A stretch of 64,000 nt of DNA. Origin: Klebsiella phage KPN8. Below, piece by piece: positions 1-64,000 of the stretch. The translations under genes were made by a program, and so were the position numbers. Location of the stretch: sequence record OP079919.1; one strand, given 5' to 3'. How positions within the stretch are numbered: the stretch's first letter is position 1; every line of letters begins with the position of its first letter. The notes beneath the pieces were generated by a model. That model worked only from the letters and a program-made list of their open reading frames with translations, did not search any database and had not been told where the DNA came from.

Positions 1-39
1 CAGGATATAATCTGTTAATTTAACTTTTGGAAACTCATC

Positions 40-534
40 ATGCTTTTAGACGAATGGGTCGGTGTTTTTAACTCGCTATCCTCGGATTTGAAAGGAAGGG
101 ATGTAGAGGGTTACATTTACTTGTTTGGAGATATCATTAACGGTTTGTTGTGGACGGGATTAGTAGGATGGTGGATATGGTTGGTGAAGGGACGTAAGAA
201 AAACAAACGAAGAGAAGAGAATGATTATAAGTTAGCGGAATTAATTGAGTCATTCCTTGTCTTTGAAGGCATTACGCCGGATAAGTATTCCATCCCCAAG
301 TTCCTAATAAAGAATGAGAAAGAACTCCTTATCGCACTAGACTACTTTTTAAGGAAGGACCCATTACTACGTAAGAAGCTGAGATTCAAGCGATTAGAAG
401 TTAAATTATCGGAGGATAAGATCAAAATAAGATTTAAGTCTATCTTTAGAGCTGGCGTATACGGCGTATCGGCCGATTCCTCAAGGTTACTAATCTTCTT
501 AGGCCTGTTACTGGAGAAAAATAAAAATGGTTGA
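40..534 (+). CDS. hypothetical protein with one internal hydrophobic segment (may be 5'-truncated by the window edge)
   Basis: Open frame of 164 aa, on the same strand as its neighbours. Hydrophobic stretch LLWTGLVGWWIWLV. Start not verified. Confidence 0.4.
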   Translation: MLLDEWVGVFNSLSSDLKGRDVEGYIYLFGDIINGLLWTGLVGWWIWLVKGRKKNKRREENDYKLAELIESFLVFEGITPDKYSIPKFLIKNEKELLIALDYFLRKDPLLRKKLRFKRLEVKLSEDKIKIRFKSIFRAGVYGVSADSSRLLIFLGLLLEKNKNG

Positions 535-612
535 ATTATCGTTACCTTCTATCGCATTTTAGGTGGACTCATCTAAGTTCTATTTCTAAGGCATACACTC
601 ATTAGGTAAATT

Positions 613-849
613 ATGAAACTCGAAGATTATCAGCATCACGTTTCCATTCTTCAACACGAAGATGGAAAAGAACTCCCTTATTTCAAACAAAAGACTTACT
701 GTAGTGACAAACCTGAACCTTGGATGTTCCAGGGAGCTGGACATGCCATACTGGCGATTTCTAATCAAAGCTATACACAACCATGTCCTGAGTGTATGAA
801 AGCTATACAGGGCGTTATAGATGGTTATTTGAAGGAAAACCAATCATGA
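613..849 (+). CDS. hypothetical small Cys-containing protein
   Basis: 78-aa ORF with a GGT-rich Shine-Dalgarno-like sequence upstream. The antisense ORF 586..843 was judged less likely. Confidence 0.4.
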   Translation: MKLEDYQHHVSILQHEDGKELPYFKQKTYCSDKPEPWMFQGAGHAILAISNQSYTQPCPECMKAIQGVIDGYLKENQS

Positions 850-938
850 GTAAAGCTTACTATAACGGTGTCAATCCTAATTTGATTTTCGCGCCGCGCG
901 TCATTTATTTGTTTTGATTTAGTTACGGAGTAAGTATA

Positions 939-1817
939 ATGAAAAAATTTAGGGCGGTCATCTCAGCTTCTCAGAGTAAAGAAAAATTAGAGCACAACGA
1001 AGATACTTGTTTGGTTGACTTAGGCGGAGTATCCGATCAACTTTTTAGTGAACGGTCTTTAGAGGCTTCTTTAGAGGCTTTAATTGAGAAAGGAGAGGTG
1101 GGGGAAATTATTACAGACCCCGTTTATTTCGATAACGAAGAATGTTTAAATAAACCCACTATCAGTTTCGAAACACTCTTTGCTTTCTTCACTGGAGGAT
1201 GGCAGTACGAACGCAAGGAAGGGTTTTATCACATTAGCGCCAAAATAAGATTCTTAAAGGAATATGAATCGCACTCTGAACTGGAGTTTATCCCCAGGGT
1301 GGTTTGTGACACGACTGGAAGACCAAAAATCGTTGCGTTTGATCTTAAACCAGGGGAATCTAAAATCGATCCATCAATTATTTCGGAGTGCAAAAATAAT
1401 TCCGCCGGATATGCTTTTGGCCGGACCGAGGTGAAGTCAGATTATTCAGTTATATTTATCTTGGGGTATTTCTGTAAAAAACGATGGAGTCGGGATGAGC
1501 TTATTAATGCGATGCGCTACCTTTGCGATAAAAAATCCGTTGGTGAGTTTGGCCGCCCTCCTACTGGAAGATCGAAAGAAAGATGGAGAAAAATTGATTT
1601 AGCTCTATCACTAGGATCCATTAAGGAGTTTCACATCGAAGATTATAGCGACGATGCGTTCGTTATTAAAGCGAAAATCGATTTTAATTTCCCTGTCGGG
1701 AAAGTCCCATGTTTTATTCGTCGGACACAATTCGTCTTCGCTCCTCGTGTCTCAGTATCGTCAGATTTCTATAAATATAATAGAACTCTTATTTGTTTCG
1801 ATCTCGTTCAGGTATAA
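939..1817 (+). CDS. hypothetical protein (292 aa)
   Basis: Long ORF. SD GGAGTAAG 8 nt upstream of the ATG. No recognisable motif. Confidence 0.55.
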   Translation: MKKFRAVISASQSKEKLEHNEDTCLVDLGGVSDQLFSERSLEASLEALIEKGEVGEIITDPVYFDNEECLNKPTISFETLFAFFTGGWQYERKEGFYHISAKIRFLKEYESHSELEFIPRVVCDTTGRPKIVAFDLKPGESKIDPSIISECKNNSAGYAFGRTEVKSDYSVIFILGYFCKKRWSRDELINAMRYLCDKKSVGEFGRPPTGRSKERWRKIDLALSLGSIKEFHIEDYSDDAFVIKAKIDFNFPVGKVPCFIRRTQFVFAPRVSVSSDFYKYNRTLICFDLVQV

Positions 1818-1917
1818 CCTATGGCCAAGCATAAGCTTTCTGATTTCTTTGATATCGCTGCGCTGTTCCTTTGCGTGACAATAGTTTTGATCGTTTTCTT
1901 TTACGCTATTATTAAAT

Positions 1918-2268
1918 ATGGATAAAATTACTATGTTTGACCTTATTAAACTTCTCGAGATCTTCCTGGGATTCTTTATTTGTATCTTACTGATCGTTCT
2001 GCTCGTCATAACGACACGTAAGAATAAACGCCCCCAACTCCCTCCTACGCATGAAACCCTTCGGTACATCATCTCTGGCGCCCTACAGACGGGAGTTTAT
2101 AATACTCCCGATCTTTATGTCGAGCTCGCCTTAAAGCTCTCTAAGGACTACGGAGAGCTCTTAAACGTTAAAATAGAGTACGACCATTTATCGTCGTCTA
2201 GCCATAAAACGTTTTATATAAAGGATTATACACTTAAACGAGTTTACCCGCTAACCTTTAACGCATAA
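1918..2268 (+). CDS. hypothetical membrane protein (N-terminal TM helix)
   Basis: 116-aa ORF. N-terminal hydrophobic segment LGFFICILLIVLLVITT. Followed by a terminator hairpin. Confidence 0.5.
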   Translation: MDKITMFDLIKLLEIFLGFFICILLIVLLVITTRKNKRPQLPPTHETLRYIISGALQTGVYNTPDLYVELALKLSKDYGELLNVKIEYDHLSSSSHKTFYIKDYTLKRVYPLTFNA

Positions 2269-2280
2269 AACGTTGATCTA

Positions 2281-2308
2281 CTCCCTCTCCCTATTACGGG
2301 AGAGGGAG
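2281..2308 (+). terminator. rho-independent terminator hairpin (CTCCCTCTCCC-TATTAC-GGGAGAGGGAG) plus T-rich tail
   Basis: Perfect 11-bp inverted repeat directly after the stop of ORF 1918..2268. Confidence 0.6.
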
Positions 2309-2644
2309 TACTCTTATGAATTTATTTTTAGTTAATTAATGTTAAACCTAGGATATTATAGTATAATTAGCTCTAGCGCTATATATTAGGCCGAAGGCCT
2401 AAAGGGTTAGGGTAAGTCAATTCGTTCGTTTCAGCATCAATCAAGGTATTCGCTACGCTCATACTTTCTTATGCTTACACTCACCCATGCAACCTGGAGA
2501 GAAACCCCGACTGAACAAAGTTGTTTATTCCTTCTCAGGGGAATAAACAGTTCGTCGGCTAAAGACATAGGATGTTTTATGATCAGTAAAGAAATACGAT
2601 AATCTAAACTTATTAGTTCAAACACTGTAATCTAGGAGATAACC

Positions 2645-2761
2645 ATGAATATCATAATGCCATTAAAGCTACTCGGAGGGTTACTTATCCTGGGAGTGGG
2701 TTTTGGATTACTGGTTTATCTCATTGTTAAACTCTCCGTTAAAATGGCGTATAAAAAATGA
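2645..2761 (+). CDS. 38-aa hydrophobic micro-protein (MNIIMPLKLLGGLLILGVGFGLLVYLIVKLSVKMAYKK)
   Basis: Below the ORF-track cut-off. SD TAGGAGAT 5 nt upstream of the ATG. Its stop TGA overlaps the ATG of the downstream gene (ATGA at 2758). Single predicted TM helix. Confidence 0.45.
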   Translation: MNIIMPLKLLGGLLILGVGFGLLVYLIVKLSVKMAYKK

Positions 2762-3225
2762 GTGAAGAAGAGCTGTCATTAGGTTATATTTCGGTTAAAG
2801 TCATTCCCACTCAGGAAGGGATTCTTAAAGATAAGGTGTTGGATGCAGGCTGTCTTCCGTTAGATGAAGGGTCGTACCACGCTACGCTTATTTTTGATAT
2901 TCATCAGGATGGCGTCATTCCCAACGTACCTATGATTCCTGAAAAGATCTTCGAGGGAAAGGTTATCGGAATCAAGGAACTCGGAGAGCGTAAAGGAGAT
3001 ATTATCTCAGCCGTTGTACTCGAACTGGATTCTCCTGAACTGGCAGAAGAACACGATCGGTTAATACAATGTGGGTATGGTCATTCCTATCCGGATTACA
3101 TCCCCCATATTTCGCTCGCTTACAAGGTCACAGAAGAGCAAATGGAAGATCTCAAACGACAGTGTGAGTCGCTTATTGGTAAAACGTTCTACTTATCCGG
3201 AGAAAGCATCGACTGGATAGATTAA
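2758..3225 (+). CDS. 2H-phosphoesterase superfamily protein (LigT/CPDase-like; Acb1-like candidate)
   Basis: 155 aa with two H-x-T/S-x motifs flanked by hydrophobic residues (YHATLIF near residue 51, PHISLAY near residue 117). Spacing is about 66 aa, typical of the 2H fold. Confidence 0.6.
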   Translation: MSEEELSLGYISVKVIPTQEGILKDKVLDAGCLPLDEGSYHATLIFDIHQDGVIPNVPMIPEKIFEGKVIGIKELGERKGDIISAVVLELDSPELAEEHDRLIQCGYGHSYPDYIPHISLAYKVTEEQMEDLKRQCESLIGKTFYLSGESIDWID

Positions 3226-3238
3226 GAGGTAAAGGGGT

Positions 3239-3667
3239 ATGCCTGATAAACTTACTGTATCACTTTTTAAGCTTATAAAAAACCACACTGGGTTAACGTT
3301 AAAGGAAGGCGAATTCTCTTTAACGGGAGAAAGACCCTTTTGGTTCAGAATACCTCCTTTTCCCCTTAACCCTAGTTCAAGAGAGAGATTGAGAGATCTC
3401 TTTCAAGATAACTTTGATGTGACTGTAGTTGATTATGTTGACGATTACCAGATCATATTCAGCCAAATTGAACCAACAACTTCTCGTCGTATAAAACGCG
3501 TCAGGAACATCCTAGATGTGTTAGAAAGAGAGTACGGTAGAAACTGTCTCAGACCAGAAACCGGTAGAATCTTGAGCGGATATTACTCTACCCATAAAGA
3601 CAGAATAGAACAGGAAGAACTTGCTTATAATAAAAAGATTTTAAATGAAGCGTTACGAAGACGTTAA
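3239..3667 (+). CDS. hypothetical protein
   Basis: 142-aa ORF. SD GAGGTAAAGGGG upstream. Confidence 0.5.
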   Translation: MPDKLTVSLFKLIKNHTGLTLKEGEFSLTGERPFWFRIPPFPLNPSSRERLRDLFQDNFDVTVVDYVDDYQIIFSQIEPTTSRRIKRVRNILDVLEREYGRNCLRPETGRILSGYYSTHKDRIEQEELAYNKKILNEALRRR

Positions 3668-3708
3668 TCTTATGCAATATTTTTAATCTTAAAACGTGGG
3701 GTGGGTAA

Positions 3709-4029
3709 ATGACGTACAATGAAGTCGAGAAATATCTGGAAATGGGAGAGGCCGTCTCTAGGCGTAGTTGGAAAGCGAACGAAGCGGTTTATTTAGAGCC
3801 GACGACGTTACTTAATCCAGCGCACTATCCTGAGTGTTTAAAAGCCGCAGGTATTAACTCCCTTTTGAGAGTCGATCGACATTTAGTGCGTGTTACCGCG
3901 AGTAACACTGTTGAGCGTTTTATTCCCAACTTTGTAGAAAGAAACGAAAACGATTGGTACGTTAAAAGTTATACCTTCGAACAAAATAAAGCATTACCAG
4001 AACATAATCAAGCACAAGAAGTCGCATAA
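3709..4029 (+). CDS. DUF2829-like protein (Tad2-like candidate)
   Basis: N-terminal MTYNEVEKYLEMGEAVSRRSWK fits the DUF2829 N-terminal signature (F/Y-x-E-A/V-x-x-x-L-x-x-G-x-x-V-x-R-x-x-W). C-terminal FIPNFVERNENDWYV fits the DUF2829 C-terminal W/F-x-P-S/N-x-x-D-x-x-A/N-x-D-W-x-V signature. Confidence 0.55.
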   Translation: MTYNEVEKYLEMGEAVSRRSWKANEAVYLEPTTLLNPAHYPECLKAAGINSLLRVDRHLVRVTASNTVERFIPNFVERNENDWYVKSYTFEQNKALPEHNQAQEVA

Positions 4030-4034
4030 TAACA

Positions 4035-4045
4035 CCCCCCCCCCC
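4035..4045. repeat. C11 homopolymer tract
   Basis: Eleven consecutive C read directly. Intergenic, between the stop of 3709..4029 and the terminator hairpin. Confidence 0.9.
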
Positions 4046-4060
4046 TACACTTAGATTTTA

Positions 4061-4089
4061 ACCAGGAGAGGCGTAAGCCTCTCCTGGTT
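4061..4089 (+). terminator. rho-independent terminator (ACCAGGAGAGGC-GTAA-GCCTCTCCTGGT) plus TTATTTTA
   Basis: 12-bp perfect inverted repeat followed by a T-run. Confidence 0.65.
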
Positions 4090-4163
4090 TATTTTACATG
4101 TATTCTTTTTTGGATCGATATTATTTATGTGTAAACCTCAATAACTTTTTAGGAATCAACATC

Positions 4164-4379
4164 ATGAACGGTCTTTTTGGAACAGGTTGTTTGCTGTTAG
4201 GTGCTGCAGTGTATTTCTTCCTGAAGTACCTGGAACTGCGTAAAGATTTTAAAGAGAATAAGATTAAAGACAAGGGTCGGGCGTCTGGGTATAAAAATGC
4301 CTATTTCTCTTTAACCATTTGTGTTTTGGGTCTGGGTGTCTTTTTAATGGTTAATGGGACTCTGTTGGAGATCAGATAA
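4164..4379 (+). CDS. small membrane protein (two predicted TM segments)
   Basis: Start chosen at the ATG preceded by the TTTTTAGGAATCAACATCATG motif. This is an in-frame later start within track ORF 4098..4379. Confidence 0.5.
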   Translation: MNGLFGTGCLLLGAAVYFFLKYLELRKDFKENKIKDKGRASGYKNAYFSLTICVLGLGVFLMVNGTLLEIR

Positions 4380-4846
4380 TGGATATCGTTATGCTGACCG
4401 ACGCAGAAACAGTTTTGGATGTCGTCGATGCAGAGGAATACTATCTTCCTACGGGAATTATGCGGCATTGGATACAGATGGCTATCCGAAGAGGGCCTGG
4501 GCATTGTAGGGCGTTTTGGTTTGAAGGCGGGATCTTTGTTTTGACCAAAATACCCTTAACAGGTAATAATACATGGAACGCTTCGATTTGGATTTCTGAA
4601 GATTACAGGCGAAAGGGACTGGCCAAGCGAATAACAGTTTTGGCTTTGGATATGTTCAGACTGGCTAACGCGACTCTACGTTTCCATCCTTGGGATCAGC
4701 GTAGCGTTGCATTCTTTTCTAATTTGGTTAACGAGGGATTGTTGACCGGGAAGAATTTTGGGGATATTGGGTCCAGACGTCTTTTATCGTCTGAACTCCT
4801 TAAAGATCCGGAAACCTTTACATCCCAGCGCGTTGAGCTGGTTTAA
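4379..4846 (+). CDS. probable GNAT-family N-acetyltransferase
   Basis: Motif-A-like YRRKGLAKRITVLAL. ATG overlaps the upstream stop (TAATGG). Confidence 0.4.
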   Translation: MDIVMLTDAETVLDVVDAEEYYLPTGIMRHWIQMAIRRGPGHCRAFWFEGGIFVLTKIPLTGNNTWNASIWISEDYRRKGLAKRITVLALDMFRLANATLRFHPWDQRSVAFFSNLVNEGLLTGKNFGDIGSRRLLSSELLKDPETFTSQRVELV

Positions 4847-4870
4847 TCTTTCATAGTAAGAGGTAATAAA

Positions 4871-5251
4871 ATGGACCGTAACGAATTAGCGATTATTCTC
4901 ATCGATCAACTTAACAAATTCCTTTACCCTAAACTTGAGAAAACCAATATGACGAAATTTTGTCTATTGGGAACGCTGAGCCTTGAGGTCGTCACCGGTC
5001 AGTTTTATGATCATAAAACATGCGTGGGGTCGGAGGATATCCTTGCATTGCTCAAAGAGCACGGGATTAACGACGATGGATTCTTAAGCGTAGAAAAACG
5101 ACTATCGGCCTTTGGCGATATTCTGACTTCCTATTCTTATAGAGTTCTAGGGGATCGTTATGGTGATGCTTTTGTTACCGTGAATTTCAATTTGAATTTA
5201 ACTAATCTTAACATGCTTGAGTTCGCTAATGAACTCGCGCGCTACGAATAA
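4871..5251 (+). CDS. hypothetical protein
   Basis: 126-aa ORF. SD AGAGGTAATAAA upstream. Confidence 0.5.
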   Translation: MDRNELAIILIDQLNKFLYPKLEKTNMTKFCLLGTLSLEVVTGQFYDHKTCVGSEDILALLKEHGINDDGFLSVEKRLSAFGDILTSYSYRVLGDRYGDAFVTVNFNLNLTNLNMLEFANELARYE

Positions 5252-5280
5252 ATCATAATCCCGTCAATTTATTTTATACT

Positions 5281-5299
5281 TTTAGGAAACACCATCATG
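5281..5299 (+). promoter_or_regulatory. representative instance of the recurrent translation-initiation motif TTTAGGAAAC-ACC-ATCATG
   Basis: Same motif at more than 20 gene starts (see findings). Confidence 0.6.
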
Positions 5300-6052
5300 A
5301 ACATCAATCAACTGCCAGAGAATCATCACGTCATTTCTTCTATGGTCAATCCGTTTGACCCTAACGAAGAATTGTTCTTCGTTACCCATCCTCGTGTAAA
5401 TACTTACCTGGATCTTGATGTTTGGTTCTGCGATATGGGTACTGGAGACATGAGGGTAATCGAGTCTTACAGTAAAGTATCCGACGTTCGGCTGCTTGGT
5501 TATATGGAAGGGCACGTTGCTAACAATCCGGATCAATTTCTTTACCCCACAGTTATTACCCCTCTTAGCCTGCGAGAGACTGAGATGGTCGTAGATGGCG
5601 TTCTCGGCGCTTTCAATCCTTCACCTCTTGAAAGAGCTAACGCCAGTAAATCTCTTCATCACCCTTCGCCAGAGGAAATATCCGATGGGGCATTTAAGGA
5701 GTACGAAGCGAGGAAAGCGGCTTTGAAAGAACTGCTGGAAAGCGGAGGTGAGATTAAACCAATTCCGAAAACGGTTTACTACACTAAAGAGTTTTCTGAT
5801 GCTTTAGAGGGCGTCCGCGCTGAACAGAGAGAGGCGACTGACCAACAAAGTTCCAAAATCCCCACTGAGTCTAGCGTAACCGTGACTGACCTTGGTGACG
5901 GATTTTCACGGATAGAAAAAGTAATCGGGGGAAGAACCTTGGTAAGTTACGATGAAAAGGCTCACATTCCTTTTCCAAGAAAGCGTAAGCCCAAGAAACC
6001 CAACCATAATCTTAACGCGATCATGGGTTTGTTAGCGAGGGCCAAGAAGTGA
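5297..6052 (+). CDS. hypothetical protein with basic C-terminal tail (PRKRKPKKPNHN)
   Basis: 251-aa ORF preceded by the TTTTAGGAAACACCATCATG motif. Confidence 0.55.
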   Translation: MNINQLPENHHVISSMVNPFDPNEELFFVTHPRVNTYLDLDVWFCDMGTGDMRVIESYSKVSDVRLLGYMEGHVANNPDQFLYPTVITPLSLRETEMVVDGVLGAFNPSPLERANASKSLHHPSPEEISDGAFKEYEARKAALKELLESGGEIKPIPKTVYYTKEFSDALEGVRAEQREATDQQSSKIPTESSVTVTDLGDGFSRIEKVIGGRTLVSYDEKAHIPFPRKRKPKKPNHNLNAIMGLLARAKK

Positions 6053-6423
6053 CAGAAACGTATCAGAGTTGGGCCGCTGAGTTTAAAAAATCCGTCAGCG
6101 AGCTCAAAGAAGTCGAATCGGCCGGCTACGGCAAATATCGTTTAGGGGTGCAGGATCCGCCAGGAAAGCCCTACGTTCTGGTGGAAGTAAAAACTTCCGA
6201 TTGCGCGTACACACCCAACTATTCGTTGGATCTTGTGAAAACGATTAAGATTCCAAAACCTAAAGGGTTGCGGTTATCGGTAGAACGTCGTATTCGGTTA
6301 GTGGGATATCTTTTAGAAATCGGCGTGTTTGATTTACTCACTCAGGCCGAATGGGGGATGATCTTTAATGTCTCTCGTGGATCCATTTGGCATTATAAGA
6401 AACAGAACGAGGAATTGCTATGA
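6049..6423 (+). CDS. hypothetical protein, possible C-terminal HTH
   Basis: Start overlaps the upstream stop (GTGACAG). C-terminal LTQAEWGMIFNVSRGSIWHY looks helix-turn-helix-like. Confidence 0.45.
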   Translation: MTETYQSWAAEFKKSVSELKEVESAGYGKYRLGVQDPPGKPYVLVEVKTSDCAYTPNYSLDLVKTIKIPKPKGLRLSVERRIRLVGYLLEIGVFDLLTQAEWGMIFNVSRGSIWHYKKQNEELL

Positions 6424-6734
6424 AGATTTATGCTGTAGTTAGCAAGGAAACCGATAATGTGATCGCTAAGTTTCTCGATCACGGGACGGAGAAAATCAAG
6501 TTCAATGGGATCAAATTGGGTATCCTGGATCAACAGGTTCAGCCTGATGAAAGAGAGTTGCTGAAAGTTGTAGAGGTTTATCTTTCGTCGTCAAAAGGAA
6601 AGATGGATCAGACGAAACAACTCGATCCAGACACGTTTATTGTTGAGACGCTCAGTTATTATGAGGAGGTCGATTTTGTCTATCTATCTCGTAACCCTGA
6701 GCATGACATCGCTCTGTGCACACCAAAGGAATAA
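6420..6734 (+). CDS. hypothetical protein
   Basis: ATGA overlap with the upstream gene. Confidence 0.5.
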   Translation: MKIYAVVSKETDNVIAKFLDHGTEKIKFNGIKLGILDQQVQPDERELLKVVEVYLSSSKGKMDQTKQLDPDTFIVETLSYYEEVDFVYLSRNPEHDIALCTPKE

Positions 6735-6736
6735 CG

Positions 6737-7102
6737 ATGCCCGAGATTGTAACCGCTTTTAGTGCTTGGGAATCGAAGTTCGTTTCCAGTTTAAATGAAA
6801 TGGAAAATTTTCTGAAGACTCCACCCGAACACACCAAAATCGAATCGACGATCAAAGGGACTAAACACGGTGTTTGGATTACGTTACTTTATTTCAAAGA
6901 CCGGGACGTTGTTCTAGGGAGAAGTTTCTCTATCACCAAGTGCCCTATCTACGTTGCGAATAACGTCGTGAGAACCAAACTGATTCGTCATATCGCCGAC
7001 CGTGGATTAGAGTCAATTGTTTCGATGACTCGGTGGGGTGGTATCTTAGGAATGAGTTCCGCCACCACCATTCGATGTTTTAAAGAAACTAAAGCACAAT
7101 AA
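6737..7102 (+). CDS. hypothetical protein
   Basis: Start placed at an ATG with AAGGAA SD 6 nt upstream. The track ORF begins 21 nt earlier, inside the previous gene. Confidence 0.45.
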   Translation: MPEIVTAFSAWESKFVSSLNEMENFLKTPPEHTKIESTIKGTKHGVWITLLYFKDRDVVLGRSFSITKCPIYVANNVVRTKLIRHIADRGLESIVSMTRWGGILGMSSATTIRCFKETKAQ

Positions 7103-7133
7103 CCTTTCAATACCTTTATTTAGGAAAAATATC

Positions 7134-7661
7134 ATGGCCAAACATTTTGCAGAAGATTTTAAATTAATGTTAGATCTTCACCAGCGCGTACCAGTTGAAG
7201 TACTCAGGGCCTCAGACCAGGTTAAAGCCGCAGTTAAGGTTATCGTAGACACTGTGTCTAAAATCAACGAAGCTCACCCTAGCAAACTCTTACAATCAGG
7301 GTTTGTTATCACGGGATCTCATATTGCAAAAAATACTGATTTTGTTATTGAGCAAACCGAACTTAAGTTGGCATTATCAGAAATAGTGAGTTCTTCTTGT
7401 TACCGTGTAAAGATTGATCTGGTGAACACGAAAAATGACCGTCCTTCCTCGGCGGACCACCACATCTTATCCGAAGCTATTTTACTAGCTTTGGATATTT
7501 ATGCGGTCTCCCCCTCTGGGGTTAGAGTGAATGATAAACCTAAACCCAGCCTGTGTTTAGCAAATCATTTACAAGAAAGTTTTAAAATGTATTCTTGCGA
7601 AGCTTTCGTTAATATCAACCCCTACGCGATAGACATCCTCTTCCCTATCGTTTCATTATAA
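7134..7661 (+). CDS. hypothetical protein
   Basis: Preceded by the TTTATTTAGGAAAAATATCATG motif. Confidence 0.55.
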   Translation: MAKHFAEDFKLMLDLHQRVPVEVLRASDQVKAAVKVIVDTVSKINEAHPSKLLQSGFVITGSHIAKNTDFVIEQTELKLALSEIVSSSCYRVKIDLVNTKNDRPSSADHHILSEAILLALDIYAVSPSGVRVNDKPKPSLCLANHLQESFKMYSCEAFVNINPYAIDILFPIVSL

Positions 7662-7692
7662 TCAAAAATCTCCGTACCCTACCTAAATAAGG

Positions 7693-8046
7693 ATGAAGAA
7701 AATGAGTACATTTCTGTTAGTTGTATCCGGCTGGTTCGCTCTGTCTATTATCTGTGTCGCTGGCTACTCCTTCGTAAGAGAGGGGTGGAAAAAAGAAGAT
7801 CTCTCTTGGTCGGAGTTTATTAAACAAAGCACGATCTGCGCTAACGTCATTAAAGACAAAGCGGCGCATAAACCTCACGATGTGACTCTGGGGGATTTCT
7901 TAAGCTCCGAAGAAGTTAAACCCTGGTTAAAAGGTTTTGACTACGACGTTGAAGAGAAAACCGATTCTTACGTTATTACGTTGAGAACCCCGGCGCACGC
8001 AAGAGATTTCCTGTTACCACGACAGTTGTTTCCTAATGCCGCATAA
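7693..8046 (+). CDS. hypothetical membrane-anchored protein
   Basis: N-terminal TM segment TFLLVVSGWFALSIICVAGY. SD AAGGATGAAG upstream. Confidence 0.5.
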   Translation: MKKMSTFLLVVSGWFALSIICVAGYSFVREGWKKEDLSWSEFIKQSTICANVIKDKAAHKPHDVTLGDFLSSEEVKPWLKGFDYDVEEKTDSYVITLRTPAHARDFLLPRQLFPNAA

Positions 8047-8052
8047 AACAGT

Positions 8053-8103
8053 ATAGTCCATCCCCTAGGGGATGGACTATACTCAACATTTCATTTTTTT
8101 TTT
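8053..8103 (+). terminator. rho-independent terminator (TATAGTCCATCCCC-TA-GGGGATGGACTATA) followed by a T10 run
   Basis: 14-bp perfect inverted repeat, then TTTCATTTTTTTTTT. Confidence 0.75.
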
Positions 8104-8195
8104 CACTAACGAATTTTATGCTTTGAAAACCGAGTATGTGGGACGCCGCATAAACGTAATCATACATGTATGCTTATTGGTGAATAGAGGACGCT

Positions 8196-10076
8196 ATGAC
8201 CACACCAACTCAACTACCGATACCCAGTAGCAATTTGCTGGATTCGAGATTTAACTTTGAGAAGTTAGACCAGATAGTAAACTCAGATGCCGATTTCTAT
8301 TTGGACCGTTTTGGCAAACAACGTCTTACCGTTTTGGGCGCCACCAATCAGCTCATCCAAAGCCTGAAAGATCAAACTGGTGCCAACAATGTAACCTACG
8401 TCAAATCCAAGGTGGATAAAGTACTGTCATCGATAGGGTATTCCCTTGACGTCATTCCAATGAATATCTTTGACAAGGCTTATTTGTGTTCGGGAACTGA
8501 CAACCCAGATCCTAATACTTGGATCTGGACCGCCGCCCTGCAGGGCGTTTTATCGGATATCGCTTCTTATAAGCTTTTTACCCTCAACGGAAATGACTAT
8601 TATACAACTTTCTCCCTACGAATACCTGGAGGGGTTTATCAGATCGACGATCTGGTTAGTTTGGGTAAGGTAGCAGGGACTGGAGGAGGAGCATCCTTTA
8701 GGACCAACATCGTTATCAACGGAGATGGAAAAAGCAGTTCGGTTCTTCGTCTTATAGGTGATGATAAACAATTGTTTAAATTCACAGAAAGCCGTTTAGT
8801 CATGAGGGATATAGGGCTTCAAACTAACGGGGCTCGTAACATAGGGATGGAATTAGGCGATCAAAATAATTGGGTCCCGATGGCCCACTCCCATCTTGAC
8901 AATGTTTCGATTACCGGATTTTGTCGCGGATTGCTAATAAGCCATTGCTTTGACAGCACGTTCGATTCTTTATTCATATCCGAGATAGCCGATACGGGTA
9001 ATGCGGTTATACCCGCTACCGGTATTGAAATTGCGCAGTTTTTAGGAAAAGATTCCTCTAACAATCCAGATAACTCTAACCAACTGACGTTTATTAACTG
9101 TGTAGTTGAGACGGCTAGGACCGATAACGCTATTTTGTTTTACGTCAACGGAATTAGTAAAAGTTATCCCCACCACGCCATCAACTTCTTAGGTGGGCAC
9201 CTGGAAACCCATAGACGGAACACGGTCTGTTATAAATTTAACAACATGGCCCTGTCAACCTTCACAGGAGTGACATTCAGTCAGAACGGCACTGATTCTA
9301 CTAACCCTGTAAACGTTGGGGTAATAACTGACTCCTGGAATATTATCTTTAATGGCGGAAGAACAGTAACCAATAATGCTAAAAACACTTACGATGATAC
9401 TTGGGATAAATTGATAACCGTAGCGGGATCTAGCATGGGGATCACGTACATGAATCATCATTTTATTACCCCATACCAGACGTATTCTTCGTATAACCGT
9501 AATGCCAACACCGTGTTCAATTTTACCGGGGCGACCGCGGGAATAAACGCCATCGATGCCGATCGCTGTAGATTGAACGACTTCACGTTCAAGCCGTTCA
9601 CCAAATCTATAGAAATAACCAGAATGGATTTGATTACTCAGCGTTTCAGGATATCCGTAAACACTTCTGGTAGTCTGGTTTTCGCGTACTCTAATGATGT
9701 TACTGGCGCCGCCGCTATGACGGATTTGGTAACCATCACCAATACAGGGAATGCGACTTTTCTTGGGTCCGTTACGGCAACTAACGTAACCGGGACGTCC
9801 GATGAGAGGTTAAAAACAGAAATAGGAGAAGTTGATCAAGTTTTAATTGATGTTGTTAAAAGTCTACGGCCTAAGAAGTATCGACTGAAAAACGACCCCC
9901 AAAACAAAATTAGAGTGGGATTCATCGCCCAAGACCTAATAGAACTTATGGATAAAGCTGGATTGGATTTCAAGAAATACAGTATTATCGCAGAGTTTAA
10001 TATTCCTGGGGATGATTCAGAAAACACGTATTATTCCTTGGACTATGATGAAATAATGTTGTTAAGATCCTTGTAG
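8196..10076 (+). CDS. tail spike/fibre protein 1 with conserved N-terminal anchor and C-terminal intramolecular-chaperone (S74-like) domain
   Basis: Its N-terminus MTTPTQLPIPSSNLLDSRFNFEKLDQIVNSDADFYLDRFGKQRLT is shared with eight other genes in this window. The C-terminus DERLKTEIGEVDQVLIDVV...GFIAQDLIEL...YSLDYDEIMLL matches the auto-cleaving chaperone domain known from endosialidase-type tail fibres. Confidence 0.8.
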   Translation: MTTPTQLPIPSSNLLDSRFNFEKLDQIVNSDADFYLDRFGKQRLTVLGATNQLIQSLKDQTGANNVTYVKSKVDKVLSSIGYSLDVIPMNIFDKAYLCSGTDNPDPNTWIWTAALQGVLSDIASYKLFTLNGNDYYTTFSLRIPGGVYQIDDLVSLGKVAGTGGGASFRTNIVINGDGKSSSVLRLIGDDKQLFKFTESRLVMRDIGLQTNGARNIGMELGDQNNWVPMAHSHLDNVSITGFCRGLLISHCFDSTFDSLFISEIADTGNAVIPATGIEIAQFLGKDSSNNPDNSNQLTFINCVVETARTDNAILFYVNGISKSYPHHAINFLGGHLETHRRNTVCYKFNNMALSTFTGVTFSQNGTDSTNPVNVGVITDSWNIIFNGGRTVTNNAKNTYDDTWDKLITVAGSSMGITYMNHHFITPYQTYSSYNRNANTVFNFTGATAGINAIDADRCRLNDFTFKPFTKSIEITRMDLITQRFRISVNTSGSLVFAYSNDVTGAAAMTDLVTITNTGNATFLGSVTATNVTGTSDERLKTEIGEVDQVLIDVVKSLRPKKYRLKNDPQNKIRVGFIAQDLIELMDKAGLDFKKYSIIAEFNIPGDDSENTYYSLDYDEIMLLRSL

Positions 10077-10080
10077 TTTG

Positions 10081-10160
10081 GGAAATTGGGGGCGTATTTT
10101 TAACTAACGTACCATAACGTCCCCCCCCCACTCCAATTTAGTCAAACAAAGGGTGTTATG
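10081..10160 (+). repeat. conserved ~80-bp upstream element, copy A, containing a C9 tract (10121..10129) inside an inverted repeat AATTGGGGG / CCCCCAATT
   Basis: Aligns along its length with 22505..22580. Both copies end in ...AGTCAAA(C/T)AAAGGGT...ATGATGAC, the start of a tail-spike gene. Confidence 0.8.
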
Positions 10161-12299
10161 ATGACGACTCCAACTAAGAACGACATTCCAAGCAATAATT
10201 TGTTGGATGCTCGTTTTAACTTTGAAAAGCTCGATCAGATTGTTAATAGCGACGCGAACTATTACCTTGATCGATTTGGTAAACAACGACTCACTTCGGC
10301 CGGATTGGAAGATTTAGCCAGACGATTATCTGAAGATTATGAATCCACCCTATCTAATCAGGATGGGTATAAGAAAATGGGGATGGTGTCTGATTTTACT
10401 ACTCTCAGAACTATCGCCCCAACAATGGAAGGTCAACGCATTCTGCTCAGGTCGGTTGACGCTGGTTCGAATAATGGATCGGGAGAGTTTATAGGACATT
10501 TAGGGAGCAATGGGGTTGACGACGGGGTTAATGTCGCGGTGGGATCCAACTTCTATTGGGAGAGGCTTTCGACTGATTTTGTTAAATCTTCTTCTATAGG
10601 TGATTACACTCGGATTAACTCCTTTATTTCAGCCGGAAATAAGAAGATCACTGTCGATGCCGATCTCAGCGGGTGGCTTAACGTCAAAAGTAACACCACG
10701 ATAACTTTTAACCCATTGTGTCGGCTGATACCTGATACCGATGACAAAGTCGGCATAAGTATTAGAGGAGCCGCCCCAACCTCCTATGTTAATCTAGCTA
10801 CTGATGCATTAGGGATAGATGGCTCAATTACCACCACTAATGACGTTTTTAACATTGGTGATTGGCTGGAAATTAGATCCAACAAGGTTCTTCCCGGCGC
10901 GAATTTTTATCAGGTTAAGCAATCTGTTTTACGCAAAGTGCTTCGTAAAACACAAAATGGAAATGGAACTTGGACATACCGTCTCCACAGTAGTTTAGGT
11001 TATAACTTTAACGTCAGCGACGGTGCTTCCGCTGGGGTTGCGACAGTATTGGAAAATATTGTTATCGATGGGGCTAACTTAAATAAAGACAATTTCACCA
11101 ATATCTTCACCATAGGGATAAACTGTTATTACGTTTATAACCTCACTATAAAAAATATCAACCTATTCGGAACAAAAGTAAAGGATTCTGCCTCAGACAC
11201 TCCAGGAAGATCCGGAATAAAACTGTATAATTGCGTTAACGTTAGAATCGATAATGTGAACGCCTCTTATATAGGGTGGTATGGTGTAGAGGTTATGGGA
11301 TGCAGTGAAAACGTAGATGTAAATCGTTTATACGGTGTGGATTGTCGACATACCGTTTCCATGAACTGGATCGAATCTGGCGACCTTTATGGTGGGCCTA
11401 TGTGGGTTTCGGTAAGGAACTCAGCAAGTCACGCTGCAAGATTAAGTGGGTTTGACACTCATGATCTAGGAAAGGGGATCGCATTTATTAATTGCCAGAG
11501 TTTCGATTCTGGTGATGATGGATTCCAAGTAAGGGCGATGGACACCGTTCTAATCGATTGCCATGCTGAAGGATCGACACTTGATGGCTTCGGCGGCGCT
11601 ACTGGCGCAAAGAACAGCAAATTAGTAAACTGTTCTTTCAACTACAACGTCAGATACGGAATTAATTTAGGTTATGAAGGCGGTATTGTTATCGACTGTG
11701 ACGTCGATAATAACGGTTACATGGGGATTTGTACCATCGGCGGACTCATTCAAGGAGGGTCGGTCACCAATAATTATCCGGCTGCTATCGATATAGGCGC
11801 CGGATTTAATGCCGCCCAAACCGATCTCAAAATCGATGGTGTTAGAATGCCCTCTTCGACCGCCCAGACAAAAATTTTGAGTTTTGCTGGTGACGCGGTA
11901 GCCGCTAACAACAAACCTGAGTTGGTTAGAATGGAAAATTGTTACGTTCCTGGTTACGGAAGAGATTGGGTCAGACTGGTATCGTTCACCGTCCAACCTT
12001 TACCCCCGGTGCTTAATAATAATCTACTTACTTCCAGCTTAACCTCCCCTGGAAAAATAAGCGGGCAAGTCCAATTATCTGCAGGGACAGCCACGGTGAC
12101 AACCACAGAGGTTTTCTCACAACTTGGTAGCGGTGCAAATGTTTTAAAATACTCATCGCAGATTAAGTTGAAACCTATCGCTCGTTCTGCCAATATAGGC
12201 GCTCATTATGTTTCAGCAATCAACAACGGGACGTCCTTTGTAATCAATTCAACCAATTCCTCGGATGGCTCGACCATTTATTGGGAAATAACACTTTAA
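10158..12299 (+). CDS. tail spike protein 2 (right-handed beta-helix depolymerase-like)
   Basis: Conserved N-terminus MMTTPTKNDIPSNNLLDARFNFEKLDQIVNSDANYYLDRFGKQRLT. Repetitive N/G/V-rich beta-helix-like segments (NVRIDNVNASYIGWYGVEVMGCSENVDVN). Confidence 0.75.
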   Translation: MMTTPTKNDIPSNNLLDARFNFEKLDQIVNSDANYYLDRFGKQRLTSAGLEDLARRLSEDYESTLSNQDGYKKMGMVSDFTTLRTIAPTMEGQRILLRSVDAGSNNGSGEFIGHLGSNGVDDGVNVAVGSNFYWERLSTDFVKSSSIGDYTRINSFISAGNKKITVDADLSGWLNVKSNTTITFNPLCRLIPDTDDKVGISIRGAAPTSYVNLATDALGIDGSITTTNDVFNIGDWLEIRSNKVLPGANFYQVKQSVLRKVLRKTQNGNGTWTYRLHSSLGYNFNVSDGASAGVATVLENIVIDGANLNKDNFTNIFTIGINCYYVYNLTIKNINLFGTKVKDSASDTPGRSGIKLYNCVNVRIDNVNASYIGWYGVEVMGCSENVDVNRLYGVDCRHTVSMNWIESGDLYGGPMWVSVRNSASHAARLSGFDTHDLGKGIAFINCQSFDSGDDGFQVRAMDTVLIDCHAEGSTLDGFGGATGAKNSKLVNCSFNYNVRYGINLGYEGGIVIDCDVDNNGYMGICTIGGLIQGGSVTNNYPAAIDIGAGFNAAQTDLKIDGVRMPSSTAQTKILSFAGDAVAANNKPELVRMENCYVPGYGRDWVRLVSFTVQPLPPVLNNNLLTSSLTSPGKISGQVQLSAGTATVTTTEVFSQLGSGANVLKYSSQIKLKPIARSANIGAHYVSAINNGTSFVINSTNSSDGSTIYWEITL

Positions 12300-12357
12300 C
12301 CTTTGCTGGATGGTGATTGGTCGACGCCGGTCTAAAACTAATTTGTTAGGGTCATTT

Positions 12358-12391
12358 AAAATCCAACCGGTCTTAAGACCGGTTGGATTTT
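12358..12391 (+). terminator. rho-independent terminator (AAAATCCAACCGGTCTTAAGACCGGTTGGATTTT)
   Basis: Perfect palindrome with a T-run, immediately downstream of the stop of tail spike 2. Confidence 0.7.
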
Positions 12392-12433
12392 ATGCTTACC
12401 GATATTTCAACCTTCCTGACCCGAGGAATAGCA

Positions 12434-14665
12434 ATGACTTTACCAACGCAAAAACCTATTCCGAGTTCATCCATAACTGATCAATTATTTAATGCCGAAA
12501 AGATAGATCAGGTTGTTAACTCGGATGAACTAGAATATTCCGATCGTTTCGGAAAGAAACGATTCACCTTTTCAGGATTATACAACGTTGTACAGAATTG
12601 GATCAGCAGTTTGGGGTCAAGTTCCGGGGCGTCAGCTGTAGGTCTTAGCCAGGGCGGTACGGTTCAGGCCGGTCTCTACAACGTTGTTAATGTCGAACAA
12701 TTCGCTTATCTCAATACTTCAGATGATGATTGGGGTCCGGCTTTTAGAGGGGCCAGGGATAAAGCAATCGAGATATCTGCTCCGGTCGTTACTTTTAAAG
12801 GTCAGTACAAAATAAAAGTAAGCTCCGGTCCGACCACTCACACCCTGCCTTTCGACGACGGAACTTACGATACAAGAAGAACTGGCGAAGTTTTACTTTC
12901 TCCAGAAACCTTGAATACAATGCCTGTAGGATTGGAATGGCCTTCCGGACTCTCCCTTAAATCAGACGGGATCGGAAATAACTCAATTACTTTCGATTGG
13001 GATAATGCCACTGTTGGGCTGTCTCAGGGGATTGGTATCTGCATCAGGGTCAGAAACTGGGACGGAACTTATCTTGCTAAGGCCGGGTCAGTTAATCGCA
13101 TGAATAGCGATATAGCCAATGTGGAGTTTGATGGGTTTAGCGTAAATAATGCCTTTATCGGAATACTGGCCGACGGTATCGTGGGATCAGTCAGTTGGGG
13201 CAGTCTCCAGTTTAAGAAATGTTTCTTACCTATGACTTGGCAGGGCGCCGACAGATGCACGATTAAGAAACTGAGATTTACAGATTGTCCTACCGGATTC
13301 TCGGTAGGTGGATGGTGGCTGACCCGTAACGACATATCAGGATCCAATACCGGATTGGGGGTCCCGCCTTACATTGCAGGAACCGACGTGTACTGCATCG
13401 GATGGATGGACTTCGTTAAAATTGAATCTCTGGAGTACTCTAATAGTACTTCGTTTGACAATTCCCCGTTGTTTGCCGCGGTAGATACTTTCTTCGACAC
13501 CTATTTCTACAAAAGCGCGAACAGCGCTAGAACTGCTAGTGGTGGTCGATGCACTAATACAGGCCCTAACCTAACTAGCGCGAGTACGTTAGCGGCAGAT
13601 TCTCCGTTCTTAGGTATCGCCGGGCGCGCTCACTCACAAATGGGGCGTTACCACCGAAATCACATCTTGAATGAAATTATTTCTCTCAAGACGTGGGGAT
13701 GTTTCAGGGCATCAGTCCTTACCACTGCTAATGGAAACTCGGAGCTCAACGTCCCGGGGTGCATAGTGGGTACCGCGTACATCGAACAGGCCTGTAAGGT
13801 CACGGTTGGCGGTGACGCCACGGTGGGGGGAAGTAATGACTTCGTTACATCAGGTAAAGATGTTTGGAAAGGGACAAAAACTTATTCTAAGTATTATGCT
13901 GGTGAAGGATCCGTAATCGTTAAAGATGGATGGTCTGTTAATAGTTTGGGGTTGTTCCCGTCAGCGCGGACTGTTGCAAGAAATGATAATGGGTATAATA
14001 ACAGACTAAGAAGAACAATTGTCGACGATGGCACAGGGAAACCGGTCATACTCGAACAGCTTTCTGAAACGGTCTATGCGACCCCTCCTCAGAAATTTAT
14101 TCCTAACGCCGTGGGTTCAGTAGACGACAAATATTACTGGGTTCAACTAGAAAAGAACGTCTCTTCAAAGGCTACTATTTATTCTGGTGTTCCAACGACG
14201 GCGGCGCAAACACCTATAACCTCTCCGGCCATTAAAGTAATAATGGAACGTTTAGGTAACAGAGTTAAATTAAAAATTAATTTGGATGCGTCAAATTACG
14301 CAGCCGGCGGCAGTAATCCGGTGGTAATCGGATTTACTGGGGTCTATAAACCTATTCTTACTGCAAGTCCCGATTACGCCCTTGGGGCGTACGGTCCGGT
14401 GAGACCCATAATGGTCAGCACCAAAACATTTACAGTTACCGATTCTACTTCAGTGAGTCGGACGTTTAGGATCGAGCCGGTCGCGCATCAAGCTGGGGTA
14501 TTCACTGATGGCGGCGGGGTTAATAATTACTACTTTGTTTTGCTCACCCAGCATCATACTTCTGACACTAATAGACTGTTGTGGTCGGATTTCACCGGTT
14601 CGTTATGTCAGATAGAAATAGAATATGATACGAATGACGCTATCACTTCATCCAGCGTATTTTAA
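12434..14665 (+). CDS. tail spike protein 3
   Basis: Start set at MTLPTQKPIPSS, which restores the conserved N-terminus. The track start at 12383 lies inside the terminator hairpin. SD GAGGAATAGCA upstream. Confidence 0.75.
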   Translation: MTLPTQKPIPSSSITDQLFNAEKIDQVVNSDELEYSDRFGKKRFTFSGLYNVVQNWISSLGSSSGASAVGLSQGGTVQAGLYNVVNVEQFAYLNTSDDDWGPAFRGARDKAIEISAPVVTFKGQYKIKVSSGPTTHTLPFDDGTYDTRRTGEVLLSPETLNTMPVGLEWPSGLSLKSDGIGNNSITFDWDNATVGLSQGIGICIRVRNWDGTYLAKAGSVNRMNSDIANVEFDGFSVNNAFIGILADGIVGSVSWGSLQFKKCFLPMTWQGADRCTIKKLRFTDCPTGFSVGGWWLTRNDISGSNTGLGVPPYIAGTDVYCIGWMDFVKIESLEYSNSTSFDNSPLFAAVDTFFDTYFYKSANSARTASGGRCTNTGPNLTSASTLAADSPFLGIAGRAHSQMGRYHRNHILNEIISLKTWGCFRASVLTTANGNSELNVPGCIVGTAYIEQACKVTVGGDATVGGSNDFVTSGKDVWKGTKTYSKYYAGEGSVIVKDGWSVNSLGLFPSARTVARNDNGYNNRLRRTIVDDGTGKPVILEQLSETVYATPPQKFIPNAVGSVDDKYYWVQLEKNVSSKATIYSGVPTTAAQTPITSPAIKVIMERLGNRVKLKINLDASNYAAGGSNPVVIGFTGVYKPILTASPDYALGAYGPVRPIMVSTKTFTVTDSTSVSRTFRIEPVAHQAGVFTDGGGVNNYYFVLLTQHHTSDTNRLLWSDFTGSLCQIEIEYDTNDAITSSSVF

Positions 14666-14680
14666 CATTTAAGGTGTGAT

Positions 14681-16441
14681 ATGACGCTCCCAACTCAAAA
14701 CGCTGTTCCTAGTTCAGCTAAGAACGACCAGCTCTTTAATGCTGAAAAAATAGATCAGGTCGTCAATAGTGACGACCTCCAGTACACAGATCGCTTCGGT
14801 AAGAAGCGATTTACTTTCTCTGGTTTATACAACATAATCCAAACATGGGTTGCGAGTTTAAGTGATACCACCGGAGCAGGATCGGTCGGGATCGCGCAAG
14901 GGGGGTACATCCAGCAATCTCTTTTGGAAGTGACACCGATGATGCAAGGTGCCGTAGGAGACGGCGTCGCTGATGACTCACAGGCGTTGATCAAAACATT
15001 TACTACTGCTAAAACACTTGGATTGCGGGTTAAAATAGATCGCGCTTATCTTTGCTCCTCAGCGCTTGCCGTTTCTGGACCGCTATACTTAGAAGGAATC
15101 AACCCGGAAACAGGAAAAATTATTTTTACAAATAAAGATGACTTCGGTCTTTACATTACTCAGATCAAATCCACAGACTTCATAACCATAAAAAATATCA
15201 GCATTACGGCCGGAGCTAAAATCGTTAATCCAAAGGGCCTCCTAACCATCGACGGAAGCTCTCAATTAACAACTGATCAGTCGGCAGGCAAATACCTCTT
15301 AGCAGATAGGACAATCCGCCGCGGGCTGTTGGATAATGTTAATCTCGATTGCCTTAGTGGGAACTACGCGGTTAACTACCTTAACATTATTTCATGGATG
15401 AATTATTCCGTTAGAAACATATTGATAAGAGGGTCAAGGGACAACCTGTCGGCGCTCACTAATGGAATACTTTTAAACGGCGATGGTTTCCCCGTCGACA
15501 TCCACATGACCGACCTTTTGATGTATAACCTAGGTCGGGCTATTAACTCCGTGGATTACGTGGAAGGACTCCACATTTCAGAGTTTGAATTTGTAAACGT
15601 TTTAAGGGGGATTAGCGCCGATTACGACTCAAATTATTCCAAACTCAGCTCATCGGTATGCGGATGTTACGGACCTATGATTCACACGGGTCATGTAAAC
15701 CTGGGAACGATGACTGGCGCTGACTCATGCATTTACATTAAAAATACTGTCACTCCTCGTATCAAAGATCTTTTGCTTTTCAATAGCGCCGGCGCTGCCG
15801 TCACAAACAGTTACGGGGTTTACGTTTACGGATCAACCAGCGGTGGGGAAATATCCAGCGTTTATGTTGCGGGTGGTGGTGCCGCCAACACGAAGACCAA
15901 TAATTATTCAATTAGAGTATATGGCGCCAATGGATTAAACATCAAGGACTGTACCGGAAGCTATGCGGGAGCCGTAGTGTATCTTGAAGGGGTTTCCACT
16001 AACTGTGTCATATCAGGAAATAGTGGTATCAGCACCACTAACGTCGTTTATATTTTCAGTGCCAATAACGCCAACAATAAAATAACTTCTGATAACTCGG
16101 GAATAGGAATCACGGATAAGGTGGTCGGCGGAGATCCTAGCGGGTCTTATGTGGAACCTCTAATCTGGCAGAGGAAGTACACACTGAATTTAGCCGCGGC
16201 CAAAGATGCCGGGACGTCTTTCACTTTTAACGTCCCGATTCCCGGGGGAAATTTTGGTGTTGCTCCAGATGCCGCTTTCGCGACATTACCCTCCAATCTT
16301 ATCGGACAATTTTCATATAACCCTTCGGCCAGTTCAGCAACAAGTCTGAATGTAACCATTTATTTTATCTCGGCCGCAGCCATAGGGAGTTACGATATTT
16401 TAATTTCGGCAGCTGGTTTTGGCGTAAGCAGAACGCAATAA
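14681..16441 (+). CDS. tail spike protein 4 (pectate-lyase-3-like beta-helix)
   Basis: Conserved N-terminus MTLPTQNAVPSS...DRFGKKRFTFSGL, paralogous to spike 3. Motif QGAVGDGVADDSQALIKTF resembles the GxxGDGxTDD signature of pectate-lyase-superfamily phage depolymerases. Confidence 0.75.
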   Translation: MTLPTQNAVPSSAKNDQLFNAEKIDQVVNSDDLQYTDRFGKKRFTFSGLYNIIQTWVASLSDTTGAGSVGIAQGGYIQQSLLEVTPMMQGAVGDGVADDSQALIKTFTTAKTLGLRVKIDRAYLCSSALAVSGPLYLEGINPETGKIIFTNKDDFGLYITQIKSTDFITIKNISITAGAKIVNPKGLLTIDGSSQLTTDQSAGKYLLADRTIRRGLLDNVNLDCLSGNYAVNYLNIISWMNYSVRNILIRGSRDNLSALTNGILLNGDGFPVDIHMTDLLMYNLGRAINSVDYVEGLHISEFEFVNVLRGISADYDSNYSKLSSSVCGCYGPMIHTGHVNLGTMTGADSCIYIKNTVTPRIKDLLLFNSAGAAVTNSYGVYVYGSTSGGEISSVYVAGGGAANTKTNNYSIRVYGANGLNIKDCTGSYAGAVVYLEGVSTNCVISGNSGISTTNVVYIFSANNANNKITSDNSGIGITDKVVGGDPSGSYVEPLIWQRKYTLNLAAAKDAGTSFTFNVPIPGGNFGVAPDAAFATLPSNLIGQFSYNPSASSATSLNVTIYFISAAAIGSYDILISAAGFGVSRTQ

Positions 16442-16554
16442 TCTTTTAGTATTTAATAGATTGAGGGCGTGTAATCGATAATAACTGAGGGATGATGATT
16501 AAATTTATATTACGTCGACTTCATCCCAGATTGATCGTCATTTAGGAGTTTTCA

Positions 16555-18696
16555 ATGACACAGCCAACTCAGAATCCTATTCCCAGTGGGAATATACTGG
16601 ATCAGATTTTTAACGCAGAAAAGATAGATGAAGTTGTCAACAGTGGCAGCGAGCAATATACGGATAGGCTGGGAGTTAAAAGATTCACTATAGCCGGACT
16701 CACTGCTTTAGTCAGAAATTTGATCAATTCGATATCGGGGAATACTGGCGGAGGGAACGTAGGATTAGCTAATGATGAAATGCTTCAGTCTTATTTGGAT
16801 AAGTACGAAAATGCGTCATGCTCGATCTTCAAGTTCCTTTCCCCAGAAGAAGCTAGAAATGCGAATTTAAAACTTCTCGTCAATATAGACCAGGCAGTTG
16901 CCTCCGCAGCCGATGCTGGCGTGAGTTCCATTAAACTCCCACCCGGACACTTTGAGTTTAATACCACCACAATGCTTTATAATGTTTGTATTGTGGGTAG
17001 TAATGAATCAGAAGCCCCAGATCTTCAACTCGAAGCGACAGATGGCTCTTCAGGGAAGTTATCACTGAATACCAAAGGTACCGTATTGCACCTTACTGGT
17101 AATTCCGCAGCAAATGGCATCACCTTTAATACGAATACCCCGTCGTCTTCTGTAGTTGGGGTAAGCCGTTGTTCTGTTTATTATCCCGATCAAGACTGGG
17201 CCAACTGGTCAGTGGGAGGGACAGATATAGATGGCGTGACTTATTATCAGCCGACGGTGTACCCGGCGGCGTTTATAATAAACGGTGGAATGCGGGCTTT
17301 CTTCGATAAAGTCTTTTTTATCAACGCATATCAATGGATAGAAATAAGAGACACCCAAATACCGATGATCGGTAAGATAGCGGGAACCCTCATCAATCGT
17401 GGTGTTCAGATCACACGTATGGGAGCGGGAGGATACACGGATACGGTTAACTCCTATCCTTTCTGGACATGGGCTTGTGGGTTTAGGGGTAACTCCATGC
17501 GAGCCAACCTGTACCAAACCTTTAAGGGAATTTGTTATGAGGTAGGTAACGATGACGGAACGACGCGAACTGTAGAACAGATGCTGATTAATCGTCTTAA
17601 CGTTATCGGGTGTGCGGACGGACTCATTTGTGGTGGAAAGGGCGTGACGCTCAATAGCGCTAAATTCGATAACTGTATGCGAGCCATCACGGTTAACAGT
17701 TTGGATAATTCTGCTTACCACAGTTTCAGCAATGTCTGGGCGTCGTGTTATTACAATAACAATTATGTGTTTAAACAGAGAACTGATGGGAGCGTTTACG
17801 TTTTCTCTACGAATAGTTCGACCCCTGTAAATATTAATAATTTTAATGTTGTAAGATCCGACGGTATAGGGATAAACATGCCGTATGCCTCTGGGTCAAA
17901 CATCAGTAATGTGGTCATTCAACAATTGGGTTGGAAAGGGTTTGTTTTGGGTTCTGCCGGAAGAAGCACAGACGTGTTGAATGTTAACACGTGTAATGTG
18001 AACTTTTATACCGGGGATTCGGCTTTAACCCAGATAGGTTATGAGATTGGCGATTTTGTAAGATGCTCGATTAAAGGACTGCAGTACAAAGGTGGGAGTA
18101 ACGTAACGCCTTACGTCATGACAGGGACATTGAATCCGTACGAATCCGGCAAAGAAATAGATTTAAGTTCTCTCGACGGCCCGCTTTATAAAGGGGTAAG
18201 CCAGTCTATCGTTTCTGTTATTCGTGGGAGAATACGCCGTCTTGTGGGGGTAACAGCAAGTTCTACAGACAGTGTTCTCGTGACATCGTTATCGGGGACT
18301 AATACCGGCGGTACAGCTTTAAACTGCGGCGTGGGTGTAAGAAACACGGTATCAACCGGAAATGGCCATGGGGTGTTAGTACTTTATTCGTCTAAGGCGG
18401 GAGAGCTCGTTGAGACAGCAGAAGTTTTTAACGACGGAGCCGTTTTAGGGGTCAGGCCGCGATCAACAACTGCCGTGCTAGGAGATACGAGTAACCCTTG
18501 GAATTCGGCGGATATAAAAACCATCAGGGCGACCTCGTCGATTACACTTAACGGCAATCCAGTTGGGGTTAAAGTTAGTGTGCCGGCGTCAGCTACCGCC
18601 ACTGGAGTGGTAGGTCAGTGGGCGGCCGATACGACCTATATCTATATTTGTGTGGCCACCAATACTTGGGTGAGGGCCAGTTTAGCAACCTGGTAA
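16555..18696 (+). CDS. tail spike protein 5
   Basis: Conserved N-terminus MTQPTQNPIPSGNILDQIFNAEKIDEVVNS...DRLGVKRFT. TTTAGGAG SD motif upstream. Confidence 0.75.
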   Translation: MTQPTQNPIPSGNILDQIFNAEKIDEVVNSGSEQYTDRLGVKRFTIAGLTALVRNLINSISGNTGGGNVGLANDEMLQSYLDKYENASCSIFKFLSPEEARNANLKLLVNIDQAVASAADAGVSSIKLPPGHFEFNTTTMLYNVCIVGSNESEAPDLQLEATDGSSGKLSLNTKGTVLHLTGNSAANGITFNTNTPSSSVVGVSRCSVYYPDQDWANWSVGGTDIDGVTYYQPTVYPAAFIINGGMRAFFDKVFFINAYQWIEIRDTQIPMIGKIAGTLINRGVQITRMGAGGYTDTVNSYPFWTWACGFRGNSMRANLYQTFKGICYEVGNDDGTTRTVEQMLINRLNVIGCADGLICGGKGVTLNSAKFDNCMRAITVNSLDNSAYHSFSNVWASCYYNNNYVFKQRTDGSVYVFSTNSSTPVNINNFNVVRSDGIGINMPYASGSNISNVVIQQLGWKGFVLGSAGRSTDVLNVNTCNVNFYTGDSALTQIGYEIGDFVRCSIKGLQYKGGSNVTPYVMTGTLNPYESGKEIDLSSLDGPLYKGVSQSIVSVIRGRIRRLVGVTASSTDSVLVTSLSGTNTGGTALNCGVGVRNTVSTGNGHGVLVLYSSKAGELVETAEVFNDGAVLGVRPRSTTAVLGDTSNPWNSADIKTIRATSSITLNGNPVGVKVSVPASATATGVVGQWAADTTYIYICVATNTWVRASLATW

Positions 18697-18703
18697 TAAT
18701 TAT

Positions 18704-18735
18704 TACTCCTTCTCCGGTTAACCGGAGAAGGAGTA
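18704..18735 (+). terminator. hairpin TACTCCTTCTCCGGTT-AACCGGAGAAGGAGTA
   Basis: 16-bp perfect palindrome after the stop of spike 5. A second hairpin, AGACTTGCGCAAGTCT, follows at about 18772. Confidence 0.55.
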
Positions 18736-18821
18736 ATAGATACGTCCGATTTTATGCTGATCTAAATTCAGTAGACTTGCGCAAGTCTTTTATACTACAT
18801 TCTTTTTAAAGGAGTAACCTC

Positions 18822-20711
18822 GTGGCTACAACTCCAACTACGGGTGATATCCCCAGCAATGCTGCGGTGGACCTTAAGTTTAACTCGGAACAATTCGACC
18901 GAGTAATGAATTCTGACGATCTGACTTATACGGATCGTTTTGGTAAAAAACGTATTACAATGAAAGGGGTTCAGGAACTCGCTAATGGCTTCCAGGATAC
19001 TTTCACTAATCTGTTGGGTTCTCCCGACGGGTTCAAATTAATCGGCGGGGTTAAATCTTTTGATACCCTGAGATCGACACCAGTGAGAACCGAAGGCCAA
19101 CGTATTTTCCTCAAATCCTATTATGAAAACGGAGTTACTGGGAGTGGGATTTTTATTGGGCGCATCGGAACAAAATTAGATGACGGTGGGACAGTAGCTC
19201 AGGGAATTGGATATTACTGGGAACGTATTCCTTGGTCGAGTCTTACTGCGGAAGACTTCGGAGCAAAAGGTGACGGCGTTACTGATGATAGCTCGGCCAT
19301 ACTAGCTGCCGTGGCTTTTTCCTCAAGCACCGGAACATCGATGGGTCTTTTATCTGGCAAAACCTATGTCTTTAAAGGATCTGTTGGATTATCGATCGAC
19401 CTGGGTAAATTTTCTTTCGGTTGTTTTAACGGGAGAAGTAAACTTGATTTTTCTGCTTTCACCGGATCCAACGCAATAAATGTATTTAGTTCCCCGGGCT
19501 ACCCTACCTCCATGTACAGAAACACAACTAACAGACTGATAGGTTTGGAGGTTTACGGTGGGTTAGTTGCTGGCGTAAACGGCTTGCTGCTGGGGCACGA
19601 CGATTATTCCTACAATGGTCAAAGTGTGATAGAACACTGCGCCTTTGTCAGGTTCGATAATGTGATTCTTTGCGGCAAGAACACATGGCGAACTAAGTTT
19701 ATTTGTTGTACAGTCTCCACCGGAATAACCTCGGTCTTTAATGCGCCTGCGGGATTAGAGAATTCAGGAGAATCGGTGACGTTCTCCGGATCGCAAATTA
19801 GCGATTCAAACGGAGCCCCTATTATTGTTAACTGTGCTAGTTTTTCCCTGGGGCTTGTCGGGGGGACTTCAGTACTAAATACACGCATCCTCATTAACGC
19901 CCAAGGCGCGACGGTACTGATGGATGACATGGGTAACGAAGAAAACCCGGGTCAGCAGGGCTTTTATGTTTACGCTGATGTTAAAGGCGCGGGAGCCCGA
20001 CTAATTATCACCAGTTCTACGATAGTTTGCAATAACCCATCAGCTCAAACTAAATCTTTGTTTAATGTCGATCAAAACGCATACATCATCCTTAACAATG
20101 TAAAAATGCAAGGTAATGGTTATAAATTCGAAGTAGATCCGACAGGCGACCAGGTTGGGAAATGGATTAGCGGGAAAGGTAAAGTCTTGGTATCTGGGGT
20201 TACGGGCGATCCGTTATCAGGGGCAGGAAATATCCCAATCCACGAATCGTTGTCACCGATCAGGAACTGGAACTTTGATTCGGGAGATCTGAGCGATTGG
20301 ACCATCAATAATTCAGGATCCGCATCCCAAACCGGAGTGGTCGGTACGGCGTATAAAAAAGTAGGGGATTACGGCCTTCGTCTTACTTCAGTGGCCGGCC
20401 TTAATGTTTTTGCTACCTCTTCTTTCCCTGTGAGACCTGGCGGGTATTATAAAACAAGTTTCTGGGCCAAAGTAGTTACCGCCAACTCAGGTGCGACTAG
20501 TGCCGGCAACCTCACCCTGTCGTTCAAAACAGCTTCCGGAGTACAAATAATCTCACAAACCGCCAATCTTCCTTCCGCGGTCACTGATTGGGCTGTTTAT
20601 GGCGCATTCATTTGTGGGGACGTCCCTGTAGGGGCTGTCACTGCTGAGATAAGTCTGAGAGCGTCTTCCGGAGCTGTGGTTGATTTCGACGCGGTTCTTT
20701 TTAATTTTTAA
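18822..20711 (+). CDS. tail spike protein 6 (pectate-lyase-3-like depolymerase with C-terminal carbohydrate-binding-like domain)
   Basis: GTG start. Conserved N-terminus MATTPTTGDIPSNAAVDLKFNSEQFDRVMNSDDLTYTDRFGKKRIT. Motif AEDFGAKGDGVTDDSSAILAAV. C-terminal about 150 aa (NWNFDSGDLSDWT...GYYKTSFWAKV) resembles CBM4/9-type domains. Confidence 0.75.
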   Translation: MATTPTTGDIPSNAAVDLKFNSEQFDRVMNSDDLTYTDRFGKKRITMKGVQELANGFQDTFTNLLGSPDGFKLIGGVKSFDTLRSTPVRTEGQRIFLKSYYENGVTGSGIFIGRIGTKLDDGGTVAQGIGYYWERIPWSSLTAEDFGAKGDGVTDDSSAILAAVAFSSSTGTSMGLLSGKTYVFKGSVGLSIDLGKFSFGCFNGRSKLDFSAFTGSNAINVFSSPGYPTSMYRNTTNRLIGLEVYGGLVAGVNGLLLGHDDYSYNGQSVIEHCAFVRFDNVILCGKNTWRTKFICCTVSTGITSVFNAPAGLENSGESVTFSGSQISDSNGAPIIVNCASFSLGLVGGTSVLNTRILINAQGATVLMDDMGNEENPGQQGFYVYADVKGAGARLIITSSTIVCNNPSAQTKSLFNVDQNAYIILNNVKMQGNGYKFEVDPTGDQVGKWISGKGKVLVSGVTGDPLSGAGNIPIHESLSPIRNWNFDSGDLSDWTINNSGSASQTGVVGTAYKKVGDYGLRLTSVAGLNVFATSSFPVRPGGYYKTSFWAKVVTANSGATSAGNLTLSFKTASGVQIISQTANLPSAVTDWAVYGAFICGDVPVGAVTAEISLRASSGAVVDFDAVLFNF

Positions 20712-20764
20712 TGGTGAGCTAGGGGAGGGGGCGCCCTCCTCCCTTATTTATGAGGTTTCTAAAA

Positions 20765-22480
20765 ATGACCACGCCTACCAATAATGACATTCCGAGCAGT
20801 TCGGTACAAGATAGGTTGTATAACGCCGAGAAATTTGATGAATTCATGAATTCATCGAACACTAATTTCACTGATCGCAAAGGAGTTTCACGATGGACAC
20901 TAAGCGGAATCAGAACTGTTATAAGTAACTGGATGACGAGTCTGAGTAGCAATGCAGGCGGAAACACCATAAAGGTCGATAATGCGCTACTACCAGACTT
21001 GGACTATGCGCCGAGCATTTTTAGATTTATGACCGACGCAGATATCGATTCGATGAAGAACACTCTGGGTAGCGAAGTTCCTGTCGATTACGCCTTACAA
21101 GCAGTTATCGATGCCGGTTATAAGTCAGTCAGATTCCCCCACAACGTTAAGGGCATCTATATTCTTTCTGGGTTGGTAACACTCCCTTCAGCCTTCACAA
21201 TCTTTGGAACGTGTTCCAAACCATATAGTAGTATTACCGACTCTTCCTTCTTAAATAAAGGGGTGACTTTACGTAAAGCCGTCGGGGCGGATTATCTGTT
21301 CGGAGCCGGTTCGGTATTCAGAATTTATGGGTGTAATCTAGATGGAAGAGACAACCTTCGCCCTCTAATCAACCAGACCAATCAAATACGCGGCGGAATA
21401 TTAGAAGATTGCGGGATCTACCGTTTTCTTTATGGAGTCGGGAGTTATGGTTACACCTCTATTGTTGTTAAACGATCATCCATTTGTTCAAATAACATAG
21501 GAATAAGGAACCTTATCGACAGCCGTATTATGGACGTTACCCTCAATGCCAATAAAGGTAACGGGGTCGATAACCAGGTCGGGGCCAATAATAATATTTT
21601 TGAAAACGTCAGGAATGAATGGAATGAAGGGATAGGGTATTATTTTTATGGGTCGGTGGGGAACATCATTACTGGTGAACTTATTGATAGATCTGGTTCG
21701 GCCAATGTTGTCGTCCTGGCCGGTGGATCCGCATTGATTTCAGGGGTTATCTCCCAACGACCCGCTCGTACGTTGAGTGAGGACTCAAGTTATAACACTC
21801 ATTTCTATGTGGCCGGAAGTAAATCAAAACTTTGTTTATCCGGTGTAACTACGGCAACGGGCATTGACGACGGGGGTACCGGAACTTTAACGCCACAAAG
21901 GACAATCGTGATAGGCGGGACGAATACCGACGTGACCGTTCTTTCTAGCGGGTGCGATTTATCGGGAAGTATTCTCTCGCCGTTAAGATTCGACGTTACT
22001 CCAGCTACGGTAGGATTTAGAAACAATATTGGCGTTGACGACTGGGTTAACACCGGGCAATATCAGTTCATCAAAGGAAGAGCGTCGATCGGTAGTCAGA
22101 AAAATGCGGTGATCTTGGCCAGTGGTGTGGGGAGTACCGCGACGTTAGTTTTTGATAACACAGGGTTCGTCGACCCCACTTCTAATTTCCCCGATATACC
22201 TAAGAAACGAAAAATTATCATAGAAAGCATGACTTCGGTATCGGCTTCCAGAACTGTAGGTTTTTATGAAGTTTCGTTATTGACCAGGCGTTTCTCTAGC
22301 ACTGCCGGTTTTGATGTCTTACAGGAAACATCTTATCCTGCTGGAGCGTGGGCGCGGACTACCGCAACTGGTGTTTCTATAAACATTGCCCTCTCAGCGG
22401 ACGCCAAACAGATAACAGTTACGCTAACCAACGTAGATGGCGTCGGAAGATTTATAGATGCTGCTCTTAAGTGGGATTAA
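20765..22480 (+). CDS. tail spike protein 7
   Basis: Start at MTTPTNNDIPSSSVQDRLYNAEKFDEFMNS. Full-length diverged paralogue of spike 8. Confidence 0.7.
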   Translation: MTTPTNNDIPSSSVQDRLYNAEKFDEFMNSSNTNFTDRKGVSRWTLSGIRTVISNWMTSLSSNAGGNTIKVDNALLPDLDYAPSIFRFMTDADIDSMKNTLGSEVPVDYALQAVIDAGYKSVRFPHNVKGIYILSGLVTLPSAFTIFGTCSKPYSSITDSSFLNKGVTLRKAVGADYLFGAGSVFRIYGCNLDGRDNLRPLINQTNQIRGGILEDCGIYRFLYGVGSYGYTSIVVKRSSICSNNIGIRNLIDSRIMDVTLNANKGNGVDNQVGANNNIFENVRNEWNEGIGYYFYGSVGNIITGELIDRSGSANVVVLAGGSALISGVISQRPARTLSEDSSYNTHFYVAGSKSKLCLSGVTTATGIDDGGTGTLTPQRTIVIGGTNTDVTVLSSGCDLSGSILSPLRFDVTPATVGFRNNIGVDDWVNTGQYQFIKGRASIGSQKNAVILASGVGSTATLVFDNTGFVDPTSNFPDIPKKRKIIIESMTSVSASRTVGFYEVSLLTRRFSSTAGFDVLQETSYPAGAWARTTATGVSINIALSADAKQITVTLTNVDGVGRFIDAALKWD

Positions 22481-22504
22481 GTAGCTAAATTCCTTATTAG
22501 TAGT

Positions 22505-22580
22505 GGAATTGGGGTGTTTTTAACCAACTTACCATTGTCTTTTGCCTCCACCCCAATTCAGTCAAATAAAGGGTTCAATG
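22505..22580 (+). repeat. conserved upstream element, copy B (no homopolymer; CCTCCACCCCAATT)
   Basis: Aligns with 10081..10160. Confidence 0.8.
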
Positions 22581-24311
22581 ATGACCGCACCGACTAATAA
22601 CAATGTACCGAGTAGCTCGGTTCAAGACAGATTGTACAATGCTGAAAAATTCGATGAATTTATGAATTCGGATAATCCCAATTATACCGATCGTAAGGGG
22701 AACTCCCGCTGGACTCTGAATGGGATAAGAATAGCCATATCCAATTGGATGACGTCATTGGGTACGTCAGTCGGGTCAGCCTATATTGGTAAAGGAAACG
22801 ATACTGTATCCAATCTTTTAGAGGCCTCCATCACTGAATATCTCACCGCTGAAGATCAAAATACACTCAGAAGTTCGTTGGGGGCGGAAGTCAATGTAGA
22901 TTATGCTTTAAAGGCAGCGATCGACGCAGGTATTCTCCGATTAAGATTCCCTAGGATGATAGGGATTTATGTTCTGGGCGCCGACCCTGTTACCCTTCCA
23001 ATAGGCTTTTCTATGGTCGGGGATAGAACCAGGTTATATACAGCGCCTTCCGATTCTACCTTTCTTAACAAGGGTACTGTGCTAAGATTAAGTTCCGGAG
23101 CCTCTTCGCTGTTCTTGTTAACTCAAAAGCATCAGTTTAGCGGAATTAATTTCGATGGCCGTGATAAAACGGTTAACTTAATGAAAGGAGCGGACCAAAC
23201 TCAATTCTGTAGGTTCTATAATTGCGGAATCCATCGATGGTTAAACGGATTGGGCGGATCTTCTTCAGGCGGATATACGGCTACACTTTCAGTATCTTTT
23301 TGTGATATTTCTGGAAATTATCGGGGCGTGCGTAATCTTATCGATTCCAAAATATCGGATAGTACCATTAACGCCAATGACACCAATGGGGTCGAACTTA
23401 ACGTAGGCGCCAATAACAACGTCTTTATTAATGTCAGAAACGAATGGAACAATGGCGTTAACTACTACGGGTATGGGGGTAAGCGCAACATCGTCGTCGG
23501 GGAGCTATGCGATCGAGCCGGACTCAACGGAATTGTTGCTGCGGGAGGCGCCCAGTGGTCCCTCGAAGGAGTGAATGTGCAGCGTTCGGGCAGGCTCGCC
23601 ACCCAGGGATCTGTCGACGACGCCCATTTCTATGTGACTGGTGAAGGATCATCTATCATAATGAGCGGAGTTTACACAACTCAAGGCTCTGACGATACAG
23701 GGGGTGGGAGAGTCTCCCCGTCGTACACTCTGGCTGGTGGAGGAAATTCATCTGACACGAAAACATTCTCGGCCGTGAACAGCGTCTTGAGCGGATTTGG
23801 GGTTTCAGCGATAAGACCTGGGTCCTCCACTTTCTCTAATATGAGCGTTGTGGGTTGTAACGGCTTTTACGATAGAATATCCGGAAACACAATAAATTTC
23901 TACGAAGGAAACTTCTCTTTGGGGAAAAGGGCTTCGTCGTTGAGTTTAAGTGGAACGGGTTCTACGGCACAGATCACATTCCCTACAACAGACTCGTTTC
24001 CGCAATACAGGGTGGGTTTTACCAGACAGTTGCATATAACAGCTAGGAACAACATCAATACGGGATCGGTCGCTTATTACAACGTCCCGCTATTCTTTTA
24101 TAGAGAACAATCGACCGCCGTTGTGCGAGCGAATACAAGTAAAGAAGAAACAATGGTGACCCTCAGCGGAGGAACTTGGGGTTTAACCGCGGCGTCCCCG
24201 ACCGGGGTCGCTATTGACCTGGCGGTTTCTTCTGATGGCCTGACGTTAACCGTAACGCTGACAGCCATCGATAACTCATCAAGAATCATTGATGTGGAAC
24301 TGAGGGCTTAA
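22578..24311 (+). CDS. tail spike protein 8
   Basis: Start at MMTAPTNNNVPSSSVQDRLYNAEKFDEFMNS, matching the position of spike 2's start within the conserved element. Confidence 0.7.
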   Translation: MMTAPTNNNVPSSSVQDRLYNAEKFDEFMNSDNPNYTDRKGNSRWTLNGIRIAISNWMTSLGTSVGSAYIGKGNDTVSNLLEASITEYLTAEDQNTLRSSLGAEVNVDYALKAAIDAGILRLRFPRMIGIYVLGADPVTLPIGFSMVGDRTRLYTAPSDSTFLNKGTVLRLSSGASSLFLLTQKHQFSGINFDGRDKTVNLMKGADQTQFCRFYNCGIHRWLNGLGGSSSGGYTATLSVSFCDISGNYRGVRNLIDSKISDSTINANDTNGVELNVGANNNVFINVRNEWNNGVNYYGYGGKRNIVVGELCDRAGLNGIVAAGGAQWSLEGVNVQRSGRLATQGSVDDAHFYVTGEGSSIIMSGVYTTQGSDDTGGGRVSPSYTLAGGGNSSDTKTFSAVNSVLSGFGVSAIRPGSSTFSNMSVVGCNGFYDRISGNTINFYEGNFSLGKRASSLSLSGTGSTAQITFPTTDSFPQYRVGFTRQLHITARNNINTGSVAYYNVPLFFYREQSTAVVRANTSKEETMVTLSGGTWGLTAASPTGVAIDLAVSSDGLTLTVTLTAIDNSSRIIDVELRA

Positions 24312-24378
24312 GGTTATTTCCTACGAAGTGTTAATGCTATGAAGGTAAGGAGTTAACCCACACACAGCAGGTACTTAT

Positions 24379-25152
24379 ATGCATAATCGTAGTGTTAAGC
24401 GTGCTAACCGCGACGCTCGTCGCGAAGCAAGACGTCAAGATAAGTCCCAAAGTAGCCAACTGAAACTGGTGGACAGCAATTTCAGTGAAGTAAATCTACC
24501 TCTTGCAAAAGCTGATCGGAGTAAGATTGAGCCGAAAAACCCAATGCAGCAAAAATATTGGGATGGGTTACATGCCCACGATGTTGTCATCGGTATAGGG
24601 GAAGCGGGTAGCGGTAAAACGTTCCTCCCAACTTGTTATGCCGCGGAACGTCTGATGGCTAAAGACGTGGAAAAGATCATCGTTACACGGCCAGTTTTAC
24701 AGGCCGATGAAGATCTGGGTTTTCTCCCCGGGGATGTTAATGAGAAATTCGCACCTTACTTCCGACCGGTCTACGATATCTTACTGAAACGCCTGGGTGG
24801 TGGAATGCTCAACTATTGCATGAAGCCTGGCGTGGAGAAAGTTGAAGTCGCCCCCTTTGCTTTTATGAGAGGTCGTACTTTTTCTGACTCAGTAGTGATT
24901 CTTGACGAAGCGCAAAACGTTACAGTCATGCAGATGAAAATGTTCATCACTCGTATGGGTGAGAACACTACGGTAATCATCAACGGCGACCTTACCCAGT
25001 GCGATCTTCCTAAAGGAGTTAAATCCGGTCTGGAAGATCTGCTGGAACGCATCGAACGAGATCCTGAAAATGGATTCCCGGTTTATCGTTTCAACGCCGC
25101 TGATAGTGTGCGGTCAGATATTTGCTCCAAAGCCCTGAAGCTTTACAAATAA
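24379..25152 (+). CDS. phoH: PhoH-like ATPase
   Basis: Walker A GEAGSGKTF, Walker B VVILDEAQN, and the conserved PhoH core LQADEDLGFLPGD. Confidence 0.85.
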   Translation: MHNRSVKRANRDARREARRQDKSQSSQLKLVDSNFSEVNLPLAKADRSKIEPKNPMQQKYWDGLHAHDVVIGIGEAGSGKTFLPTCYAAERLMAKDVEKIIVTRPVLQADEDLGFLPGDVNEKFAPYFRPVYDILLKRLGGGMLNYCMKPGVEKVEVAPFAFMRGRTFSDSVVILDEAQNVTVMQMKMFITRMGENTTVIINGDLTQCDLPKGVKSGLEDLLERIERDPENGFPVYRFNAADSVRSDICSKALKLYK

Positions 25153-25158
25153 GTCCTA

Positions 25159-25192
25159 ATAACTCCTATTCCCTTATCGGGAATAGGAGTTA
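25159..25192 (+). terminator. terminator hairpin TAACTCCTATTCCC-TTATCG-GGAATAGGAGTTA plus TTTTAAAC
   Basis: 14-bp stem. Member of the ACTCCTA...TAGGAGT hairpin family. Confidence 0.75.
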
Positions 25193-25242
25193 TTTTAAAC
25201 GCGCCACGGCCATTTATGAACTTTTCATAAGAGACTGTAATC

Positions 25243-25710
25243 ATGAACCTCATGTACGATAATTACTACGGAAAAGAAATAATTGGATTGGGTTTAGAGG
25301 GAGAAGTCATCACAATGTTAAATTTGGCGATGACTGACATTAATCACTTCGCTAAGAAAAGTATCGCTAAAGACATCAACCCCTATCCGTTCAATCTGGA
25401 AGATTTTAAACACAACCGTTTAAACGAACACTACTTCCTCGTTTTTGATGGGAAGAAAATAGCGTCGATTCTATCCGTCGTTTACGCTTTAGAGCATCAT
25501 CTCAAAATAGCTAAAATCTTTAACGTTTATACGTTACCGGAGTATCGCCATAAAGGGCTTGCTAAACGCAACCTAATCGCCGCTATCGTGTCGGCAAGAT
25601 CAAATGGGTACATTGTGCAGTTAAACGTTTACAGGTCTAATAAAGCCGCTCAGAGGCTTTACAAGAGCCTTAAATTTAAACCCGTCGAATACACTATGCA
25701 GCTCGGTTAA
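25243..25710 (+). CDS. GNAT-family N-acetyltransferase
   Basis: Motif A LPEYRHKGLAKRNLIAAI and downstream YxxLGF-like KSLKFKPVEY. Confidence 0.6.
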   Translation: MNLMYDNYYGKEIIGLGLEGEVITMLNLAMTDINHFAKKSIAKDINPYPFNLEDFKHNRLNEHYFLVFDGKKIASILSVVYALEHHLKIAKIFNVYTLPEYRHKGLAKRNLIAAIVSARSNGYIVQLNVYRSNKAAQRLYKSLKFKPVEYTMQLG

Positions 25711-25810
25711 TTTTAACGACCATAATGTTTTATTGGTAATAAACGAGAATACGTTGTTTTAAACATCGGTTTGAAATAACACGTTCTCATTTTAAACTGT
25801 AAAATAAAAG

Positions 25811-26608
25811 GTGAATGGAATGAAAGTGACTAAAGAAGAATTGATTGAACGCTTTAATCTAGTAATAGAAAAAGAAGATATTAATTTCAGTGATGGGAGT
25901 GATTCGCTTAAACTGGTCTTAGACAACCCTAAGATGACCTCTCAGGCGTTCGAGAATATAGTGGGGTGGTTAACAGAGATCCTATTCGTTGGGAGCAACC
26001 TGATACATATTAGCGAAGAAACATCATTAACTGGCGTGATTTTCTTAAACGATTTAACAAGCTACTCCAAAAAACTTCATTTAAATAACTCCCGGGTTCA
26101 TCGCACCAATATTTCAAATTTGGCTCAGTGCACCATTGCCGACTCCAAACTCCAAGATGTTTCGATTACGTCGAACGGGGAATTTGGGGAAGGAATTACT
26201 ATTAAATACAGTGATCTTATCGGCTGCGATTTGGTCAATGACTTTATTGATCACAGTTATATCATCAACAGAGATTTGACCGGAAGAACGACTTTGAGGA
26301 ATTGCCGAGTTGCGCACTCCAGACTTTTCTTTGGACTGCAAACGATAACGAATAAAAGATTCTCGTCCGTTATTATCGACGCCCCTCAATTTAGCGGCGA
26401 TTATTTCTCCATCGGATTAAATGGAGAAAGCACCGTAGGGTATATCAATGGAACCGAAAAAGTCATCGTAGCGGGTGAGAAGAGATATAACCTGGGGAGT
26501 TGGGAAGAACAATTTGTTAAGAAAGAACAAAATTTATTCATTAAAATGATGAATCAAAAGAAATTAGAAATGATGAATATGTTCTTCGATAGTTTGGCGT
26601 TTAAATAA
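25811..26608 (+). CDS. hypothetical protein (265 aa)
   Basis: SD AAAGGTGAATGGAATG upstream. No clear motif. Confidence 0.5.
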   Translation: MNGMKVTKEELIERFNLVIEKEDINFSDGSDSLKLVLDNPKMTSQAFENIVGWLTEILFVGSNLIHISEETSLTGVIFLNDLTSYSKKLHLNNSRVHRTNISNLAQCTIADSKLQDVSITSNGEFGEGITIKYSDLIGCDLVNDFIDHSYIINRDLTGRTTLRNCRVAHSRLFFGLQTITNKRFSSVIIDAPQFSGDYFSIGLNGESTVGYINGTEKVIVAGEKRYNLGSWEEQFVKKEQNLFIKMMNQKKLEMMNMFFDSLAFK

Positions 26609-26613
26609 TAAAG

Positions 26614-26650
26614 TTTTACTCTACCTCGCGATATCGCGAGGTAGAGTAAA
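26614..26650. terminator. bidirectional terminator (TTTACTCTACCTCGCGATATCGCGAGGTAGAGTAAA) between convergent genes
   Basis: Perfect 17-bp stem between the + strand gene ending at 26608 and the - strand gene ending at 26655. Confidence 0.7.
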
Positions 26651-26654
26651 TTGT

Positions 26655-29225
26655 TTAACTTACATAAATGGAAGTTAACGATAACTGAGAGAATATCCCT
26701 GAAATGTACGCCTGAACGCCTCGTGTCCCTACGGTGTAGCGATCAATAAAACTATTCATTTGGGTCGAACTAGTTCCTGAATAGTCAGTCCCTGAAACCG
26801 ACACGGAGGTTGTTCCCGATAGAGTATTGACTGAACTGGTAATATTAGTGGCGATGGATCTCGCCAAAATACCACTTCCGGGATAGTCAATTTTAAAAAC
26901 ATCAAAAAAGGTATTACCGGATTGCAAATGGGTGGCCTGCAGACAATTTCCTTTGGCCACATACAAAGCGCCGGACCAACTGCTATTATTTACTCCGGTA
27001 TTCCAGATCATCAGAGAAGAAATTGGTGTACCTGAGTTATTATAATAGGAGCAGTCACTTAACCGGAACCATTGGGCTAAATTCAAATTAGATGATGTGA
27101 CCGAACTTAACGAGTAGTCGCCGGAAAAACTTACCCCTGACGCTTTCAGTCTGTGAAGGAACGCCGAATCGGCGGTCGTTAAAGGCAAATTAGTCCCTGA
27201 TTTGACACTCCCTCCCCTCATGTTAATTTCTACACGTTGATTGGCTTCCTGGGTGCCGTCGTTGGTAATGAACCTTGATAACTCACAGTCGTTGAAATTA
27301 TAGGACCCCCTTTGTGAGATTCTCACTAGGGTGGGGGTGCCGTTGTAATTGGGGTTGTGTAATCTCCTAGCGTCGAGCCTGATATTGTGTTGAAATCCGT
27401 AAGATGGACGTTTGATAATTAAATTATCCACCCCTACGTTGTTCATACTGACTTTCATGTCGATAGGTTCGAACATAGTGTCGGTCGATGCAGAAGTATT
27501 GCTTGCCCTGGGCTTCGTGTTGGTGAAATCAATTTTTAACGTCCCGCCGGCGGCGTAGGTAACGTTGTCAAATCGAATATTCATAGGAGGAGTAACCGTT
27601 CCGTCGCGGTTTATCCAATAAATATTTTGAAGGCAACTAGAAGCTTCCGGAGTCTCAATAGTCAAGCCATCAATATCTATTTTATTAAATAGCTCACCGG
27701 CCATCTGAGACCCAGTAGGTAAAGAAGTGTAATTATCGGCGGCTCCCTGTACAATGGACCCTTCTCCATTGGACGCTAAACTGTAATATTTCCAAAATCC
27801 TCTGACCCTGACGTTACGCATAATCAGCGTCCCATCGGTGATTCCTCCGGAAGTAGTCCTGGCCTGCACAAGTGAAGGGAAAAGAAATTTTCCGTAGTAA
27901 GGGTCTCCGGATCCTCTCCCCAGTTCGTATACTGTGTCAAGTATCTCGAGAGTTGAGTTTTTAGTACCTAAGAAAACAGCAGCTCCGTCACCAATCTTGC
28001 AGTTTACAAGTTTGTAATATCCGATGCTTGGGTTATGGCTATCGAAGTTGTTGGCCGAGCAATTATCAAAAATGGTATCGGCTATCCAACCGGCCGCGGA
28101 TATCGACCCCCATCCGTAGCCAAACGCGTTTACGTTTCTTACGTATAACTTCGCCCCCCACCCATGGTGGAGTGTGTAAGATGCATAAGTGGTCGTTTGA
28201 TCCGAGGAAGAAAAGGAAGCGGTTGGGTGAGCGTCGTAGATGAAATCCACGTAGGTGTTGTAGTAATACTGAATGTCGATAACGTGACGTGATCCTATTT
28301 CCGTAATCGGTTTATTGAGTATTCTCCCCTCTTTTATGATCAAGTTGGACACATAAAAGAACTGGAAGAATATAGGTCTAGGCCCATAACGATAGTCGAC
28401 GTCCGGCATAATAAATTCACTGAAACCAGCCTGGATAGGTAGCGCCGATATGCTAGTAATCGACGTCCCGTTGTAAGGGAAGACGTTATCCATTTTGCCG
28501 TTAGCACTTATCCTGGTTACGTGAGCGAGTTTCTGAGTTTTTGCGCCAGCTTGGGTTTGTGTGCTATTATAAACATATAGGTCGTCTGAAAAATTCATAA
28601 TGACCATGCTGTCGTTTAAAGTCGTGTCCGATCCCAACGAATCTAAACAACCGTTTCCGCTTAAGAAGTCTGTGGAGGCATTAGTATTTAACTTAGTTAC
28701 CACGGAAGATCCGGAGGCATGGTTAACTAATCCGCTCGATTGAGAGATCCAGAAAGTCCCGGTAAAATCAGCCGCCGGAATAATTTTCATTCCCCCTAAA
28801 TCGGTCTTCTTATTATCGATGATCCAGTTAAACTTGGCGTTACCGGAAATCAAGTACTCACCAGATTTTTGTTTTATAGGAATGCCCGTCAATGTCGACA
28901 ATTGAATAAGGGCTAAAAGTTTGTCGGTGACGTCAACATCCCCCGTGTTCTCTATACCAAACATGTCACAGGAAAGAAATGTTTGAAGGTTAGAGACTTT
29001 ACCTCCATAAGGAAGATTTATAATTGACGACCCGTCCCCTCCGGTTAAAACATTCAGGGTTTCCTGGACGGCCGCCGCTACCCCCTTAGCGGTCAATCTC
29101 TGGTTACCAAAACGATCAGTATAGGTATTCTCATCGGAATTAATGATCTCATCTAACTTTTCGGCATTAAATCTAACATCTATAGCGGTGCTACTGGGTA
29201 TACCATTTTGTGTTGGAGTCGTCAT
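26655..29225 (-). CDS. tail spike protein 9 (856 aa) on the opposite strand
   Basis: N-terminus MTTPTQNGIPSSTAIDVRFNAEKLDEIINSDENTYTDRFGNQRLT, the same anchor as spikes 1-8. Long N/S/T/G-rich beta-helix-like body. Confidence 0.75.
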   Translation of the reverse strand: MTTPTQNGIPSSTAIDVRFNAEKLDEIINSDENTYTDRFGNQRLTAKGVAAAVQETLNVLTGGDGSSIINLPYGGKVSNLQTFLSCDMFGIENTGDVDVTDKLLALIQLSTLTGIPIKQKSGEYLISGNAKFNWIIDNKKTDLGGMKIIPAADFTGTFWISQSSGLVNHASGSSVVTKLNTNASTDFLSGNGCLDSLGSDTTLNDSMVIMNFSDDLYVYNSTQTQAGAKTQKLAHVTRISANGKMDNVFPYNGTSITSISALPIQAGFSEFIMPDVDYRYGPRPIFFQFFYVSNLIIKEGRILNKPITEIGSRHVIDIQYYYNTYVDFIYDAHPTASFSSSDQTTTYASYTLHHGWGAKLYVRNVNAFGYGWGSISAAGWIADTIFDNCSANNFDSHNPSIGYYKLVNCKIGDGAAVFLGTKNSTLEILDTVYELGRGSGDPYYGKFLFPSLVQARTTSGGITDGTLIMRNVRVRGFWKYYSLASNGEGSIVQGAADNYTSLPTGSQMAGELFNKIDIDGLTIETPEASSCLQNIYWINRDGTVTPPMNIRFDNVTYAAGGTLKIDFTNTKPRASNTSASTDTMFEPIDMKVSMNNVGVDNLIIKRPSYGFQHNIRLDARRLHNPNYNGTPTLVRISQRGSYNFNDCELSRFITNDGTQEANQRVEINMRGGSVKSGTNLPLTTADSAFLHRLKASGVSFSGDYSLSSVTSSNLNLAQWFRLSDCSYYNNSGTPISSLMIWNTGVNNSSWSGALYVAKGNCLQATHLQSGNTFFDVFKIDYPGSGILARSIATNITSSVNTLSGTTSVSVSGTDYSGTSSTQMNSFIDRYTVGTRGVQAYISGIFSQLSLTSIYVS

Positions 29226-29338
29226 CTCTCCCTCCGACTATAAAAATTAACGGCCACACATATTACTATGCATGACTCCTAATGAACTTGGGTCATAAAA
29301 TTCAACATGATATTAATCTACATTATTGAGGTTTTATT

Positions 29339-29614
29339 ATGAAATTTACTTCTGCTGTTGCAAAACTCAAACCCGGTTACGGGATTCAGTGCACCGATTG
29401 GAATGGTGCTAATCAATTTGTTTTTGATGCCTCTTTGACCATGTCTCTCGTTGAAGCACGCAAACAGGGATTCCCGGGCCCGGTTAAACTGAAGCCGGTT
29501 TACGTGTTGCATAACGCTAAAGGTGAGCTGCAACCTGGTTGGGTGCCGTCCCAGGGCGATCTTCGCAACGAGAACTGGATCGTTGTCAAAATCAAAGACG
29601 CGTTGGCGAAATGA
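29339..29614 (+). CDS. DUF2829-like protein (Tad2-like candidate)
   Basis: N-terminal MKFTSAVAKLKPGYGIQCTDWNG and C-terminal PGWVPSQGDLRNENWIVV match both DUF2829 signature blocks. 91 aa. Confidence 0.6.
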   Translation: MKFTSAVAKLKPGYGIQCTDWNGANQFVFDASLTMSLVEARKQGFPGPVKLKPVYVLHNAKGELQPGWVPSQGDLRNENWIVVKIKDALAK

Positions 29615-29937
29615 ACTACCATCTCTTCTTCGTCGTAGGATTGACGGTTTGTTTGATCGTTTTTAGTGTCTTTGACGATTACTACACGAAAAGAGCGATT
29701 GGGCTTAAAGGTTACGTTCCTTTCTGGGTCGTCGCCGTAATTCCAGGAAAATCCAAACTTAGTCTTAAACTGATTAAGTTTAAGATGACGTGTTATGTTT
29801 TAGTTTGGATTGCGTGGCTGGTCATTTTATCATCTCCGTTACCTTTTCTTGTTGCGTTGATGATGACGATCTTGGGATTGCTCAGTTGCATCATGTTAGG
29901 ATCGTTGCTTCACAACATCGCTCAATCTAAAAAATAA
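29611..29937 (+). CDS. small membrane protein (3 predicted TM segments)
   Basis: ATG overlaps the upstream TGA (ATGA). The track ORF 29539..29937 extends upstream in-frame, but the coupled start is preferred. Confidence 0.5.
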   Translation: MNYHLFFVVGLTVCLIVFSVFDDYYTKRAIGLKGYVPFWVVAVIPGKSKLSLKLIKFKMTCYVLVWIAWLVILSSPLPFLVALMMTILGLLSCIMLGSLLHNIAQSKK

Positions 29938-29940
29938 ATC

Positions 29941-29971
29941 TAAGTAGGAGAGGTTTCCCCTCTCCTACTTA
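29941..29971 (+). terminator. terminator hairpin TAAGTAGGAGAGG-TTTCC-CCTCTCCTACTTA
   Basis: 13-bp perfect stem. Confidence 0.65.
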
Positions 29972-29988
29972 ATAAAGGATAATCTTTT

Positions 29989-30912
29989 ATGCCCATCATT
30001 ATCGTTCCAGTTAGCGGTGGGGTGGAATCCACTGCTTTACTCCATAAAGCCTTACAAGGTGACAACGAAGTTCATCCTGTATACGTTGCTGTCAACGGCG
30101 ATCCCAGATCATCAGTATTTGATTTAACCGCAGCCGAACATATAGTGAATTGGTTTGAAGAACATAAAGGTGGTTACGTCGGGAGATTAAGACCCTTAAC
30201 GTATATGATCAATCCGGTTTTCTTTCATCTCCATAACAACAACAAAATAGAAAACACTCCGGCCAATTATGGAGTGACCCAACAATTTCAATTGGTTTAC
30301 AACATTAGTCTTCTTCGATCTAAATTTTGGGATTGTAATCCAGGTGTCTGGATTGGTTGGTTAAAGGAGGATGGCAATGAATTTTCTTTTAACGAATACG
30401 ATTTCTCGGCAGAGGAGTATAAGGAACTCTTAAAATTACCCGTGACGCTAGGGACGTTATCTAATATAGATAGAACGTGTAAGCCTTTTAGACCCCCCTT
30501 CTGGGAAATGACTAAATCCGATGTTTATCTAAGCCTGCCTGAAGAGCTTAAAACTTTAGTCGTTCCTAACGGTTCCGAGTATTATAACGGAGACGGTGAC
30601 TTGGTCAGAACGCCTTGGAAAGCTAAAAGGAAAGAATGGATCAATGCGAATATACCTATTAAAGACAGTTATGTGTTTTCAGCAGCTCAGATCTCCCGCA
30701 TAGGGCGATACGCCGGAAAGAAACTCTTGGGGAAAGATTTCAATCTCTCTCCTAATTACGACGCTTTAATCGAATTAGTTTATCGAGACTCTCGATGGCA
30801 CCCACTCCCCTTTACCAATAAAGACTTCTACACCATTTGTAGTGCGAATAACTTAAAAGCCATCGTCAGGGAAGCCCAACACAACATCCCTGCTATCAAA
30901 CTAATCGGTTAG
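29989..30912 (+). CDS. PP-loop ATP pyrophosphatase superfamily protein
   Basis: N-terminal IIVPVSGGVESTALLH is an SGGxDS-type PP-loop with Glu in place of Asp. The motif sits at residues 9-14, as in QueC/MnmA/PAPS-reductase-like families. The family cannot be assigned by eye. Confidence 0.55.
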   Translation: MPIIIVPVSGGVESTALLHKALQGDNEVHPVYVAVNGDPRSSVFDLTAAEHIVNWFEEHKGGYVGRLRPLTYMINPVFFHLHNNNKIENTPANYGVTQQFQLVYNISLLRSKFWDCNPGVWIGWLKEDGNEFSFNEYDFSAEEYKELLKLPVTLGTLSNIDRTCKPFRPPFWEMTKSDVYLSLPEELKTLVVPNGSEYYNGDGDLVRTPWKAKRKEWINANIPIKDSYVFSAAQISRIGRYAGKKLLGKDFNLSPNYDALIELVYRDSRWHPLPFTNKDFYTICSANNLKAIVREAQHNIPAIKLIG

Positions 30913-30962
30913 TTGGATAGTTCATCTATTTTTAGTTCTACATTATCTTTTCGGAGTAATCA

Positions 30963-31151
30963 ATGAAATGTAATCACGATTTTGAAAAACCCACCTATGA
31001 ATTCTTAAAGAAGGAGTTGGGGTTCTTTCATTGTTTTAAACGAACGTGTAAACTATGCGGCCATGTTCACCAACAAGAAGTGAAACGTAAATCAGATGCA
31101 CCTCTCTGGGCTAAAGAAGCAGAAGAGGTATTTCACTATCACAAATTTTAG
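30963..31151 (+). CDS. small Cys/His-rich protein (possible zinc ribbon)
   Basis: CNHDFE...CFKRTCKLCGHVH. Confidence 0.4.
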   Translation: MKCNHDFEKPTYEFLKKELGFFHCFKRTCKLCGHVHQQEVKRKSDAPLWAKEAEEVFHYHKF

Positions 31152-31163
31152 GAGTTAACACCC

Positions 31164-31730
31164 ATGGGTTTCTTTGTTTCTGAAAATGGTCTAAAGGCAA
31201 AGGGTTTAAGGACCCCTAATTGCTCTTGGATTAAAAATGCGAATGATCGATTCTATTCAATCGATAATGGTTGGGAGCGGTATATGAAAGCTTCTACAGA
31301 AGAGATCATTAATGGGGTAAAACGCATTAACCTCAGCTCACCTGATTTTGGTATTAACGATATTTTGATTAGTTTAATCGTTAGATTCAATACCGATATT
31401 CGTTTGAGCAAAATCTTCAGGGAGGTTAACAATAACGACGTCCCTTCTTTGTTTAACGATAACGACTACGTTAAACGCTTTACCCAACGTCCTTACGTAG
31501 AAAACGGGTTATTGAAATATAACAGTTGGACGGTGGGGGTGGGACGTCTGCCAAAAATTCAGTCTTTTGATTGGAGAGTGCATGGATCTGAGGGATTTAA
31601 CGTCATAACTGTTGCCGCCCCAAAACCTAAACTAAAGGTCTGGTTTACAAGAAGCGATAAACCGGGTTACGTTAATTTTGTCGTTAAAGATCAGCCGGGA
31701 CTTAACGAATGGGAGAAAGTTTATGGGTAA
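31164..31730 (+). CDS. hypothetical protein
   Basis: 188-aa ORF. SD GGAGTTAACACCC upstream. Confidence 0.5.
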   Translation: MGFFVSENGLKAKGLRTPNCSWIKNANDRFYSIDNGWERYMKASTEEIINGVKRINLSSPDFGINDILISLIVRFNTDIRLSKIFREVNNNDVPSLFNDNDYVKRFTQRPYVENGLLKYNSWTVGVGRLPKIQSFDWRVHGSEGFNVITVAAPKPKLKVWFTRSDKPGYVNFVVKDQPGLNEWEKVYG

Positions 31731-31941
31731 AGCGGATCGAATTAAAGTTAAACGGGCCGCGAAGTCATTGGCCTCGATGAAAGACGAGATGGCACGGGCG
31801 TTAGACAGGTCGTTTTTAGCCGCAATCGAAGCGTTAAAATCGGTTACGGTCCCACCCCAACCGGCTTTGGTGAAAAGGCCAGAAGTAGAGGTCCTGGAAG
31901 AGGATACGATAGTTGAGGAACGCGGTAATGACAAAACGTAA
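31723..31941 (+). CDS. hypothetical protein (72 aa)
   Basis: Start at the ATG overlapping the upstream stop by 8 nt, with GGGAGAAAG SD. Confidence 0.4.
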   Translation: MGKADRIKVKRAAKSLASMKDEMARALDRSFLAAIEALKSVTVPPQPALVKRPEVEVLEEDTIVEERGNDKT

Positions 31942-32233
31942 GTTACTCTCTGGTCAAGGCATGACACGATCTGAAAAGAAGATTTTCAGATATTTCGAGG
32001 GTCGCGTCTTAAAGGGCCGGCGTAAGTATATTGAAATTACTCGTGATGGAATTTTATCTCGGAAATATGACCGGTCTTTTATGCCCGAGTCGGCATTCGT
32101 CAAGATGTTGGAAAAATCCTTCGGTCACACCTTCGAAGGAAAAATAAACGAACGCTGGTCTGCGAGTTTAGCCAACTATTCTTCTCTCAACAAAAAGGTT
32201 GCTTTTCGCGGACATTTAAGAGATTCTATTTAA
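31928..32233 (+). CDS. small highly basic protein
   Basis: K/R-rich (MTKRKLLSGQGMTRSEKKIFRYFEGRVLKGRRKY). GAGGAA SD. Overlaps the upstream gene. Confidence 0.45.
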   Translation: MTKRKLLSGQGMTRSEKKIFRYFEGRVLKGRRKYIEITRDGILSRKYDRSFMPESAFVKMLEKSFGHTFEGKINERWSASLANYSSLNKKVAFRGHLRDSI

Positions 32234-32259
32234 ACCTAATTACCTACGAGAAATAAAAA

Positions 32260-32763
32260 ATGAGTAAACGAGGATTATCATCCAGCCCCTATAGGAGTAG
32301 GCTCGAAAAGAAAATGCTGGATAAGAGGAGAGCCGGCCTTTTGACGGGACCTAAACTGAGAGGCCGGAAAGCCATTCAGCAGAGGATTCAAATAGATTCG
32401 TTCCTGGAAAATATCATCTCTGATGCCGAATCATGGGCGGAACGACAAAAGATGGAAGAGTGGTTAAAAAATCCGCTTTATCCCTATTGGCGTAAGGATC
32501 CCTTTGAAATAAGGAATTCGGGGATTGTTCCTCCCCCTGCGTTTTCCGGTAAAGACCACCGGATGCTTTCCGAAACACTTAAAAATCTTGTGTTGGCTAA
32601 AACTATTCCTGGTGTTTCTGTAGAGGCGCTGAATGGATCAGCCAATCGCCAGGAAAGTATTCACGAAACATTCTCTTTTTACACCCACAAAAATATTGAC
32701 CTTAGAGATTATCGCAAGGTTCATGGCCGTCCTTTAACTACTAACGGATTCCAACATGGCTAA
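32260..32763 (+). CDS. basic protein (167 aa)
   Basis: K/R-rich N-terminus (MSKRGLSSSPYRSRLEKKMLDKRRAGLLTGPKLRGRK). Confidence 0.5.
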   Translation: MSKRGLSSSPYRSRLEKKMLDKRRAGLLTGPKLRGRKAIQQRIQIDSFLENIISDAESWAERQKMEEWLKNPLYPYWRKDPFEIRNSGIVPPPAFSGKDHRMLSETLKNLVLAKTIPGVSVEALNGSANRQESIHETFSFYTHKNIDLRDYRKVHGRPLTTNGFQHG

Positions 32764-33304
32764 AAGTATCTGGAAACCGGGTGTTAAGATCACCCGTAAA
32801 GAAAAGAAAGCACTTCGTCGTTTAATGCCTCATCCTAATAAAGGTCGCAGACACTACCAGTGGCGGGTAGAAAACTTACGCATTAGCCACATCATGAAAA
32901 ACGTATTGAATGATGACGGTACACTGAATATCGTTCAGGTTGCTAAACGCTCGGTTCGCGTTTCGGCCAAACTCACGATGAAGAGAGAATTCGCGATATC
33001 GCGTGTCCAGGGTAAAGTAAAGGGTCCGATCTTTACAGAAGTCGATAACGCCGGTCAAAATCAAGGAGAGGTCATCGAGAGACTGAGAGCCGGATACCAA
33101 TTCACCGTGACCTCCCCAGAATTAGCGAAAACGATTAGGGAACTCCCCGCTGATATCGATCCGGTCCAATTCAAAGAAACCTGCGATAAGGTTATCGAAC
33201 AATATCTCAGTGATAACATTAAGAACGGAACCGTTAATCCAGAAATAAAAGGAGTACATCTTCGTGGCCAAGCCAGTTACCTATCGTCAGTTCCTAAAGA
33301 ATAA
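32756..33304 (+). CDS. basic protein (182 aa)
   Basis: ATGGCTAA overlap with the upstream gene. N-terminus KITRKEKKALRRLMPHPNKGRRHYQWR. Confidence 0.5.
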   Translation: MAKSIWKPGVKITRKEKKALRRLMPHPNKGRRHYQWRVENLRISHIMKNVLNDDGTLNIVQVAKRSVRVSAKLTMKREFAISRVQGKVKGPIFTEVDNAGQNQGEVIERLRAGYQFTVTSPELAKTIRELPADIDPVQFKETCDKVIEQYLSDNIKNGTVNPEIKGVHLRGQASYLSSVPKE

Positions 33305-33518
33305 CGGCATTCCCAAGGATAAGAAAGAACCTCTTATTCCTACTACGGCGGTATTGCTACCGAAACCTGAGGTTCCTAAAGGGCTTAATTCTAGTCTGCG
33401 CAGTACTGATGGAACGGGAATAGATACCTTCGGTAATTTAGATGGGAGGTCCGGAAAGATCGAAATACTCAACGCTAAGTATGCTCATGGAGAATGGTTT
33501 ACTTGGCCTAACAAATAG
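33264..33518 (+). CDS. hypothetical protein (84 aa)
   Basis: Overlaps the upstream gene by 41 nt in another frame. Confidence 0.4.
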   Translation: MAKPVTYRQFLKNNGIPKDKKEPLIPTTAVLLPKPEVPKGLNSSLRSTDGTGIDTFGNLDGRSGKIEILNAKYAHGEWFTWPNK

Positions 33519-33536
33519 AAAGGGTGGGACGACGTA

Positions 33537-34909
<1,373 letters not shown>

Positions 34910-34910
34910 A

Positions 34911-35354
34911 ATGGGGTTCAATATTAGAATCGCAAACGCAACGGTCGTTCAAACGGAAAACGGATATTTGTCGTTCAAAGTTCCCAGGATCGACCGAGAC
35001 GATGACGTCCCGTTTTCTTTAGGGATATGGGGATCCAATGAGATAATACCGACTTATGGATTCTGGCAAGATTTTTGTGTCGATTTAGGTATAGCCGATC
35101 TCTTTTATTACGAGCTAGAATCTAAAGGGTTGGGTTGCCACCAATATCCTGGCGTGTTGGCGATAACCGAGGAAGTGATCACTAAGCTTAAAACAGCACT
35201 GGAAGATTATCAGAAACGCTACCCGGATATTGAGATCAAAGACGAGCTAACTACTGATCTCACCAGAACGTATCTCCACGGTTTACGCTGGCTTATTTAC
35301 TGGAGCGAACGAGCTTTTAAAAGCGGTCCTCTTCCTGGAATCAGTTTGTCTTAA
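34911..35354 (+). CDS. hypothetical protein
   Basis: Coupled start (TGAAATGG). Confidence 0.5.
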   Translation: MGFNIRIANATVVQTENGYLSFKVPRIDRDDDVPFSLGIWGSNEIIPTYGFWQDFCVDLGIADLFYYELESKGLGCHQYPGVLAITEEVITKLKTALEDYQKRYPDIEIKDELTTDLTRTYLHGLRWLIYWSERAFKSGPLPGISLS

Positions 35355-35367
35355 AAGGCAGGTAACT

Positions 35368-35928
35368 ATGAAACAGAAATTTCATCAAGGCGATTTGGTT
35401 TTTATAAAAGAAGACCTCGGTCCATACATGTCCCATTTCGAAAGTGGGTGTCGGGCTATCGTTCAATACAGTTACAATGATCGTTACGGCGACAAAGATA
35501 AATCAAAAGAGTTTAAAAATGAGTCTGACATCAGCTATTCTCTTTGGTTGGAAGGGAGGGGAAGCGTTGCTTGGTATCAACAGGACCAACTCATTCTCAT
35601 TGAGGCGGGGAGAGGCGATCTCTTAGAACGGTGGGAAAAGGAAGAGGAAGAGAAAAAGGTTAGGGAATCCGATCTGGATTACATCTTTTCCATTAAAGAT
35701 CCGAATCAACTGGGTTATTACAGTCTGCAGGCCTTGGCTGACGTTATGGAACTGGGCTCGCTTTGGGGTTCAAGAGGAGAGGGTGTAGATTTGGTCCGTA
35801 ATCAACACTGCATGCGTATTCTCTTTAGCCGATTCGTGTCGTGTGAAAACCCCAAGGAAGAATTCTTAAAATCAGTGGCTGAATTTAAAGAGAAAGTCCG
35901 GTCCGGTCAAATCGACACACAGATTTAA
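35368..35928 (+). CDS. hypothetical protein
   Basis: SD AAGGCAGGTAACT upstream. Confidence 0.5.
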   Translation: MKQKFHQGDLVFIKEDLGPYMSHFESGCRAIVQYSYNDRYGDKDKSKEFKNESDISYSLWLEGRGSVAWYQQDQLILIEAGRGDLLERWEKEEEEKKVRESDLDYIFSIKDPNQLGYYSLQALADVMELGSLWGSRGEGVDLVRNQHCMRILFSRFVSCENPKEEFLKSVAEFKEKVRSGQIDTQI

Positions 35929-35983
35929 TCAGGTCTTTAATATCTCGTCGTAACGCTCAATAATTTTTAGGGGTATCGACATC

Positions 35984-36391
35984 ATGAAGAAAGATATTGA
36001 AAAACCAAACAGCTTCCATATTACCGAGTGCTCTTTATCATCCGCCAGTTCCCTTTCTTTTAACAAAGAAGGGTTTCTGGAGAATTATACCGGGTTTAAC
36101 GAGCACATTGTTTATACCTCTGATATTGTCGGGGGATATTTAGAAAGAGAAAATGACGAATTAGGCGAAAGCTTATTCGAAGTTCTTTTTGACAGATCCC
36201 GTAGTCCATCCATCGTCTACATTACCGTTCTTAAAAAGAACACGGACGTTCTAGAACTTAACGTGACAATAAAAGATGTGAAAGACTGTTCCGCTTTAAT
36301 AGAAGCGTACGATAAAGTGATCTTGGCTTTTGATGAAACGAGAGAACATTCCCTCGCTAAAGCCTTTGACCTCGCGCTACAATACTGCTAA
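35984..36391 (+). CDS. hypothetical protein, paralogue family A (copy 1)
   Basis: TTTTTAGGGGTATCGACATCATG motif. Shares its N- and C-terminal blocks with 36416..36850. Confidence 0.55.
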   Translation: MKKDIEKPNSFHITECSLSSASSLSFNKEGFLENYTGFNEHIVYTSDIVGGYLERENDELGESLFEVLFDRSRSPSIVYITVLKKNTDVLELNVTIKDVKDCSALIEAYDKVILAFDETREHSLAKAFDLALQYC

Positions 36392-36415
36392 TTTAATTTA
36401 TCTTTAGGAAAAATC

Positions 36416-36850
36416 ATGGAAAATCAAATCGAAAAACCGGATTGCTTTTATATTGCTAAAGGTCATTTGTCCGGATGCAGTTCTTTGTCTTTCGACAAAG
36501 AGGGGTTCTTAAGTAATAATGAAGTCGACGAATCGCTGATTGAAAACCTGGTCGGCGGTTATCTTGAAATAGAAGATCACGAAGACGGACTTAGTTATTT
36601 TGAAGCATTGGTGACCGTCTCGGAAGAACGAATTGGAAGTGGATTTAAAACCCATACGGTGAAACGCCACACACTCCATATCGAAGCCGTCAATGACGAA
36701 TCCGACACCCTGAAATTCACCATCGACAACGTTGATACGAAAGACTTCGACGCGCTAATCGAACGTTACAACGGTGTGATCTCCGCCTTTGATGAGAATC
36801 GTCAACATTCCTTGTACTCGGCCTTTGCAACGGCTTTACAATACTGCTAA
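36416..36850 (+). CDS. hypothetical protein, paralogue family A (copy 2)
   Basis: CTTTAGGAAAAATCATG motif. C-terminal ...HSLYSAFATALQYC versus ...HSLAKAFDLALQYC in copy 1. Confidence 0.55.
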   Translation: MENQIEKPDCFYIAKGHLSGCSSLSFDKEGFLSNNEVDESLIENLVGGYLEIEDHEDGLSYFEALVTVSEERIGSGFKTHTVKRHTLHIEAVNDESDTLKFTIDNVDTKDFDALIERYNGVISAFDENRQHSLYSAFATALQYC

Positions 36851-36874
36851 TCAACACCACTTTTAGGAAAAATC

Positions 36875-37402
36875 ATGTCTGACATCAAACGTATTGCTGA
36901 CTTAATGTACCAATCGGTTATTCAGAATAACCCAGGGATTCTAAAAGCCGGATTGGTTGTCATTGCGACAGACCAAGAAAAAATGGTGAAGTCGGATGTT
37001 CGTTTCATTCCGGTCTCAGCCGCTGTTGGGCCAAATCCGGTCCATGAAAGAATAGAAGCGATTATTAAGGAGGGCGGGTTTTACCTTCACCACCTCGATA
37101 ACGTCTGGGTTGTCACCAATTTCGAAGGGCGGGCACAGGCGGCGTTGTTATACGCGCAACATTGCTTCCAACAATATGCCGTGCGTCTACCACCTGACAG
37201 CGGGTATCGTGGTTATGAAATCAATCCTGGTGTCAGAGTCGAGATCGTTGGGTTCTCCGATCCAACCGCCGAGCCTGAAGAGGCATTCTCGCTTTATGAA
37301 TCATTATGTGCTGAATGCAACCCCTCCCTTGTCAACATAAACGGCGAAGTCCATCTGAAGTCAGACGCTCGTTATCGTAACAGTCACGAGGGCGGTTACT
37401 AA
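36875..37402 (+). CDS. hypothetical protein
   Basis: TTTTAGGAAAAATCATG motif. Confidence 0.55.
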   Translation: MSDIKRIADLMYQSVIQNNPGILKAGLVVIATDQEKMVKSDVRFIPVSAAVGPNPVHERIEAIIKEGGFYLHHLDNVWVVTNFEGRAQAALLYAQHCFQQYAVRLPPDSGYRGYEINPGVRVEIVGFSDPTAEPEEAFSLYESLCAECNPSLVNINGEVHLKSDARYRNSHEGGY

Positions 37403-37429
37403 TAGTCTAAGTAACACAAGGAATAAAAA

Positions 37430-37795
37430 ATGATAGTGAGACTTGTGGTTAACCAACATTGTCGTCTAGGTTGGTGGTTTGAAAGAGAATATTTCTCCTA
37501 CAATAACCGCGATCTGAGAGACCTCGCCCCTAAGAATAGTGAAACTTATTATTCTGGTGGGGAGCACGGCGTTAATCTCTTCACAGAGAAAGGCGATGAA
37601 ATCAGGGCGTGGTTAGAACTCGTCAAAGAAACTTATCCGATTATTGAAGAAGAGATCGGTCTGGTTCTTAAAGAGATCGGAAACAGTAAAGGGGGATTTT
37701 ACGATGTGCGTAAAATCCTGCGAGATCGCAAACCTTCTTTACTTTGGCAGTGGTCTCCAATGAACAAAGATTTCTTGCCTCCTTCCGTTTTTTGA
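37430..37795 (+). CDS. hypothetical protein, paralogue family B (copy 1)
   Basis: Shares DLAP...EEEIGLVLKEIG / GEEVELIVRAIEG blocks with 41412..41804. Confidence 0.5.
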   Translation: MIVRLVVNQHCRLGWWFEREYFSYNNRDLRDLAPKNSETYYSGGEHGVNLFTEKGDEIRAWLELVKETYPIIEEEIGLVLKEIGNSKGGFYDVRKILRDRKPSLLWQWSPMNKDFLPPSVF

Positions 37796-37880
37796 TCTAG
37801 AGCAATGCCCAGACAAGGATGTCGTCAACACAGCTTAGTGCTGTTTCGAGTCAACTAATTAAACTCAACGAGGAATAAAC

Positions 37881-38756
37881 ATGTTAAGAAATATTCACGA
37901 ATGCATCCGCGCTATCGATATTCATTCTGGTGTAGTGATGTCACTCAGACTCAACGCAGATGATCGAGTAGAACGTCTCACTGCGTCGATCATGATCTCA
38001 GATAGATACGATAACCGGTTCTTAATCTTACCAGATGAAATTAGAACATTCACACAAACCATCCGTGAGTTTGTGCACGGAATTATACCAGGATTTAATC
38101 CTAACGCACCTAAACTTCAATATGTCGTAGTAGAAAACCTGAAAGAAAAACGGGTTAACATTTCTTTTAAAGGAACGACGATAAAAGTGGGCGGGGATAG
38201 AGACCCAAGGATCAATCTTACCGAGATTCTTGAAACGATATCACTCTGGCACCCTTTCATTATTCAGTGGCCAATTTACGGGGTGGTTGACTACGCCGAA
38301 TTGAATAAACTAAACAGAATGCTGTTGCTTCATCGAGACTCCGGCAACTTCCTTAAAGTTCTAACTCGACAAGGAAATATGTCCAATCCGTTGACGACCA
38401 TTACCGTAAGAGATGGTCGGGGATCTCACAAGGAGCTGGTGATTTCTAACAGAACCCAATTCTCGATGATTATTTCTGGTACTGCCGGTAAAGACATCTT
38501 GGAGTTGATTATCGAAACGCTCCAATCTAAACCAATGTTAGGTGATCGGAAAGGTCACATCAAAGAGCTGGCAGGGAAGTACGTTTTTGTCTGCTCCTTG
38601 ATAAAAGCCCCTCGTAAAGAAAACTTTGATCGACACCAGCTCACGATTATGAGTGAGGTCGGACCTTATCCTCAAGCTATCCGTTTAAATTTTGAAACAG
38701 ATGAAGAAAGAAATGAAATTATTTCGGGACTGGAACACGCTTTAACAATCGTTTAA
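37881..38756 (+). CDS. hypothetical protein (291 aa)
   Basis: SD CGAGGAATAAACATG. Confidence 0.55.
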   Translation: MLRNIHECIRAIDIHSGVVMSLRLNADDRVERLTASIMISDRYDNRFLILPDEIRTFTQTIREFVHGIIPGFNPNAPKLQYVVVENLKEKRVNISFKGTTIKVGGDRDPRINLTEILETISLWHPFIIQWPIYGVVDYAELNKLNRMLLLHRDSGNFLKVLTRQGNMSNPLTTITVRDGRGSHKELVISNRTQFSMIISGTAGKDILELIIETLQSKPMLGDRKGHIKELAGKYVFVCSLIKAPRKENFDRHQLTIMSEVGPYPQAIRLNFETDEERNEIISGLEHALTIV

Positions 38757-38757
38757 C

Positions 38758-38792
38758 TTATACTCCTACTCCCTTATCGGGAGTAGGAGTAT
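38758..38792 (+). terminator. terminator hairpin TATACTCCTACTCCC-TTATCG-GGAGTAGGAGTATA
   Basis: 15-bp stem with the same loop as the 25159 hairpin. A second hairpin at 38888..38912 (ACCGAGGA...TCCTCGGT plus T6) follows an AT-rich spacer. Confidence 0.75.
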
Positions 38793-38951
38793 AAACCTTA
38801 TTATTTTTTACTTGTATTTATTTATAGATCTTTATTATCAAAGCGTAAACTAAAACAACCGTTAACTTTATATGGTTGGTTTTTCCTAACCGAGGAAATG
38901 GAAGTCCTCGGTCTTTTTTAATACGGAATACAAATTTAGGAAATCAAGATC

Positions 38952-39368
38952 ATGAAAAATATCTTTATCGCCCTCTCTCTGTTCGTTTTCTCTTTCTCCG
39001 CACTAGCTGAAGATTTTGTCTGTAAGACAGAAGCCTATGTCGCCGATCCGAAAGGAACCGATCCGGCAGTAATAACTCACGGCGTTTACAGTTTTGATTA
39101 TAATCGCGCTACCGACGTTTTAACCAAAATCGATGGTAAGAAAGATGACTTCGCAGTCCCTACCTTTGCGGTAGGTAAGGACGACAAAGGCATCACCGTC
39201 CGCGTGGGGTATAAAGGCAAAATGGTATATTGGTTTGGGTTTAACGGCCGGGCTATCGATTCCGTCATTCTGGCGGAACATAAAACCATGATAACCCGAG
39301 ATTCTTTTAAAGGGGATACCATGGCGAAAACTGTTTATTTGAAAATGTACAGCGACTGTTCTTATTAA
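38952..39368 (+). CDS. small secreted protein (signal peptide)
   Basis: MKNIFIALSLFVFSFSALA-EDF signal peptide. TTTAGGAAATCAAGATCATG motif. Confidence 0.55.
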   Translation: MKNIFIALSLFVFSFSALAEDFVCKTEAYVADPKGTDPAVITHGVYSFDYNRATDVLTKIDGKKDDFAVPTFAVGKDDKGITVRVGYKGKMVYWFGFNGRAIDSVILAEHKTMITRDSFKGDTMAKTVYLKMYSDCSY

Positions 39369-39377
39369 GGGACGACG

Positions 39378-40073
39378 ATGAAAAGAAATGTGTTCGTCGA
39401 AATGCTCGACAACGGAGTGAGGATAAGAGCGCTTTCGGAAGATGCTAAATCCACACTGATCGACCACACGTTCACCACTCAATCGTTGTTGACTTCCGAA
39501 CAGTTTCGGCGCCTAGTGGACATCGCAGAAGAGAATTGGGAGATCGAAAGTCAGTTTAGAAGATCTGTCCAGCTGTGTGTCCACTGGGGTGTGGTTACCA
39601 AGGAAATCGTAGACGGGTTAACTGAATACATCGGCGATCGTAAAGTTGCTGAACTGGGTTGCGGGCACGGTTATCTTCTTTCTTGTTTAAAAGAAAAAGG
39701 AGTCGATATCCGAGGATACGACCTGGGGATCGAATCAGGAGAGGCCGAAGAATGGTTGGGGTCTAAACTCGTAACTGATAAAAAGCACCATTTGTTTGCT
39801 TCTTATACTTCGGGCAATTATAACGAACTCTCGTTCGATTATTACGATATCATTCTCATGGTCTGGCCTCGTAATGCCGATCAAGCATTACTCAAAATGA
39901 AGCCTAGACAGACGCTCATTCTTATCGGGGAATTGGACGGCTGCACCGGAGGTCCTCTTCAAGAGAGGATTTTGAATGAGCGTTTTGAAGTCATAGAAGA
40001 AAATTTCTTAGGGAAGCATTATATCCGCTGGGATGGACTCCACGACAAGATTAACATTTATCGTAAAAACTGA
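39378..40073 (+). CDS. SAM-dependent methyltransferase-like protein
   Basis: Motif I VAELGCGHGYLL, with an acidic motif-II-like DIRGYDL 18 aa downstream. Substrate unknown. Confidence 0.5.
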   Translation: MKRNVFVEMLDNGVRIRALSEDAKSTLIDHTFTTQSLLTSEQFRRLVDIAEENWEIESQFRRSVQLCVHWGVVTKEIVDGLTEYIGDRKVAELGCGHGYLLSCLKEKGVDIRGYDLGIESGEAEEWLGSKLVTDKKHHLFASYTSGNYNELSFDYYDIILMVWPRNADQALLKMKPRQTLILIGELDGCTGGPLQERILNERFEVIEENFLGKHYIRWDGLHDKINIYRKN

Positions 40074-40100
40074 CATCAACTTTATTTAGGGAAACGTATC

Positions 40101-40556
40101 ATGTCATTACTGAAAAACATCGTTATTAAATCTTCTTCTATTTCCGCCATCTGTGGGATTCCGACTTATAAGGATAAACCTTGCGCTTACACCAACGTGG
40201 GGTTCAATCGCAAACTTTACGGTACGGGCGTGGACTACGTCCTCGATAATTCGGATGGGATCCTCAAACAAACTAATCTGGATGAAACCAGTTCTGATCA
40301 GCCGACTAAGCTTAACGGTGTTTTCGTTATTAAACACATGACCGGGTTGGTTGACGGCAATTCCTGCGTAATCGGGGTTAAGGACGACGTCATCCTTTGC
40401 GTGGCGGACAACAAAGGACTTATCTGGACCCACCCCACCTGTTCCACAATGAGTATTCAGGATGAGTGTCTCAAAGAGGTGATGACTCCCGACGGATTCG
40501 AGCAGTATAAGTTGGGTCGTAAACGTCGCTTCTCTGACGATCTGGCTTTCTTTTAA
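40101..40556 (+). CDS. hypothetical protein
   Basis: TTTATTTAGGGAAACGTATCATG motif. The antisense ORF 40107..40850 is considered spurious. Confidence 0.5.
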   Translation: MSLLKNIVIKSSSISAICGIPTYKDKPCAYTNVGFNRKLYGTGVDYVLDNSDGILKQTNLDETSSDQPTKLNGVFVIKHMTGLVDGNSCVIGVKDDVILCVADNKGLIWTHPTCSTMSIQDECLKEVMTPDGFEQYKLGRKRRFSDDLAFF

Positions 40557-40568
40557 AGGAAACGAAAA

Positions 40569-40883
40569 ATGCACTCGCAGCTCACAACCATTATTGACAC
40601 GGTGGAAAGGGTCAAAAACGATCGGTTTAATCCCGAGACCTTCATCACCAGTCGAAAAGTAAGCACCAACGATATGGTGTTTTCTTACAGTTATCTTTTG
40701 GGTAATCTTTACATCAAAGGTGCGTTCGACGACGGCGAATTCGAAATCTTCAAAGATCACGCTACCTGGCAGGTTTGGATCTGGGGTGAAAAGAAACCGG
40801 ATCGCTGTCAGTTCTCCTGTCCTGAACACGGGTACGATAAAGTAAAACACTTTATCGAAACCACTTTCCCAGAAACGAAATAA
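40569..40883 (+). CDS. hypothetical protein
   Basis: SD AAAGGAAACGAAAAATG. Confidence 0.5.
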   Translation: MHSQLTTIIDTVERVKNDRFNPETFITSRKVSTNDMVFSYSYLLGNLYIKGAFDDGEFEIFKDHATWQVWIWGEKKPDRCQFSCPEHGYDKVKHFIETTFPETK

Positions 40884-40925
40884 CGTGGTTGGGGAGAAAC
40901 CTCCCCAGCTAATTAAGAGGCCGAT

Positions 40926-41402
40926 ATGGATACCATTTCAGTATTAACTCATCAAATTGTCGTCGTTCAAATGGATGAGGAAACACTCACTTTGAAAGAT
41001 CTTCGTCATGACGGCACGCTGGTCTTCAAGCACTTTGATGATAATTCCCCCCGAGCGACGTTGAATGATCTGAAAAGGTTATTTGAGGCGGGAGACCTCC
41101 TCCTGAGAATCAAAGGACATAATGAGATAGGTGTTTCAGAAGGGTTTGATTTTACTGGCTACGTCGAATTACACAACGTAGTCCTCACCGACCCAATTCT
41201 GGAAAACACGGATCTTCTTGACGTCAGCCTCCCTAACAACACTTTCTTATCGGTGCGCTTTGCTTCTCTAGAACGTGTCTCCACTGATGTCAAGTCAAAG
41301 AAAATCTTTTTGGCTTATGGGCTATATGCCGGGACTGATTTAACGACAGCTGGTGACATCAATCTCGTTAATGGTCAGCGGTGTAACTTGGATAGAATTT
41401 AA
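40926..41402 (+). CDS. hypothetical protein
   Basis: SD TAAGAGGCCGATATG. Confidence 0.5.
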   Translation: MDTISVLTHQIVVVQMDEETLTLKDLRHDGTLVFKHFDDNSPRATLNDLKRLFEAGDLLLRIKGHNEIGVSEGFDFTGYVELHNVVLTDPILENTDLLDVSLPNNTFLSVRFASLERVSTDVKSKKIFLAYGLYAGTDLTTAGDINLVNGQRCNLDRI

Positions 41403-41411
41403 GAGGTAGCC

Positions 41412-41804
41412 ATGATTACTGTCGATTTAACAATGGGTTGCGTGACTCGTCTGGGTCTAATCATCAACAGAATCCAAAATTATCCGCGTCATAAGGCCCT
41501 CAAAGATTTAGCTCCGCTATTTATCTTTGATGAAACCAATTGGTTTTACCCGCGTTGCGAAATAAAGTGGAATAACCCGGAAACCTTAATCACCTGGCTG
41601 GGGTTGGTGGCTGATGAATTTCCCGAAGTCGGTGAAGAAGTCGAATTGATCGTTCGTGCAATCGAGGGTAAAACGTCCGGTCGGGTCAGTGTTTTTGATT
41701 TACTCAATACCCCCACTCACCAACACCTTCTCCTGGTTTGGGATATCCATGAGAAAAAGACAACGGTTAAACATCCAGGCGGTGACCATCCCTTCTTTAA
41801 ATAA
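41412..41804 (+). CDS. hypothetical protein, paralogue family B (copy 2)
   Basis: See 37430..37795. Confidence 0.5.
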   Translation: MITVDLTMGCVTRLGLIINRIQNYPRHKALKDLAPLFIFDETNWFYPRCEIKWNNPETLITWLGLVADEFPEVGEEVELIVRAIEGKTSGRVSVFDLLNTPTHQHLLLVWDIHEKKTTVKHPGGDHPFFK

Positions 41805-41830
41805 TCCGTTTTTCTTTAGGAATTAACATC

Positions 41831-42208
41831 ATGTCTAAGTTATCATCTTCAGCGGTAAATGATTTATTTTGTGAGTGTTTGGCTGGATCAGAAGAAGATC
41901 CCGACGTAAAGGTCGTAGTGGGTATCGTAGGGGTCTTTATCTTCGATCCCGCTAAACTTATTGAAAACAAAGAAAGTATCGTTTCTTTTCTCATGGAGCT
42001 TCCTGAGAAATTTCAGGAAGAGAAAGGAGGCGGGTGGAGTTTCCTCGAAGCTTGTATGGATAAAGAGGGAAACCACTGGGCAGAACATCCAACCATCGAA
42101 CGGCTAATGGGTCTGGGAATCGCCATAGATAAAGTAGAATACGTTCTACCGCGCGAAATGTGGTCCGTCCTCCCAGGCGGAATGCCGTATTTTGTTATTA
42201 AGAAATAA
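41831..42208 (+). CDS. hypothetical acidic protein
   Basis: TTCTTTAGGAATTAACATCATG motif. Confidence 0.55.
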   Translation: MSKLSSSAVNDLFCECLAGSEEDPDVKVVVGIVGVFIFDPAKLIENKESIVSFLMELPEKFQEEKGGGWSFLEACMDKEGNHWAEHPTIERLMGLGIAIDKVEYVLPREMWSVLPGGMPYFVIKK

Positions 42209-42237
42209 CCAAACCTAACTTTTGAAAGGAACATCCA

Positions 42238-42696
42238 ATGAAAAGCATCGTTTTAGTTTTACTCTCTTTCTTTTCCGCTTCCGTATTTGCTGGCGCAATG
42301 GGAATGGTCGATCCTCTGGACGTTGTAGGCGATCGTTGCGCTCCAGGCGATATCGTCTTTTACGGTCAAACTGAAAAAGGACATAAAGAAGTTCTCGTCT
42401 GCCGTTGGGACAATGACGTCTTTTACTCCTACGGTAAGATCGGTCAGAAACCCGAGCTGTATCTTAAAGTCAATGTTCGCGATGTAAGGGCTCAGGTTGA
42501 AGACACCGACAACACCAGCGGCGAACAAGTCATCATCAAAAATGGTAACACGCTTTATTACGTTGGCGCGAAATCTTACTTCAACGAAGCTAAAGATGTG
42601 GGTTGGGTTAACGTTACCGATACCAATGGTAAAAAGATCGTTAACATTCCACTGGTAGGCAGCGGAACCATAAGCGACATTCGTAATCAATTTTAA
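42238..42696 (+). CDS. small secreted protein (signal peptide)
   Basis: MKSIVLVLLSFFSASVFA signal peptide. SD AAAGGAACATCCAATG. Confidence 0.55.
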   Translation: MKSIVLVLLSFFSASVFAGAMGMVDPLDVVGDRCAPGDIVFYGQTEKGHKEVLVCRWDNDVFYSYGKIGQKPELYLKVNVRDVRAQVEDTDNTSGEQVIIKNGNTLYYVGAKSYFNEAKDVGWVNVTDTNGKKIVNIPLVGSGTISDIRNQF

Positions 42697-42710
42697 CTGG
42701 GTGGGTTAAG

Positions 42711-43058
42711 ATGACTTATAAAGAGCTCAACGAACTACTCTCTACCAAAACACCGACCGAACAGTTTGTTTGGTTGGAAGCGGAAGTGAAACGTCTCGGT
42801 CTCGAGATCACTGATAAGCGCCACGCTGATTGGATTACTGAAGGAAAGCAAGATCCTTTCGGAGGACGGTATGATGACGATGACCGCGCGCATCAATCTC
42901 AACATACCGACTATGATGTAGGGAACGCCGTTTACCTGGCGGATCGGCACGACCTCAGTCTCATCGCTCAACAAACCGAAGCTAAAGAACGCATCCGCTG
43001 GCTATCCCGGCAGTTGTATAAACATCGATTAATCCAGGCTATCCTTTTAGCCGAATAA
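42711..43058 (+). CDS. hypothetical protein
   Basis: SD GGGTGGGTTAAGATG. Confidence 0.5.
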   Translation: MTYKELNELLSTKTPTEQFVWLEAEVKRLGLEITDKRHADWITEGKQDPFGGRYDDDDRAHQSQHTDYDVGNAVYLADRHDLSLIAQQTEAKERIRWLSRQLYKHRLIQAILLAE

Positions 43059-43071
43059 CAAAGGTATCACC

Positions 43072-43425
43072 GTGAAAAACATTTTAGGTCTCATCATCCT
43101 GTTCTTCCTGGCAACAACCCCGGCACGAGCCCACTTGTTTGGACCGGTGGACCAAGTCAACATCCGTGGTTACGAAACGACTCTGATCAACATGCGGTTA
43201 AAATCGGATCGTAACGACTACTACGCGTTTAGCGTCGGAGACGTCACTAAGGTGGACAGTAAGGGGAATCCGGTTAAGATGTACGTGATGGCTGGCATGG
43301 AAGCCATTTTCCCAATGACCATTAGTAATAAGTACATTAAAAACGACCACATCAAGATCTGTTCCTGGCCTCTTGATGCCCACTCGCAATTCACCGGAAA
43401 GGTATGCTTCGATGTTCGCGTATAA
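43072..43425 (+). CDS. small secreted protein (signal peptide, GTG start)
   Basis: MKNILGLIILFFLATTPARA signal peptide. Confidence 0.5.
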   Translation: MKNILGLIILFFLATTPARAHLFGPVDQVNIRGYETTLINMRLKSDRNDYYAFSVGDVTKVDSKGNPVKMYVMAGMEAIFPMTISNKYIKNDHIKICSWPLDAHSQFTGKVCFDVRV

Positions 43426-43807
43426 AACACTCATCATCCTCATTGCAGCGTTTTTCACTAACCTGGCGTTAGCTGACGCGCCCTACATGACTAACAACAC
43501 CGCCTCGTCTTCTGAACGAGTACAGGTCGGTGATGTAAGTTGCGATTCTTCTAAACCACAGTCAACTATTAATATAGGAGCTTACGGTAATAACGGCAAT
43601 CGTTACAGTTACGAAGATTCTGATAAAGGCGGGTTCGTATCCATCTCCATCCCTATCGGGGAATCTGCCGTAAAGACGGATTGCTCGCGCCTCTATGACT
43701 TAGGCGTGAAGATGAAAGAAGTTGAATTAAAACAGCGTGAAATGGCTGTTGCTGCTGCCGAAGAAAACCTTCGGCTCCAACAGCAGCGAGCTTTAGATTT
43801 CAAATAA
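43412..43807 (+). CDS. small secreted protein with C-terminal coiled-coil
   Basis: Start at MFAYKTLIILIAAFFTNLALA (signal peptide). Overlaps the upstream gene by 14 nt. C-terminal KEVELKQREMAVAAAEENLRLQQQRA. Confidence 0.5.
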   Translation: MFAYKTLIILIAAFFTNLALADAPYMTNNTASSSERVQVGDVSCDSSKPQSTINIGAYGNNGNRYSYEDSDKGGFVSISIPIGESAVKTDCSRLYDLGVKMKEVELKQREMAVAAAEENLRLQQQRALDFK

Positions 43808-43852
43808 CCAACCTTAACGTTATACCAACCAACCCAACAGGAAAATTCCTAA

Positions 43853-44344
43853 ATGAAAAAGATCATGATCGCTATTGCTCTTCTGTCTACCACAGCATTC
43901 GCCAACGCCGCTTCTGAGCAGGTATGGAACGCGTCTCTCACCAACAGCCAAATCACCTGCGGCATCGACTACACCGGCGGCACCCCGGTTGAAGGCGGTA
44001 TTCTTACTGCTAACGAAAGCGGGACGAATACGTCCAAAGCCATTTCCTTCACCCTGATCGCGAACACGCAAAACGTCAACTGGCAGATCACCGAAGCCAA
44101 ACTGGTTCAAAACACCGGCCGGTTTGATTTCAGCGATAACCTACTGAGCGTAAACGATAAAACCAAAACGTCGGTTTACATCAACGATCAGGAATACGCG
44201 TGGCCTGACGCCGCTCAAGCTAAAGCGTTGGCGAGCAATTCTCGCGTGATCAAACTGGCGCCGAAAATCAATCTGGAACAGTCGGTCTTCCCGGTCGGGA
44301 CAACCCGCATCCAAGGCAAGATTGTGATCAACTGCATTCAGTAA
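43853..44344 (+). CDS. secreted protein with atypically high GC / host-like codon usage
   Basis: MKKIMIAIALLSTTAFANA signal peptide. Third-position G/C-rich codons, unlike its neighbours. Followed by the terminator at 44365..44389. Confidence 0.6.
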   Translation: MKKIMIAIALLSTTAFANAASEQVWNASLTNSQITCGIDYTGGTPVEGGILTANESGTNTSKAISFTLIANTQNVNWQITEAKLVQNTGRFDFSDNLLSVNDKTKTSVYINDQEYAWPDAAQAKALASNSRVIKLAPKINLEQSVFPVGTTRIQGKIVINCIQ

Positions 44345-44364
44345 TCGTCATCTACACATCTTCA

Positions 44365-44394
44365 ATAGGGGGAGATACTCCCCCTATTTTTTAC
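44365..44394 (+). terminator. terminator AATAGGGGGAG-ATA-CTCCCCCTATT plus T6
   Basis: Perfect stem plus T-run. Confidence 0.75.
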
Positions 44395-44413
44395 ACCCCT
44401 CACTTTTAGGAAA

Positions 44414-44818
44414 ATGCAAATGTCTACTATCTCTCAAAACTCAACTACTGATATGAACGGCAAAGTGACTTTTAATAAAGGCGCTTTCCCGCAGCTGATG
44501 ACCCCAACTTTCATGATCTTCATCTGGGCCTATCAGCCGGTTATGAACGCCATCCAGGGCTGGAACCCGGCCATCGGTTTCATCTTCGCCTTTGTCGTCT
44601 TCCTGATCTGGTTTTGTCATGACCGCGCATTCTTGGCTTCACAAGGTGCGTTCGTCCCTCACTGGCTTTGGTTCCTTTTCGTTCCGGTGTATATCTATAA
44701 ACGCCAGAAACGTAACGGTAATAGCCGTTGGTGGGTCGTCTTCTGGCTGATCAGCGTAATAATGGGGTTGGTGGTTTCCGCCGCCACTATGGCAGTATTC
44801 CATCCCCAGGGTTACTGA
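44414..44818 (+). CDS. integral membrane protein (3-4 TM)
   Basis: TTTTAGGAAAATGCAAATG motif. Hydrophobic segments. Confidence 0.55.
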   Translation: MQMSTISQNSTTDMNGKVTFNKGAFPQLMTPTFMIFIWAYQPVMNAIQGWNPAIGFIFAFVVFLIWFCHDRAFLASQGAFVPHWLWFLFVPVYIYKRQKRNGNSRWWVVFWLISVIMGLVVSAATMAVFHPQGY

Positions 44819-44823
44819 TTTCA

Positions 44824-44851
44824 TTTGTGAGGCGGAATTCCGCCTCACAAA
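44824..44851 (+). terminator. terminator TTTGTGAGGCGGAATTCCGCCTCACAAA plus T-rich tail
   Basis: Perfect 12-bp stem. Confidence 0.75.
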
Positions 44852-44893
44852 AACTCTCTTTTATTTTTTATTTATTTCTTAGGAATAAACATC

Positions 44894-45538
44894 ATGGCAA
44901 CTCCACGTAAAAAGAAACCCGCAACAAAAAACCGCATGACTTTCGAACAAAAACGTCTGTCTGAAATCATTAAGAAAGTCTATCACGAGCTCTATTTTGT
45001 CGGGGCGTCTTTTTATAAACCGACGGCGGTCAACGCCAACAAGCTCTTCTTAGGAGCTCAGGGTAAAGAAGTTCATACCGCGCGGCGAATTCTATTAGAT
45101 CATTTGATCAGCCTTAAGACGAACTGGCCTTTATGGGTTGGGTGTTTCTTCAATACCCCTAATGGAATCTCTGTGGCTACCGCAGACTCTTTATGGGAAG
45201 CAGAGACGATGTTATCCTTCGGGGGACAGTTCAATAAAAGAATAGAGACTGTGGTAGATGGCATCATCGAAGCTGAAAATGACCCCGACTGCACTCGGGA
45301 AACATTGATAGGCTACGGATATTTCTTTAGCCACTGCGACATCTACAACATGTCCGGGACAGACGAACGTTTAGTAAAACTGATGCTCCCCTATATGGAC
45401 AAGCATTTGGCTAAAGAAGTTAAACCAGAAGACGTCGTCGTTAGCACAGACCTTTTGATCGAATCAATAGTCAAGCGTGGTGGGGTCGCTAAAGATGGCA
45501 AAATCGAAGAATACATCGAGGTGTCGGAGGAGTGGTGA
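44894..45538 (+). CDS. hypothetical protein
   Basis: TTTCTTAGGAATAAACATCATG motif. Confidence 0.55.
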   Translation: MATPRKKKPATKNRMTFEQKRLSEIIKKVYHELYFVGASFYKPTAVNANKLFLGAQGKEVHTARRILLDHLISLKTNWPLWVGCFFNTPNGISVATADSLWEAETMLSFGGQFNKRIETVVDGIIEAENDPDCTRETLIGYGYFFSHCDIYNMSGTDERLVKLMLPYMDKHLAKEVKPEDVVVSTDLLIESIVKRGGVAKDGKIEEYIEVSEEW

Positions 45539-46086
45539 AACGATTATACCTGTTACTCATTTTGCTCGGATTAAGTTTTAGTAGTTTGGCCAGAGTCGAT
45601 ATCGTCCTGGTCTGTAATAAAGTTGGAGAGACCAAAGGAACTGGGGTTGTTAAACCGACTCTTTACAACACCGACATCAATTATTTTATAATTTCCAAAA
45701 ATAAAATATCGTTACTTAATGGGCGTTACGGCGGGGTTCTTATGGAACTGCCTTTTTTCCTTTATCATGATAAAGGAAAAATAGAGGGTAGTGGGACTGC
45801 TGGGTACGATAAGATCGATCTCGGTTTTACTAACGGCGACCTCGTCATAAACCTCACTAGGTTCACGAAATTCATAGCGACCCCGGATAACAAAGAGAAC
45901 AAAGTAGATAAAACGATTGAGTTCTCAGAGTGCTATATTTTGGATAGGATTATCACGCCTGAAGCAGAGGATGCAGTTCCTTTCTCTAAAAGCGATAATA
46001 GTGACACCAAAAGCAGAAGAGGTCCTGGTCCAGGTCCGGCTAATCCAGGTAGTCACCCCAACGGTCCTCCGGGACCACCCCGTTAA
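45532..46086 (+). CDS. secreted protein with Pro/Gly-rich C-terminal tail
   Basis: LYLLLILLGLSFSSLA signal peptide. C-terminal RRGPGPGPANPGSHPNGPPGPPR. Confidence 0.5.
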   Translation: MVKRLYLLLILLGLSFSSLARVDIVLVCNKVGETKGTGVVKPTLYNTDINYFIISKNKISLLNGRYGGVLMELPFFLYHDKGKIEGSGTAGYDKIDLGFTNGDLVINLTRFTKFIATPDNKENKVDKTIEFSECYILDRIITPEAEDAVPFSKSDNSDTKSRRGPGPGPANPGSHPNGPPGPPR

Positions 46087-46104
46087 TTACTCAAAGGAAA
46101 TATC

Positions 46105-46722
46105 GTGGAAAAAACTATTTTTGACAAGATCGTCGACTGGTCTACTGAACGTAATATCATCACCGCGGGGAAGCCTTCCGGCCAAGTCCTTAAAGTCATG
46201 GAAGAAATGGGGGAGATTGCTGGCGGCGTTGCACGCAACAAACTCGATTTGATCAAAGATGCGGTGGGTGACGTATTGGTCATCATGACTAACGTTGCGA
46301 AGATGTACGGGGTTGAGCCGTCTTCTGTTATTACCTTTGACGAAGAAGAACGAGGAGGGCATTTTGAATGGAGCGCTGGTACGATTGGGTTGATCGCGGA
46401 CATGTACGCCTTTTGGGGGGAAGCTTTTAGCCTTGTAGAAGATTACGACGTCGAGCGTAAATTTACCGACCTAGAAGCCGTCTATTATCCGGTGCTCAAC
46501 ATCCTTTATGAAATCTCCCGCCGTTATAACTTTACGTTGCAAGAAGCTGTCGAAGCGTCTTACGACGAGATTAAAGATCGTAAGGGGGTTTTCTATAATG
46601 ACGTCTTTGTTAAAGAAGCCGACTTCACTCCAGCTTGGGCGGTTGAGACGTTAGCGGATAAAGGTCTGTCGATGTCGGCTCGCGGATATCTCTCCCATTG
46701 GTTGGCGAGACAAGCCGGTTAG
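46105..46722 (+). CDS. MazG-like nucleoside-triphosphate pyrophosphohydrolase
   Basis: GTG start. VLKVMEEMGEIAGGVAR...LIKDAVGDVLVIMTNVAKMYGVEP fits the all-alpha NTP-PPase (MazG) EExxE / DxxD motifs. Confidence 0.6.
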   Translation: MEKTIFDKIVDWSTERNIITAGKPSGQVLKVMEEMGEIAGGVARNKLDLIKDAVGDVLVIMTNVAKMYGVEPSSVITFDEEERGGHFEWSAGTIGLIADMYAFWGEAFSLVEDYDVERKFTDLEAVYYPVLNILYEISRRYNFTLQEAVEASYDEIKDRKGVFYNDVFVKEADFTPAWAVETLADKGLSMSARGYLSHWLARQAG

Positions 46723-46768
46723 TAATCTTTGTGGGTGGGGTTTCCCACCCCCTATTTAGGAGAAAATT

Positions 46769-47044
46769 ATGGCTCAGGCGCCATCCATAGTTTATTATGC
46801 TGCACGCACCACACCGACGGGAATTCTTTTGGTTGGTCAGGATCCTGACACCAAAGAGGTTCGTAAGTTCGATGTACCTAAAGATAAGCTGAACGCCAAA
46901 TTAGGCGAGAAGTTTCGTTTGAGTTTCGGGGAGTTTCTCAGGGAAGATGAACCCGACCCGATTATCTTCAGGGTTCATGATCTGAGTAAACCCAAAAAGA
47001 AACTCAATCCAAATAAGAAACATGCTAAAAGGAAAAGAAAATGA
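46769..47044 (+). CDS. small protein with poly-basic C-terminus (KPKKKLNPNKKHAKRKRK)
   Basis: TATTTAGGAGAAAATTATG motif. Confidence 0.5.
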   Translation: MAQAPSIVYYAARTTPTGILLVGQDPDTKEVRKFDVPKDKLNAKLGEKFRLSFGEFLREDEPDPIIFRVHDLSKPKKKLNPNKKHAKRKRK

Positions 47045-47250
47045 TCACGGAGATAGTAACTATCGTACTATGTTACTTCGCCGGAGGGTGGTTTTTACAT
47101 TTACTCTGGTGGCGTAATCAGAGAGCTCCAAAAGAAGGCTACGTCAAAACGTTATTCAAAGCCTGGCTTAGTCCTATATGGCATCTGTTTATTCTTATCG
47201 GCCATGCGTTCAAACGGGTAAGTGAATTCTTTTTGGAAATCTTTAAGTAG
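47041..47250 (+). CDS. small membrane protein
   Basis: ATGA overlap. Hydrophobic. Confidence 0.45.
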   Translation: MITEIVTIVLCYFAGGWFLHLLWWRNQRAPKEGYVKTLFKAWLSPIWHLFILIGHAFKRVSEFFLEIFK

Positions 47251-47252
47251 TC

Positions 47253-47477
47253 ATGTTAGAATTTAAAATTAAATGTGTCAGAGGAAGACGGATGTATAAA
47301 CTGTTTTCCTTTTTAAGGGAAGTTCTTTACGGGAGAGGAGTGATTTCTTCTACAGTGATTGACTGGGAGTTGGGAGAAATCACTTTGAGTATCTTTGCGC
47401 CGGGAGAAGAAGAAACACTGACAGAAGAAATAAAACAGTATTGCGAACAACACAGCTCATTGACTTTTCTATCCTAG
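47253..47477 (+). CDS. hypothetical small protein (alternative start at 47292 with GAGGAAGACGG SD)
   Basis: ORF-track frame. Confidence 0.4.
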   Translation: MLEFKIKCVRGRRMYKLFSFLREVLYGRGVISSTVIDWELGEITLSIFAPGEEETLTEEIKQYCEQHSSLTFLS

Positions 47478-47501
47478 TCTATCTTTTTAGGAATTAACAT
47501 C

Positions 47502-47750
47502 ATGATGAATAGGTTGAGGTTAAGACTAAAGAAAAACCTTTCTAAGACCTATCGACAATCCATTAGGTTTGAATCAGATTACCGTTATAGGGTTATCGAC
47601 CTCGGCAATCATTTTCGTATTGAGAAAAGGATCTCTGGATATTGGATATTTGCGCACTGGATGCGTTTACCGGTTATCTTTAACACCTACGACAGGGCTA
47701 AGAACAAGATCATTATTCTCGGTATTCATCACACGTTTAAACTCGGTTAA
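47502..47750 (+). CDS. hypothetical small basic protein
   Basis: TTTTTAGGAATTAACATCATGATG motif. Confidence 0.5.
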   Translation: MMNRLRLRLKKNLSKTYRQSIRFESDYRYRVIDLGNHFRIEKRISGYWIFAHWMRLPVIFNTYDRAKNKIIILGIHHTFKLG

Positions 47751-47780
47751 TCGATTTATTACTAATTAAGGAAACAAAAA

Positions 47781-48203
47781 ATGTACTTATGGTTATTTCG
47801 CATTTTAATGGTGATCGCTGTTGCACTCAATCTTTACGGGACGTCGGTTGGTAGCGAACAAATCGTTTCGTTCGCTGACTGGCTATTTTTACTCTTCACG
47901 TCATTCACGATAGGTTGTTTTATCGCTTTGTGTTTAGTTTACGCCACCCTGTTCGCATCGGGCCAAAAGGTCAAAGATATGGCTAAGAATATCTTAGCTA
48001 AAAATGAAGAACGTAAGAAAAAATCATGGTACGGTCTCAGGGTATGTGTCGGTCGTATCTGGCTATTTGGTTTCATGGCGTTTATGGCTTACTCAGGTTC
48101 ACCTATTTTGGCTACGCTCAGCATCGTCTTCGTATTGATGTCATATGGGCTAAGTTCTTTGATCACGACAAAGGCAAAAGACGTTGTCGCTAAGGAGATT
48201 TAA
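47781..48203 (+). CDS. integral membrane protein (4 TM)
   Basis: SD TTAAGGAAACAAAAAATG. Hydrophobic segments. Confidence 0.55.
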   Translation: MYLWLFRILMVIAVALNLYGTSVGSEQIVSFADWLFLLFTSFTIGCFIALCLVYATLFASGQKVKDMAKNILAKNEERKKKSWYGLRVCVGRIWLFGFMAFMAYSGSPILATLSIVFVLMSYGLSSLITTKAKDVVAKEI

Positions 48204-48451
48204 TGGAGAATATCTCTTTCGGCGATTACCGAAGATCATTAGGGCTAACCAGGACCAATCCTAAGACCGATAAAGAATTCGCCGTTCCGGATCACGCAGA
48301 GCGTGTTTATGAGATACCCACGGAGATTGATGTTATCGAGGGCGGGGTAAAGCTTGAGTACATTAGCGGAAAGGGTCACGTGTACGCGACATATTGCTGG
48401 ATCGGCGATATGGGTTGGTGGCGCTGGGAAAGCAGAAATAAACCAAATTAA
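48203..48451 (+). CDS. hypothetical small protein
   Basis: TAATGG overlap with the upstream gene. Confidence 0.45.
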   Translation: MENISFGDYRRSLGLTRTNPKTDKEFAVPDHAERVYEIPTEIDVIEGGVKLEYISGKGHVYATYCWIGDMGWWRWESRNKPN

Positions 48452-48465
48452 CTTTAGGGAATATC

Positions 48466-48918
48466 ATGGCTAACGAATTCAACATTAACGGTAAAAGTAT
48501 CAATGTGCCTTCAGGCGCGTCCATCAGTTTCTCCAATGGCGAACTGTTAATTAACGGCAAACCTCCTTCAGAGATTGAGCCTGGTCAGAACATCACAGTT
48601 AATATCATTGTGCAGGGTTCTGCTACGAAAATCGATATCGGATCAGGGACCGTTACTGTCAATGGATCGGCCGGGGAAATAAAAACAGCATCCGGCGATG
48701 TTAACGTGCAAGGTAATTGTGAAGGTCAGATAACCACCGCATCGGGTGATGTGGATGTTGGCCAAGAAGCAAGAAACGGAATAAAAACTGCTTCTGGTAA
48801 CGTGACGGCAAAGACTATAAAGGGGAACGTTGAAACTTCTTCCGGAGATATTCAAGCTGATCAGATCGTCGGTAATGTTAAAACGACTTTCGGTACGATA
48901 AAACCCCCTCATGGATAA
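48466..48918 (+). CDS. beta-solenoid repeat protein (bactofilin / DUF4097-like periodicity)
   Basis: CTTTAGGGAATATCATG motif. Repeats of about 19 aa: ..KTASGDVNVQGN.., ..TTASGDVDVGQE.., ..KTASGNVTAKT.., ..ETSSGDIQADQ.. Confidence 0.5.
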   Translation: MANEFNINGKSINVPSGASISFSNGELLINGKPPSEIEPGQNITVNIIVQGSATKIDIGSGTVTVNGSAGEIKTASGDVNVQGNCEGQITTASGDVDVGQEARNGIKTASGNVTAKTIKGNVETSSGDIQADQIVGNVKTTFGTIKPPHG

Positions 48919-48922
48919 ACAA

Positions 48923-48958
48923 TATATACTCCTACGGCTTAATCGCCGTAGGAGTATA
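48923..48958 (+). terminator. terminator hairpin ATATACTCCTACGGC-TTAATC-GCCGTAGGAGTATAT
   Basis: 15-bp stem. Member of the ACTCCTAC family. Confidence 0.75.
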
Positions 48959-49011
48959 TTTAAACGGTTATTTTTAGTTATTGAACTTCTCTTCCCTTTT
49001 AAGGATTATCT

Positions 49012-49875
49012 ATGAATTTTCAATCTTTGAAGAAACTCGTCGGCCCGATTGAGTTATCTTGCATATCCTTCTGTTTGTTATTTATGATATTTAATCTACC
49101 GGCGGCTCAGGAGTCGTGGTTAGTCTCCGCAGTATGTTATTTGGCTTTATTGTTCTCTGCCAGTTGGTTATTCAAAGCGGCAGGTTGTGTTCTGTGTTAT
49201 AAAACGGAAGGCGGGTATGATGACGAACACGATCTGGAACATGCAGAGAACGTATTGCGCAGTGAGCTTAGCTCTAAGGAATGGTCTATATTAACCGCGT
49301 GGCGAGTTCTAGTCGGGTTAGTTGTTCTGCTGGGACTGGGAACGTGGTACGGGGTGGGTTATTTCACTATGCTCTTTGCATCGCTGGGATTGGGTTTGCT
49401 TGTCAAAACCTATTACGAAGATTGGAAGAAAAACAACCAACCGGCATTAGAGAATGCCCGTAAAGAATTCATCTTAGCCATTCAAGATGAAGGAGCTATT
49501 CTCAGCGGGGCTGTTTTTATTAAAGGTCGGGGATCCTTCATTCTTAAGAAAGGATATAACGCGGCCGAATTCGACGCCATGCTAGATTGGTTAGATTTTG
49601 ATTACGACCAAGAAGCATTAGAAGATGGATTCATGATGATCCAGGGCTTCTTCGAACTCCAAGGCAACTATCAAATTCAGCGTTATTGGGATGGGGAAGT
49701 TGGAGAATGCTGGGTGGTATTTAAGTACCATGATTTAAGTACCATAACCGATCCGTTAACTTTATCGGCTGCGTTATTAACCGATAATGAATTCGTAGAA
49801 GAATTCGAGGATTACCTCAAGAAACATCCAGAAGAGATAGGATTAGAAAATGAAACCGATCGAACCGGGTTGTAA
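49012..49875 (+). CDS. membrane protein (4 N-terminal TM segments plus cytoplasmic domain)
   Basis: SD TTTTAAGGATTATCTATG. Hydrophobic segments. Confidence 0.55.
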   Translation: MNFQSLKKLVGPIELSCISFCLLFMIFNLPAAQESWLVSAVCYLALLFSASWLFKAAGCVLCYKTEGGYDDEHDLEHAENVLRSELSSKEWSILTAWRVLVGLVVLLGLGTWYGVGYFTMLFASLGLGLLVKTYYEDWKKNNQPALENARKEFILAIQDEGAILSGAVFIKGRGSFILKKGYNAAEFDAMLDWLDFDYDQEALEDGFMMIQGFFELQGNYQIQRYWDGEVGECWVVFKYHDLSTITDPLTLSAALLTDNEFVEEFEDYLKKHPEEIGLENETDRTGL

Positions 49876-50290
49876 ATGTGTTATTGTGGCCGACAAATAT
49901 ACTCCTGAAAATGTCGGTAAGGTCGTTACGGTCATACATCGTTACGGTCAGGGAAGTTTCTTCTTATTTAAATACCCCGACGGAATTACCGCGGGCGGAT
50001 CGATCGACTCTCCCGCTTGGAGTGTTGTCGAGCAAATTGATATGAGACTCATACCGCACGGGTCCTCGCCTCTGGTGGTACGTCGCATCGTCGATCTTTG
50101 TGGATCCAATGGGAAAATAAATGGGTTGGTAGGGGAACACAGGCTTATGCGTATAGACGGAGGTGACTTCGACGATAATCCTTATCGGGAGAAGAAACCT
50201 GTCTCGGAAGTACTGGATTCTTTACAAGCTCATTGGATCAATTCACCAGAAGTATGGGATGAACATCAAAGGAGAGCTCAACATGGATGA
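49850..50290 (+). CDS. hypothetical protein
   Basis: Overlaps its neighbours. Confidence 0.45.
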   Translation: MKPIEPGCKCVIVADKYTPENVGKVVTVIHRYGQGSFFLFKYPDGITAGGSIDSPAWSVVEQIDMRLIPHGSSPLVVRRIVDLCGSNGKINGLVGEHRLMRIDGGDFDDNPYREKKPVSEVLDSLQAHWINSPEVWDEHQRRAQHG

Positions 50291-50549
50291 TCTGATGAAT
50301 TATCTTTGGGTCTTCCTAGCAATGCTGGGGGCGAAGATTATTTTTGCTATTTACAAAGATAGCAAAGAAATGGGATATAATCCCATTCCCAAAGTAGAAT
50401 GGCGCGGAGGGGCGTTCCCAGCAGGCCCGGTAGTTTATTTTCTTTTCGGGTGCGCGATAGGGAATTACCAAAACATTTATTTATGTTTGGCCGCTCTAGC
50501 GTTAATTATAGTCATTCTCAAATGCGATTTCTTTGTAAGGGAAGAGTAA
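50283..50549 (+). CDS. small membrane protein (2 TM)
   Basis: Start at MDDLMNYLWVFLAMLG, overlapping the upstream stop (ATGGATGA). Confidence 0.45.
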   Translation: MDDLMNYLWVFLAMLGAKIIFAIYKDSKEMGYNPIPKVEWRGGAFPAGPVVYFLFGCAIGNYQNIYLCLAALALIIVILKCDFFVREE

Positions 50550-50619
50550 TCTGAATAGACCTAGTAATAACTGGGTCTATATTACTCCTATACCACACTA
50601 AGATTTAGGAATTAAAATC

Positions 50620-51207
50620 ATGATGAATCAATTAAAGGATTGGATCGATTACTCTTCTTACTGGAATACGTATAACCGCGTTCTTCTTCGTAAAGGAGGG
50701 ATGTACACCGAACAGATCGAACTGGAGCTCACCCCAATTAACGACGAGTGGGACGAAGTTAAACTCTGTAAAATCCGTAAGCATCGTACGAGCATGGGAC
50801 CGGGGGATAAAATTAGTCATCATCTCCATCCTGACATCTTTGCATTGATGGAAGAGAAGCTAGGATATCATTTAGCTCATTTCATCTTTCACTACGATAT
50901 CTACACTAAGCTAACCAATTACGATGCAAGAAGATACTGGTACTTGCTAGATCGTTATGTCTTTAATGGCGGCGGCGGAATACCGCTGGTGTTGATAGAT
51001 CCAAACTTTGATTTGCTGAGAGAGGATTGGGCTAAAGGGACTTCCTCGGCTTACGCCGACGCTAAACAACGCATTATGGATAGATTGAACATAGGGTTGG
51101 ACCAGGTAAACAATCTGAGTTTTTTCGGGGATTTAAGACGCTTGGACATTCACGATCACACACCATTTAGAGTGGGCGTGGCAACTTGGGTGGGGGATAA
51201 ACGATGA
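50620..51207 (+). CDS. hypothetical protein
   Basis: GATTTAGGAATTAAAATCATG motif. Confidence 0.55.
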   Translation: MMNQLKDWIDYSSYWNTYNRVLLRKGGMYTEQIELELTPINDEWDEVKLCKIRKHRTSMGPGDKISHHLHPDIFALMEEKLGYHLAHFIFHYDIYTKLTNYDARRYWYLLDRYVFNGGGGIPLVLIDPNFDLLREDWAKGTSSAYADAKQRIMDRLNIGLDQVNNLSFFGDLRRLDIHDHTPFRVGVATWVGDKR

Positions 51208-51623
51208 AACTCATTCATGGTAGAACTAGGTCGGTTATCCTCATAGGGAAATACGCCATAAAGCTCCCCTATTTGAAATCCTGGCCGTATTTCGTTAGGG
51301 GGCTATTGGATAACATGTTCGAGAAAAGCTATAACCGATTCCCTAGTGAGTCATTAGCCCCTTTATTATTTTCTCTTCCTGGGGGTTTCTTAAACGTATA
51401 CCCGCGTTGTAGTGTAATAACTGATCCCAAAGACCCGCAACTCTGGAAACTATTCAAAAATCTTTACGAAGAGGATAACGAGTACATTTTAAATATCATA
51501 GAAGTCGCCGAGCCTTCCAACTTCGGTTATTATCAAGGTCGAATAGTAGCGATTGACTATGGTCATGGTCAACAGTACTTTTTGAACAAACGTATCGTCG
51601 AAGATGAATTGGAGTTATTTTGA
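51204..51623 (+). CDS. hypothetical protein
   Basis: ATGA overlap with 50620..51207. Confidence 0.5.
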   Translation: MKLIHGRTRSVILIGKYAIKLPYLKSWPYFVRGLLDNMFEKSYNRFPSESLAPLLFSLPGGFLNVYPRCSVITDPKDPQLWKLFKNLYEEDNEYILNIIEVAEPSNFGYYQGRIVAIDYGHGQQYFLNKRIVEDELELF

Positions 51624-51673
51624 ATCTTTATTTAGTCAAGCATGGTTTGGGCGGCTAAACCATAAGGAACGGT

Positions 51674-51919
51674 ATGAGAGATAATTTGGTAATATTGGGT
51701 AAGGGGTTCTATTTAGTAAGAACCCAGGCCGGTTTCAGAAAAGCGATTAAACATAGATTCTCTAATTCTCCGGATATCGCTGAAGAACGACCGTCCAATT
51801 ATCCACGTTCGTACCCGGCCATTGTGTCCATATCGACAGAATACAGGGGGTATTGGTATCCTAGTGTAAACTGGATCCCTTTAAACGACTTACTTGGTCA
51901 GATAAAGGAAAGTGAATGA
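51674..51919 (+). CDS. hypothetical small protein (shares FLVR / RGYWYP blocks with 52207..52518)
   Basis: Paralogue motif. Confidence 0.45.
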   Translation: MRDNLVILGKGFYLVRTQAGFRKAIKHRFSNSPDIAEERPSNYPRSYPAIVSISTEYRGYWYPSVNWIPLNDLLGQIKESE

Positions 51920-52185
51920 AATCGGAAATCATCGTTACCAGAACGTTCGCTCAGTTAAAAGAACTTCGGATAATGATCAGCCGTAAATTGGTTAAGTCGG
52001 CTTCTTTGGTTGAAACCACAGAGGGGTGGTCGGTAGAGTTCAAAACTGAATACGGAGATAGAGTATTCTCTTCGTCAAAGAATGCGTACTATCCAAAGAC
52101 CTTTAAAGGTTTTGCAGCACCCATCAAAATGTTGAGAAAGATGGGATTTGACGAAGTAAAGATGGTATTTCTAAAGGCCAAATGA
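51916..52185 (+). CDS. hypothetical small protein
   Basis: ATGA overlap. Confidence 0.45.
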   Translation: MKSEIIVTRTFAQLKELRIMISRKLVKSASLVETTEGWSVEFKTEYGDRVFSSSKNAYYPKTFKGFAAPIKMLRKMGFDEVKMVFLKAK

Positions 52186-52206
52186 TATTAATTTAGGGGA
52201 AATCAA

Positions 52207-52518
52207 ATGAAATTATTTCTGGTCCGTTCGCCCGATAATGCGGGGGAATATGAAAGATGGCGAGAGCTGGTTGTTGTTGCTAGAGATGAAAAGGAAGCAA
52301 AAGACATAACGTTCCCGCATCCCGATTTCGTTTCTGGGACTTCAGTATTTGGACAGGTTCCTACCGGTGATAACCATGGTTCGCTATCAGGGCTTCCTTA
52401 TGGAGAAAAAGGCCGTGGGTATTGGTACCCTAACCGTGATAACCTCCAGGTTATCTGTTTGGGGGAAACGTCTCTTACAGAACCTGGAGCTATATCAGGG
52501 TTTTTCTACCACGCGTAA
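52207..52518 (+). CDS. hypothetical small protein (RGYWYP motif)
   Basis: AATTTAGGGGAAATCAAATG motif. Confidence 0.5.
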   Translation: MKLFLVRSPDNAGEYERWRELVVVARDEKEAKDITFPHPDFVSGTSVFGQVPTGDNHGSLSGLPYGEKGRGYWYPNRDNLQVICLGETSLTEPGAISGFFYHA

Positions 52519-52541
52519 TAAACATCTTTAGGGGAAATATC

Positions 52542-52763
52542 GTGAGACCAATACTTTTAGTCGAAAGAGATCTTACGCCAATCAAAAATGCGGGGGTTGA
52601 GATCGTCATGCCCAAGTTTAGAGTGGTTGGGATTGAGGAGTTAGGCGTCGTCCGATTGGATTCTCCTCAGGGGAAGAAAACGGATATGGATGAGATGTTT
52701 ATCCCGGTCTCTCTAGACATAAATGGGATTTGTGCTTCTTTTGTGATGGCTTTGGGAAATTGA
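52542..52763 (+). CDS. hypothetical small protein, paralogue family C
   Basis: CTTTAGGGGAAATATCGTG motif (GTG start). N-terminal LLVERDLTPIKN, compare 52800 MVLVEKDLTPNE. Confidence 0.45.
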   Translation: MRPILLVERDLTPIKNAGVEIVMPKFRVVGIEELGVVRLDSPQGKKTDMDEMFIPVSLDINGICASFVMALGN

Positions 52764-52799
52764 TACAACATGTCTGATGCCGTGATTTGAGGTGGTCTC

Positions 52800-53132
52800 A
52801 TGAAAATAATGGTTTTAGTTGAAAAAGATCTTACCCCGAATGAAATTATGGAATCCAATATTCCGGGACTAAGATTTGAGATAGTAGGGCCAAATCGATT
52901 AGGCGACAGTCTATTTGATTTCCCCCAGAGAAAAGCTCTGGGTGGGGATAAGGATGTCGTTTTGGTATCTCAGGAAATACCCGAGATTATAACAACCAGA
53001 CTTTTCTTTATTGAATGTGGTGAATTTGCTAAGATAATAGGACGCACCCCATTTCGCCTAATAGAGGCGAAAATAAAGAAATACATCGTCGATAACTTAC
53101 ATCGCGCCATTTTAATTACCGAGGGTCAATGA
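52800..53132 (+). CDS. hypothetical small protein, paralogue family C
   Basis: See 52542..52763. Confidence 0.45.
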   Translation: MKIMVLVEKDLTPNEIMESNIPGLRFEIVGPNRLGDSLFDFPQRKALGGDKDVVLVSQEIPEIITTRLFFIECGEFAKIIGRTPFRLIEAKIKKYIVDNLHRAILITEGQ

Positions 53133-53133
53133 A

Positions 53134-53460
53134 ATGAAAGTAACGATTCAAGTACTCGAAGACAGAGAAGTCGATATCATCGAGGCTCTAGAAAAGTGTT
53201 TGTTCATCCCCCATTTCTATTTCGTACATCGGGGGCGCGATAAACGAGAATTCTTAGGGGAGGACGACGATTCCATTTTGATCATCTCACAGGAGTTGGT
53301 TGATTGTTGTCCTGAACTGGTCGTATTGGAATGCGGGGATTTGGAAAAACTGTGTTTCTCCCAACGACGCGCCAAAACCGAAAAAGAGGTTATTATCGAA
53401 TACCTCAAAGCCAATCGAGAAAAGATTATCAAAGTCACTGACTTGCCGGGGTACTATTAA
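53134..53460 (+). CDS. hypothetical small protein
   Basis: Coupled to its neighbours (TGAAATG). Confidence 0.45.
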   Translation: MKVTIQVLEDREVDIIEALEKCLFIPHFYFVHRGRDKREFLGEDDDSILIISQELVDCCPELVVLECGDLEKLCFSQRRAKTEKEVIIEYLKANREKIIKVTDLPGYY

Positions 53461-53993
53461 TGACCGCTCGTTATTTTGCCGGTGATTTCCATTTAGGAGA
53501 CCCCTCTATTATCAAATACCGTAAGCAGTTTAAAACGGTAAAGGAGCACGATGAATTTATCGCTGATACGATTTTGGTTAAACCTCGTGATCACGACATA
53601 CTAACGATCGTGGGTGACGGATTCATTAAACCAGAATCGTTGTTCATTCTGAAGAAGTTCCCGTATAAGAAACATCTTATCCCAGGGAATCACTGTATGG
53701 AGAAAGGCGTTAAAGTTACTGATCTCGCTGCTTTCTTCGACGTTGTTACCGGATCGTTTAAATGGAAGAGTGGGTTCTTCGTATCCCATGAACCTCAACA
53801 TCCTGATCATCTCCGAGGTCGCATCAATATTCATGCTCATTTGCATGATAAAGTGATTGAAGACGAACGTTATATCGGGGTGTCGTTAGAACAAACCGGT
53901 TATCGTTTAATCCATCACGATGAGATCTTATCTGGTTCTTATCGTACTTATCGAGCGCCAAGATTAGAAGATCATCTTCACGTAGGAAAATAA
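53460..53993 (+). CDS. calcineurin-like metallophosphoesterase (small, YfcE-like size)
   Basis: Motifs GDFHLGD, VGDGF, GNHC and IHAHLHD, in the order of metallophosphoesterase motifs I, II, III and VI. Confidence 0.55.
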   Translation: MTARYFAGDFHLGDPSIIKYRKQFKTVKEHDEFIADTILVKPRDHDILTIVGDGFIKPESLFILKKFPYKKHLIPGNHCMEKGVKVTDLAAFFDVVTGSFKWKSGFFVSHEPQHPDHLRGRINIHAHLHDKVIEDERYIGVSLEQTGYRLIHHDEILSGSYRTYRAPRLEDHLHVGK

Positions 53994-53995
53994 TT

Positions 53996-54256
53996 ATGGA
54001 TCTAGATAACGATATTGTTAGTAAAGAGCATCCCAAACCGATGAGTATAAGCACAGTGTATGGTGATGAGAAAGAAATAGCCTCTCGTGTGTGCGTCATC
54101 GACGCCTGCGTTAATTTCAGCAGGGCTATTGAAGAAGCATGGTTGAAATTACAAAAACCAGAAAAGGTAACAAAAGTCGATTTGAGCTTCGTTATGGAAG
54201 ATGGAAATACATGTGACATAACCGTGGTTAAAAAGATAGAAGATGAAGTATTGTAA
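53996..54256 (+). CDS. hypothetical small protein
   Basis: TAATTATGG overlap-type coupling. Confidence 0.45.
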   Translation: MDLDNDIVSKEHPKPMSISTVYGDEKEIASRVCVIDACVNFSRAIEEAWLKLQKPEKVTKVDLSFVMEDGNTCDITVVKKIEDEVL

Positions 54257-54332
54257 ATCTTTACGAAGCTAAGCGAGATAAAGAACTTAAGGCAACGTTG
54301 AAGAAAATTGTTCCCATTAGTAAGGTGTAAAG

Positions 54333-54677
54333 ATGAATCCATTTAACATTTATTTTTCTGCTTCTCCCCTGGGGTCCGCTATAGGGTTAGCGATCTTGCT
54401 AGTCCTTGGGTGGTTTTTTATTTACCGCAGCCCTACGGTGATTAACCAAGTTATCGGTAAACAGAAACGCGTCTACGTTGTTTTGTTCGTCCTGGTATTT
54501 TTTATCGGGAGTTGTTTTAATATAGGTACTCGGCAAGCTGAGCTTAATCGTTCTCAGTTCGACACCCAGATGAACACTGAGATCATCAAGAAATCACCTA
54601 CCTCCACGGAAGTCTTCGATGCCCGTGGTAACTTTAATCAAGCGTTAGATAAAGCAAAAAAGGAAAATGAACAATGA
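54333..54677 (+). CDS. membrane protein, probable partner of the SPFH protein
   Basis: Two TM segments. ATGA overlap with the downstream SPFH gene. Confidence 0.5.
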   Translation: MNPFNIYFSASPLGSAIGLAILLVLGWFFIYRSPTVINQVIGKQKRVYVVLFVLVFFIGSCFNIGTRQAELNRSQFDTQMNTEIIKKSPTSTEVFDARGNFNQALDKAKKENEQ

Positions 54678-55540
54678 AGAAACTTTTCTCAATTGTGGGA
54701 TTAGTGATGATTGCAACTTTACTCTCTGGATGCGGTCAGATTGTAGAACCTGGTTTTAAAGCCAAGTTCCTTTCTTCCAGCGGTTACAGTAACGAGATCA
54801 AGGAGCCGGGTAAATATCAAGTTTGGTGGGGCGAGAAGTTGATTAAACTTGATACCTCGACCAAAGCGATATCCATTCCTCTCACTGTTAAGATGGCGGA
54901 TGAAATGGATTTATCCTTTAGCGTTAACTTCCGTACCCGAGTCGGGGGTAACGATAAAGTCCTGAACGCCATGTTTAACGACATTCGACCTCAGGATACC
55001 GATAAGGGTCTGATCATCTCCTTAGATCAGGTATTCTCGGTTTACGGTAATGACGTAGTGAGTAACGTTGCTCGTTCCGTAGTGGGGAAATACAAAGTCA
55101 GTGAGGTCTCTAAAAACTACGACACGATCAACGAGCAACTTCAGGCTAAGTTAATCGAAGCGATGAAGAACAACCCGCTGGAAGTGTCCAACGTGACCGT
55201 CGCTAACATTACCTGGCCTAAAGTCATTACTGACGCCATCGAAAAGCAACAAGAACGTGAACTGGCAATCAAGACAGAAGAAAACCAGCAAGCGATAGAA
55301 ATGGTTAAACGCACTAACCAGCTCAAACTCGCCGAAGCTGACCGAGAGATCGAACTCACTCGAGCGAGAACCCTGCGAGATCAGAATGCCATTACCGCCG
55401 ATGGCTTAAGCGATAAACTCATCGCTTATAAAGCGTTAGAGGTTCAACAATCCATGACAGATAACAAGTCGGCGGTGTTTGTCCCTTATGAAGCGTTCAA
55501 TGCACCCGGATTGTCCAACCGCATCTTTAGTGCCAAATAA
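54674..55540 (+). CDS. SPFH/band-7 (prohibitin/HflK-like) lipoprotein
   Basis: Lipobox LLSGC after a hydrophobic leader. Central SPFH-like region. Long C-terminal coiled-coil AIEKQQERELAIKTEENQQAIEMVKRTNQLKLAEADREIELTRAR. Confidence 0.55.
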   Translation: MKKLFSIVGLVMIATLLSGCGQIVEPGFKAKFLSSSGYSNEIKEPGKYQVWWGEKLIKLDTSTKAISIPLTVKMADEMDLSFSVNFRTRVGGNDKVLNAMFNDIRPQDTDKGLIISLDQVFSVYGNDVVSNVARSVVGKYKVSEVSKNYDTINEQLQAKLIEAMKNNPLEVSNVTVANITWPKVITDAIEKQQERELAIKTEENQQAIEMVKRTNQLKLAEADREIELTRARTLRDQNAITADGLSDKLIAYKALEVQQSMTDNKSAVFVPYEAFNAPGLSNRIFSAK

Positions 55541-55548
55541 TTAACAAT

Positions 55549-55577
55549 TAATCTGGTTGGGCTCATCCAACCAGATT
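55549..55577 (+). terminator. terminator AATCTGGTTGG-GCTCAT-CCAACCAGATT
   Basis: 11-bp stem after the SPFH gene. Confidence 0.6.
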
Positions 55578-55603
55578 ACCTTTACTTTAGGAAAAAAAAT
55601 ATC

Positions 55604-56167
55604 ATGATCAATTGCTTGAGTGCCAATGAGTCAGAATTGTTTAAAAAGCAATGGAACGAATACGTAGAGGAAGGGCTTCCCGGACTCGATGAAAGAATGA
55701 AGGGCCCGATGCTGATCCTGAACGCAATACCTGGGGTAACGACCCGATTTTGTTGTTCCGGTCATACCTTTGAAGAAAGGCTATCATCTCACCCGACCAA
55801 AGTTTATTCTCGAGTACAGAAAAGGAATTTCATTTTTGTTGTTGAGGTGGCGCACCCAACCATTTTTTCAGTATTTGATAAGTTCTTTAAATCTTTAGAT
55901 GAGGACGAGTTTATTTTCTGCCGACCTTCTCTAGAGACCACTCTGCTTAAGAAAAACTTTGGTGGTCGTGAAGTATATCCGGTTTGGGTATTCGAAATGA
56001 ACTGGGTTTACGAACTTACCGAGGAGGAAAAAACAAAAGGGAGAGACGAGGTTCAAAAAGAACTGTGGGAGAGACTCCTCAGAGAACTTTTCCTTATTAC
56101 CTCCCCTGAAATTCGCAACGAATATTATTCCAGGTCGGTTTTTACTCATCCCCATCAACCTAGCTAA
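55604..56167 (+). CDS. hypothetical protein
   Basis: TTTACTTTAGGAAAAAAAATATCATG motif. Confidence 0.55.
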   Translation: MINCLSANESELFKKQWNEYVEEGLPGLDERMKGPMLILNAIPGVTTRFCCSGHTFEERLSSHPTKVYSRVQKRNFIFVVEVAHPTIFSVFDKFFKSLDEDEFIFCRPSLETTLLKKNFGGREVYPVWVFEMNWVYELTEEEKTKGRDEVQKELWERLLRELFLITSPEIRNEYYSRSVFTHPHQPS

Positions 56168-56181
56168 CTAGGGACTTTATC

Positions 56182-57291
56182 ATGTTTGATATCGGCATCG
56201 TCGTTGGTAAATTCGCCCCGCTCACTCAGGGTCATATCAACCTTATCACCCAAGCCTCCCTCCAGGCTAAGAAAGTTATCGTTGTGTTAAGTCACGACAG
56301 TCGCTGGTTAGCGCAACAATGTCCTCGTGATCAGAAGGCGTTGACGTTCACCAACCGTCTTCGTTGGTTACAGCAGCATTACGCCGATTCTGACCATATT
56401 GATATTAAATATATCATCGAAGATGACATCCCGGAATTCCCCAACGGATGGAGCGCTTACTGTAACCTCCTCAGGAAGATCTACACTGAGGAACAGCACA
56501 AGAAATATAAAGGAATCGGATCAGTCGACAACACTCGTCGGATTGCTCAGACCGTAGCCATTTTCAGTAGCGAAATCGATTACGATAAAGGCTACGAGGA
56601 GCATCTTCCTGAAGTCAGTCACGTCGTCGTTGACGCGCATCGTACGGCGGTTCCAATTAGCGCGACTAAAATTCGTGAGAATCTTTACGCCAACTGGGAA
56701 TACCTCCCTTCTATTGTTCGTAAGGACTACACCAAACGGATTGTCATCCTCGGTCAGGAATCTTGCGGTAAAAGTGTCATGGTCAAGAATCTGGCTAAGA
56801 TGTTTAATACGTCCTGGGTAGAGGAGTACGGTCGGACGTATTGTGAAACAGAGCTCTGTGGTTCAGAATCGACACTCCGTAGCGATGATTATCCTATTAT
56901 CGCTTATCGCCATAAGGAGCTGGAAATCCAGGCCATGCGCTCAGCCAATCGTATCTGCATCGTGGATACGAACGCGTTCATTACTGAATACTACCATCGG
57001 TTGTATGAAGGAAAACCTAACCGGATCGTTTCCGCAATTGCTGCTGAGGAAAACTACGATTTAGTTATCGTACTCAAGCCTACAGTGCCGTGGGTCGACG
57101 ACGGCCTTCGTAGTAATCCCGAAAGACAACGCACGACTGAACTATTTAATCTCATGTGTCTGGAGTTCCCTAATCAGCTCCCGGGAGGAAGAACGTTCTA
57201 TATTTCTTCCCCTGATTACAAAGTTAGGTTCGATCAGGCTTACGAGATTATCAAAACCTTTACCCAGCGTGTTAACTCAGGTGAATTTTAA
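56182..57291 (+). CDS. nadR: NadR-like bifunctional NMN adenylyltransferase / ribosylnicotinamide kinase (no HTH domain)
   Basis: N-terminal IVVGKFAPLTQGHINLI is the (H/T)xGH nucleotidyltransferase motif, as in NadR YPLHTGH. Mid-protein IVILGQESCGKSVMVKNLA is a Walker A motif nearly identical to the NadR kinase-domain P-loop. 369 aa. Confidence 0.8.
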   Translation: MFDIGIVVGKFAPLTQGHINLITQASLQAKKVIVVLSHDSRWLAQQCPRDQKALTFTNRLRWLQQHYADSDHIDIKYIIEDDIPEFPNGWSAYCNLLRKIYTEEQHKKYKGIGSVDNTRRIAQTVAIFSSEIDYDKGYEEHLPEVSHVVVDAHRTAVPISATKIRENLYANWEYLPSIVRKDYTKRIVILGQESCGKSVMVKNLAKMFNTSWVEEYGRTYCETELCGSESTLRSDDYPIIAYRHKELEIQAMRSANRICIVDTNAFITEYYHRLYEGKPNRIVSAIAAEENYDLVIVLKPTVPWVDDGLRSNPERQRTTELFNLMCLEFPNQLPGGRTFYISSPDYKVRFDQAYEIIKTFTQRVNSGEF

Positions 57292-57987
57292 ATGAAAGAA
57301 CTTTTTAGCGTAATCTATACTGATTTCCAGAGCGGATGGAGTCGTAAGGAATGGCTGTGGTTAGTCGTAGCCGTCTCGGCTGTTGTAGTTGGGAGTATCT
57401 CCGCTTCGCCACTGGAATTCTGGGCGGGTATATTCAACGTCGTCTGCGTTATTCTTGTTGCTAAAGGTCGACTCTCCAATTACTATTGGGGACTATTAGG
57501 GGTGGTTCTCTACGCGATCGTTTCCTACAAGCAACAACTCTACGGCAACATGGCGCTTAACGTCATTTACTTTGGATTCCAATTCTGGGGTATTTACGAA
57601 TGGCGTAAAACATTGCTGAATAAGACTGATGCTGGCGTTGACGTATCCGTTAAAAGACTGTCACTTCTCCAGTTCCTTCAGATGACGTTCGTTGTTTTGG
57701 CGGGGACCTTTGCAGTCAGTTTGTTCCTTCGTCATATCGGGGATAGCTCACCTGTATTAGATGCGTTTACGATGGTAGCGAGCTTAATCGCTATGGGCTT
57801 GATGGTTAAACAGTATTCCGAACAATGGTTACTCTGGATACTGGTCGATATCGCTTCTATTTACATGTGGGTCATTCCTGCTTTAGACCAACCTGGTTCT
57901 TGGTCCATGGTAGCGATGTGGACGGTCATCACCGGTAACGCGCTGTACGGCGCTTACATGTGGTTTATTGTTAAGATAAATAAATAA
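57292..57987 (+). CDS. pnuC: PnuC-like nicotinamide riboside transporter
   Basis: ATG directly abuts the nadR-like TAA (TAAATG). About 230 aa with 7-8 hydrophobic helices. PnuC-like size, topology and W/Y-rich helices (FGFQFWGIYEW). Adjacent to nadR, as in bacterial pnuC-nadR salvage. Confidence 0.65.
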   Translation: MKELFSVIYTDFQSGWSRKEWLWLVVAVSAVVVGSISASPLEFWAGIFNVVCVILVAKGRLSNYYWGLLGVVLYAIVSYKQQLYGNMALNVIYFGFQFWGIYEWRKTLLNKTDAGVDVSVKRLSLLQFLQMTFVVLAGTFAVSLFLRHIGDSSPVLDAFTMVASLIAMGLMVKQYSEQWLLWILVDIASIYMWVIPALDQPGSWSMVAMWTVITGNALYGAYMWFIVKINK

Positions 57988-58012
57988 TTCCGATAATAGA
58001 GGATAAAATATC

Positions 58013-58714
58013 ATGCGTGAGAACTATGACATTAATGCCACTTCAGACGACGTCTTCTTTAATCACTCTAAATCATTTAAGCTGGTGAGCAAAGCGATTA
58101 AGAAGATCAGTTCAGCAAAATGGGAGGGGGTTTTTAGTGACCCTACCCAGAATGCTGCCCGTGGGTATGATGAAGGCCGGTTCGATAACATCCTCCGCGC
58201 AATGTATTCTGAAGATTTGGCGAGGGCCTTGGACTTTGCTATTCATCGCAACGAGATTGCCCGAATAGATATCGCCATCATGATGATGAAACCTGAAACC
58301 AAAATCGATTACCATTTTAGGCACGATATCCCCTATCGTCAATGGGGATATCTTAGTTTCCGATCTGATTTAACAATTGCCAGCGCGGATCAGCTCGACA
58401 GCAATCCCTTTTTCTTCACTACGCTCTTGCGGGAGCTCAAAAGAGCGGGGATTTACGATTACAACGTAAACGCGATCAGCGAGCTTTATCAACTTGTACA
58501 TCTGGCCTCTATCGCGCTGTCGTACACTGGTTTGAGTGGATTGGGGGAATCGGATTCCTACCAGAACGCAATCGGTGTCGCCATGCAGGTAATTCGTCGT
58601 TGGGGCGCGGGAGAGAGTTCTGAAGTTATGAGTGATCTTGATCGAGCCACTCAGATTTGGTCGCCTTCGGAATCGGACTATGTTAAGTTTTACGAAGAAT
58701 TGGTCATCGGATAA
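58013..58714 (+). CDS. hypothetical protein
   Basis: SD AGAGGATAAAATATCATG. Confidence 0.55.
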   Translation: MRENYDINATSDDVFFNHSKSFKLVSKAIKKISSAKWEGVFSDPTQNAARGYDEGRFDNILRAMYSEDLARALDFAIHRNEIARIDIAIMMMKPETKIDYHFRHDIPYRQWGYLSFRSDLTIASADQLDSNPFFFTTLLRELKRAGIYDYNVNAISELYQLVHLASIALSYTGLSGLGESDSYQNAIGVAMQVIRRWGAGESSEVMSDLDRATQIWSPSESDYVKFYEELVIG

Positions 58715-58813
58715 CGAAGCGTAATTAAATTTAATAGTATGGTCAGTCGACCTAGGTGAGAGTGATCTTGTAGGTTACTCTCATTCCTTTCGTAAATATC
58801 GGAGAAATAAAAA

Positions 58814-59329
58814 ATGGCTAAAGAAAACGTTGTTCGTATTCCACTGTATAATTTAGGTAATCTTTCTTGTGTAGGGTATCGAGAAGGGTGTGGGTATAAC
58901 GTTAAGGTTTATTGGGGTGATTATCTGCTGGCCTCTAAACCTAATCTCACCCAAGCACTCGACTTCGCTTATATCGGAGTTCGACTCTTCTCCCCGATTC
59001 ATAGTGAATGGTTAACCAACGATCTGCGCTTAACTATTTGTGAATCTTTGATAAAAGCCCGTTTATTAATTGATGGCAATCATAGCGTAGAGCGTTCTTC
59101 TGTTCTTTCAGAGGGATTCCTTAAACATTGGAAAACAGGTGAGTCTGGAGTAGACTATTATCTGGAAGTACGTCTTGCTAGAGACCCGGGTAAAATAGAA
59201 GACGACATCGTTCAAGTCACCTTAAAGTATGACAACGACGGGTGCAGCTTCACTCATAGCTTCAAGAAATACGCTTCCGTTTTCAACTATAAAGAACATT
59301 TAGGCCTTTTCAAACAAGTTACCCGCTGA
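58814..59329 (+). CDS. hypothetical protein
   Basis: SD TCGGAGAAATAAAAAATG. Confidence 0.5.
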   Translation: MAKENVVRIPLYNLGNLSCVGYREGCGYNVKVYWGDYLLASKPNLTQALDFAYIGVRLFSPIHSEWLTNDLRLTICESLIKARLLIDGNHSVERSSVLSEGFLKHWKTGESGVDYYLEVRLARDPGKIEDDIVQVTLKYDNDGCSFTHSFKKYASVFNYKEHLGLFKQVTR

Positions 59330-59336
59330 GTCATTC

Positions 59337-59370
59337 TAACTCCTACTCCCGATAAGGGAGTAGGAGTTAT
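59337..59370 (+). terminator. terminator hairpin TAACTCCTACTCCC-GATAAG-GGAGTAGGAGTTA (loop is the reverse complement of the TTATCG loop in the 25159 and 38758 copies)
   Basis: 14-bp stem identical to the 38758 stem. Loop inverted. Confidence 0.7.
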
Positions 59371-59444
59371 TACACATGTAAATAAAAACAGACCTTTATT
59401 ATCTCTATGTGGAATAAACCATAATCTTTTTAGGAGCATGTAAC

Positions 59445-59747
59445 GTGAACATCTATTTAGTTAAACCAATGGAATTTACTGGCGACGAAGATATCAACGG
59501 TATGGTCGTTGTAGCACCTGACACCAACACCGCCTTGCTGACCCACCCTCATATCGACGCAGACGGCAATACCTTCGAATGGGAAGTCGAAACCAATTCT
59601 GAAGCTGGTAACTGGGTGGATGATGAGGGCCGAACTGACATCTTCCACGGCTGCGCTTGGCCGGCTCCTGATCGTTTACACTGTGTTCTGTTGGGCGTAG
59701 CCGCCGACGGGATGGAAGAAGGTATCGTGTTGGTCGATCGTGATTAA
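59445..59747 (+). CDS. hypothetical acidic protein (GTG start)
   Basis: TCTTTTTAGGAGCATGTAACGTG motif. Confidence 0.5.
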   Translation: MNIYLVKPMEFTGDEDINGMVVVAPDTNTALLTHPHIDADGNTFEWEVETNSEAGNWVDDEGRTDIFHGCAWPAPDRLHCVLLGVAADGMEEGIVLVDRD

Positions 59748-59757
59748 GGGGTAACGC

Positions 59758-60276
59758 ATGAAAGTCGTTAGATTTGGGAACCTGACCGTTAATAAAGATA
59801 ACAAGCTGGAGATAACACAGTTTAATTTTTCCAGTGAGTCCAACGGCGAACCCGTCACACCGGCTGGTATGGTGAAAGCTATTGTCAAATGGCTAAACAG
59901 TCATGTCGGGAACACCGATGGGATGTTCAATCCCATCAAAGACTTAAACGGAGTCCCGCTTATCGCAGGAGTAAATATCCCAATTGATCAATCCAAGTTG
60001 GTTATGCCTAAAAGTGTGGCTTTAGCCGAACTGGATCCTCCTGTTTTTAGCACCAACGAATATACGTTCCTGGAAGTAGAGGAACGCGTTTATCAGCTCA
60101 TAGCGATGCAAATAGGTATAACGCTCACTACCGAAATGGGTGTCATTCCTGGCTCGGTTGAACTGATTGATGTGGATGACTCTCGTCCACATCCCGACAA
60201 TGTCGTAGGTTACTGCCTGACATTAGAAAATCCACCGCGGTATTTCTTGAAAGTTAAGAATAAAGGAGTTCGGTAA
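59758..60276 (+). CDS. hypothetical protein
   Basis: SD AAGGGGTAACGCATG. Confidence 0.5.
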   Translation: MKVVRFGNLTVNKDNKLEITQFNFSSESNGEPVTPAGMVKAIVKWLNSHVGNTDGMFNPIKDLNGVPLIAGVNIPIDQSKLVMPKSVALAELDPPVFSTNEYTFLEVEERVYQLIAMQIGITLTTEMGVIPGSVELIDVDDSRPHPDNVVGYCLTLENPPRYFLKVKNKGVR

Positions 60277-61061
60277 TGTTAGAGACCCAGCTTAAAGATC
60301 GCCTGACCATCCTGAATACTTTCGAATGGTTTACCTACTTCTGGAATAAATTCGAGGAAGGCATGTATGATGTAAGGCGAACCATGCATAGCGCGTCGGT
60401 TGCGATTAATAACGGCGATTGTGCGGTAGCCGCCTTGGCAGTAGGTTCTGTTTTGAATCGTCGACTGGATGTTAACGTTGGAATGGCTCGCAACACTCTT
60501 CACGCCTGGGTCACTATCGGTAGCGATATCTTCGATACCGAATACCCCACAGGACACGATATATCAAGTTTTAAATCTAAATGGGGCGATCGTATCAGTG
60601 AGGTGGTTTTAACACCTGAGACCCTCGTAGAAGAGTTTATGCCGTGCGATCTGGTAGGCGCTTATCTCGTAAAAGAATTCTGCGGGATAATGTGTGAACC
60701 GCATCCTAAAGAAATCGATTTTCTCCTGAATAATCCTACCGAATACGAATCACGGGAGGGTGTTCACAAAATCGAAAAGGCTATTGCGTTCGCAGTAGAG
60801 GAAACTCTGAAAGCTCGCCGGGTAGTAACCACCATCAAACACGAGTCTTACTTCACTGCTAAAGAAGCCACGATGGATCATGAACTCAAAGATCACGTCA
60901 GGGATATCTATTCCGGTATTCTGATCTGCGTACTGGTGGATAAGAACGATTACAAAGTGATCGGAGAGTCTTATCGCAAAGGACCAGAAACAGAACGCAC
61001 ACTCCTGGCGAGATCAAGAGCCAAGTTTATCGCTCTGGATAAACTTAAAGACGTAGCGTGA
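60276..61061 (+). CDS. hypothetical protein
   Basis: TAATG overlap with the upstream gene. Confidence 0.5.
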   Translation: MLETQLKDRLTILNTFEWFTYFWNKFEEGMYDVRRTMHSASVAINNGDCAVAALAVGSVLNRRLDVNVGMARNTLHAWVTIGSDIFDTEYPTGHDISSFKSKWGDRISEVVLTPETLVEEFMPCDLVGAYLVKEFCGIMCEPHPKEIDFLLNNPTEYESREGVHKIEKAIAFAVEETLKARRVVTTIKHESYFTAKEATMDHELKDHVRDIYSGILICVLVDKNDYKVIGESYRKGPETERTLLARSRAKFIALDKLKDVA

Positions 61062-61086
61062 TCATTCAATTTTAGGAAATAAAATC

Positions 61087-62799
61087 ATGAACGAAGAAAA
61101 TAAAATCGCGATCGTTTCTCATGGGGAGGTTGTTGAGTTTGATCCTAACAACGCTGAGCATCGAAAGATTCTTGAGTCGGCAAATAGGAAACTTATAACG
61201 AACGAACTCTACCAGCGGGATTTAAAACGCTTTAAAGATCTGGTTTTGTTTTATCAAAGTGCGGTTAGCAAAGAAACCATCGATGATAAAATTGAGGAGT
61301 TCTTAAGGGCTACCGGGATAAGGTTGGACTATTCCGATCTGGCCATTTTTAACTACGGGTACCCGGACATAGATGGATACTTCGGTACTCTCTATAACCG
61401 CGCAATGGGGATTGAACCTCCTTCTGTGTCAGCTGATGAAAATCCGATTGTTGGACTGAAGGAGAAGAGCTTGGACCCTCAACATTCATCAACCAACACT
61501 GGCGGTGGGTTATTATACGGCATTCTGCTCCGTAAATTTAACCGTTTTATGCAGAACGTAACAGCCGACCTTTTATTATTAGTGGACGTAAAATCGTTAA
61601 CGGCACAATGCCGGATTGAGACAAACATCCTCAGAAAAATAGAGGGGTTTAATAAAGAAACAAATCTGGAACTGGATCGCGTCGGTATAGGTCGGTCAAT
61701 CGATGAAAATACGCAACCCGAGTATTTTAATGTTCTTTTCGCAGACCTAATTAAACGATCAGAAGAATTCAGAATACAGACGATCCCTCTTTCTGAGAAA
61801 ATTCGGTTTTATCAATCAGACTGTGGTGAAATCAGGATTGGCGGAATTGACAAATCTTCAGCGGATATACCGCTGGTGCTGGTTACCGATAAAGAAGGAC
61901 GGGTTCGTTGCCGTCAGGTCGGGGAACTATTGCGTGGCGACAAACCATTCCCATGTTTTATCTGTAACGGCTCGCCGGATAAAAAGGAATCAAGAAATGA
62001 ACAACCTACTGGAAGATTAAGGACAGCCTCGCGTTATTGGTACGATCGTTTCGGTCACCCTCATCTTTTAGAGTCTGGCGGGCCAATGCACGTAAACTCT
62101 ATTAAATGCGAACCGGCGCGTGGTAAAATTTTGGAGGTATCGGTCAACAAGGACCCGATTCCTTCTCCTGATCCCCGCGATGAAAGTGTAAGGAGTAAAG
62201 ATACCGTTATTCAAAACAGTATTTCGATTACCACCGGGAAAGTTAACATGCATGCGCTTGAGGCGGCATGTCGGACAATGGCCGAAAGTATGAAAGTCAT
62301 GCACCGCAAGCCCGTCTCTGATGAATTTCGCAATAAACTTTACGAGGCGCTGGCCGCCTTTTATCATCGACATCACTCTCTAGGAAATGTTTCAAGAGAG
62401 TTCCTATACGGGGATGTTATTTGCATCGAACGGTTTAAGCGGGAGTTTGGAATTGTTTTCTCCGCTAGGGACGTGGACGCTTTTCTTAATGGAGTTATGA
62501 CTATCCCTGTGTTACTCGGCAAATACGTTAGAGAACGCCATCCCGGTGAAAAGAAAATCACAACTTACTCACAATACGCTTTAGCTCTAAACACATTAAC
62601 CTCGTTATTGTGTTTGTTTCCCTCAAACGTAAGGACGAGAGAAGATATTGAACGTGCTAAAGCATTACACGTTCAATTCAATATTCGTTTTGACATTGAT
62701 ATGTCCGAAGAGGATTTCTTAGCGATTATCTATCGTCATGGCACCCCCCGCCATTTTCTCAAAAAACACGCTACCACTGAAGCCACTAAAGGTGAATAA
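61087..62799 (+). CDS. hypothetical protein (570 aa)
   Basis: ATTTTAGGAAATAAAATCATG motif. No motif recognised. Confidence 0.55.
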   Translation: MNEENKIAIVSHGEVVEFDPNNAEHRKILESANRKLITNELYQRDLKRFKDLVLFYQSAVSKETIDDKIEEFLRATGIRLDYSDLAIFNYGYPDIDGYFGTLYNRAMGIEPPSVSADENPIVGLKEKSLDPQHSSTNTGGGLLYGILLRKFNRFMQNVTADLLLLVDVKSLTAQCRIETNILRKIEGFNKETNLELDRVGIGRSIDENTQPEYFNVLFADLIKRSEEFRIQTIPLSEKIRFYQSDCGEIRIGGIDKSSADIPLVLVTDKEGRVRCRQVGELLRGDKPFPCFICNGSPDKKESRNEQPTGRLRTASRYWYDRFGHPHLLESGGPMHVNSIKCEPARGKILEVSVNKDPIPSPDPRDESVRSKDTVIQNSISITTGKVNMHALEAACRTMAESMKVMHRKPVSDEFRNKLYEALAAFYHRHHSLGNVSREFLYGDVICIERFKREFGIVFSARDVDAFLNGVMTIPVLLGKYVRERHPGEKKITTYSQYALALNTLTSLLCLFPSNVRTREDIERAKALHVQFNIRFDIDMSEEDFLAIIYRHGTPRHFLKKHATTEATKGE

Positions 62800-62976
62800 A
62801 TGCAACCACTGATCAGTCTTAAAGAGTTAGCCAAACTTCTGGGTATTTCCGTTAAAACCCTGAAAATTCGTATTAGCAAAGGTACTGTTCCCCAGCCTTT
62901 CGTTAGCGAGGGGAAAAATATGCGTTGGATGCGTTCTGACGTTGAGCATCTCTTCTCTAAAGAAGAAGTCGTTTAA
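62800..62976 (+). CDS. AlpA/Xis-family small HTH DNA-binding protein (58 aa)
   Basis: Not in the ORF track. ATG immediately follows the upstream TAA. LKELAKLLGISVKTLKIRISKGTVPQPF...MRWMRSDVE matches the AlpA-type helix-turn-helix followed by a conserved W/R segment. Confidence 0.5.
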   Translation: MQPLISLKELAKLLGISVKTLKIRISKGTVPQPFVSEGKNMRWMRSDVEHLFSKEEVV

Positions 62977-63050
62977 GTTGTAAATATTTACAGCCCTGTA
63001 CTATTGTAATGGTTAACCGACCGTAAACTTTAATTAAAGGAAAAGAAGTT

Positions 63051-63332
63051 ATGTCTAAAATCAAACTGACCGAAGAACAACTCGCCGCCCTGAATGGTTC
63101 GGAATCCTTCGTCGTCTCCGGCCTGGCTGCCGGCAAAGTCTCCCTGGCAACCGACGTGTCGGTCATCACCCTCGATCTCGATCCGGGTCAGCTGACCATC
63201 GGCCAAACCCTGAAGATTAAAGACGGCGTCCTCGTCACGGACAAAGCCCAAGAACAAAAGGCCGAAAAAGCCAAAGGTAAAAACAACCCGTCTCCGGAAA
63301 TGGCGGCCAAACTTGCCGGCAGCGCCTGCTAA
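63051..63332 (+). CDS. small protein with atypically GC-rich coding sequence
   Basis: SD AAAGGAAAAGAAGTTATG. GC3-rich codons (GCC, CTG, GGC, ACC). Followed by a strong terminator at 63343..63370. Confidence 0.55.
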   Translation: MSKIKLTEEQLAALNGSESFVVSGLAAGKVSLATDVSVITLDLDPGQLTIGQTLKIKDGVLVTDKAQEQKAEKAKGKNNPSPEMAAKLAGSAC

Positions 63333-63342
63333 GTTAAGGTAA

Positions 63343-63370
63343 AGTAGGAGGGGGGTTTCCTCCTCCTACT
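63343..63370 (+). terminator. terminator GTAGGAGG-GGGGTTTC-CTCCTCCTAC plus T-run
   Basis: Stem plus GTTTATTTTTTGG. Confidence 0.7.
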
Positions 63371-63386
63371 CCCTCGTGTTTATTTT

Positions 63387-63965
63387 TTGGGAATTTCGTT
63401 AATGACCATAAAGACTCTTTCCGGGAGATTATTTCTTAACCGAGATAAATCTAATCTCAACAGCGTAAGTTGGTCGGCTAAAGTCACCATTGTCGATTAT
63501 GAAACGAAAAAGAAAGAAAAAATCCATAACGAGATTTTTGACGCTAATCTTACCATTCGTAAAGGGAATTCAAGCATAGTCCTCCATACCAATAATGACG
63601 GGGTAGACAAAAATTTTGAATCTTTTTTGTCTAAGCTTCGGCTCATCAGCACTCACGTTCGTGATTTCGTTGAGCAATGCGAGATTAAGCGCAGTAAACC
63701 AACCCAGGTTAAAACCGAGCGCTACTGGTTAAATGACCCTGAAGGAATCGATAAATCATTTACTGGGTCACTGGTAAAGATATACGATACTTATAGCGAC
63801 ACCATAGAAATAAGTTCCTGTGAGCGATCAGCGCGTTGGTATATCAATAGTTACCTTAATCGAGGGAAGTCCGAGATTGGCGAACTTATTGTTTTACAGC
63901 GCGCCATAGATCGGCTCATTAGAGATATTGGTATTGTTTTAAAAGAGGTTAAAAATGGGGCGTAA
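63387..63965 (+). CDS. hypothetical protein
   Basis: 192-aa ORF. Confidence 0.5.
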   Translation: MGISLMTIKTLSGRLFLNRDKSNLNSVSWSAKVTIVDYETKKKEKIHNEIFDANLTIRKGNSSIVLHTNNDGVDKNFESFLSKLRLISTHVRDFVEQCEIKRSKPTQVKTERYWLNDPEGIDKSFTGSLVKIYDTYSDTIEISSCERSARWYINSYLNRGKSEIGELIVLQRAIDRLIRDIGIVLKEVKNGA

Positions 63966-64000
63966 GAGTCACGGGGAAGATTATTCCGACGCAGAGCTTG

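Follow-up and report, generated by a model that had tools for sequence, protein, structure and literature searches.

The 64-kb stretch of DNA analysed here (the window) belongs to the Klebsiella jumbo phage KPN8 (OP079919), a jumbo myophage and Miamivirus-like member of the Chimalliviridae. All nine open reading frames that an earlier note on this DNA had described as opening with a common motif of about 50 amino acids, eight on the plus and one on the minus strand, could be located, and the array (spikes S1 to S9, with anchor types A to F as outlined below) is laid out as follows:

8196..10076, plus strand: S1, 626 aa; type-A anchor (aa 1-50), predicted beta-helix body, C-terminal Peptidase_S74 domain
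10158..12299, plus strand: S2, 713 aa; type-A anchor, PF27114-type N-terminal beta domain, K1-capsule lyase body
12434..14665, plus strand: S3, 743 aa; type-B (B1) anchor, body partly like a KN1-specific depolymerase
14681..16441, plus strand: S4, 586 aa; type-B (B2) anchor, body starting with the pectate-lyase-type GAVGDGVADD
16555..18696, plus strand: S5, 713 aa; type-C anchor, predicted right-handed beta-helix body
18822..20711, plus strand: S6, 629 aa, GTG start; type-D anchor, K2-2-like hydrolase body, C-terminal beta-sandwich
20765..22480, plus strand: S7, 571 aa; type-E (E1) anchor, Kp9 gp42-like body
22581..24311, plus strand: S8, 576 aa; type-E (E2) anchor, Kp9 gp42-like body
24379..26608, plus strand: three non-spike genes interrupting the array, an interruption present in every relative
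24379-25152, plus strand: first of these, PhoH-like ATPase gene (Pfam PhoH, 244 bits)
25243-25710, plus strand: second, GNAT acetyltransferase gene (Pfam Acetyltransf_1, 46 bits)
25811-26608, plus strand: third, ORF for a 265-aa protein, function not assigned
26615..26650, no strand: palindromic hairpin with a perfect 16-bp stem, between the convergent 3' ends of the preceding ORF and S9
26655..29225, minus strand: S9, 856 aa; type-F anchor, K64-ORF41-type beta-elimination lyase body

The annotated starts of S3 (TTG, 12383), S7 (ATG, 20750) and S8 (TTG, 22542) have probably been placed too early, and based on the anchor alignment and the annotation of phiKp_32 the ATG codons at 12434, 20765 and 22581, respectively, are preferred. 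The PhoH/GNAT/265-aa trio can also be found in Miami, phiKp_32, YC1, ZK_P1, BUCTxx100 and GCA_029087405. The hairpin is terminator-like on both strands, and a terminator is annotated at the equivalent place in Miami.

A hidden Markov model of the first 52 anchor residues, scanned against all six frames of the window, matches exactly the nine spikes and always N-terminally (E ~1e-28 to 8.5e-31), and there is no tenth anchor in these 64 kb, the next-best match having an E value of 0.31. The anchors share 17 invariant columns, but they are not near-identical as had been claimed, with identities among the nine of only 40-81% for protein and 45-72% for DNA. They are under strong purifying selection: at 78-84% amino-acid identity, 60-67% of the codons for identical residues nevertheless differ. 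In the relatives the anchor is likewise confined to this locus (four places in Miami, seven in ZK_P1), and a profile search covering 1.84 billion entries matched 1,732 cluster representatives, the best 150 of which carry the match N-terminally and nearly always at residues 1-55. All nine anchors also match residues 3-63 of the tailspike gp13 of Shigella siphophage Sf11 (chain G in PDB 9OCC; E 2e-7 to 3e-12). In the AlphaFold2 (AF2) model of S5 the anchor is folded into a helix (14-28), a hairpin (34-44) and a second helix (46-61), albeit with moderate confidence (pLDDT 64-73, and below 50 in the S1 model). Each spike would begin with an adaptor of about 50 residues, made up of helix 1 (13-28), the hairpin (34-44, Y.DRFG..R.T) and helix 2, which would be followed by a variable neck and a polysaccharide-degrading beta-helix body.

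As judged by homology, fold prediction or, in the case of S4, weak profile matches, all nine bodies are beta-helix spikes. The bodies diverge as stated earlier, but since S7 and S8 share one family they form eight sequence families and not nine; profile and fold comparisons match them to different characterised Klebsiella depolymerases, with conserved catalytic residues in S2 and S9. The S2 body is recognised by the Pfam families K1-lyase_Rider (120 bits), K1-lyase_C (78 bits) and Beta_helix and by the structures 9k4a (E 8e-113) and 7w1c (E 2e-91), its residues Y375/H435/R459 align with the catalytic Tyr311/His373/Arg397 of the NTUH-K2044-K1-1 lyase, and the first spike of phiKp_32 is 99.5% identical to it. 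Similarly, S9 matches 8x8m (E 7e-51), with Y350/H397/R456 aligned to the catalytic Tyr528/His574/Arg628 of K64-ORF41, and is 99.7% identical to Miami gp099. S6 aligns over aa 79-628 with 8iq5/8iqe (E ~5e-58), and the spacing of E317/D328/E374 equals that of the K2-2 triad Glu267/Asp278/Glu323, as inferred via KpV52; it is 62.8% identical to a tail protein of FBKp24 and 47% identical to annotated webervirus depolymerases. The C-terminal module of S6, which had been likened to a carbohydrate-binding module (CBM), has no Pfam CBM match and aligns with the C-terminal beta-sandwich of the K2-2 tail spike protein (TSP), a trimerisation domain according to its authors, so that from the alignment it is best regarded as a trimerisation-type beta-sandwich and the CBM proposal as wrong or unproven.

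S7 and S8 both match 7xy1 (E 8e-34 and 5e-36) and phrog_6518 (E 2e-147 and 9e-153), respectively, and are paralogous over their entire length (E 1e-123, with 42.5% identity in 590 columns). The same had been proposed for S3 and S4; however, similarity between these two ends at residue 99 (60.6% identity) and their bodies have no detectable similarity. S3 matches 9m4d over aa 232-428 (E 1e-21) and phrog_22560 ('tail protein'), and spike 2 of phiKp_32 is 97.7% identical to it. The GxxGDGxxDD signature is indeed found in S4 (GAVGDGVADD at aa 90) and S6 (GAKGDGVTDD at aa 147) and is absent from the other seven spikes. S4 matches phi92 gp150 (6e0v) over aa 42-140 (E 8e-15) as well as PHROGs annotated 'pectate lyase' and 'colanic acid degradation'; its body is 47% identical to one in a 347-kb jumbo phage, and GCA_029087405 carries a homologous 586-aa body in the same slot. 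S1 and S5 are 100% identical to database entries of the phage itself ('putative tail fiber protein [Klebsiella phage KPN8]' and KPN8_76, respectively). The AF2 core of S1 (aa 90-420, pLDDT ~85-90) is matched best in Foldseek by GVE2 ORF18, the RbmB lyase, the K2-2 TSP and CBA120 TSP2, its body is 30-38% identical to a 779-aa tail spike of phage K64-1, and it ends, as had been noticed, in an intramolecular chaperone (Peptidase_S74, aa 535-590, 51.9 bits versus a cut-off of 22). The S5 model (mean pLDDT 74.6, core ~90) resembles Kp9 gp42, a GH87 glucanase and the tailspikes of AS12, P22 and Sf6, and Klebsiella prophage proteins with other N-termini (PF18668, PF03906) share 51-54% identity with its body.

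Extrapolation from homologues with 25-63% identity suggests that the bodies comprise a lyase of K1 type, a fold like that of K64-type lyases, a hydrolase of K2-2 type, two bodies resembling Kp9 gp42, and others. Because they differ in predicted specificity, one virion or one phage population might strip several capsule types.

With respect to the anchors, 41 sequences from six phages fall into six clusters, types A to F, whose gene order is fixed (A A B B C D E E F in KPN8) and unchanged in three further genomes, nine in all; types B and E each consist of two recurring subtypes. Anchors of the same type are 80-100% identical over aa 1-50, and by about aa 51-90, a limit that varies with the type, identity has dropped to ~30% or less. 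In type D, conservation extends to about aa 130 (a 130-aa N-module in S6): residues 1-50 of S6 are identical in nine of nine genomes compared, and 80 residues of the module are 100% identical across all of them. The type-determining columns (13-15, 17, 18, 21, 24, 26 and 27) are located in helix 1, interleaved with the invariant D16/N20/E22/D25/N29/S30. In Sf11, residues 4-59 of gp13 form a bundle with one helix of the distal tail protein gp17, three gp13 anchors packing together with a single adaptor helix of the tail (PMC12724387), and the contact residues R16 and K19 correspond to columns 15 and 18. By homology to gp13, the three adaptors of each KPN8 trimer would bundle around a helix from a tail or baseplate protein. 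A search for such a docking partner found none, the best match to the Sf11 adaptor helix or gp17 in a composite Miami/phiKp_32 genome having an E value of 0.44. The adaptors are not interchangeable copies, and the most likely reading, to which we would give about even odds, is that every type is directed to a separate docking site.

Alternatively, the spikes might form a branched tree as in CBA120, Menlow and PhiK64-1, in which only one or two of them are in contact with the baseplate and carry the rest on their side domains. The trunk would then possibly be the type-D spike, whose invariant N-module is unusually long, or a constant GH28-like spike encoded in the baseplate module, where Miami has gp054, a conserved 923-aa GH28/Tail_spike_N protein whose N-terminal domain (phrog_2163, up to ~240 aa) recurs in gp056, gp057 and partly in gp058. 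Known multi-RBP (receptor-binding protein) Klebsiella phages have been modelled as branched, and the second protein of the Miami two-gene cassette gp092/gp093 lacks an anchor. However, Pfam and PHROGs revealed no branching domain, T4gp10-like or otherwise, in these spikes, all nine carry one homologous anchor family instead of different conserved peptides, and the Sf11 anchor binds a tail protein and not another spike (PMC12724387), which makes a tree, with either trunk, rather doubtful.

It is also conceivable that all nine anchors compete for a few baseplate sites of one generic kind, each particle carrying a random subset of spikes and the types reflecting descent only. The baseplate module is equally long in Miami, with four anchored spikes, and in relatives with seven, so that nothing in it scales with spike number; moreover, pairs of same-type spikes (A A, B B, E E) are tolerated in KPN8 and its relatives, Miami entirely lacks types B and C, and siphophages with this anchor have a single type of site. 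Yet the conservation of the types over nine genomes, with differences at helix-1 positions through which Sf11 gp13 binds its partner, the invariance of the type-D module, the fixed order and the fact that helix 1 is left behind when bodies move between slots are the pattern expected from selection for distinct partners, and a generic site is therefore unlikely. Finally, that part of the array is non-functional cargo, i.e. decaying or unexpressed duplicates that persist by hitch-hiking and reduce the effective repertoire below nine, as truncated anchored ORFs in phiKp_32 (259 aa) and ZK_P1 (118-121 aa) might suggest, is highly improbable given nine intact ORFs (571-856 aa), anchors under purifying selection, intact catalytic residues in S2 and S9, counterparts of the S2, S3 and S9 bodies (97.7-99.7%) in other genomes of the group, and S4 and S6 body families recurring there at the same slot.

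Whichever way they dock, the 57 spikes of the nine genomes represent 37 body families: related phages keep the anchors and carry unrelated bodies, and homology between KPN8 and its relatives enters the anchors from the flanks and ends at the anchor/body junction. The proposal that anchor DNA serves as a handle for recombination gains support from two crossovers inside it. Spike 1 of phiKp_32, which lacks the S1 unit, consists of the 5' ~65 nt of the S1 anchor joined to S2 from the FNFEK codons on, and a two-gene cassette that occupies slot A in Miami is also present in slot C of GCA_008916925, with 99.4-99.6% DNA identity as against 58% in the first ~100 nt and the junction at the YTDRFG codons. 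What does not hold is extended identity within one genome, where exact runs between anchors are 16 nt or less; anchor recombination must thus either be infrequent or depend on selection acting on microhomology events. Judged from the sequences, the handles would operate where related phages have anchors of the same type and at a pair of short conserved motifs, not via extended identity among the nine copies. Recombination retains the slot-specific 5' part of an anchor and replaces everything downstream, with crossovers where conservation is highest, in the motifs FN.EK and Y.DRFG, and whole units are gained or lost between adjacent same-type anchors; sequence comparison has shown both downstream swapping and gain or loss of units.

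The earlier overall reading of a shared docking N-terminus, different enzymatic bodies and module exchange through anchor DNA is therefore supported, with a multi-capsule host range as its probable consequence. With a probability of roughly 0.8, the RBP locus of KPN8 encodes nine trimeric spikes that share an adaptor, differ in their bodies and owe their diversity to recombination. While an array of spikes with varied sugar-cutting bodies is an already known route against many capsule types, KPN8 adds a docking peptide in conserved slot types and visible crossover points of body swapping.

Amongst known systems, gp13 of the Shigella siphophage Sf11 (PDB 9OCC; J Virol 2025, PMC12724387) is homologous in its first ~55 residues to all nine spikes (~45-55% identity), with the N-terminal motif PT..PIPS...D.KFN..K.DE.VNSD..YTDRFGK.R.T in common and a beta-helix enzyme body following the adaptor. 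However, Sf11 and ~200 similar 45-48-kb siphophages have a single copy docked on the distal tail protein, in contrast to nine copies of six types in a contractile-tailed chimallivirus with no detectable homologue of gp17 or its adaptor helix. PhiK64-1/RaK2 (Alcyoneusvirus) and vB_KpM_FBKp24 resemble KPN8 in their tandem RBP clusters (9-14 genes) of beta-helix depolymerases, each capsule-specific and together conferring a multi-capsule host range, and homologous bodies connect S1 with K64-1, S6 with FBKp24, and S9 with Muenster and K64-1. Yet these phages have been modelled with one anchor, T4gp10-like branching domains and several different short conserved peptides, whereas KPN8, which belongs to another family, the Chimalliviridae, carries a homologous ~50-aa anchor of ordered types on every RBP of the array. 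In KP32-like, K1-5 and SP6-like podophages and in engineered swaps a conserved N-terminal peptide or anchor likewise permits body exchange, but the anchors of these two-RBP phages belong to unrelated families (a T7 gp17-like N-terminus; peptides of 7-11 residues) and serve at most two RBPs. Miami, phiKp_32, YC1, Raoultella VB_ZK_P1 and 'Stenotrophomonas' BUCTxx100 have the same locus, flanking genes, anchor types and order, including the insert that precedes the reverse-strand spike, but only four to seven anchored spikes as compared to nine, with mostly unrelated bodies; in the six-phage comparison only the S2, S3 and S9 bodies of KPN8 have near-identical counterparts.

When an HMM built on the first 52 residues of the anchor, the N-terminal docking peptide of about 50 aa, was run on the six-frame translation of the whole window, it gave exactly nine matches, all of them N-terminal (E 1e-28 to 8.5e-31), with the next match at E = 0.31. 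This bears out the nine ORFs opening with a common motif, eight on the plus and one on the minus strand, that the earlier note had described. The anchors are, however, not near-identical as it had put it: their pairwise identity is just 40-81%, with 17 columns invariant across the nine spikes. A weak second and partial match (profile positions 3-35) inside the S3 body at about aa 550-583 (nt ~14080-14180), which the phiKp_32 orthologue of S3 shows as well, probably arose by chance. PF27114 was rejected as the anchor family, since this 'Phage_tail_beta' family sits after the anchor and is missing from the anchored S1, and NCBIfam gave no matches for any of the nine spikes.

Spikes S1 to S9 and neighbouring elements of the window
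2758-3225, plus strand: 155-aa ORF matching the anti-CBASS nuclease Acb1 (PF23474, 49 bits; cut-off 27)
8050-8083: GC-rich intergenic hairpin before S1
8196-10076, plus strand: S1, predicted beta-helix body with S74 chaperone (AF2 model and fold search)
S2, plus strand: K1-lyase body (Pfam Rider and C domains; 9k4a, E 8e-113; catalytic Tyr/His/Arg kept)
12367-12386: GC-rich intergenic hairpin after S2
S3, plus strand: body with partial resemblance to KN1 depolymerase
S4, plus strand: body with pectate-lyase-type start, phi92 gp150-like (similarity at aa 42-140 only)
S5, plus strand: predicted beta-helix body (AF2 model and fold search)
S6, plus strand: K2-2-like hydrolase body (identity 63% with an FBKp24 protein and 47% with webervirus proteins that have a depolymerase annotation)
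20722-20741: GC-rich intergenic hairpin after S6
S7 and S8 (S8 ending at 24311), plus strand: bodies related to Kp9 gp42 (PDB sequence homology)
24379-26608: PhoH-like ATPase, GNAT acetyltransferase and 265-aa protein between S8 and S9
26655-29225, minus strand: S9, K64-ORF41-type lyase body (Tyr/His/Arg kept; 99.7% identical to Miami gp099)

The Miami annotation places terminators at positions comparable to those of the hairpins, so that the array may be transcribed as several units; scans for sigma-70 promoters and terminators were overall not above chance and brought out individual intergenic hairpins only. The PhoH/GNAT/265-aa trio is kept at this position in every relative. In two related contigs, too, an Acb1-like gene upstream of the array is flagged.

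All nine spikes match residues 1/3 to 51-63 of chain G of PDB 9OCC (9occ_G; phmmer, E 2.3e-7 to 2.6e-12), and this chain is the tailspike gp13 of the Shigella siphophage Sf11 (PMC12724387). The homology to residues 4-59 of gp13, at the extreme N-terminus of every spike, marks the anchors as probable adaptors of the gp13 type. In the cryo-EM structure of Sf11, the same segment of three gp13 chains bundles with one helix of gp17, the distal tail protein, which serves as adaptor, R16 and K19 of gp13 making salt bridges to E129, E136, E147 and E152 of gp17 (PMC12724387). For S5, the AF2 monomer model predicts two helices, residues 14-28 and 46-61, separated by a hairpin, with moderate confidence (pLDDT 64-73); the anchor region of the S1 model stays below a pLDDT of 50.

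In the phage collection, 235 records carry the anchor. Outside the Miami-like group, the matches shown are almost all on genomes of 37-49 kb with one copy per record, the exceptions being one 3-kb fragment and two weak matches in Aeromonas phages of 235-238 kb. Several copies per record were found essentially only in the Miami-like jumbo phages, and a search of IMG/VR for further multi-anchor arrays returned single-copy loci only, whose contigs, with few exceptions, measure about 25-67 kb. When the anchor profile was searched against 1.84 billion cluster representatives, it matched 1,732 proteins at E <= 1e-3, the match being N-terminal and nearly always at residues 1-55 in the best 150 of these; the anchor is thus an adaptor of wide distribution, joined to bodies of many kinds.

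The 41 anchors of six phages fall into six clusters, types A to F, which follow a fixed gene order: A, B, C, D and E on the plus strand, then PhoH, the GNAT acetyltransferase and the gene of unknown function, then F on the minus strand. The same order of types is present in GCA_008916925, GCA_029087405 and one ENA metagenome contig. Types B and E are typically doubled, with recurring subtypes B1/B2 and E1/E2; the KPN8 array accordingly reads A A B1 B2 C D E1 E2 F, and Miami has types A, D, E and F only. Within a type, identity is 80-100% at residues 1-50 and has dropped to about 30% or less by residues ~51-90, depending on the type, type D retaining ~100% identity to residue 80 and at least 74% to residue 130. 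The columns that are constant within but different between types (13-15, 17, 18, 21, 24, 26 and 27) all lie in helix 1 (residues 13-28), alternating with the invariant D16, N20, E22, D25, N29 and S30, and the partner-contacting residues R16 and K19 of Sf11 align to columns 15 and 18. On these sequence patterns, we tentatively propose, with a probability of roughly one in three, that helix 1 acts as an address code, by which each of the six types (eight recurring subtypes), constant in gene order, would fit its own site on a chimallivirus baseplate, and recombination at the two invariant motifs FN.EK and Y.DRFG would put any body in any slot without changing the address.

With respect to the docking partner, tblastn with the gp17 helix as query gave a best E of 0.44, and with the whole of gp17 a best E of 0.19, in the window, a composite Miami/phiKp_32 genome and five related loci. 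Across the phage collection the gp17 adaptor helix was found in siphophages only, and neither the local nor the collection-wide searches detected a gp17-like partner helix for the KPN8 spikes. No partner stood out by its copy number: phages with four and with seven anchored spikes have 25-kb baseplate modules that are collinear and equally long, and the large proteins of the module have no internal repeats. Six small conserved ORFs upstream of S1 (5297-8046) were also rejected as six adaptors, being non-paralogous and devoid of family matches and of helix similarity. Candidate partners are Miami gp054, gp056, gp057 and partly gp058, large proteins of the baseplate module (Miami locus L008, 11305-24888) with a common N-terminal domain of up to ~240 aa. 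This domain matches phrog_2163, a second N-terminal family different from that of the anchor, over ~240 aa in gp054, gp056 and gp057 and only at residues 45-118 in gp058. Miami gp054 is a constant GH28/Tail_spike_N spike of this module, so that the spikes of the virion probably exceed the number encoded by the array by at least one.

Direct docking on distinct sites is possible, and the column pattern of helix 1 would be compatible with type-specific docking partners. Competition of the spikes for shared sites is possible, too; under an address code, a doubled slot type, such as A A in KPN8, would direct two spikes to one site, to be shared or competed for, with phenotypically mixed particles as the result. 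Branching on a trunk spike is likewise possible, although Pfam and PHROGs, within their limited sensitivity, detected no T4gp10-like or XD branching domain in the nine spikes, and Tail_spike_N (PF18668) was found only in the separate spike gp054 of Miami. If helix 1 is indeed an address code, it would amount to a rule set for building phages with chosen specificities, up to nine.

The predicted enzymatic bodies, which follow the anchor and neck, belong to eight families by sequence and fold evidence. The claim of nine different bodies therefore stands as regards their divergence by family but not as regards their number, S7 and S8 being related; these two are full-length paralogues with 42.5% identity, as had been stated, whereas the similarity of S3 and S4, previously paired in the same way, is confined to the first 99 residues. 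S2 and S6 share 137 residues. Profile and fold checks agree with the view that the bodies are not one family: they have a common beta-helix fold, as is usual among depolymerases, yet their families differ, and presumably their specificities do likewise. For S2, S3 (in part), S6, S7, S8 and S9 the beta-helix follows from homology to solved depolymerases, for S5 and S1 from fold searches of AF2 models, and for S4 from its motif and weak profile matches only, the GxxGDGxxDD signature being matched exactly, as reported, in S4 and S6 alone.

S2 exceeds the Pfam cut-off of 27 bits for both the Rider (PF24149, 120.4 bits) and the C-terminal domain (PF24146, 77.7 bits), and its Y375, H435 and R459 are the counterparts of K1-lyase Y311, H373 and R397. 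S9 is ~25% identical to K64-ORF41 and 28-30% to other K64-phage enzymes, its Y350, H397 and R456 corresponding to Y528, H574 and R628 of K64-ORF41. In S6, E317, D328 and E374 are consistent with the acidic triad of K2-2 by spacing only, and the C-terminal module taken for CBM-like has its counterpart in the C-terminal beta-sandwich of K2-2, described as a trimerisation element. For Kp9 gp42, the relative of S7 and S8, the reported specificity is KL111. The intramolecular chaperone predicted at the end of S1 is recognised as Peptidase_S74 (PF13884, aa 535-590, 51.9 bits against a Pfam cut-off of 22).

Homology to the relatives covers the conserved flanks, reaches into the anchors and ends there, at nt ~90-135 in S1, ~160 in S4, ~400 in S6 and ~120 in S9, and the 57 spikes of nine genomes carry 37 unrelated body families. 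Two junctions could be mapped at codon resolution. The first spike of phiKp_32 corresponds to the anchor of KPN8 S1 up to the FNFEK codons and to S2 beyond, which implies that both phages differ by exactly one spike unit, owing to a crossover within the anchor. The other junction, at the YTDRFG codons, belongs to a two-gene cassette that Miami has in slot A and GCA_008916925 in slot C, with 99.4-99.6% DNA identity but 58% over its first ~100 nt. This cassette (gp092/gp093 at 8001-11321 of Miami locus L001; 12380-15700 of the GCA_008916925 locus L044) encodes a 545-aa anchored and a 559-aa anchor-less protein, the latter belonging to phrog_16942, being RaK2_00526/00525-like and probably riding on the former. 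The two genes move together from slot to slot, between A and C. From the positions of the junctions it follows that the slot-specific helix 1 stays, while hairpin, neck and body move.

Within one genome, anchor DNA is 45-72% identical with exact runs of at most 16 nt, which makes repeat-mediated exchange among its nine anchors unlikely. The proposed role of the anchor DNA as a recombination handle is therefore upheld by the two junctions inside anchors but not by intragenomic identity, and such handles operate mainly between equivalent slots of co-infecting relatives, or in rare events at two conserved motifs. Over the first 150 nt, 60-67% of the identical-residue codons in the same-type KPN8 pairs S1/S2, S3/S4 and S7/S8 are synonymous variants, and several between-type pairs show fewer (41-57%); this excess, seen in small numbers, may reflect selection against DNA identity between adjacent genes. 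Low intragenomic identity and synonymous divergence together suggest that the array is stable against repeat-mediated deletion. There are also truncated anchored ORFs, namely a type-C ORF of 259 aa in phiKp_32 (locus L002, 14876-15655), followed by an anchor-less ORF of 445 aa (15811-17148), and a type-E stub of 118 aa in ZK_P1 (locus L004, 21895-22251), which resemble spikes that have decayed or been split, or else empty 'docking stubs'.

The myovirus vB_KpnM_KPN8 (GenBank OP079919), whose proteins on a 256,576-bp contig include exact (100%) matches to S1 and S5, originates from Australian wastewater. The paper describing it covers neither the tail spikes nor host range or enzyme activity, and a literature search turned up no study in which the spike locus of this phage, of Miami or of any relative is analysed. 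Of the phages in the collection, those most closely related to KPN8 all have genomes of ~252-257 kb; they are Miami, phiKp_32 and YC1 of Klebsiella, VB_ZK_P1 of Raoultella and BUCTxx100 of 'Stenotrophomonas'. Miamivirus is currently placed in the Chimalliviridae, and the Miami annotation indicates phiKZ-, EL- and RisingSun-like structural genes. BUCTxx100 (OR529409, locus L005) is 93-96% identical to the Klebsiella phages in conserved parts of the region and has an array of seven spikes with the same anchor types; its host label looks doubtful, or else an unusual host jump took place. In phiKp_32 (L002), two IS200/IS605 TnpB genes (876-2012 and 28015-29151) flank the array, each at a distance of a few kb, and KPN8 and Miami lack them at the corresponding places.

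Capsule type is the main obstacle to phage therapy of Klebsiella, and phages with many depolymerases are a natural solution. The locus has a modular layout, with a homologous 50-residue adaptor that has a solved structural relative and with ordered slot types, and its natural crossover points mark positions where bodies can be exchanged without loss of incorporation. It thereby offers concrete, testable design rules for engineering multi-specific phages. The candidate enzymes that it supplies comprise two lyases, one of K1 type and one of K64 fold, a hydrolase of K2-2 type and four or five other bodies.

Multi-depolymerase arrays are well known from Klebsiella jumbo phages such as PhiK64-1, RaK2 and FBKp24, and the KPN8 genome as well as the structural homologue of the anchor (published in 2025) are public. 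What appears to be undescribed in the literature searched is a siphophage-type adaptor in nine copies in a chimallivirus, the ordered slot types with distinguishing residues on a predicted interface helix, and the mapped crossover motifs. Unlike the branched RBP systems of the CBA120/Menlow/PhiK64-1 type, the KPN8 array has no T4gp10-like domain detectable with Pfam or PHROGs. Raising the question of the adaptor's binding partner in a contractile baseplate, the locus connects the tailspike attachment of small siphophages with that of a nucleus-forming jumbo myophage.

Follow-up and report, generated by a model that had tools for sequence, protein, structure and literature searches.

A family of small intercistronic hairpin elements in the RBP gene clusters of Miamivirus-like Klebsiella jumbo phages

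The spike gene cluster

The DNA considered in this work, referred to below as the window, is a stretch of 64,000 nucleotides from Klebsiella phage KPN8 (sequence record OP079919.1). KPN8 is a Miamivirus-like Klebsiella jumbo phage; the closest annotated genomes are those of phiKp_32, YC1 and Miami (genus Miamivirus), followed by those of Raoultella phage VB_ZK_P1 and BUCTxx100. Between a conserved gene of 117 aa and phoH, the window contains eight tandem genes on the same strand, s1 to s8, which start at positions 8196, 10158, 12383, 14681, 16555, 18822, 20750 and 22578. According to Pfam and PHROG, all eight encode tail spike or fibre proteins, and each opens with a related N-terminal anchor (PTxxxIPS...D..FN.EK.D...NS), the variants of which are positional and are conserved across related phages. 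The element described here occurs twice in this cluster, between s1 and s2 (copy A) and between s7 and s8 (copy B):

8196..10076, plus strand, s1: 626 aa, with a Peptidase_S74 C-terminal domain and a type-1 N-terminal anchor; 5' of copy A
10061..10166, plus strand, full extent of copy A: 104.1 bits, E 1.6e-17 with covariance model R1
10158..12299, plus strand, s2: K1-lyase-like depolymerase with a type-1 anchor variant and an MMT start; 3' of copy A
20750..22480, plus strand, s7: phrog_6518, with a type-6 anchor; likely true start 20765; 5' of copy B
22484..22586, plus strand, full extent of copy B: 97.3 bits, E 3.4e-16 with covariance model R1
22578..24311, plus strand, s8: phrog_6518 paralogue of s7, with a type-6 anchor variant and an MMT start; 3' of copy B and followed by phoH

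The genes downstream of both copies are thus tail-spike or fibre genes by both Pfam and PHROG, as the initial annotation had proposed. Within each pair the anchors are of the same type, with 38/45 aa matching in s1/s2 and 50/60 in s7/s8. Two anchor types are therefore duplicated in KPN8, which suggests that two different spikes compete for one docking site. The s1 protein matches "putative tail fibre protein [Klebsiella phage KPN8]" with 100% identity, and PhoH falls in a protein cluster that also contains its KPN8 counterpart; an exact-protein look-up of s1 and s2 returned no record, and a BLAST search of the s1 body against the phage collection gave zero matches. The longest open reading frame of s7 starts at 20750 (MRFLKMTTPT...), and the conserved anchor start MTTPT at 20765 is probably the true one.

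Perfect terminator palindromes are found at other junctions of the cluster (8050-8083, 12357-12392, 18701-18738, 20722-20741 and 25158-25194). In addition, three of these junctions have the exact motif ATTTTATGCT, which occurs three times in the 64 kb, always on the plus strand (8113-8122, 12387-12396 and 18749-18758). These sites only head spike units, before s1, s3 and s6, and are kept at the same places in relatives, and the motif may act as a phage promoter or belong to a terminator-promoter module. A similar motif, TTATTTATGAG, lies upstream of s7. A T10 run is present 5' of s1 (8094-8103), and is T10 or T11 in related phages.

The junctions of A and B carry neither a terminator palindrome nor ATTTTATGCT, and a scan of the sequence found no promoter-like or terminator-like signals at either copy. 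Since the usual terminator palindrome is missing there, each copy most likely lies within a polycistronic spike mRNA, and from the absence of these signals we infer the operons s1-A-s2 and s7-B-s8-phoH. A candidate TTGGGG...TACCAT pair can be read from the sequence, but its spacer of 15 to 18 nt differs between the copies. The conserved loop TTTTTAACTAACGTACC was considered as a general phage promoter and rejected: it occurs in the window only in A and B, contains no sigma-70-like site, and is inverted in one of the related copies (copy H, see below). The literature on N1M2 was also considered as a guide; this phage is OBP-like, its promoter motif is a different one, and the comparison was uninformative here.

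Homology and layout of copies A and B

The initial annotation held that two stretches, at 10081..10160 and 22505..22580, are alike from end to end. This is borne out, with an extent slightly larger than had been noted. In their intergenic part the two copies are identical at 65/96 positions, and their local-alignment score is 79, compared with 20.7 +/- 3.6 (maximum 35) for random segments of the window; the scores of R1 given above agree with this homology. No third copy was found by R1 in the 64-kb window. The parts of the two copies are as follows:

10066..10076, plus strand, lead of copy A: the last s1 codons TCC TTG and the stop codon TAG (10074-10076)
10083..10092, plus strand, 5' arm of copy A, AAATTGGGGG: read from the sequence; inner helix (helix 3) of the consensus structure
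10093..10120, plus strand, loop of copy A, type I, CGTATTTTTAACTAACGTACCATAACGT: also in copies B, C, E and I, and inverted in H
10121..10129, plus strand, C9 homopolymer of copy A: C18 in the orthologous copy (L162 9952-9969)
10130..10139, plus strand, 3' arm of copy A, ACTCCAATTT: pairs with the 5' arm
10140..10157, plus strand, tail of copy A, type I, AGTCAAACAAAGGGTGTT: contains the SD AAGGG at 10149-10153; the s2 ATG is at 10158
22506..22516, plus strand, 5' arm of copy B, GAATTGGGGTG: exact inverted repeat with the 3' arm
22517..22548, plus strand, loop of copy B, type I: placed by sequence alignment
22549..22559, plus strand, 3' arm of copy B, CACCCCAATTC: 11 perfect pairs with the 5' arm
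22560..22577, plus strand, tail of copy B, type I: contains the SD AAGGG at 22569-22573; the s8 ATG is at 22578

In the lead of copy A, the bases TCCTT at 10068-10072 are complementary to the downstream SD. The inverted repeat that had been assigned to each copy is exact in B, but that of A is imperfect and consists of AAATTGGGGG/ACTCCAATTT rather than CCCCAATT; the arms of A form 9 pairs, one of which is G.U. The difference in the homopolymer had been described correctly: C9 occupies exactly 10121-10129 in A, and the aligned positions of B read TTTGCCTCC, followed by ACCCC.

Further copies in related phages

Twelve more occurrences of the element were found in seven related phages or assemblies. 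These relatives were reached only via protein look-ups in Logan, ENA and NCBI; DNA scans of IMG/VR, JGI metagenomes and GTDB genomes with four patterns gave nothing, or chance matches in unrelated MAGs. The occurrences are as follows:

Copy A2, L162 9909-10000: orthologue of A, on an ENA contig
Copy C, phiKp_32 and YC1: truncated, 5' half only
Copy D, L127 ~11870-11975: 3' of the s1 orthologue (83% aa)
Copy E, L130 946-1053: precedes the last spike ahead of phoH; the sample is common to D
Copy F, YC1, L126 10619-10700: separates two type-4-anchor spikes
Copy G, L131, L157 and L158: short arms
Copy H, L156 2378-2487: separates two type-1-anchor spikes
Copy I, YC1, L126 19694-19595, minus strand: followed by an SD and a 4-codon stub, ATGACATCTTTTTAA

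Each complete copy is flanked by two RBP genes of the same strand, and the truncated copies C and I precede only a relic gene. In all occurrences, the end of the 3' arm is 18-23 nt from the downstream ATG. Taken together, A and B are members of a small, previously undescribed family of intercistronic hairpins in the RBP clusters of Miamivirus-like Klebsiella jumbo phages.

A search for the element upstream of spike genes in related phages had been proposed as a check. It does recur there, as the twelve occurrences show, but many spike genes and clusters are without it. When about 40 spike upstream regions from six phages were scored, only A, B and the relic C rose above the null, and the ~37 others lack the element. 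It was not found in the sampled regions of Miami, ZK_P1, BUCTxx100, L128/129, L132/133, L159-161 and L163/164, and it is missing from roughly half of the related spike clusters sampled. The idea of a general leader for spike genes is thus not sustained, since most spike genes do without it. The same distribution, together with the decayed or truncated appearance of C, G and I, indicates that the element is dispensable.

The loss in copy C can be traced to a deletion between two GCCTCCA microhomologies, which took out the 3' half of the element together with the SD, start and anchor of a short gene; this short anchor gene is still intact in ZK_P1. The loci concerned are L001 28717-28800 (phiKp_32), L126 16896-16990 (YC1) and L124 19495-19995. 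ORF1340 of phiKp_32 is the leftover 3' part of the short anchor protein that is intact in ZK_P1; its reading as a spike C-terminal remnant was rejected because it has no similarity to any spike C-terminus. Copy I of YC1 lies downstream of a minus-strand tail-fibre gene, and its stub ATGACATCTTTTTAA is a 4-codon relic of an anchor-type gene.

Variation of arms, loops and tails

The conserved part of the element is the pair of arms, AAATTGGGG and CCCCAATTT, and the loop, the 3' tail and the orientation of the core are mosaic. A type I loop is found in A, A2, B, C, E and I; the loop of D is unrelated, and those of F and G are short. The tail is of type I (AGTCAAAYAAAGGGT) in A, B, D and H, and of type II (TTAACCTGAnnnGGAAT) in E, F, G and I. 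Thus, the loop is swapped between A and D and the tail is swapped between A and E, with the arms kept in each case. The leader proximal to the RBS of the type-2 anchor gene, TTCAACCTTCCTGACTTGAGGAATAGCAATG (window 12396-12433), resembles tail type II, TTTTAACCTGAGTAGGAAT...ATG, so that spike leaders share a short common module despite their differing hairpins.

In copy H the whole core is inverted and the orientation of the tail is unchanged: R1 matches its minus strand, and its reverse complement matches copy C at 43/49 positions, with no forward alignment. The core therefore works, or at least persists, in both orientations, which excludes any role resting on the loop sequence of the mRNA.

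In the arms themselves some pairs have been exchanged by compensatory changes, a G-C for a C-G pair in F and a T-A for a C-G pair in H. Their G and C runs also differ, being G5/C9 in A, G5/C18 in A2, G4/C4 in B, and G10/C6AC4 in D and E.

RNA structure

Folding of both leaders had been proposed as a check on the hairpin, and in this respect the result was negative: folded alone, A and B have z-scores of +0.23 and 0.00 against dinucleotide shuffles, that is, no extra stability. More generally, A, A2, B, G and H have z-scores of about 0 to -1, whereas D, E and F are more stable than their shuffles, with -38, -45.7 and -27.1 kcal/mol and z = -2.8, -4.2 and -3.3, respectively. Support for the hairpin thus comes from the other copies only.

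For the nine copies aligned with RNAalifold, the predicted consensus consists of three coaxial helices: an outer helix between CCTT of the lead and AAGG of the SD, a middle helix of 3 bp, and the inner stem. In this structure 85.2% of cells are paired, compared with 79.3 +/- 1.5 in shuffles (reached by 0/500), and at most 67.7% are paired in controls slid along the sequence. There are 8 pair changes on both sides, a number equalled in 7/500 shuffles, and the covariation is 0.319 versus 0.207 (0/500 shuffles); note that these covariation statistics are weak because only nine copies are aligned, several of them closely related. About 21 of the 138 paired cells are G.U. Since G.U pairs become mismatches on the other strand or in DNA, they point to an RNA of the sense strand, and together with the covariation they favour a stem-loop in the mRNA.

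The element had originally been interpreted as a conserved structure in the 5'-UTR. What holds is a stem-loop ahead of the SD with covariation above both shuffled and slid controls; what does not is the 5'-UTR of a separate transcript, since the element is an intercistronic spacer within an apparent operon. Rfam gave no match at the gathering score in the whole window, and only chance-level matches around A and B (E >= 0.46).

Pairing of the SD and a possible coupling mechanism

In copy A, the SD is predicted to pair with TCCTT (10068-10072) with a probability of 0.93-0.94, and the duplex between lead and tail has an energy of -11.3 kcal/mol, compared with a null of -5.5 +/- 2.2 (p ~0.011). 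The SD core of D and E is also predicted to be mostly paired (P = 0.80 and 1.00), its main partners adjoining the upstream stop codon, and the lead/tail duplex exceeds that of random leads (p 0.002 in D and 0.013 in E). In B, F, G and H the duplex is no stronger than chance would give (p 0.30-0.81). The coupling model described below therefore fits copy A and some others but not the whole family. The SD pairing probability itself was dropped as a discriminator because the predicted pairing is equally high, 0.37-0.96, at the RBSs of control spike genes that are free of the element.

Our preferred reading, which we hold tentatively and at somewhat less than even confidence, is that the element is an mRNA stem-loop that tunes expression of the downstream spike, with coupling by SD occlusion in copy A and some of the others. 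The conserved arms AAATTGGGG... and ...CCCCAATTT would form the stem-loop in the polycistronic spike mRNA, and this would set the yield of the promoter-less downstream spike relative to that of the upstream spike. In A, A2, D and E, the hairpin would bring the last codons of the upstream spike (TCCTT, beside the stop) onto the downstream SD AAGGG. This SD would stay blocked until the helix is opened by a ribosome that completes the upstream gene (translational coupling) or the rod is cut by a nuclease. In copy B, which has no outer helix, the hairpin alone would act, for example as a barrier to decay or as a weak transcription stop. The G and C runs of the arms are prone to slippage, and their lengths drift between relatives. 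The homology, the positions, the conserved and covarying arms, the difference in tract length, the core inversion and the predicted pairings are what the analysis demonstrates; co-transcription, any effect on expression and the coupling itself are what we infer.

The cytosine run

It had been suggested that the C run makes expression of s2 phase-variable in the phage population. The tract does differ between relatives, being C9 in A and C18 in A2, in sequences that are 96.7% identical across 2.75 kb. This indicates that tract length is unstable, although homopolymer assembly error may contribute. C9 also exceeds the length of at least ~8 nt at which homopolymers slip. It is one of only two G/C runs longer than 6 in the window, the other being C11 at 4035-4045. 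The latter is intergenic as well, between the stop of the ORF 3709-4029 and a terminator hairpin at 4060-4089, and the orthologous site has C10, C11 or C12 in phiKp_32, BUCTxx100, ZK_P1, YC1 and Miami, so that the tract is conserved and its length variable.

A reversible switch of s2 by slippage of the run is consistent with these differences, with the rarity of such runs in the window, with the second variable run in five relatives, with the G10 runs of D and E, and with the hypermutable tracts documented in phages (PMC12633550). However, the C9 run is 29 nt 5' of the ATG and outside any ORF or recognisable promoter, so that its slippage cannot shift a reading frame, and the scan found no promoter elements flanking it. 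When the tract was varied in simulations from C3 to C20, pairing of the SD with the lead stayed at 0.87-0.97 and the MFE remained within ~2 kcal/mol, so that no on/off switch is predicted. Moreover, B does not have the run, B and C having TTTGCCTCC in its place, and part of the difference between assemblies may be homopolymer sequencing error. Thus, hypermutability of the tract is supported and an expression switch is not; we consider such a switch very unlikely.

Alternative explanations

The main alternative to a regulatory stem-loop is that the element is a passenger or recombination joint, a spacer that travels with exchangeable spike cassettes and has no regulatory role. The palindrome would then be kept or remade by template switching at the inverted repeats, gene conversion of the arms, and slippage of the G/C runs. 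In a windowed comparison of KPN8 and phiKp_32, which we used to place the crossover, the two phages differ by one indel of 1965 nt that runs from codon ~21 of s1 through element A to codon ~20 of s2. This stretch, the rest of s1, the element and the first ~20 codons of s2, has its crossover within the conserved anchor-coding sequence. The indel is in keeping with a passenger or joint; the crossover also tells against the joint, because it lies in the coding anchor and not in the hairpin. The element usually occurs where an extra spike duplicates an anchor type (s1/s2, s7/s8, the type-4 pair of YC1 and the type-1 pair of L156). Its mosaic segments (loop I/II, tail I/II and the inverted core) are bounded by the ends of the arms, its distribution is sporadic and includes relics (C, by the GCCTCCA deletion, and I, with its 4-codon stub), and the fold z-scores of A and B are near 0, all of which is consistent with a passenger. 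On the other hand, selection on RNA pairing is indicated by the compensatory changes and by G.U pairs that are specific to one strand, the spacing to the start codon is kept constant, and the arms persist even where the sequence between and beside them has been replaced. On balance we regard the passenger model as rather unlikely, but as an explanation to be taken seriously. In a further reading, the palindromes would be spike-cassette joints that mark and promote insertion of an extra RBP gene beside a resident gene with the same baseplate anchor, and the hypermutable G/C arms and invertible core would vary between virions the ratio of two spikes competing for one docking site. This we consider highly doubtful; if true, jumbo phages would have a non-coding means of hedging their bets on host range.

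Two other explanations retain a role in the mRNA but differ in its nature. As a leaky intrinsic terminator (attenuator), the element would reduce transcription into the distal spike gene. It lies between genes, where other junctions carry terminators, and has a GC-rich stem between A and T tracts (AAATTGGGG...CCCCAATTTT) like the bidirectional terminators of the phage, most clearly in E and F; TTTT follows the stem in E, F, G and I. However, the loops of copies with intact arms are 17-43 nt long (28-37 nt in A and 32 nt in B), compared with ~3-8 nt for a short terminator loop, and exceed what a classical terminator allows. The stems of A and B are followed by no more than 2-4 U (CCAATTTAG and CCAATTCAG), and the 2-3 T of the post-stem sequences (CCAATTTAGTC in A and CCAATTCAGTC in B) are themselves part of the stem rather than a U run. 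In addition, the terminator scan was silent at A and B and their hairpin stability is not above chance, so that we judge termination distinctly improbable. The remaining explanation is an RNase III-type processing site, at which cleavage of the rod separates the spike cistrons and frees the downstream SD. The intercistronic position, the predicted occlusion of the SD in the uncut form, and the ~18-28 bp that the three coaxial helices with their internal loops total in A, D and E would suit such a site. By contrast, the paired region is just 7-13 bp in B, F, G and H, which is short for RNase III, and there is no Rfam family match; we give this explanation little credence.

The element is of practical interest. 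Among the candidates for phage therapy are Klebsiella jumbo phages that carry many depolymerase spikes, and the choice and relative amounts of the spikes produced determine which hosts they can infect. The element sits exactly where an extra spike joins one with the same anchor, and thus offers a concrete handle on the expression of added spikes without a new promoter. Its ends are also natural limits for spike swaps by engineering. With the C9/C18 and G10 runs it can be tested simply whether phage host-range loci contain non-coding hypermutable tracts. Even if inert, the element would remain useful as a marker of cassette boundaries.

Relation to known systems

Coupling by SD occlusion is exemplified by the coat-replicase pair of MS2 and by the ribosomal-protein operons of E. 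coli. The element is similar in that, for A, A2, D and E, the predicted partner of the downstream SD is either the last codons of the upstream ORF or the bases just past its stop. Unlike in the known cases, the partners are ~80-110 nt apart and are joined by a large hairpin, and the pairing is missing in B, F, G and H. At the intercistronic RNase III sites of T7, hairpins can stabilise the upstream message and activate downstream translation. There too, conserved and repeated hairpins lie between the cistrons of polycistronic phage mRNAs, but several stems of the element are too short for RNase III, and there is no sequence similarity.

The REP/BIME-type extragenic palindromes of enterobacteria form hairpins that, in REP elements, affect the relative stability of the mRNA segments beside them. 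Like them, the element is a short, imperfect intercistronic palindrome in operons, occurring sporadically and in either orientation. It differs in that its sequence is unrelated, it is confined to the RBP clusters of phages, where each sampled genome region has 1-3 copies, and it has a long loop and homopolymer arms, with no RAYT-type transposase implicated. The marks of a mobile palindrome of the MITE or REP kind, many dispersed copies with terminal inverted repeats and a target-site duplication, are not seen together: there are only 2 copies in 64 kb, all copies are in RBP clusters, and no duplicated flanks are visible. phiKp_32 contains an IS200/IS605-family TnpB insertion (L001 ~7725-9116) that is absent from the orthologous site of KPN8 (near 2474/2475); a link between this insertion and the element was considered and rejected, the covariance model being silent at the insertion ends.

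Hypermutable homopolymers and contingency loci have been documented in phages (Gomez et al. preprint, PMC12633550). The element shares with them long G/C homopolymers beside host-range genes, the length of which differs in close relatives (C9 versus C18); unlike those loci, in which frameshifts occur inside ORFs, its tract lies between genes, and nothing predicts a change in expression. The polyG tracts of Campylobacter phages are a further phage contingency case. The element has inverted repeats and occurs in both orientations across phages, as a fimS-like switch would, yet the segment is only ~35 bp and the scan found no promoter in it.

In the PeSLs of T4-type phages, a terminator stem-loop is joined to an early promoter that is strong and sigma-70-like (Arbiol et al. 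2010, PMC2839356). As with PeSLs (PMC2839356), the element consists of repeated intergenic stem-loops in the most plastic part of the genome, tied to the gain, loss and shuffling of genes. Unlike in PeSLs, no promoter was found in A and B, and the genes concerned are late structural ones. The stem-loop is present and the mosaic breakpoints fall at the arm ends, but the documented crossover, that between KPN8 and phiKp_32, lies in the adjacent anchor-coding sequence.

Follow-up and report, generated by a model that had tools for sequence, protein, structure and literature searches.

In a 64,000-nt stretch of the genome of Klebsiella phage KPN8 (OP079919.1), referred to here as the window, a short gene designated tad2 lies at 29339..29614 on the plus strand. 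Its open reading frame (ORF) comprises 91 codons between an ATG start and a TGA stop, is preceded by a Shine-Dalgarno sequence (GAGG at 29329-29332, 7 nt upstream), and encodes a stand-alone Tad2/DUF2829 domain protein of 91 aa, a description that draws on the ORF itself, Pfam, the PDB, an AlphaFold2 (AF2) model and dN/dS ratios. On its downstream side, the gene for a hydrophobic ORFan of 108 aa with 3-4 transmembrane segments by hydropathy (29611..29937, +) is followed by a hairpin (29941..29971, +) and by a gene for a 307-aa PP-loop-like protein that starts with MPIIIVPVSGGVES (29989..30912, +). On its upstream side, a divergent intergenic region (29226..29338) lies between tad2 and a minus-strand tail-fibre gene (26655..29225). 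Two further ORFs were judged spurious: 29318..29533 on the minus strand, which overlaps the conserved, selected tad2 frame, and 29539..29937 on the plus strand, a TTG-started upstream extension of the membrane-protein ORF.

Positions 27000-33000 of the window are 96.7% identical to Klebsiella jumbo phage Miami (MT701590, genus Miamivirus, 253 kb), in which the counterpart of the tad2 ORF is CPT_Miami_100. Miami has 124 proteins in common with the Erwinia phages RisingSun and Joad (PMC7844079) and is regarded as distantly related to the nucleus-forming phage RAY (10.1101/2023.02.24.529968). Across the five Miami-like phages (YC1, Miami, VB_ZK_P1, phiKp_32 and BUCTxx100), identity to the Tad2-like protein is 97-100%, and none of the five records names the product, which is annotated throughout, CPT_Miami_100 included, as "hypothetical protein". 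More distant orthologs come from three metagenomic contigs, L003, L005 and L006, with identities of 90%, 82% and 67%, respectively. By the Nei-Gojobori method, comparisons with Miami, L003 and L005 give tad2 dN/dS values of 0.029, 0.084 and 0.064, respectively, with dS as high as 1.7, and the overall range is 0.03-0.10 against orthologs that are 99%, 90% and 82% identical. The gene is under strong purifying selection. Its neighbours are less conserved: in L006, where Tad2 is 67% identical, the adjoining PP-loop-like protein is only 47% identical.

The initial annotation had assigned the protein to the DUF2829 family from two conserved sequence blocks, both of which are indeed present in it, the N-terminal one (FTSAVAKLKPGYGIQCTDWNG) as residues 3-23 and the C-terminal one (PGWVPSQGDLRNENWIVV) as residues 66-83. 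The profile search that it had proposed as a check bears this out: residues 1-83 align to the complete Pfam PF11195 profile (Tad2-like, Thoeris anti-defense 2-like domain; positions 1-73 of 73) with 52.7 bits and E=6.3e-14 against a gathering cut-off of 25 bits, a score far above chance even given that 94 window proteins were scanned. In a single-sequence phmmer search of the PDB, the best match was SptTad2 (4.4e-7), followed by SPO1 Tad2 (7e-5) and ModTad2 (8.5e-5), and HgmTad2/AcrIIA7 was matched as well; a 24-sequence profile retrieved all solved Tad2 proteins, including HgmTad2, at 1e-15 to 1e-12 (SptTad2 at 1.1e-15). The profiles PHROG 1048 and 872, whose function is not known, also match the tad2 product, in both cases at the C-terminal end of the profile, and searches of PADLOC and NCBIfam with the same protein returned no match.

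The predicted structure leads to the same family. The AF2 monomer model, built on the 24-sequence alignment, has a mean pLDDT of 87 and a pTM of 0.76, and its elements (H3-7, E14-18, E27-30, H37-42, E55-58, E64-66, H72-76 and E80-84) correspond to the Tad2 fold, namely an N-terminal helix, an antiparallel β-sheet and, in the loops between these elements, short helices. Foldseek, run on the PDB with this model, places only Tad2 structures (SPO1, ModTad2, HgmTad2 and SptTad2) in the top 24, all at probability 1.00 and with TM scores up to 0.69/0.79, and the next match has E>1. The family assignment holds by Pfam profile, by sequence match to every solved Tad2, by predicted fold and by the signature residues of the pocket described below, and the 91-aa protein is clearly a new, previously unlabelled member of the well-known Tad2 (DUF2829) family. 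It is, moreover, a small stand-alone phage-encoded protein of the same size as the validated sponges.

Of the characterised members, SPO1 Tad2 (Gp34.65; PDB 8SME/8SMF/8SMG), the sponge with which the Thoeris anti-defence 2 family was founded, resembles the window protein most closely in structure (Foldseek TM 0.69/0.77). It is likewise a stand-alone domain, of 89 aa compared with 91 aa here, and has in common with the window protein the W-N-G loop, the W-V-P-S-Q-x-D segment that holds gcADPR, and a short β2-β5 connector. The two differ in that identity is only about 30%, that the adenine-contact and water-coordinating residues are changed in the window protein, and that the latter carries an extra 8-residue C-terminal helix (KIKDALAK); in addition, SPO1 Tad2 comes from a Bacillus phage, whereas the window protein comes from a Gram-negative jumbo phage. 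HgmTad2 (AcrIIA7) and SptTad2 (PDB 8KBI-8KBM, 8WJC, 8WJD) are dual sponges for gcADPR and cyclic dinucleotides. SptTad2 is the best PDB match by sequence, and the gcADPR-pocket residues of HgmTad2 are conserved in the window protein, but the long β2-β5 insertion that builds the dinucleotide pocket of both is absent from it, its connector being about 24 residues long in the alignment compared with about 42 in HgmTad2. Of the HgmTad2 dinucleotide-pocket residues, N85 aligns to P66 of the window protein, while R31, S47 and F70 have their counterparts in the short connector, which is not alignable with the long insertion. ModTad2 (PDB 8V3E, 9EIB), a sponge for His-ADPR (type II Thoeris) and for cUMP/cCMP (Pycsar), resembles the window protein in length, connector size and fold, and demonstrates that members of this size class can have a second pocket; its identity is about 28%, and its motif reads W-T-P-S-V-S-D rather than W-V-P-S-Q-G-D. 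Also close are DUF2829 proteins of enterobacterial phages such as the E. coli phage IME_EC2 (gp24), the Escherichia phages Bas86-88 and the Salmonella phage vB_SalP_TR2, which belong to the same subfamily with 41-47% identity over the full length. These proteins are encoded by phages of unrelated types, in unrelated genomic contexts, and do without the C-terminal KIKD extension, and no characterised protein was found among them.

The initial annotation had also stated that the DUF2829 sponge Tad2 sequesters the signalling nucleotide made by TIR proteins, and the literature confirms this for 1''-3' gcADPR (10.1101/2023.05.01.538930). In SPO1 Tad2, W25 and W73 make van der Waals contacts with the ligand, N26 and D79 contact its phosphates and hydroxyls, T78, I63 and T65 are placed at the adenine, and D67, H71 and S76 hold waters (10.1101/2023.05.01.538930). 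In HgmTad2, the mutants W21A/N22A and S90A/T92A/D93A bind markedly less ligand, as reported by Li et al. (10.1101/2023.11.15.567273). Residues W21, N22, W68, S71 and D74 of the window protein align to W25, N26, W73, S76 and D79 of SPO1 Tad2 and, together with G23, to W21, N22, W87, S90, D93 and G23 of HgmTad2. The residues that contact the ribose and diphosphate (W21-N22-G23, W68, S71 and D74) are all kept, the positions of W21, N22, W68, S71 and D74 are 96-99% conserved among 173 relatives, and the pocket-forming residues are the most conserved part of the tad2 product. Close to the base, the protein has changed, relative to SPO1 Tad2, from T78 to G73, T65 to N59, D67 to K61 and H71 to P66 and, relative to HgmTad2, from T92 to G73, T82 to E63 and V84 to Q65. 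At the adenine-contact position occupied by G73, the 173 relatives have mostly G (100), followed by A (29), S (19), E (9) and T (7). Residues N59, K61, E63, Q65, P66 and G73 differ from those of every solved Tad2, and several of these base-proximal positions are invariant within the subfamily, whose signature reads "GWNGANQF ... NAQGxxQPGWVPSQGDL". Our literature search found no tested member of this 'NAQG..QPGWVPSQGD' subfamily; the primer sequences for Tad2_71 belong to a different protein.

The tad2 product is probably a counter-defence sponge of the Tad2 family that takes up an ADP-ribose-derived TIR (Thoeris) signal, most likely 1''-3' gcADPR (3'cADPR). If it works like SPO1 Tad2 and HgmTad2, the protein would assemble into a homotetramer with two pockets between non-dimeric protomers, each lined by the loop W21-N22-G23 and the segment W68-V-P-S71-Q-G-D74, in which the ADP-ribose-derived messenger produced by the TIR-domain (Thoeris) proteins of the host would be bound and sequestered, such that the Thoeris effector would stay off and the infected cell would be neither killed nor depleted of NAD before the phage has finished. 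Tetramer formation, ligand binding, ligand identity, the anti-Thoeris phenotype and the time of expression are what we infer for this protein. There is precedent for such activity, since four of five diverse Tad2 homologs inhibited type I Thoeris and, of 84 homologs tested from the sponge families Acb2, Tad1 and Tad2 together, 65 were active against one signalling system or more (PMC12393519). A literature search on the prevalence of Thoeris in Klebsiella gave nothing directly usable.

How far the conserved pocket predicts the ligand is a separate matter. In ModTad2, the same core residues go together with binding of His-ADPR, not of 3'cADPR (10.1101/2024.01.03.573942), hence conservation of the core does not fix specificity, and the changed base-contact residues mean that the exact isomer or signal may differ from 3'cADPR. 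A Tad2-fold sponge whose physiological ligand is not the type I Thoeris signal is thus a reading to be weighed, although we consider it rather unlikely. The candidates would be His-ADPR (type II Thoeris), N7-cADPR (type IV), a Pycsar cyclic mononucleotide or a CBASS cyclic dinucleotide, bound either by a canonical pocket whose base-proximal part has been rebuilt or by a second pocket within a dimeric unit. The family is versatile enough for this: it binds at least 3'cADPR, His-ADPR, N7-cADPR, cyclic dinucleotides and cUMP/cCMP (PMC12393519), its members inhibit CBASS, Pycsar and Thoeris types I, II and IV, some of them via the second pocket (PMC12393519; 10.1101/2023.11.15.567273), and SptTad2, the closest solved relative by sequence, was crystallised with cGG (10.1101/2023.11.15.567273). 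The six base-proximal residues that set the window protein apart from all solved Tad2 point in the same direction. However, its segment of about 24 residues is like that of SPO1 Tad2 and ModTad2 and lacks the long insertion of the HgmTad2/SptTad2 type, and W-V-P-S-Q-x-D is the form of the motif seen in the type I binders (SPO1, Hgm and Spt) and not that of ModTad2, because of which 3'cADPR is the most likely ligand. One may also argue that the DUF2829 fold here serves no immune or sponge role and is a generic module for binding small molecules or proteins, or an anti-CRISPR as was once proposed for AcrIIA7. Many relatives do carry the domain at the C terminus of proteins of 150-450 aa, PHROG 1048 and 872 are profiles of 211 and 172 positions that match at their C-terminal end, and one of the five homologs originally tested did not inhibit type I Thoeris. 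Such a role is nevertheless improbable, as the window protein is a stand-alone domain equal in size to validated sponges, its conservation peaks in the pocket-forming residues and goes beyond the fold alone, and the anti-Cas9 activity of AcrIIA7/HgmTad2 was not reproducible in the hands of Li et al. (10.1101/2023.11.15.567273).

A further alternative places the function in the gene neighbourhood, with tad2, the membrane protein and the PP-loop ATPase forming one functional module, such as a sponge joined to a membrane component and an enzyme that modifies nucleotides, in which alone the Tad2-like protein works; we regard this as the least credible of the readings. It derives some appeal from the arrangement of the genes. 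The initial annotation had described a coupled membrane protein and a PP-loop ATPase immediately downstream, and the coupling is real, with a 4-bp ATGA overlap between the tad2 stop codon and the start of 29611..29937 (+), while the PP-loop identity holds in part (an SGGVES motif and PHROG at 5e-7, but Pfam at only E=0.26). Moreover, relatives whose PP-loop protein is as little as 47% identical still have tad2 followed by the PP-loop-like gene. Comparison of loci tells against a module, however. The 108-aa membrane protein has homologs only in Miami-like phages and diverges much faster than Tad2 (62% versus 90% identity in L003); it is absent from L006 and also from L005, where an unrelated 115-aa gene placed after the hairpin takes its place. 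In addition, tad2 is parted from the PP-loop-like gene by a strong hairpin in the window and in L005, where the same hairpin directly follows tad2, or by a canonical terminator with a GC stem and a T-run (AAAAGGGCCGGGGTCGGCCCTTTTATTT) at the equivalent place in L006. Finally, each gene has homologs elsewhere on its own: a PP-loop homolog with 34% identity is found in another jumbo-phage contig without a Tad2 neighbour, and a Tad2 homolog with 44% identity, on a 77-kb contig, has neither neighbour. Given the loss or replacement of the membrane gene, the terminators and the lone homologs, the shared order is best explained as inherited synteny, and the three-gene module was rejected. The membrane protein is a lineage-specific accessory passenger of the tad2 unit. 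We thus return to the sponge reading with a gene that appears to be a self-contained short transcription unit, with or without a passenger gene, beside a variable tail-fibre gene, and neither neighbour looks to be needed for Tad2 function.

The likely 3' boundary of the tad2 unit is the hairpin at 29941-29971 on the plus strand, identified by RNA folding and by the comparative loci. It has a 13-bp stem, TAAGTAGGAGAGG-TTTCC-CCTCTCCTACTTA, and a folding energy of -25.3 kcal/mol (z=-6.7), lacks a clean T-run on the plus strand, and would act as the terminator that ends the tad2 transcription unit. At the other end, the region between the tail-fibre gene and tad2 (29226..29338), which includes the GAGG, presumably holds the tad2 promoter and 5'-UTR. 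It is about 90% conserved with L003 and L005, while synonymous divergence of the coding sequence is 0.8-1.7, near saturation. A sigma-70 scan upstream of tad2 gave a weak match at 29272-29301 and no more sites than shuffled sequences, and the conserved upstream 15-mer CTATAAAAATTAACG has no other occurrence in the 64-kb window. An inverted repeat at 29271-29297 (ATGACTCC..TGGGTCAT) folds marginally, with z=-2.0 at best, and in L006 (intergenic 2076-2181) a different repeat with a 9-bp stem stands in its place.

The PP-loop-like product of 29989..30912 carries the SGGVES motif at residues 9-14 and has weak PP-loop/QueC-like signals. It matches PHROG 1550 (QueC-like) at 5e-7 and PHROG 8825 (no known function) at 7e-27, and PF01171 at a sub-threshold E=0.26. 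A PDB sequence search was empty, and NCBIfam and PADLOC gave sub-threshold QueC hints. Its AF2 model, based on a shallow alignment, has a mean pLDDT of 68.7 with low confidence at residues 77-170; the best PDB fold matches are all PP-loop enzymes (ThiI, QueC, YcfA, GMP synthase and Cap9), though weak (E≥6.7e-3, TM≤0.33). The family is very small, with four clusters among 5.8 billion proteins in addition to PHROG 8825, and in phiKp_32 a TnpB (IS200/IS605) gene has been inserted just 3' of the PP-loop-like ortholog (L009 5128-6264).

On the opposite flank, the tail-fibre gene adjoining tad2 (26655..29225, -) encodes proteins of 856, 602, 556 and 659 aa across the relatives, and its conservation with L006 is confined to the ~70 residues at the N terminus. 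It is one of a run of large tail-fibre or depolymerase genes, located here and at 8196..24311 (+), that have K1-lyase, β-helix and Peptidase_S74 domains. The variability of the tail fibre suggests that receptor-binding cassettes are exchanged right beside the conserved tad2.

By numbering tad2 as a first copy, the initial annotation had implied a second one. The Pfam scan of the 94 window proteins does return two Tad2-like members, the other being a 106-aa protein encoded at 3709..4029 on the plus strand (PF11195 at 29.9 bits against the cut-off of 25; PHROG 1048), although most of the pocket residues are lost from it: W-K-A stands for W-N-G, and F/N/F/E for W68/S71/Q72/D74. It is too divergent to be seen in a tblastn search of the window with the tad2 protein or with the HMM of the close subfamily, and it is present only in Miami-like phages, at 91-92.5% identity. 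Copy 2 would be a sponge whose pocket has been rebuilt, or else a relative that does not bind. Two genes upstream of it lies a homolog of Acb1, the anti-CBASS 2H phosphodiesterase (2758..3225, +), which matches PF23474 at 49.1 bits (cut-off 27), PHROG 755 and the PDB entry for Acb1, 7T26, at 6.6e-5, and has the HxT and HxS motifs at residues 41 and 117. The ORFs that flank copy 2, 3239..3667 (142 aa) and 4098..4379 (93 aa), match no known family, and they could add to the counter-defence genes.

Elsewhere in the window, the Pfam scan revealed a NadR-like gene with AAA_28 and cytidylyltransferase-like domains (56182..57291, +), adjoined by a gene for a PnuC nicotinamide-riboside/NMN transporter (57292..57987, +); the coordinates of both follow from the lengths of the ORFs and from the annotation of Miami. 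The two could be a phage NAD salvage pair that offsets NAD depletion by Thoeris-type effectors. Together with the Acb1 homolog, they would fit a phage under pressure from nucleotide-signalling and NAD-depleting defences, and an arsenal against cytoplasmic defences would be sensible for a phage of the nucleus-forming type. A bolder proposal, which we hold to be distinctly doubtful, is that the enterobacterial 'NAQG..QPGWVPSQGD' subfamily, which retains the cradle for ribose and diphosphate but has invariant polar residues of its own (N59, Q65, P66 and G73) at the places where other Tad2 proteins contact the base, may sequester a signal not yet assigned to Tad2, or an unidentified TIR product, that the pocket-rebuilt paralog by Acb1 targets yet another molecule, and that this probably nucleus-forming jumbo phage carries a layered, multi-signal arsenal of sponges.

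The analysis makes a counter-defence gene that can be put to the test out of a "hypothetical protein" conserved in every sequenced Miami-like Klebsiella jumbo phage. Miami-like phages are candidates for therapy against multidrug-resistant K. pneumoniae, and a Tad2-type sponge, an Acb1 homolog and NAD-salvage genes help to predict which host defences (Thoeris, CBASS) they can surmount. The finding reveals no new mechanism and leaves knowledge of Tad2 unchanged; its interest would rise only if the subfamily proves to have a new ligand specificity, and the 'NAQG..QPGWVPSQGD' proteins are a reasonable pick for screens of Tad2 ligand specificity.

The cluster of Acb1 and copy 2 ends at a strong terminator at 4060-4089, and this hairpin and the one at 29941-29971 have the core GGAGAGG-N(3-8)-CCTCTCC in common, which occurs exactly twice in the 64 kb compared with 0 expected. 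Both hairpins close a Tad2-like transcription unit, and they may mark a class of terminators. Other long intergenic hairpins of the window, for example those at 2279, 18701, 25158, 38758, 48924 and 59337, have the opposite arm order, with the pyrimidine-rich arm first (ACTCCTACTCCC..GGGAGTAGGAGT).

Follow-up and report, generated by a model that had tools for sequence, protein, structure and literature searches.

Two adjoining genes of Klebsiella phage KPN8 (OP079919.1) encode a NadR-like bifunctional enzyme and a PnuC-family nicotinamide riboside (NR) transporter, and together they probably constitute a NARP3-type NAD+ reconstitution module, a reading to which we assign a probability of about 0.82 on the strength of homology. 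NARP3 is the phage counter-defence pathway of Bas30_86 and Bas30_87 from the T5-like Escherichia phage TrudiRoth (Yan et al., Sci Adv, 12 Aug 2026, PMC13464706). The initial annotation had proposed an import-and-convert route to NAD+ that counters NAD+-depleting defence, and the strong homology to Bas30_86 and Bas30_87 supports such a role. Its further suggestion that the pair may be an undescribed variant does not hold, since the NadR–PnuC route is already known. A NadR+PnuC operon was proposed as a further NAD+ reconstitution pathway by Osterman et al. 2024, phage NadR appears in the catalogue of Iyer et al. 2022, the route was published and tested as NARP3 in August 2026, and the nearest phages (Miami, YC1 and BUCTxx100) already have both nadR and pnuC annotated in GenBank.

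The window, which is the whole stretch of 64,000 nucleotides that was analysed, is 92–95% identical to the Klebsiella jumbo phages Miami and YC1, and KPN8 is a Miamivirus-type jumbo myophage of about 252 kb. The ORF listing places both genes on the plus strand:

56182..57291, plus strand: NadR-like bifunctional enzyme, 369 aa, no HTH domain (profile and structure-database homology; Bas30_86 homologue)
57292..57987, plus strand: PnuC-family NR transporter, 231 aa, about 8 TM helices (homology; Bas30_87 homologue)
57289..57294, plus strand: TAAATG junction, nadR stop TAA directly against the pnuC ATG

The sequence across the junction reads ...GAATTTTAAATGAAA, confirming that the stop codon of the NadR-like ORF abuts the start of the membrane-protein gene, as had been noted. 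Because of this abutment and a GGTGA located 7–11 nt upstream of the pnuC start, translational coupling of the two genes is plausible. Gene order and abutment are as in Bas30 and Bas27; GAP32, FBKp24 and an Enterococcus phage also have the two genes in this order.

The NadR-like enzyme is composed of two predicted catalytic domains with their characteristic motifs:

About residues 3–170, plus strand: NMN adenylyltransferase (NMNAT) domain (profile and alignment)
About residues 186–360, plus strand: ribosylnicotinamide kinase (RNK) domain (profile and alignment)
56206..56235, plus strand: GKFAPLTQGH, the (H/T)xGH nucleotidyltransferase motif, residues 9–18 (sequence)
56488..56541, plus strand: 18-aa insertion relative to Bas30_86, EEQHKKYKGIGSVDNTRR, residues 103–120 (alignment)
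56656..56676, plus strand: ISATKIR, the second NMNAT signature (SxTxxR), residues 159–165 (sequence and alignment)
56752..56775, plus strand: GQESCGKS, Walker A/P-loop of the RNK domain, residues 191–198

Pfam detects CTP_transf_like (E=7e-5, above its cut-off; residues 6–166) and AAA_28 (E=1.5e-28; residues 186–329), the two families that a profile search had been expected to find. The protein scores 253 bits against the NCBIfam NadR model NF005988 (cut-off 201) and 264.5 bits against TIGR01526, below the equivalog cut-off of 341, and it belongs to PHROG 3462 (E=7e-126). The NF005988 alignment starts only at profile position 65, corresponding to residue 3 of the protein, which indicates that the HTH domain is absent. 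Neither Pfam nor NCBIfam gave an HTH match in the protein, which begins at the NMNAT domain, and an upstream extension of the ORF is impossible. The predicted HTH-less NadR with an N-terminal nucleotidyltransferase motif and a mid-protein Walker A is thus borne out; a WVDDGLRS motif is also present. The similarity of the P-loop to that of enterobacterial NadR had been overstated. The GxxxxGK[ST] consensus is intact, but the Walker A stretch, ILGQESCGKSVMVKNLA, is not matched "almost residue for residue", agreeing at only 11 of 17 positions with E. coli NadR and at 12 of 17 with H. influenzae NadR.

The KPN8 enzyme matches Bas30_86, for which crystal structures are available (PDB 9X6H/9X6F), with E=6e-138 (9X6F) and 60% global identity; it also matches E. 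coli NadR (8X7F, E=8e-52) and H. influenzae NadR (1LW7, E=2e-52). Each of the 13 positions at which mutation crippled NARP3 has the identical residue in the KPN8 enzyme (K10, F11, S37, E80, P84, G89, F110, S112, D115, V139, I141, E230 and D275), with K10 and F11 located within GKFAPLTQGH; none of the tested catalytic residues is lost. The named Bas30_86 contacts are identical at 17 of 20 positions, and the other three changes are conservative (Y86F, R167K, K168R). The 18-aa insertion falls within a loop of variable length, after the NMN-binding loop and before the strand carrying F128, S130 and D133, and in the alignment this loop is longest in the Miami clade.

The 231-aa protein matches PF04973 NMN_transporter (E=4e-43), TIGR01528 PnuC (129 bits, cut-off 42) and PHROG 1880 (E=7e-53). 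Its hydropathy profile displays seven clear hydrophobic segments and a weaker C-terminal one, fitting 7–8 TM helices. The earlier description of a 7–8-helix PnuC-like protein is therefore correct, with profile matches above the curated cut-offs. The transporter aligns to N. mucosa PnuC (4QTN) with E=1e-33 and is 44% identical to Bas27_0093, a near-identical stand-in for Bas30_87 whose residues 45, 94 and 180 are N, Q and N, as published. Two of the three NR-binding residues of Bas30_87, N45 and Q94, are kept in KPN8 as N49 and Q97. The third is replaced:

57847..57849, plus strand: D186 codon, at the site of Bas30_87 N180 and 4QTN N214, an NR contact (alignment)

N. mucosa PnuC has four NR contacts, and two of them, Q196 and Y242, are also different in KPN8, where M168 and I213 take their place, a pattern shared with other phage PnuCs.

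Among close relatives, only the Miami clade shows the Asn-to-Asp replacement at the N180 position, and the closest non-Miami relatives (55–69% identical) all have Asn. The N180A mutation abolishes NR binding in Bas30_87 (PMC13464706). The replacement may accordingly have shifted the specificity of the transporter or impaired it, leaving KPN8 with no NR-based NARP3 route; another pyridine or another nucleoside might then be imported, or the enzyme alone might act on host-derived NMN. We consider this very unlikely. Asp occurs in 9 of 29 sampled PnuC-family members, some of them beside NadR-like genes: the two closer Asp-bearing homologues directly follow NadR-like genes, each on an independent contig, and a distant homologue adjoins an AAA_28 kinase as well as an NAD regulator of the NrtR type. 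For the same reason, D186 as the mark of a non-NR Pnu subfamily was rejected as the main reading. Asp also retains hydrogen-bond acceptor capacity and would favour cationic NR, N49 and Q97 are intact, and pnuC has a dN/dS of 0.03–0.05.

For the homologous pair, the mechanism was demonstrated by biochemistry, by structures, and by plaque and NAD+ assays against Sir2-HerA and DSR1 (all PMC13464706). NR is bound with a Kd of about 0.66 uM, and the conversion of NR to NMN to NAD+ was demonstrated. NARP3 raised plaquing on Sir2-HerA hosts 10^3–10^4-fold and restored NAD+ levels against DSR1 as well, an effect that requires both genes and NR (EC50 3.6–5.6 uM). NARP3 also reverses the restriction that Sir2-HerA of K. 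pneumoniae imposes on Klebsiella phages. These results were obtained by expressing the genes in trans from plasmids, with T7, lambda and Klebsiella phages, rather than by deletion in the native carrier.

By homology, NR transport, both catalytic steps and a counter-defence effect are predicted for KPN8. The PnuC-like protein would reside in the host inner membrane, where external NR would diffuse in. The kinase domain of the NadR-like enzyme would convert NR to NMN, trapping it inside the cell, and the adenylyltransferase domain would then form NAD+ from NMN and ATP. The route would escape feedback control mediated by host NadR, because the enzyme lacks the repressor domain and would be made from phage transcripts. 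NAD+ would thereby be sustained or restored in the face of host NADase effectors (Sir2-HerA, DSR, TIR-type) that act to abort infection. Since NADase products are ADPR and nicotinamide rather than NR, the module would help only with external NR present. It may also supply the phage's own NAD+-dependent enzymes.

This last role raises the possibility that the pair is mainly auxiliary metabolic, providing NAD+ for the phage's own needs (a LigA-type ligase, the redox demand of 250-kb replication), with defence evasion at most a side benefit. A survey of the YC1 annotation for NAD genes over 150 kb, in which almost all entries are "hypothetical", revealed a LigA-type NAD+-dependent DNA ligase, encoded in both YC1 and Miami (Pfam DNA_ligase_aden, E=1e-32, plus OB and HhH domains). 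Both gene families are classed in PHROGs as "moron, auxiliary metabolic gene and host takeover", and in jumbo-phage surveys the genes for NAD+ synthesis count as general metabolic equipment (PMC11662467). We regard a mainly metabolic role as possible, though not probable. The homologous pair neutralises Sir2-HerA and DSR1 (PMC13464706), and an indel lost by close phages of the same lifestyle fits conditional counter-defence better than core supply. The two roles are not mutually exclusive, and the ligase in relatives means that supply is not separable from counter-defence.

The module is a three-gene indel in Miami-type phages, composed of nadR, pnuC and the downstream orf233. Deletion scars are found at its site in the sister phages phiKp_32 and VB_ZK_P1 and in the metagenomic L007/L008; sister phages lacking the module are evidently viable. 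Such scars would also fit a pair that is left over from horizontal transfer, decaying or dispensable, and no longer functional in this phage. This is extremely improbable given that both ORFs are full length, the mutation-tested enzyme residues are intact, and the pair is conserved in six Miami-type genomes or contigs, with dS reaching 0.9 while dN stays at or below 0.04. A dN/dS of 0.03–0.06 across four relatives indicates strong purifying selection on both genes. Among 50,697 deposited phage records, NadR-like genes occur in 792 and PnuC-like genes in 815, with near-identical genus counts; these roughly 800 records are far more than the 124 hits reported. The three-gene indel with orf233, the scars in sister phages and the NAD+-dependent ligase in relatives are the new, minor observations made here.

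The pair is located within a putative five-gene transcription unit, whose remaining features are:

55549..55578, plus strand: hairpin with a 13-bp stem, TAATCTGGTTGGG-CTCA-CCAACCAGATTA, then a T-rich tail; a terminator is annotated at the homologous place in Miami
55604..56167, plus strand: orf187, hypothetical, first gene of the putative unit
58013..58714, plus strand: orf233, orphan helical protein, fast-evolving, sharing the three-gene indel with nadR and pnuC
58814..59329, plus strand: orf171, hypothetical, last gene ahead of the second hairpin; conserved whether or not a phage has the module
59337..59369, plus strand: hairpin with a perfect 14-bp stem, TAACTCCTACTCCC-GATAA-GGGAGTAGGAGTTA; a terminator is annotated here in Miami

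The first hairpin likely terminates the upstream SPFH unit and forms the 5' boundary of the module's transcription unit, and the second is likely its 3' boundary. We rejected orf187 as part of the module, as it is kept in sister phages without nadR–pnuC. No regulatory RNA (NAD+ riboswitch, pnuC motif) matched Rfam at E<=1 between 54000 and 60000. A sigma-70 promoter scan found 12 sites compared to 10.9 expected from shuffles, which is no difference and is uninformative for a jumbo phage. PADLOC gave no matches in the module and its neighbours.

The protein encoded by orf233 has no match in Pfam, PHROG, PADLOC or the PDB, and only 8 homologues turn up in 5.8 billion proteins, with 2 representative clusters in 1.84 billion. 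AlphaFold2 gave no usable model, reaching a pLDDT of 35 on the single sequence and of 45 with an alignment of 9 sequences. L007/L008 still carry a 35%-identical homologue although nadR–pnuC has been deleted there, which argues against functional dependence. Together, the lack of a family match, the few homologues and this persistence led us to reject orf233 as a third module component, and it is probably not a functional part of the NAD+ pathway. The Miami-clade version could still be a functionally distinct NARP3 sub-variant, with orf233 as an accessory factor and an Asp-altered NR site. D186 could alter affinity or range, such as tighter capture of cationic NR at low concentration or uptake of another pyridine nucleoside, and orf233 could be a regulator or a separate anti-defence protein of the counter-defence module. 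We consider such a sub-variant unlikely.

Both the KPN8 pair and NARP3 are encoded by phages of Enterobacteriaceae as a two-gene cassette on one strand, nadR-like directly upstream of pnuC-like, with an enzyme that has NMNAT and RNK domains and no HTH. They differ in the carrier, an unrelated jumbo myophage of about 252 kb instead of a 110-kb T5-like siphophage, in the 18-aa loop insertion of the NMNAT domain, and in the Asp at the third NR contact. The KPN8 module also lies within the five-gene unit and is co-inherited with the orphan orf233. For this module the analysis establishes gene structure, domains, homology, critical-residue conservation, purifying selection and indel status.

The predicted activities, NR import, NR kinase and NMN adenylyltransferase, are those of bacterial PnuC and trifunctional NadR in E. 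coli, Salmonella and H. influenzae, with the same folds and motifs. Unlike bacterial NadR, the KPN8 enzyme is not a transcriptional regulator, as it has no N-terminal HTH repressor domain, and its gene shares one operon with pnuC, whereas the E. coli genes occupy separate loci. NARP2 (NadV/Nampt plus NMNAT, e.g., NadV/NatV of Vibrio phage KVP40; Osterman et al. 2024) is likewise a phage counter to NAD+ depletion, and its last step, NMN to NAD+, is also performed by a HIGH-superfamily nucleotidyltransferase. However, NARP2 starts from nicotinamide and PRPP via Nampt without a transporter, whereas NMN in KPN8 would come from imported NR via the kinase domain. Pfam detected no Nampt/NadV domain in the module or its neighbours, and none is annotated in Miami between 76 and 148 kb, which covers the KPN8 stretch. 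NARP1 (ADPR-PP synthetase plus Namat; Osterman et al. 2024) similarly rebuilds NAD+ during infection of NADase-armed hosts, but it recycles the NADase products ADPR and nicotinamide, whereas the KPN8 module would rely on external NR.

Abortive infection through NAD+ depletion is widespread. NR salvage gives phages a third means of undoing this depletion, one that is relevant to the choice and engineering of therapeutic Klebsiella phages. The KPN8 locus adds modestly to this picture. It would place NARP3-type cassettes in unrelated jumbo Klebsiella phages, as accessory genes that are gained and lost and that are under strong purifying selection when present, and it adds an Asp variant of the transporter NR site.

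The module was found where the initial annotation had placed it, as two plus-strand open reading frames with the nadR stop codon directly against the pnuC start codon (TAAATG). Both belong to a run of five co-oriented genes (orf187, nadR, pnuC, orf233 and orf171) between two strong hairpins, and the jumbo phage Miami has terminators annotated at the equivalent places.

55549–55578, strong hairpin, 5′ bracket of the unit
56182–57291, plus strand, nadR-like gene (ORF call), 369 aa
57292–57987, plus strand, pnuC-like gene (ORF call), 231 aa
58013–58714, orf233, encoding an orphan, mostly helical protein
59337–59369, strong hairpin, 3′ bracket of the unit

No Rfam element was found around the module, where the space is too small for a riboswitch. 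The GC content of the module (45–47%) is slightly above the window average of 43.4%. Across the 64-kb window, nearly all genes lie on the plus strand, the cumulative GC skew is positive throughout, and ARAGORN found no tRNA or tmRNA genes.

Pfam assigned residues 6–166 of the NadR-like protein to CTP_transf_like and residues 186–329 to AAA_28 (E = 1.5e-28), and the protein matched PHROG 3462, ‘nicotinamide-nucleotide adenylyltransferase’ (E = 7e-126). The NCBIfam NadR model NF005988 scored 253 bits (cut-off 201) in an alignment beginning at profile position 65, which indicates that the N-terminal HTH domain is absent, as had been claimed. The motifs GKFAPLTQGH, ISATKIR, GQESCGKS and WVDDGLRS were found, including every one quoted for this ORF. 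Its Walker A, described as matching NadR almost residue for residue, falls slightly short of that, sharing 11–12 of 17 positions with E. coli and H. influenzae NadR in alignments, but its consensus is unbroken. The PnuC identity of the second protein was borne out by PF04973 NMN_transporter (E = 4e-43), TIGR01528 PnuC (129 bits, cut-off 42) and PHROG 1880 (E = 7e-53), and hydropathy gave ~8 hydrophobic segments. The original observation is confirmed. Comparison of the window with four relatives (Miami, YC1 and two metagenomic contigs) yielded dN/dS values of 0.03–0.06 for nadR and 0.03–0.05 for pnuC; dS reached 0.9. Values this low indicate that both genes are maintained by selection and make pseudogenisation of the module unlikely.

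The pair appears to be a jumbo-phage member, with minor differences, of the system already known as NARP3. The reference NARP3 pair, from the T5-like phage TrudiRoth, consists of the HTH-less NadR-like enzyme Bas30_86, which converts nicotinamide riboside (NR) to NMN and then NAD+ in two catalytic sites, and the PnuC-like Bas30_87 (PMC13464706). Jointly, and neither singly, these raise T7 and lambda plaquing 10^3–10^4-fold on Sir2-HerA hosts; against DSR1 they act by restoring NAD+, they are also active against Sir2-HerA in K. pneumoniae, and their effect depends on NR with an EC50 of 3.6–5.6 µM (PMC13464706). Iyer et al. (2022) had listed NadR among the means of NAD+ reconstitution carried by medium and jumbo phages, and a 2024 jumbo-phage survey found pnuC in 68 of 174 NAD-jumbo phages (PMC11662467). 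The suggestion of an undescribed variant was therefore set aside, the pathway being published as NARP3 and both Osterman et al. and Iyer et al. having pointed the same way.

The window NadR-like protein aligns to the Bas30_86 crystal structure 9X6F/9X6H, whose identity as Bas30_86 was confirmed, with E = 6e-138 and 60% global identity. Numbering was rebuilt from this alignment and reproduced all 20 residue names in the paper, so the residue mapping is sound. Catalytic residues, whose loss would count against the claimed activity, are retained: all 13 residues that disable NARP3 when mutated are identical (K10, F11, S37, E80, P84, G89, F110, S112, D115, V139, I141, E230 and D275), and the other named contacts are either unchanged or conservatively replaced (Y86F, R167K, K168R). 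The sole structural difference from Bas30_86 is an 18-aa insertion at residues 103–120, in a loop whose length differs from one phage NadR to another and reaches its maximum in the Miami clade. Every NARP3 feature that can be read from sequence appears to be present, the third NR-site residue of the transporter set apart.

For the transporter, Bas30_87 was represented by Bas27_0093 of the sister BASEL phage TrudiGerster, which has N, Q and N at positions 45, 94 and 180, matching what the paper states for Bas30_87. The window PnuC shares 44% identity with this proxy and retains N49 and Q97, whereas D186 stands at the position of Bas30_87 N180 and N. mucosa PnuC N214. The Kd of Bas30_87 for NR is ~0.66 µM, and N180A abolishes binding (PMC13464706), so D186 is a real difference and might alter the specificity of the transporter. 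Such a change is unlikely, as 9 of the 29 family members sampled have Asp at this position, some of them beside NadR-like genes, and pnuC is under strong purifying selection. Together these findings argue that Asp would be tolerated at the NR site. The two closer Asp-bearing homologues lie directly 3′ of NadR-like genes on independent contigs, and a distant one (contig L018) has an AAA_28-only kinase gene after it, together with an NrtR-type NUDIX regulator. On the phage-like metagenomic contigs L016 and L017, Asp-type PnuC and NadR pairs adjoin TerC, TerB and NUDIX genes.

By homology to the NARP3 pair and earlier work, the import-and-convert mechanism proposed initially appears correct. PnuC would admit NR to the cell, where the RNK domain would trap it by conversion to NMN, from which the NMNAT domain would make NAD+. 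We put at roughly 80% the probability that the module is a NARP3-type route countering abortive infection by NADases when NR is available; its catalytic steps and anti-defence effect are predicted from homology. Having no HTH repressor domain and being expressed from phage transcripts, it should escape host NadR-mediated feedback control. The main rival, a general role in NAD+ supply for the phage, is compatible with counter-defence. In its favor, YC1 and Miami each carry a gene for a LigA-type NAD+-dependent DNA ligase, giving this phage group a direct NAD+ need of its own, and the published NARP3 experiments supplied the genes in trans and did not use a native-phage knockout (PMC13464706). 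The ligase gene (YC1, L009 8561–10465; Miami 76517–78421, L012 518–2422; DNA_ligase_aden, E = 1e-32, plus OB and HhH) lies outside the window, ~4 kb left of position 1 by its place in YC1.

The module is accessory in its clade. Klebsiella phage phiKp_32 and Raoultella phage VB_ZK_P1 are without nadR, pnuC and orf233 (window 56110–58728), with ~82 bp in their place between flanks 80–88% identical. The last ~20 nt of pnuC remain at the phiKp_32 junction (L003 5444–5525); in VB_ZK_P1 (L019 3475–3609) the absence is read from a gene layout identical to that of phiKp_32. Two metagenomic contigs (L007/L008, 498–605) have lost nadR and pnuC codons 1–204 and keep an 81-nt pnuC 3′ remnant (89% aa identity). 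These scars indicate that the module was ancestral and was then lost by at least two different deletions, a pattern compatible with a conditionally beneficial counter-defence gene.

Although orf233 shares one indel with the module, it was rejected as a pathway component, since its homologue persists in L007/L008 after the nadR–pnuC deletion, which argues for its independence of the pathway. It is restricted to jumbo phages of the Miami type, in every case at the position 3′ of pnuC, with homologue identities of 97/83/71/65/37/35%. Its core is strongly conserved (NPFFFTTLLRELKRAGIYDY ... NAIGV..QVIRRW), and it diverges much faster than its neighbors (dN/dS 0.17–0.26 versus 0.03–0.06), making it a possible arms-race gene. 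Family, PDB, PADLOC and exhaustive profile searches and two AlphaFold runs returned nothing usable for it. A functionally distinct Asp-site sub-variant of NARP3 with an orphan accessory gene is improbable. A second indel (54333–55540) carries a 114-aa membrane protein and an SPFH/Band-7 protein in the window, Miami and comparison sequence L005; YC1 has three small ORFs instead, and phiKp_32 lacks the pair. These indels mark 54–59 kb as a hot-spot of accessory gene exchange. An 86-aa ORF (53996–54256, no Pfam match) occupies the slot of a HigA/HTH_3-type antitoxin-like gene in Miami, phiKp_32 and L005/L006; the window DNA at 53993–54252 is not alignable with Miami and looks like another local replacement.

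The window region is 92–95% identical in DNA to three ~252 kb jumbo phages, YC1, Miami (genus Miamivirus) and BUCTxx100, whose records already annotate a NadR-like or ribosylnicotinamide kinase gene with a PnuC-like transporter gene after it. BUCTxx100 (OR529409.1), labeled a ‘Stenotrophomonas maltophilia’ phage, has ~92% DNA and 97–98% protein identity to these Klebsiella phages at the locus, reflecting either an unusually broad host range or a questionable host label. The nearest relatives beyond the clade are ~300 kb Klebsiella jumbo phages such as FBKp24 and Centimanus (64–66%), followed by T5-like phages (57–58%); the NadR-then-PnuC order recurs in FBKp24, GAP32 and Enterococcus phage UTI-EfS3. 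In the ~300 kb Klebsiella jumbo phages (FBKp24, L013 2501–4567), the NadR-like protein has an extra ~45-aa C-terminal tail, and nadR is separated from pnuC by a 50-aa ORF. In a tblastn search of 50,697 phage records, 792 contained a NadR-like gene and 815 a PnuC-like one, in nearly equal numbers genus by genus (Salmonella 174/176, Klebsiella 46/46, Escherichia 38/38, Bacillus 24/24, Lactobacillus 18/18, Prevotella 15/15, Erwinia 14/14). This spread is much wider than the 124 BLAST hits of the NARP3 paper, which mentions neither jumbo phages nor Miami (PMC13464706). A chimallivirus core-genome study included Miami, ‘a distant relative of RAY’, so as to complete its alignments of phage-nucleus proteins. 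The window may therefore derive from a jumbo phage lineage that forms a nucleus. The phage nucleus protects DNA, not the NAD+ pool. If the lineage is nucleus-forming, metabolic counter-defence would be especially useful to it, since that pool is unshielded.
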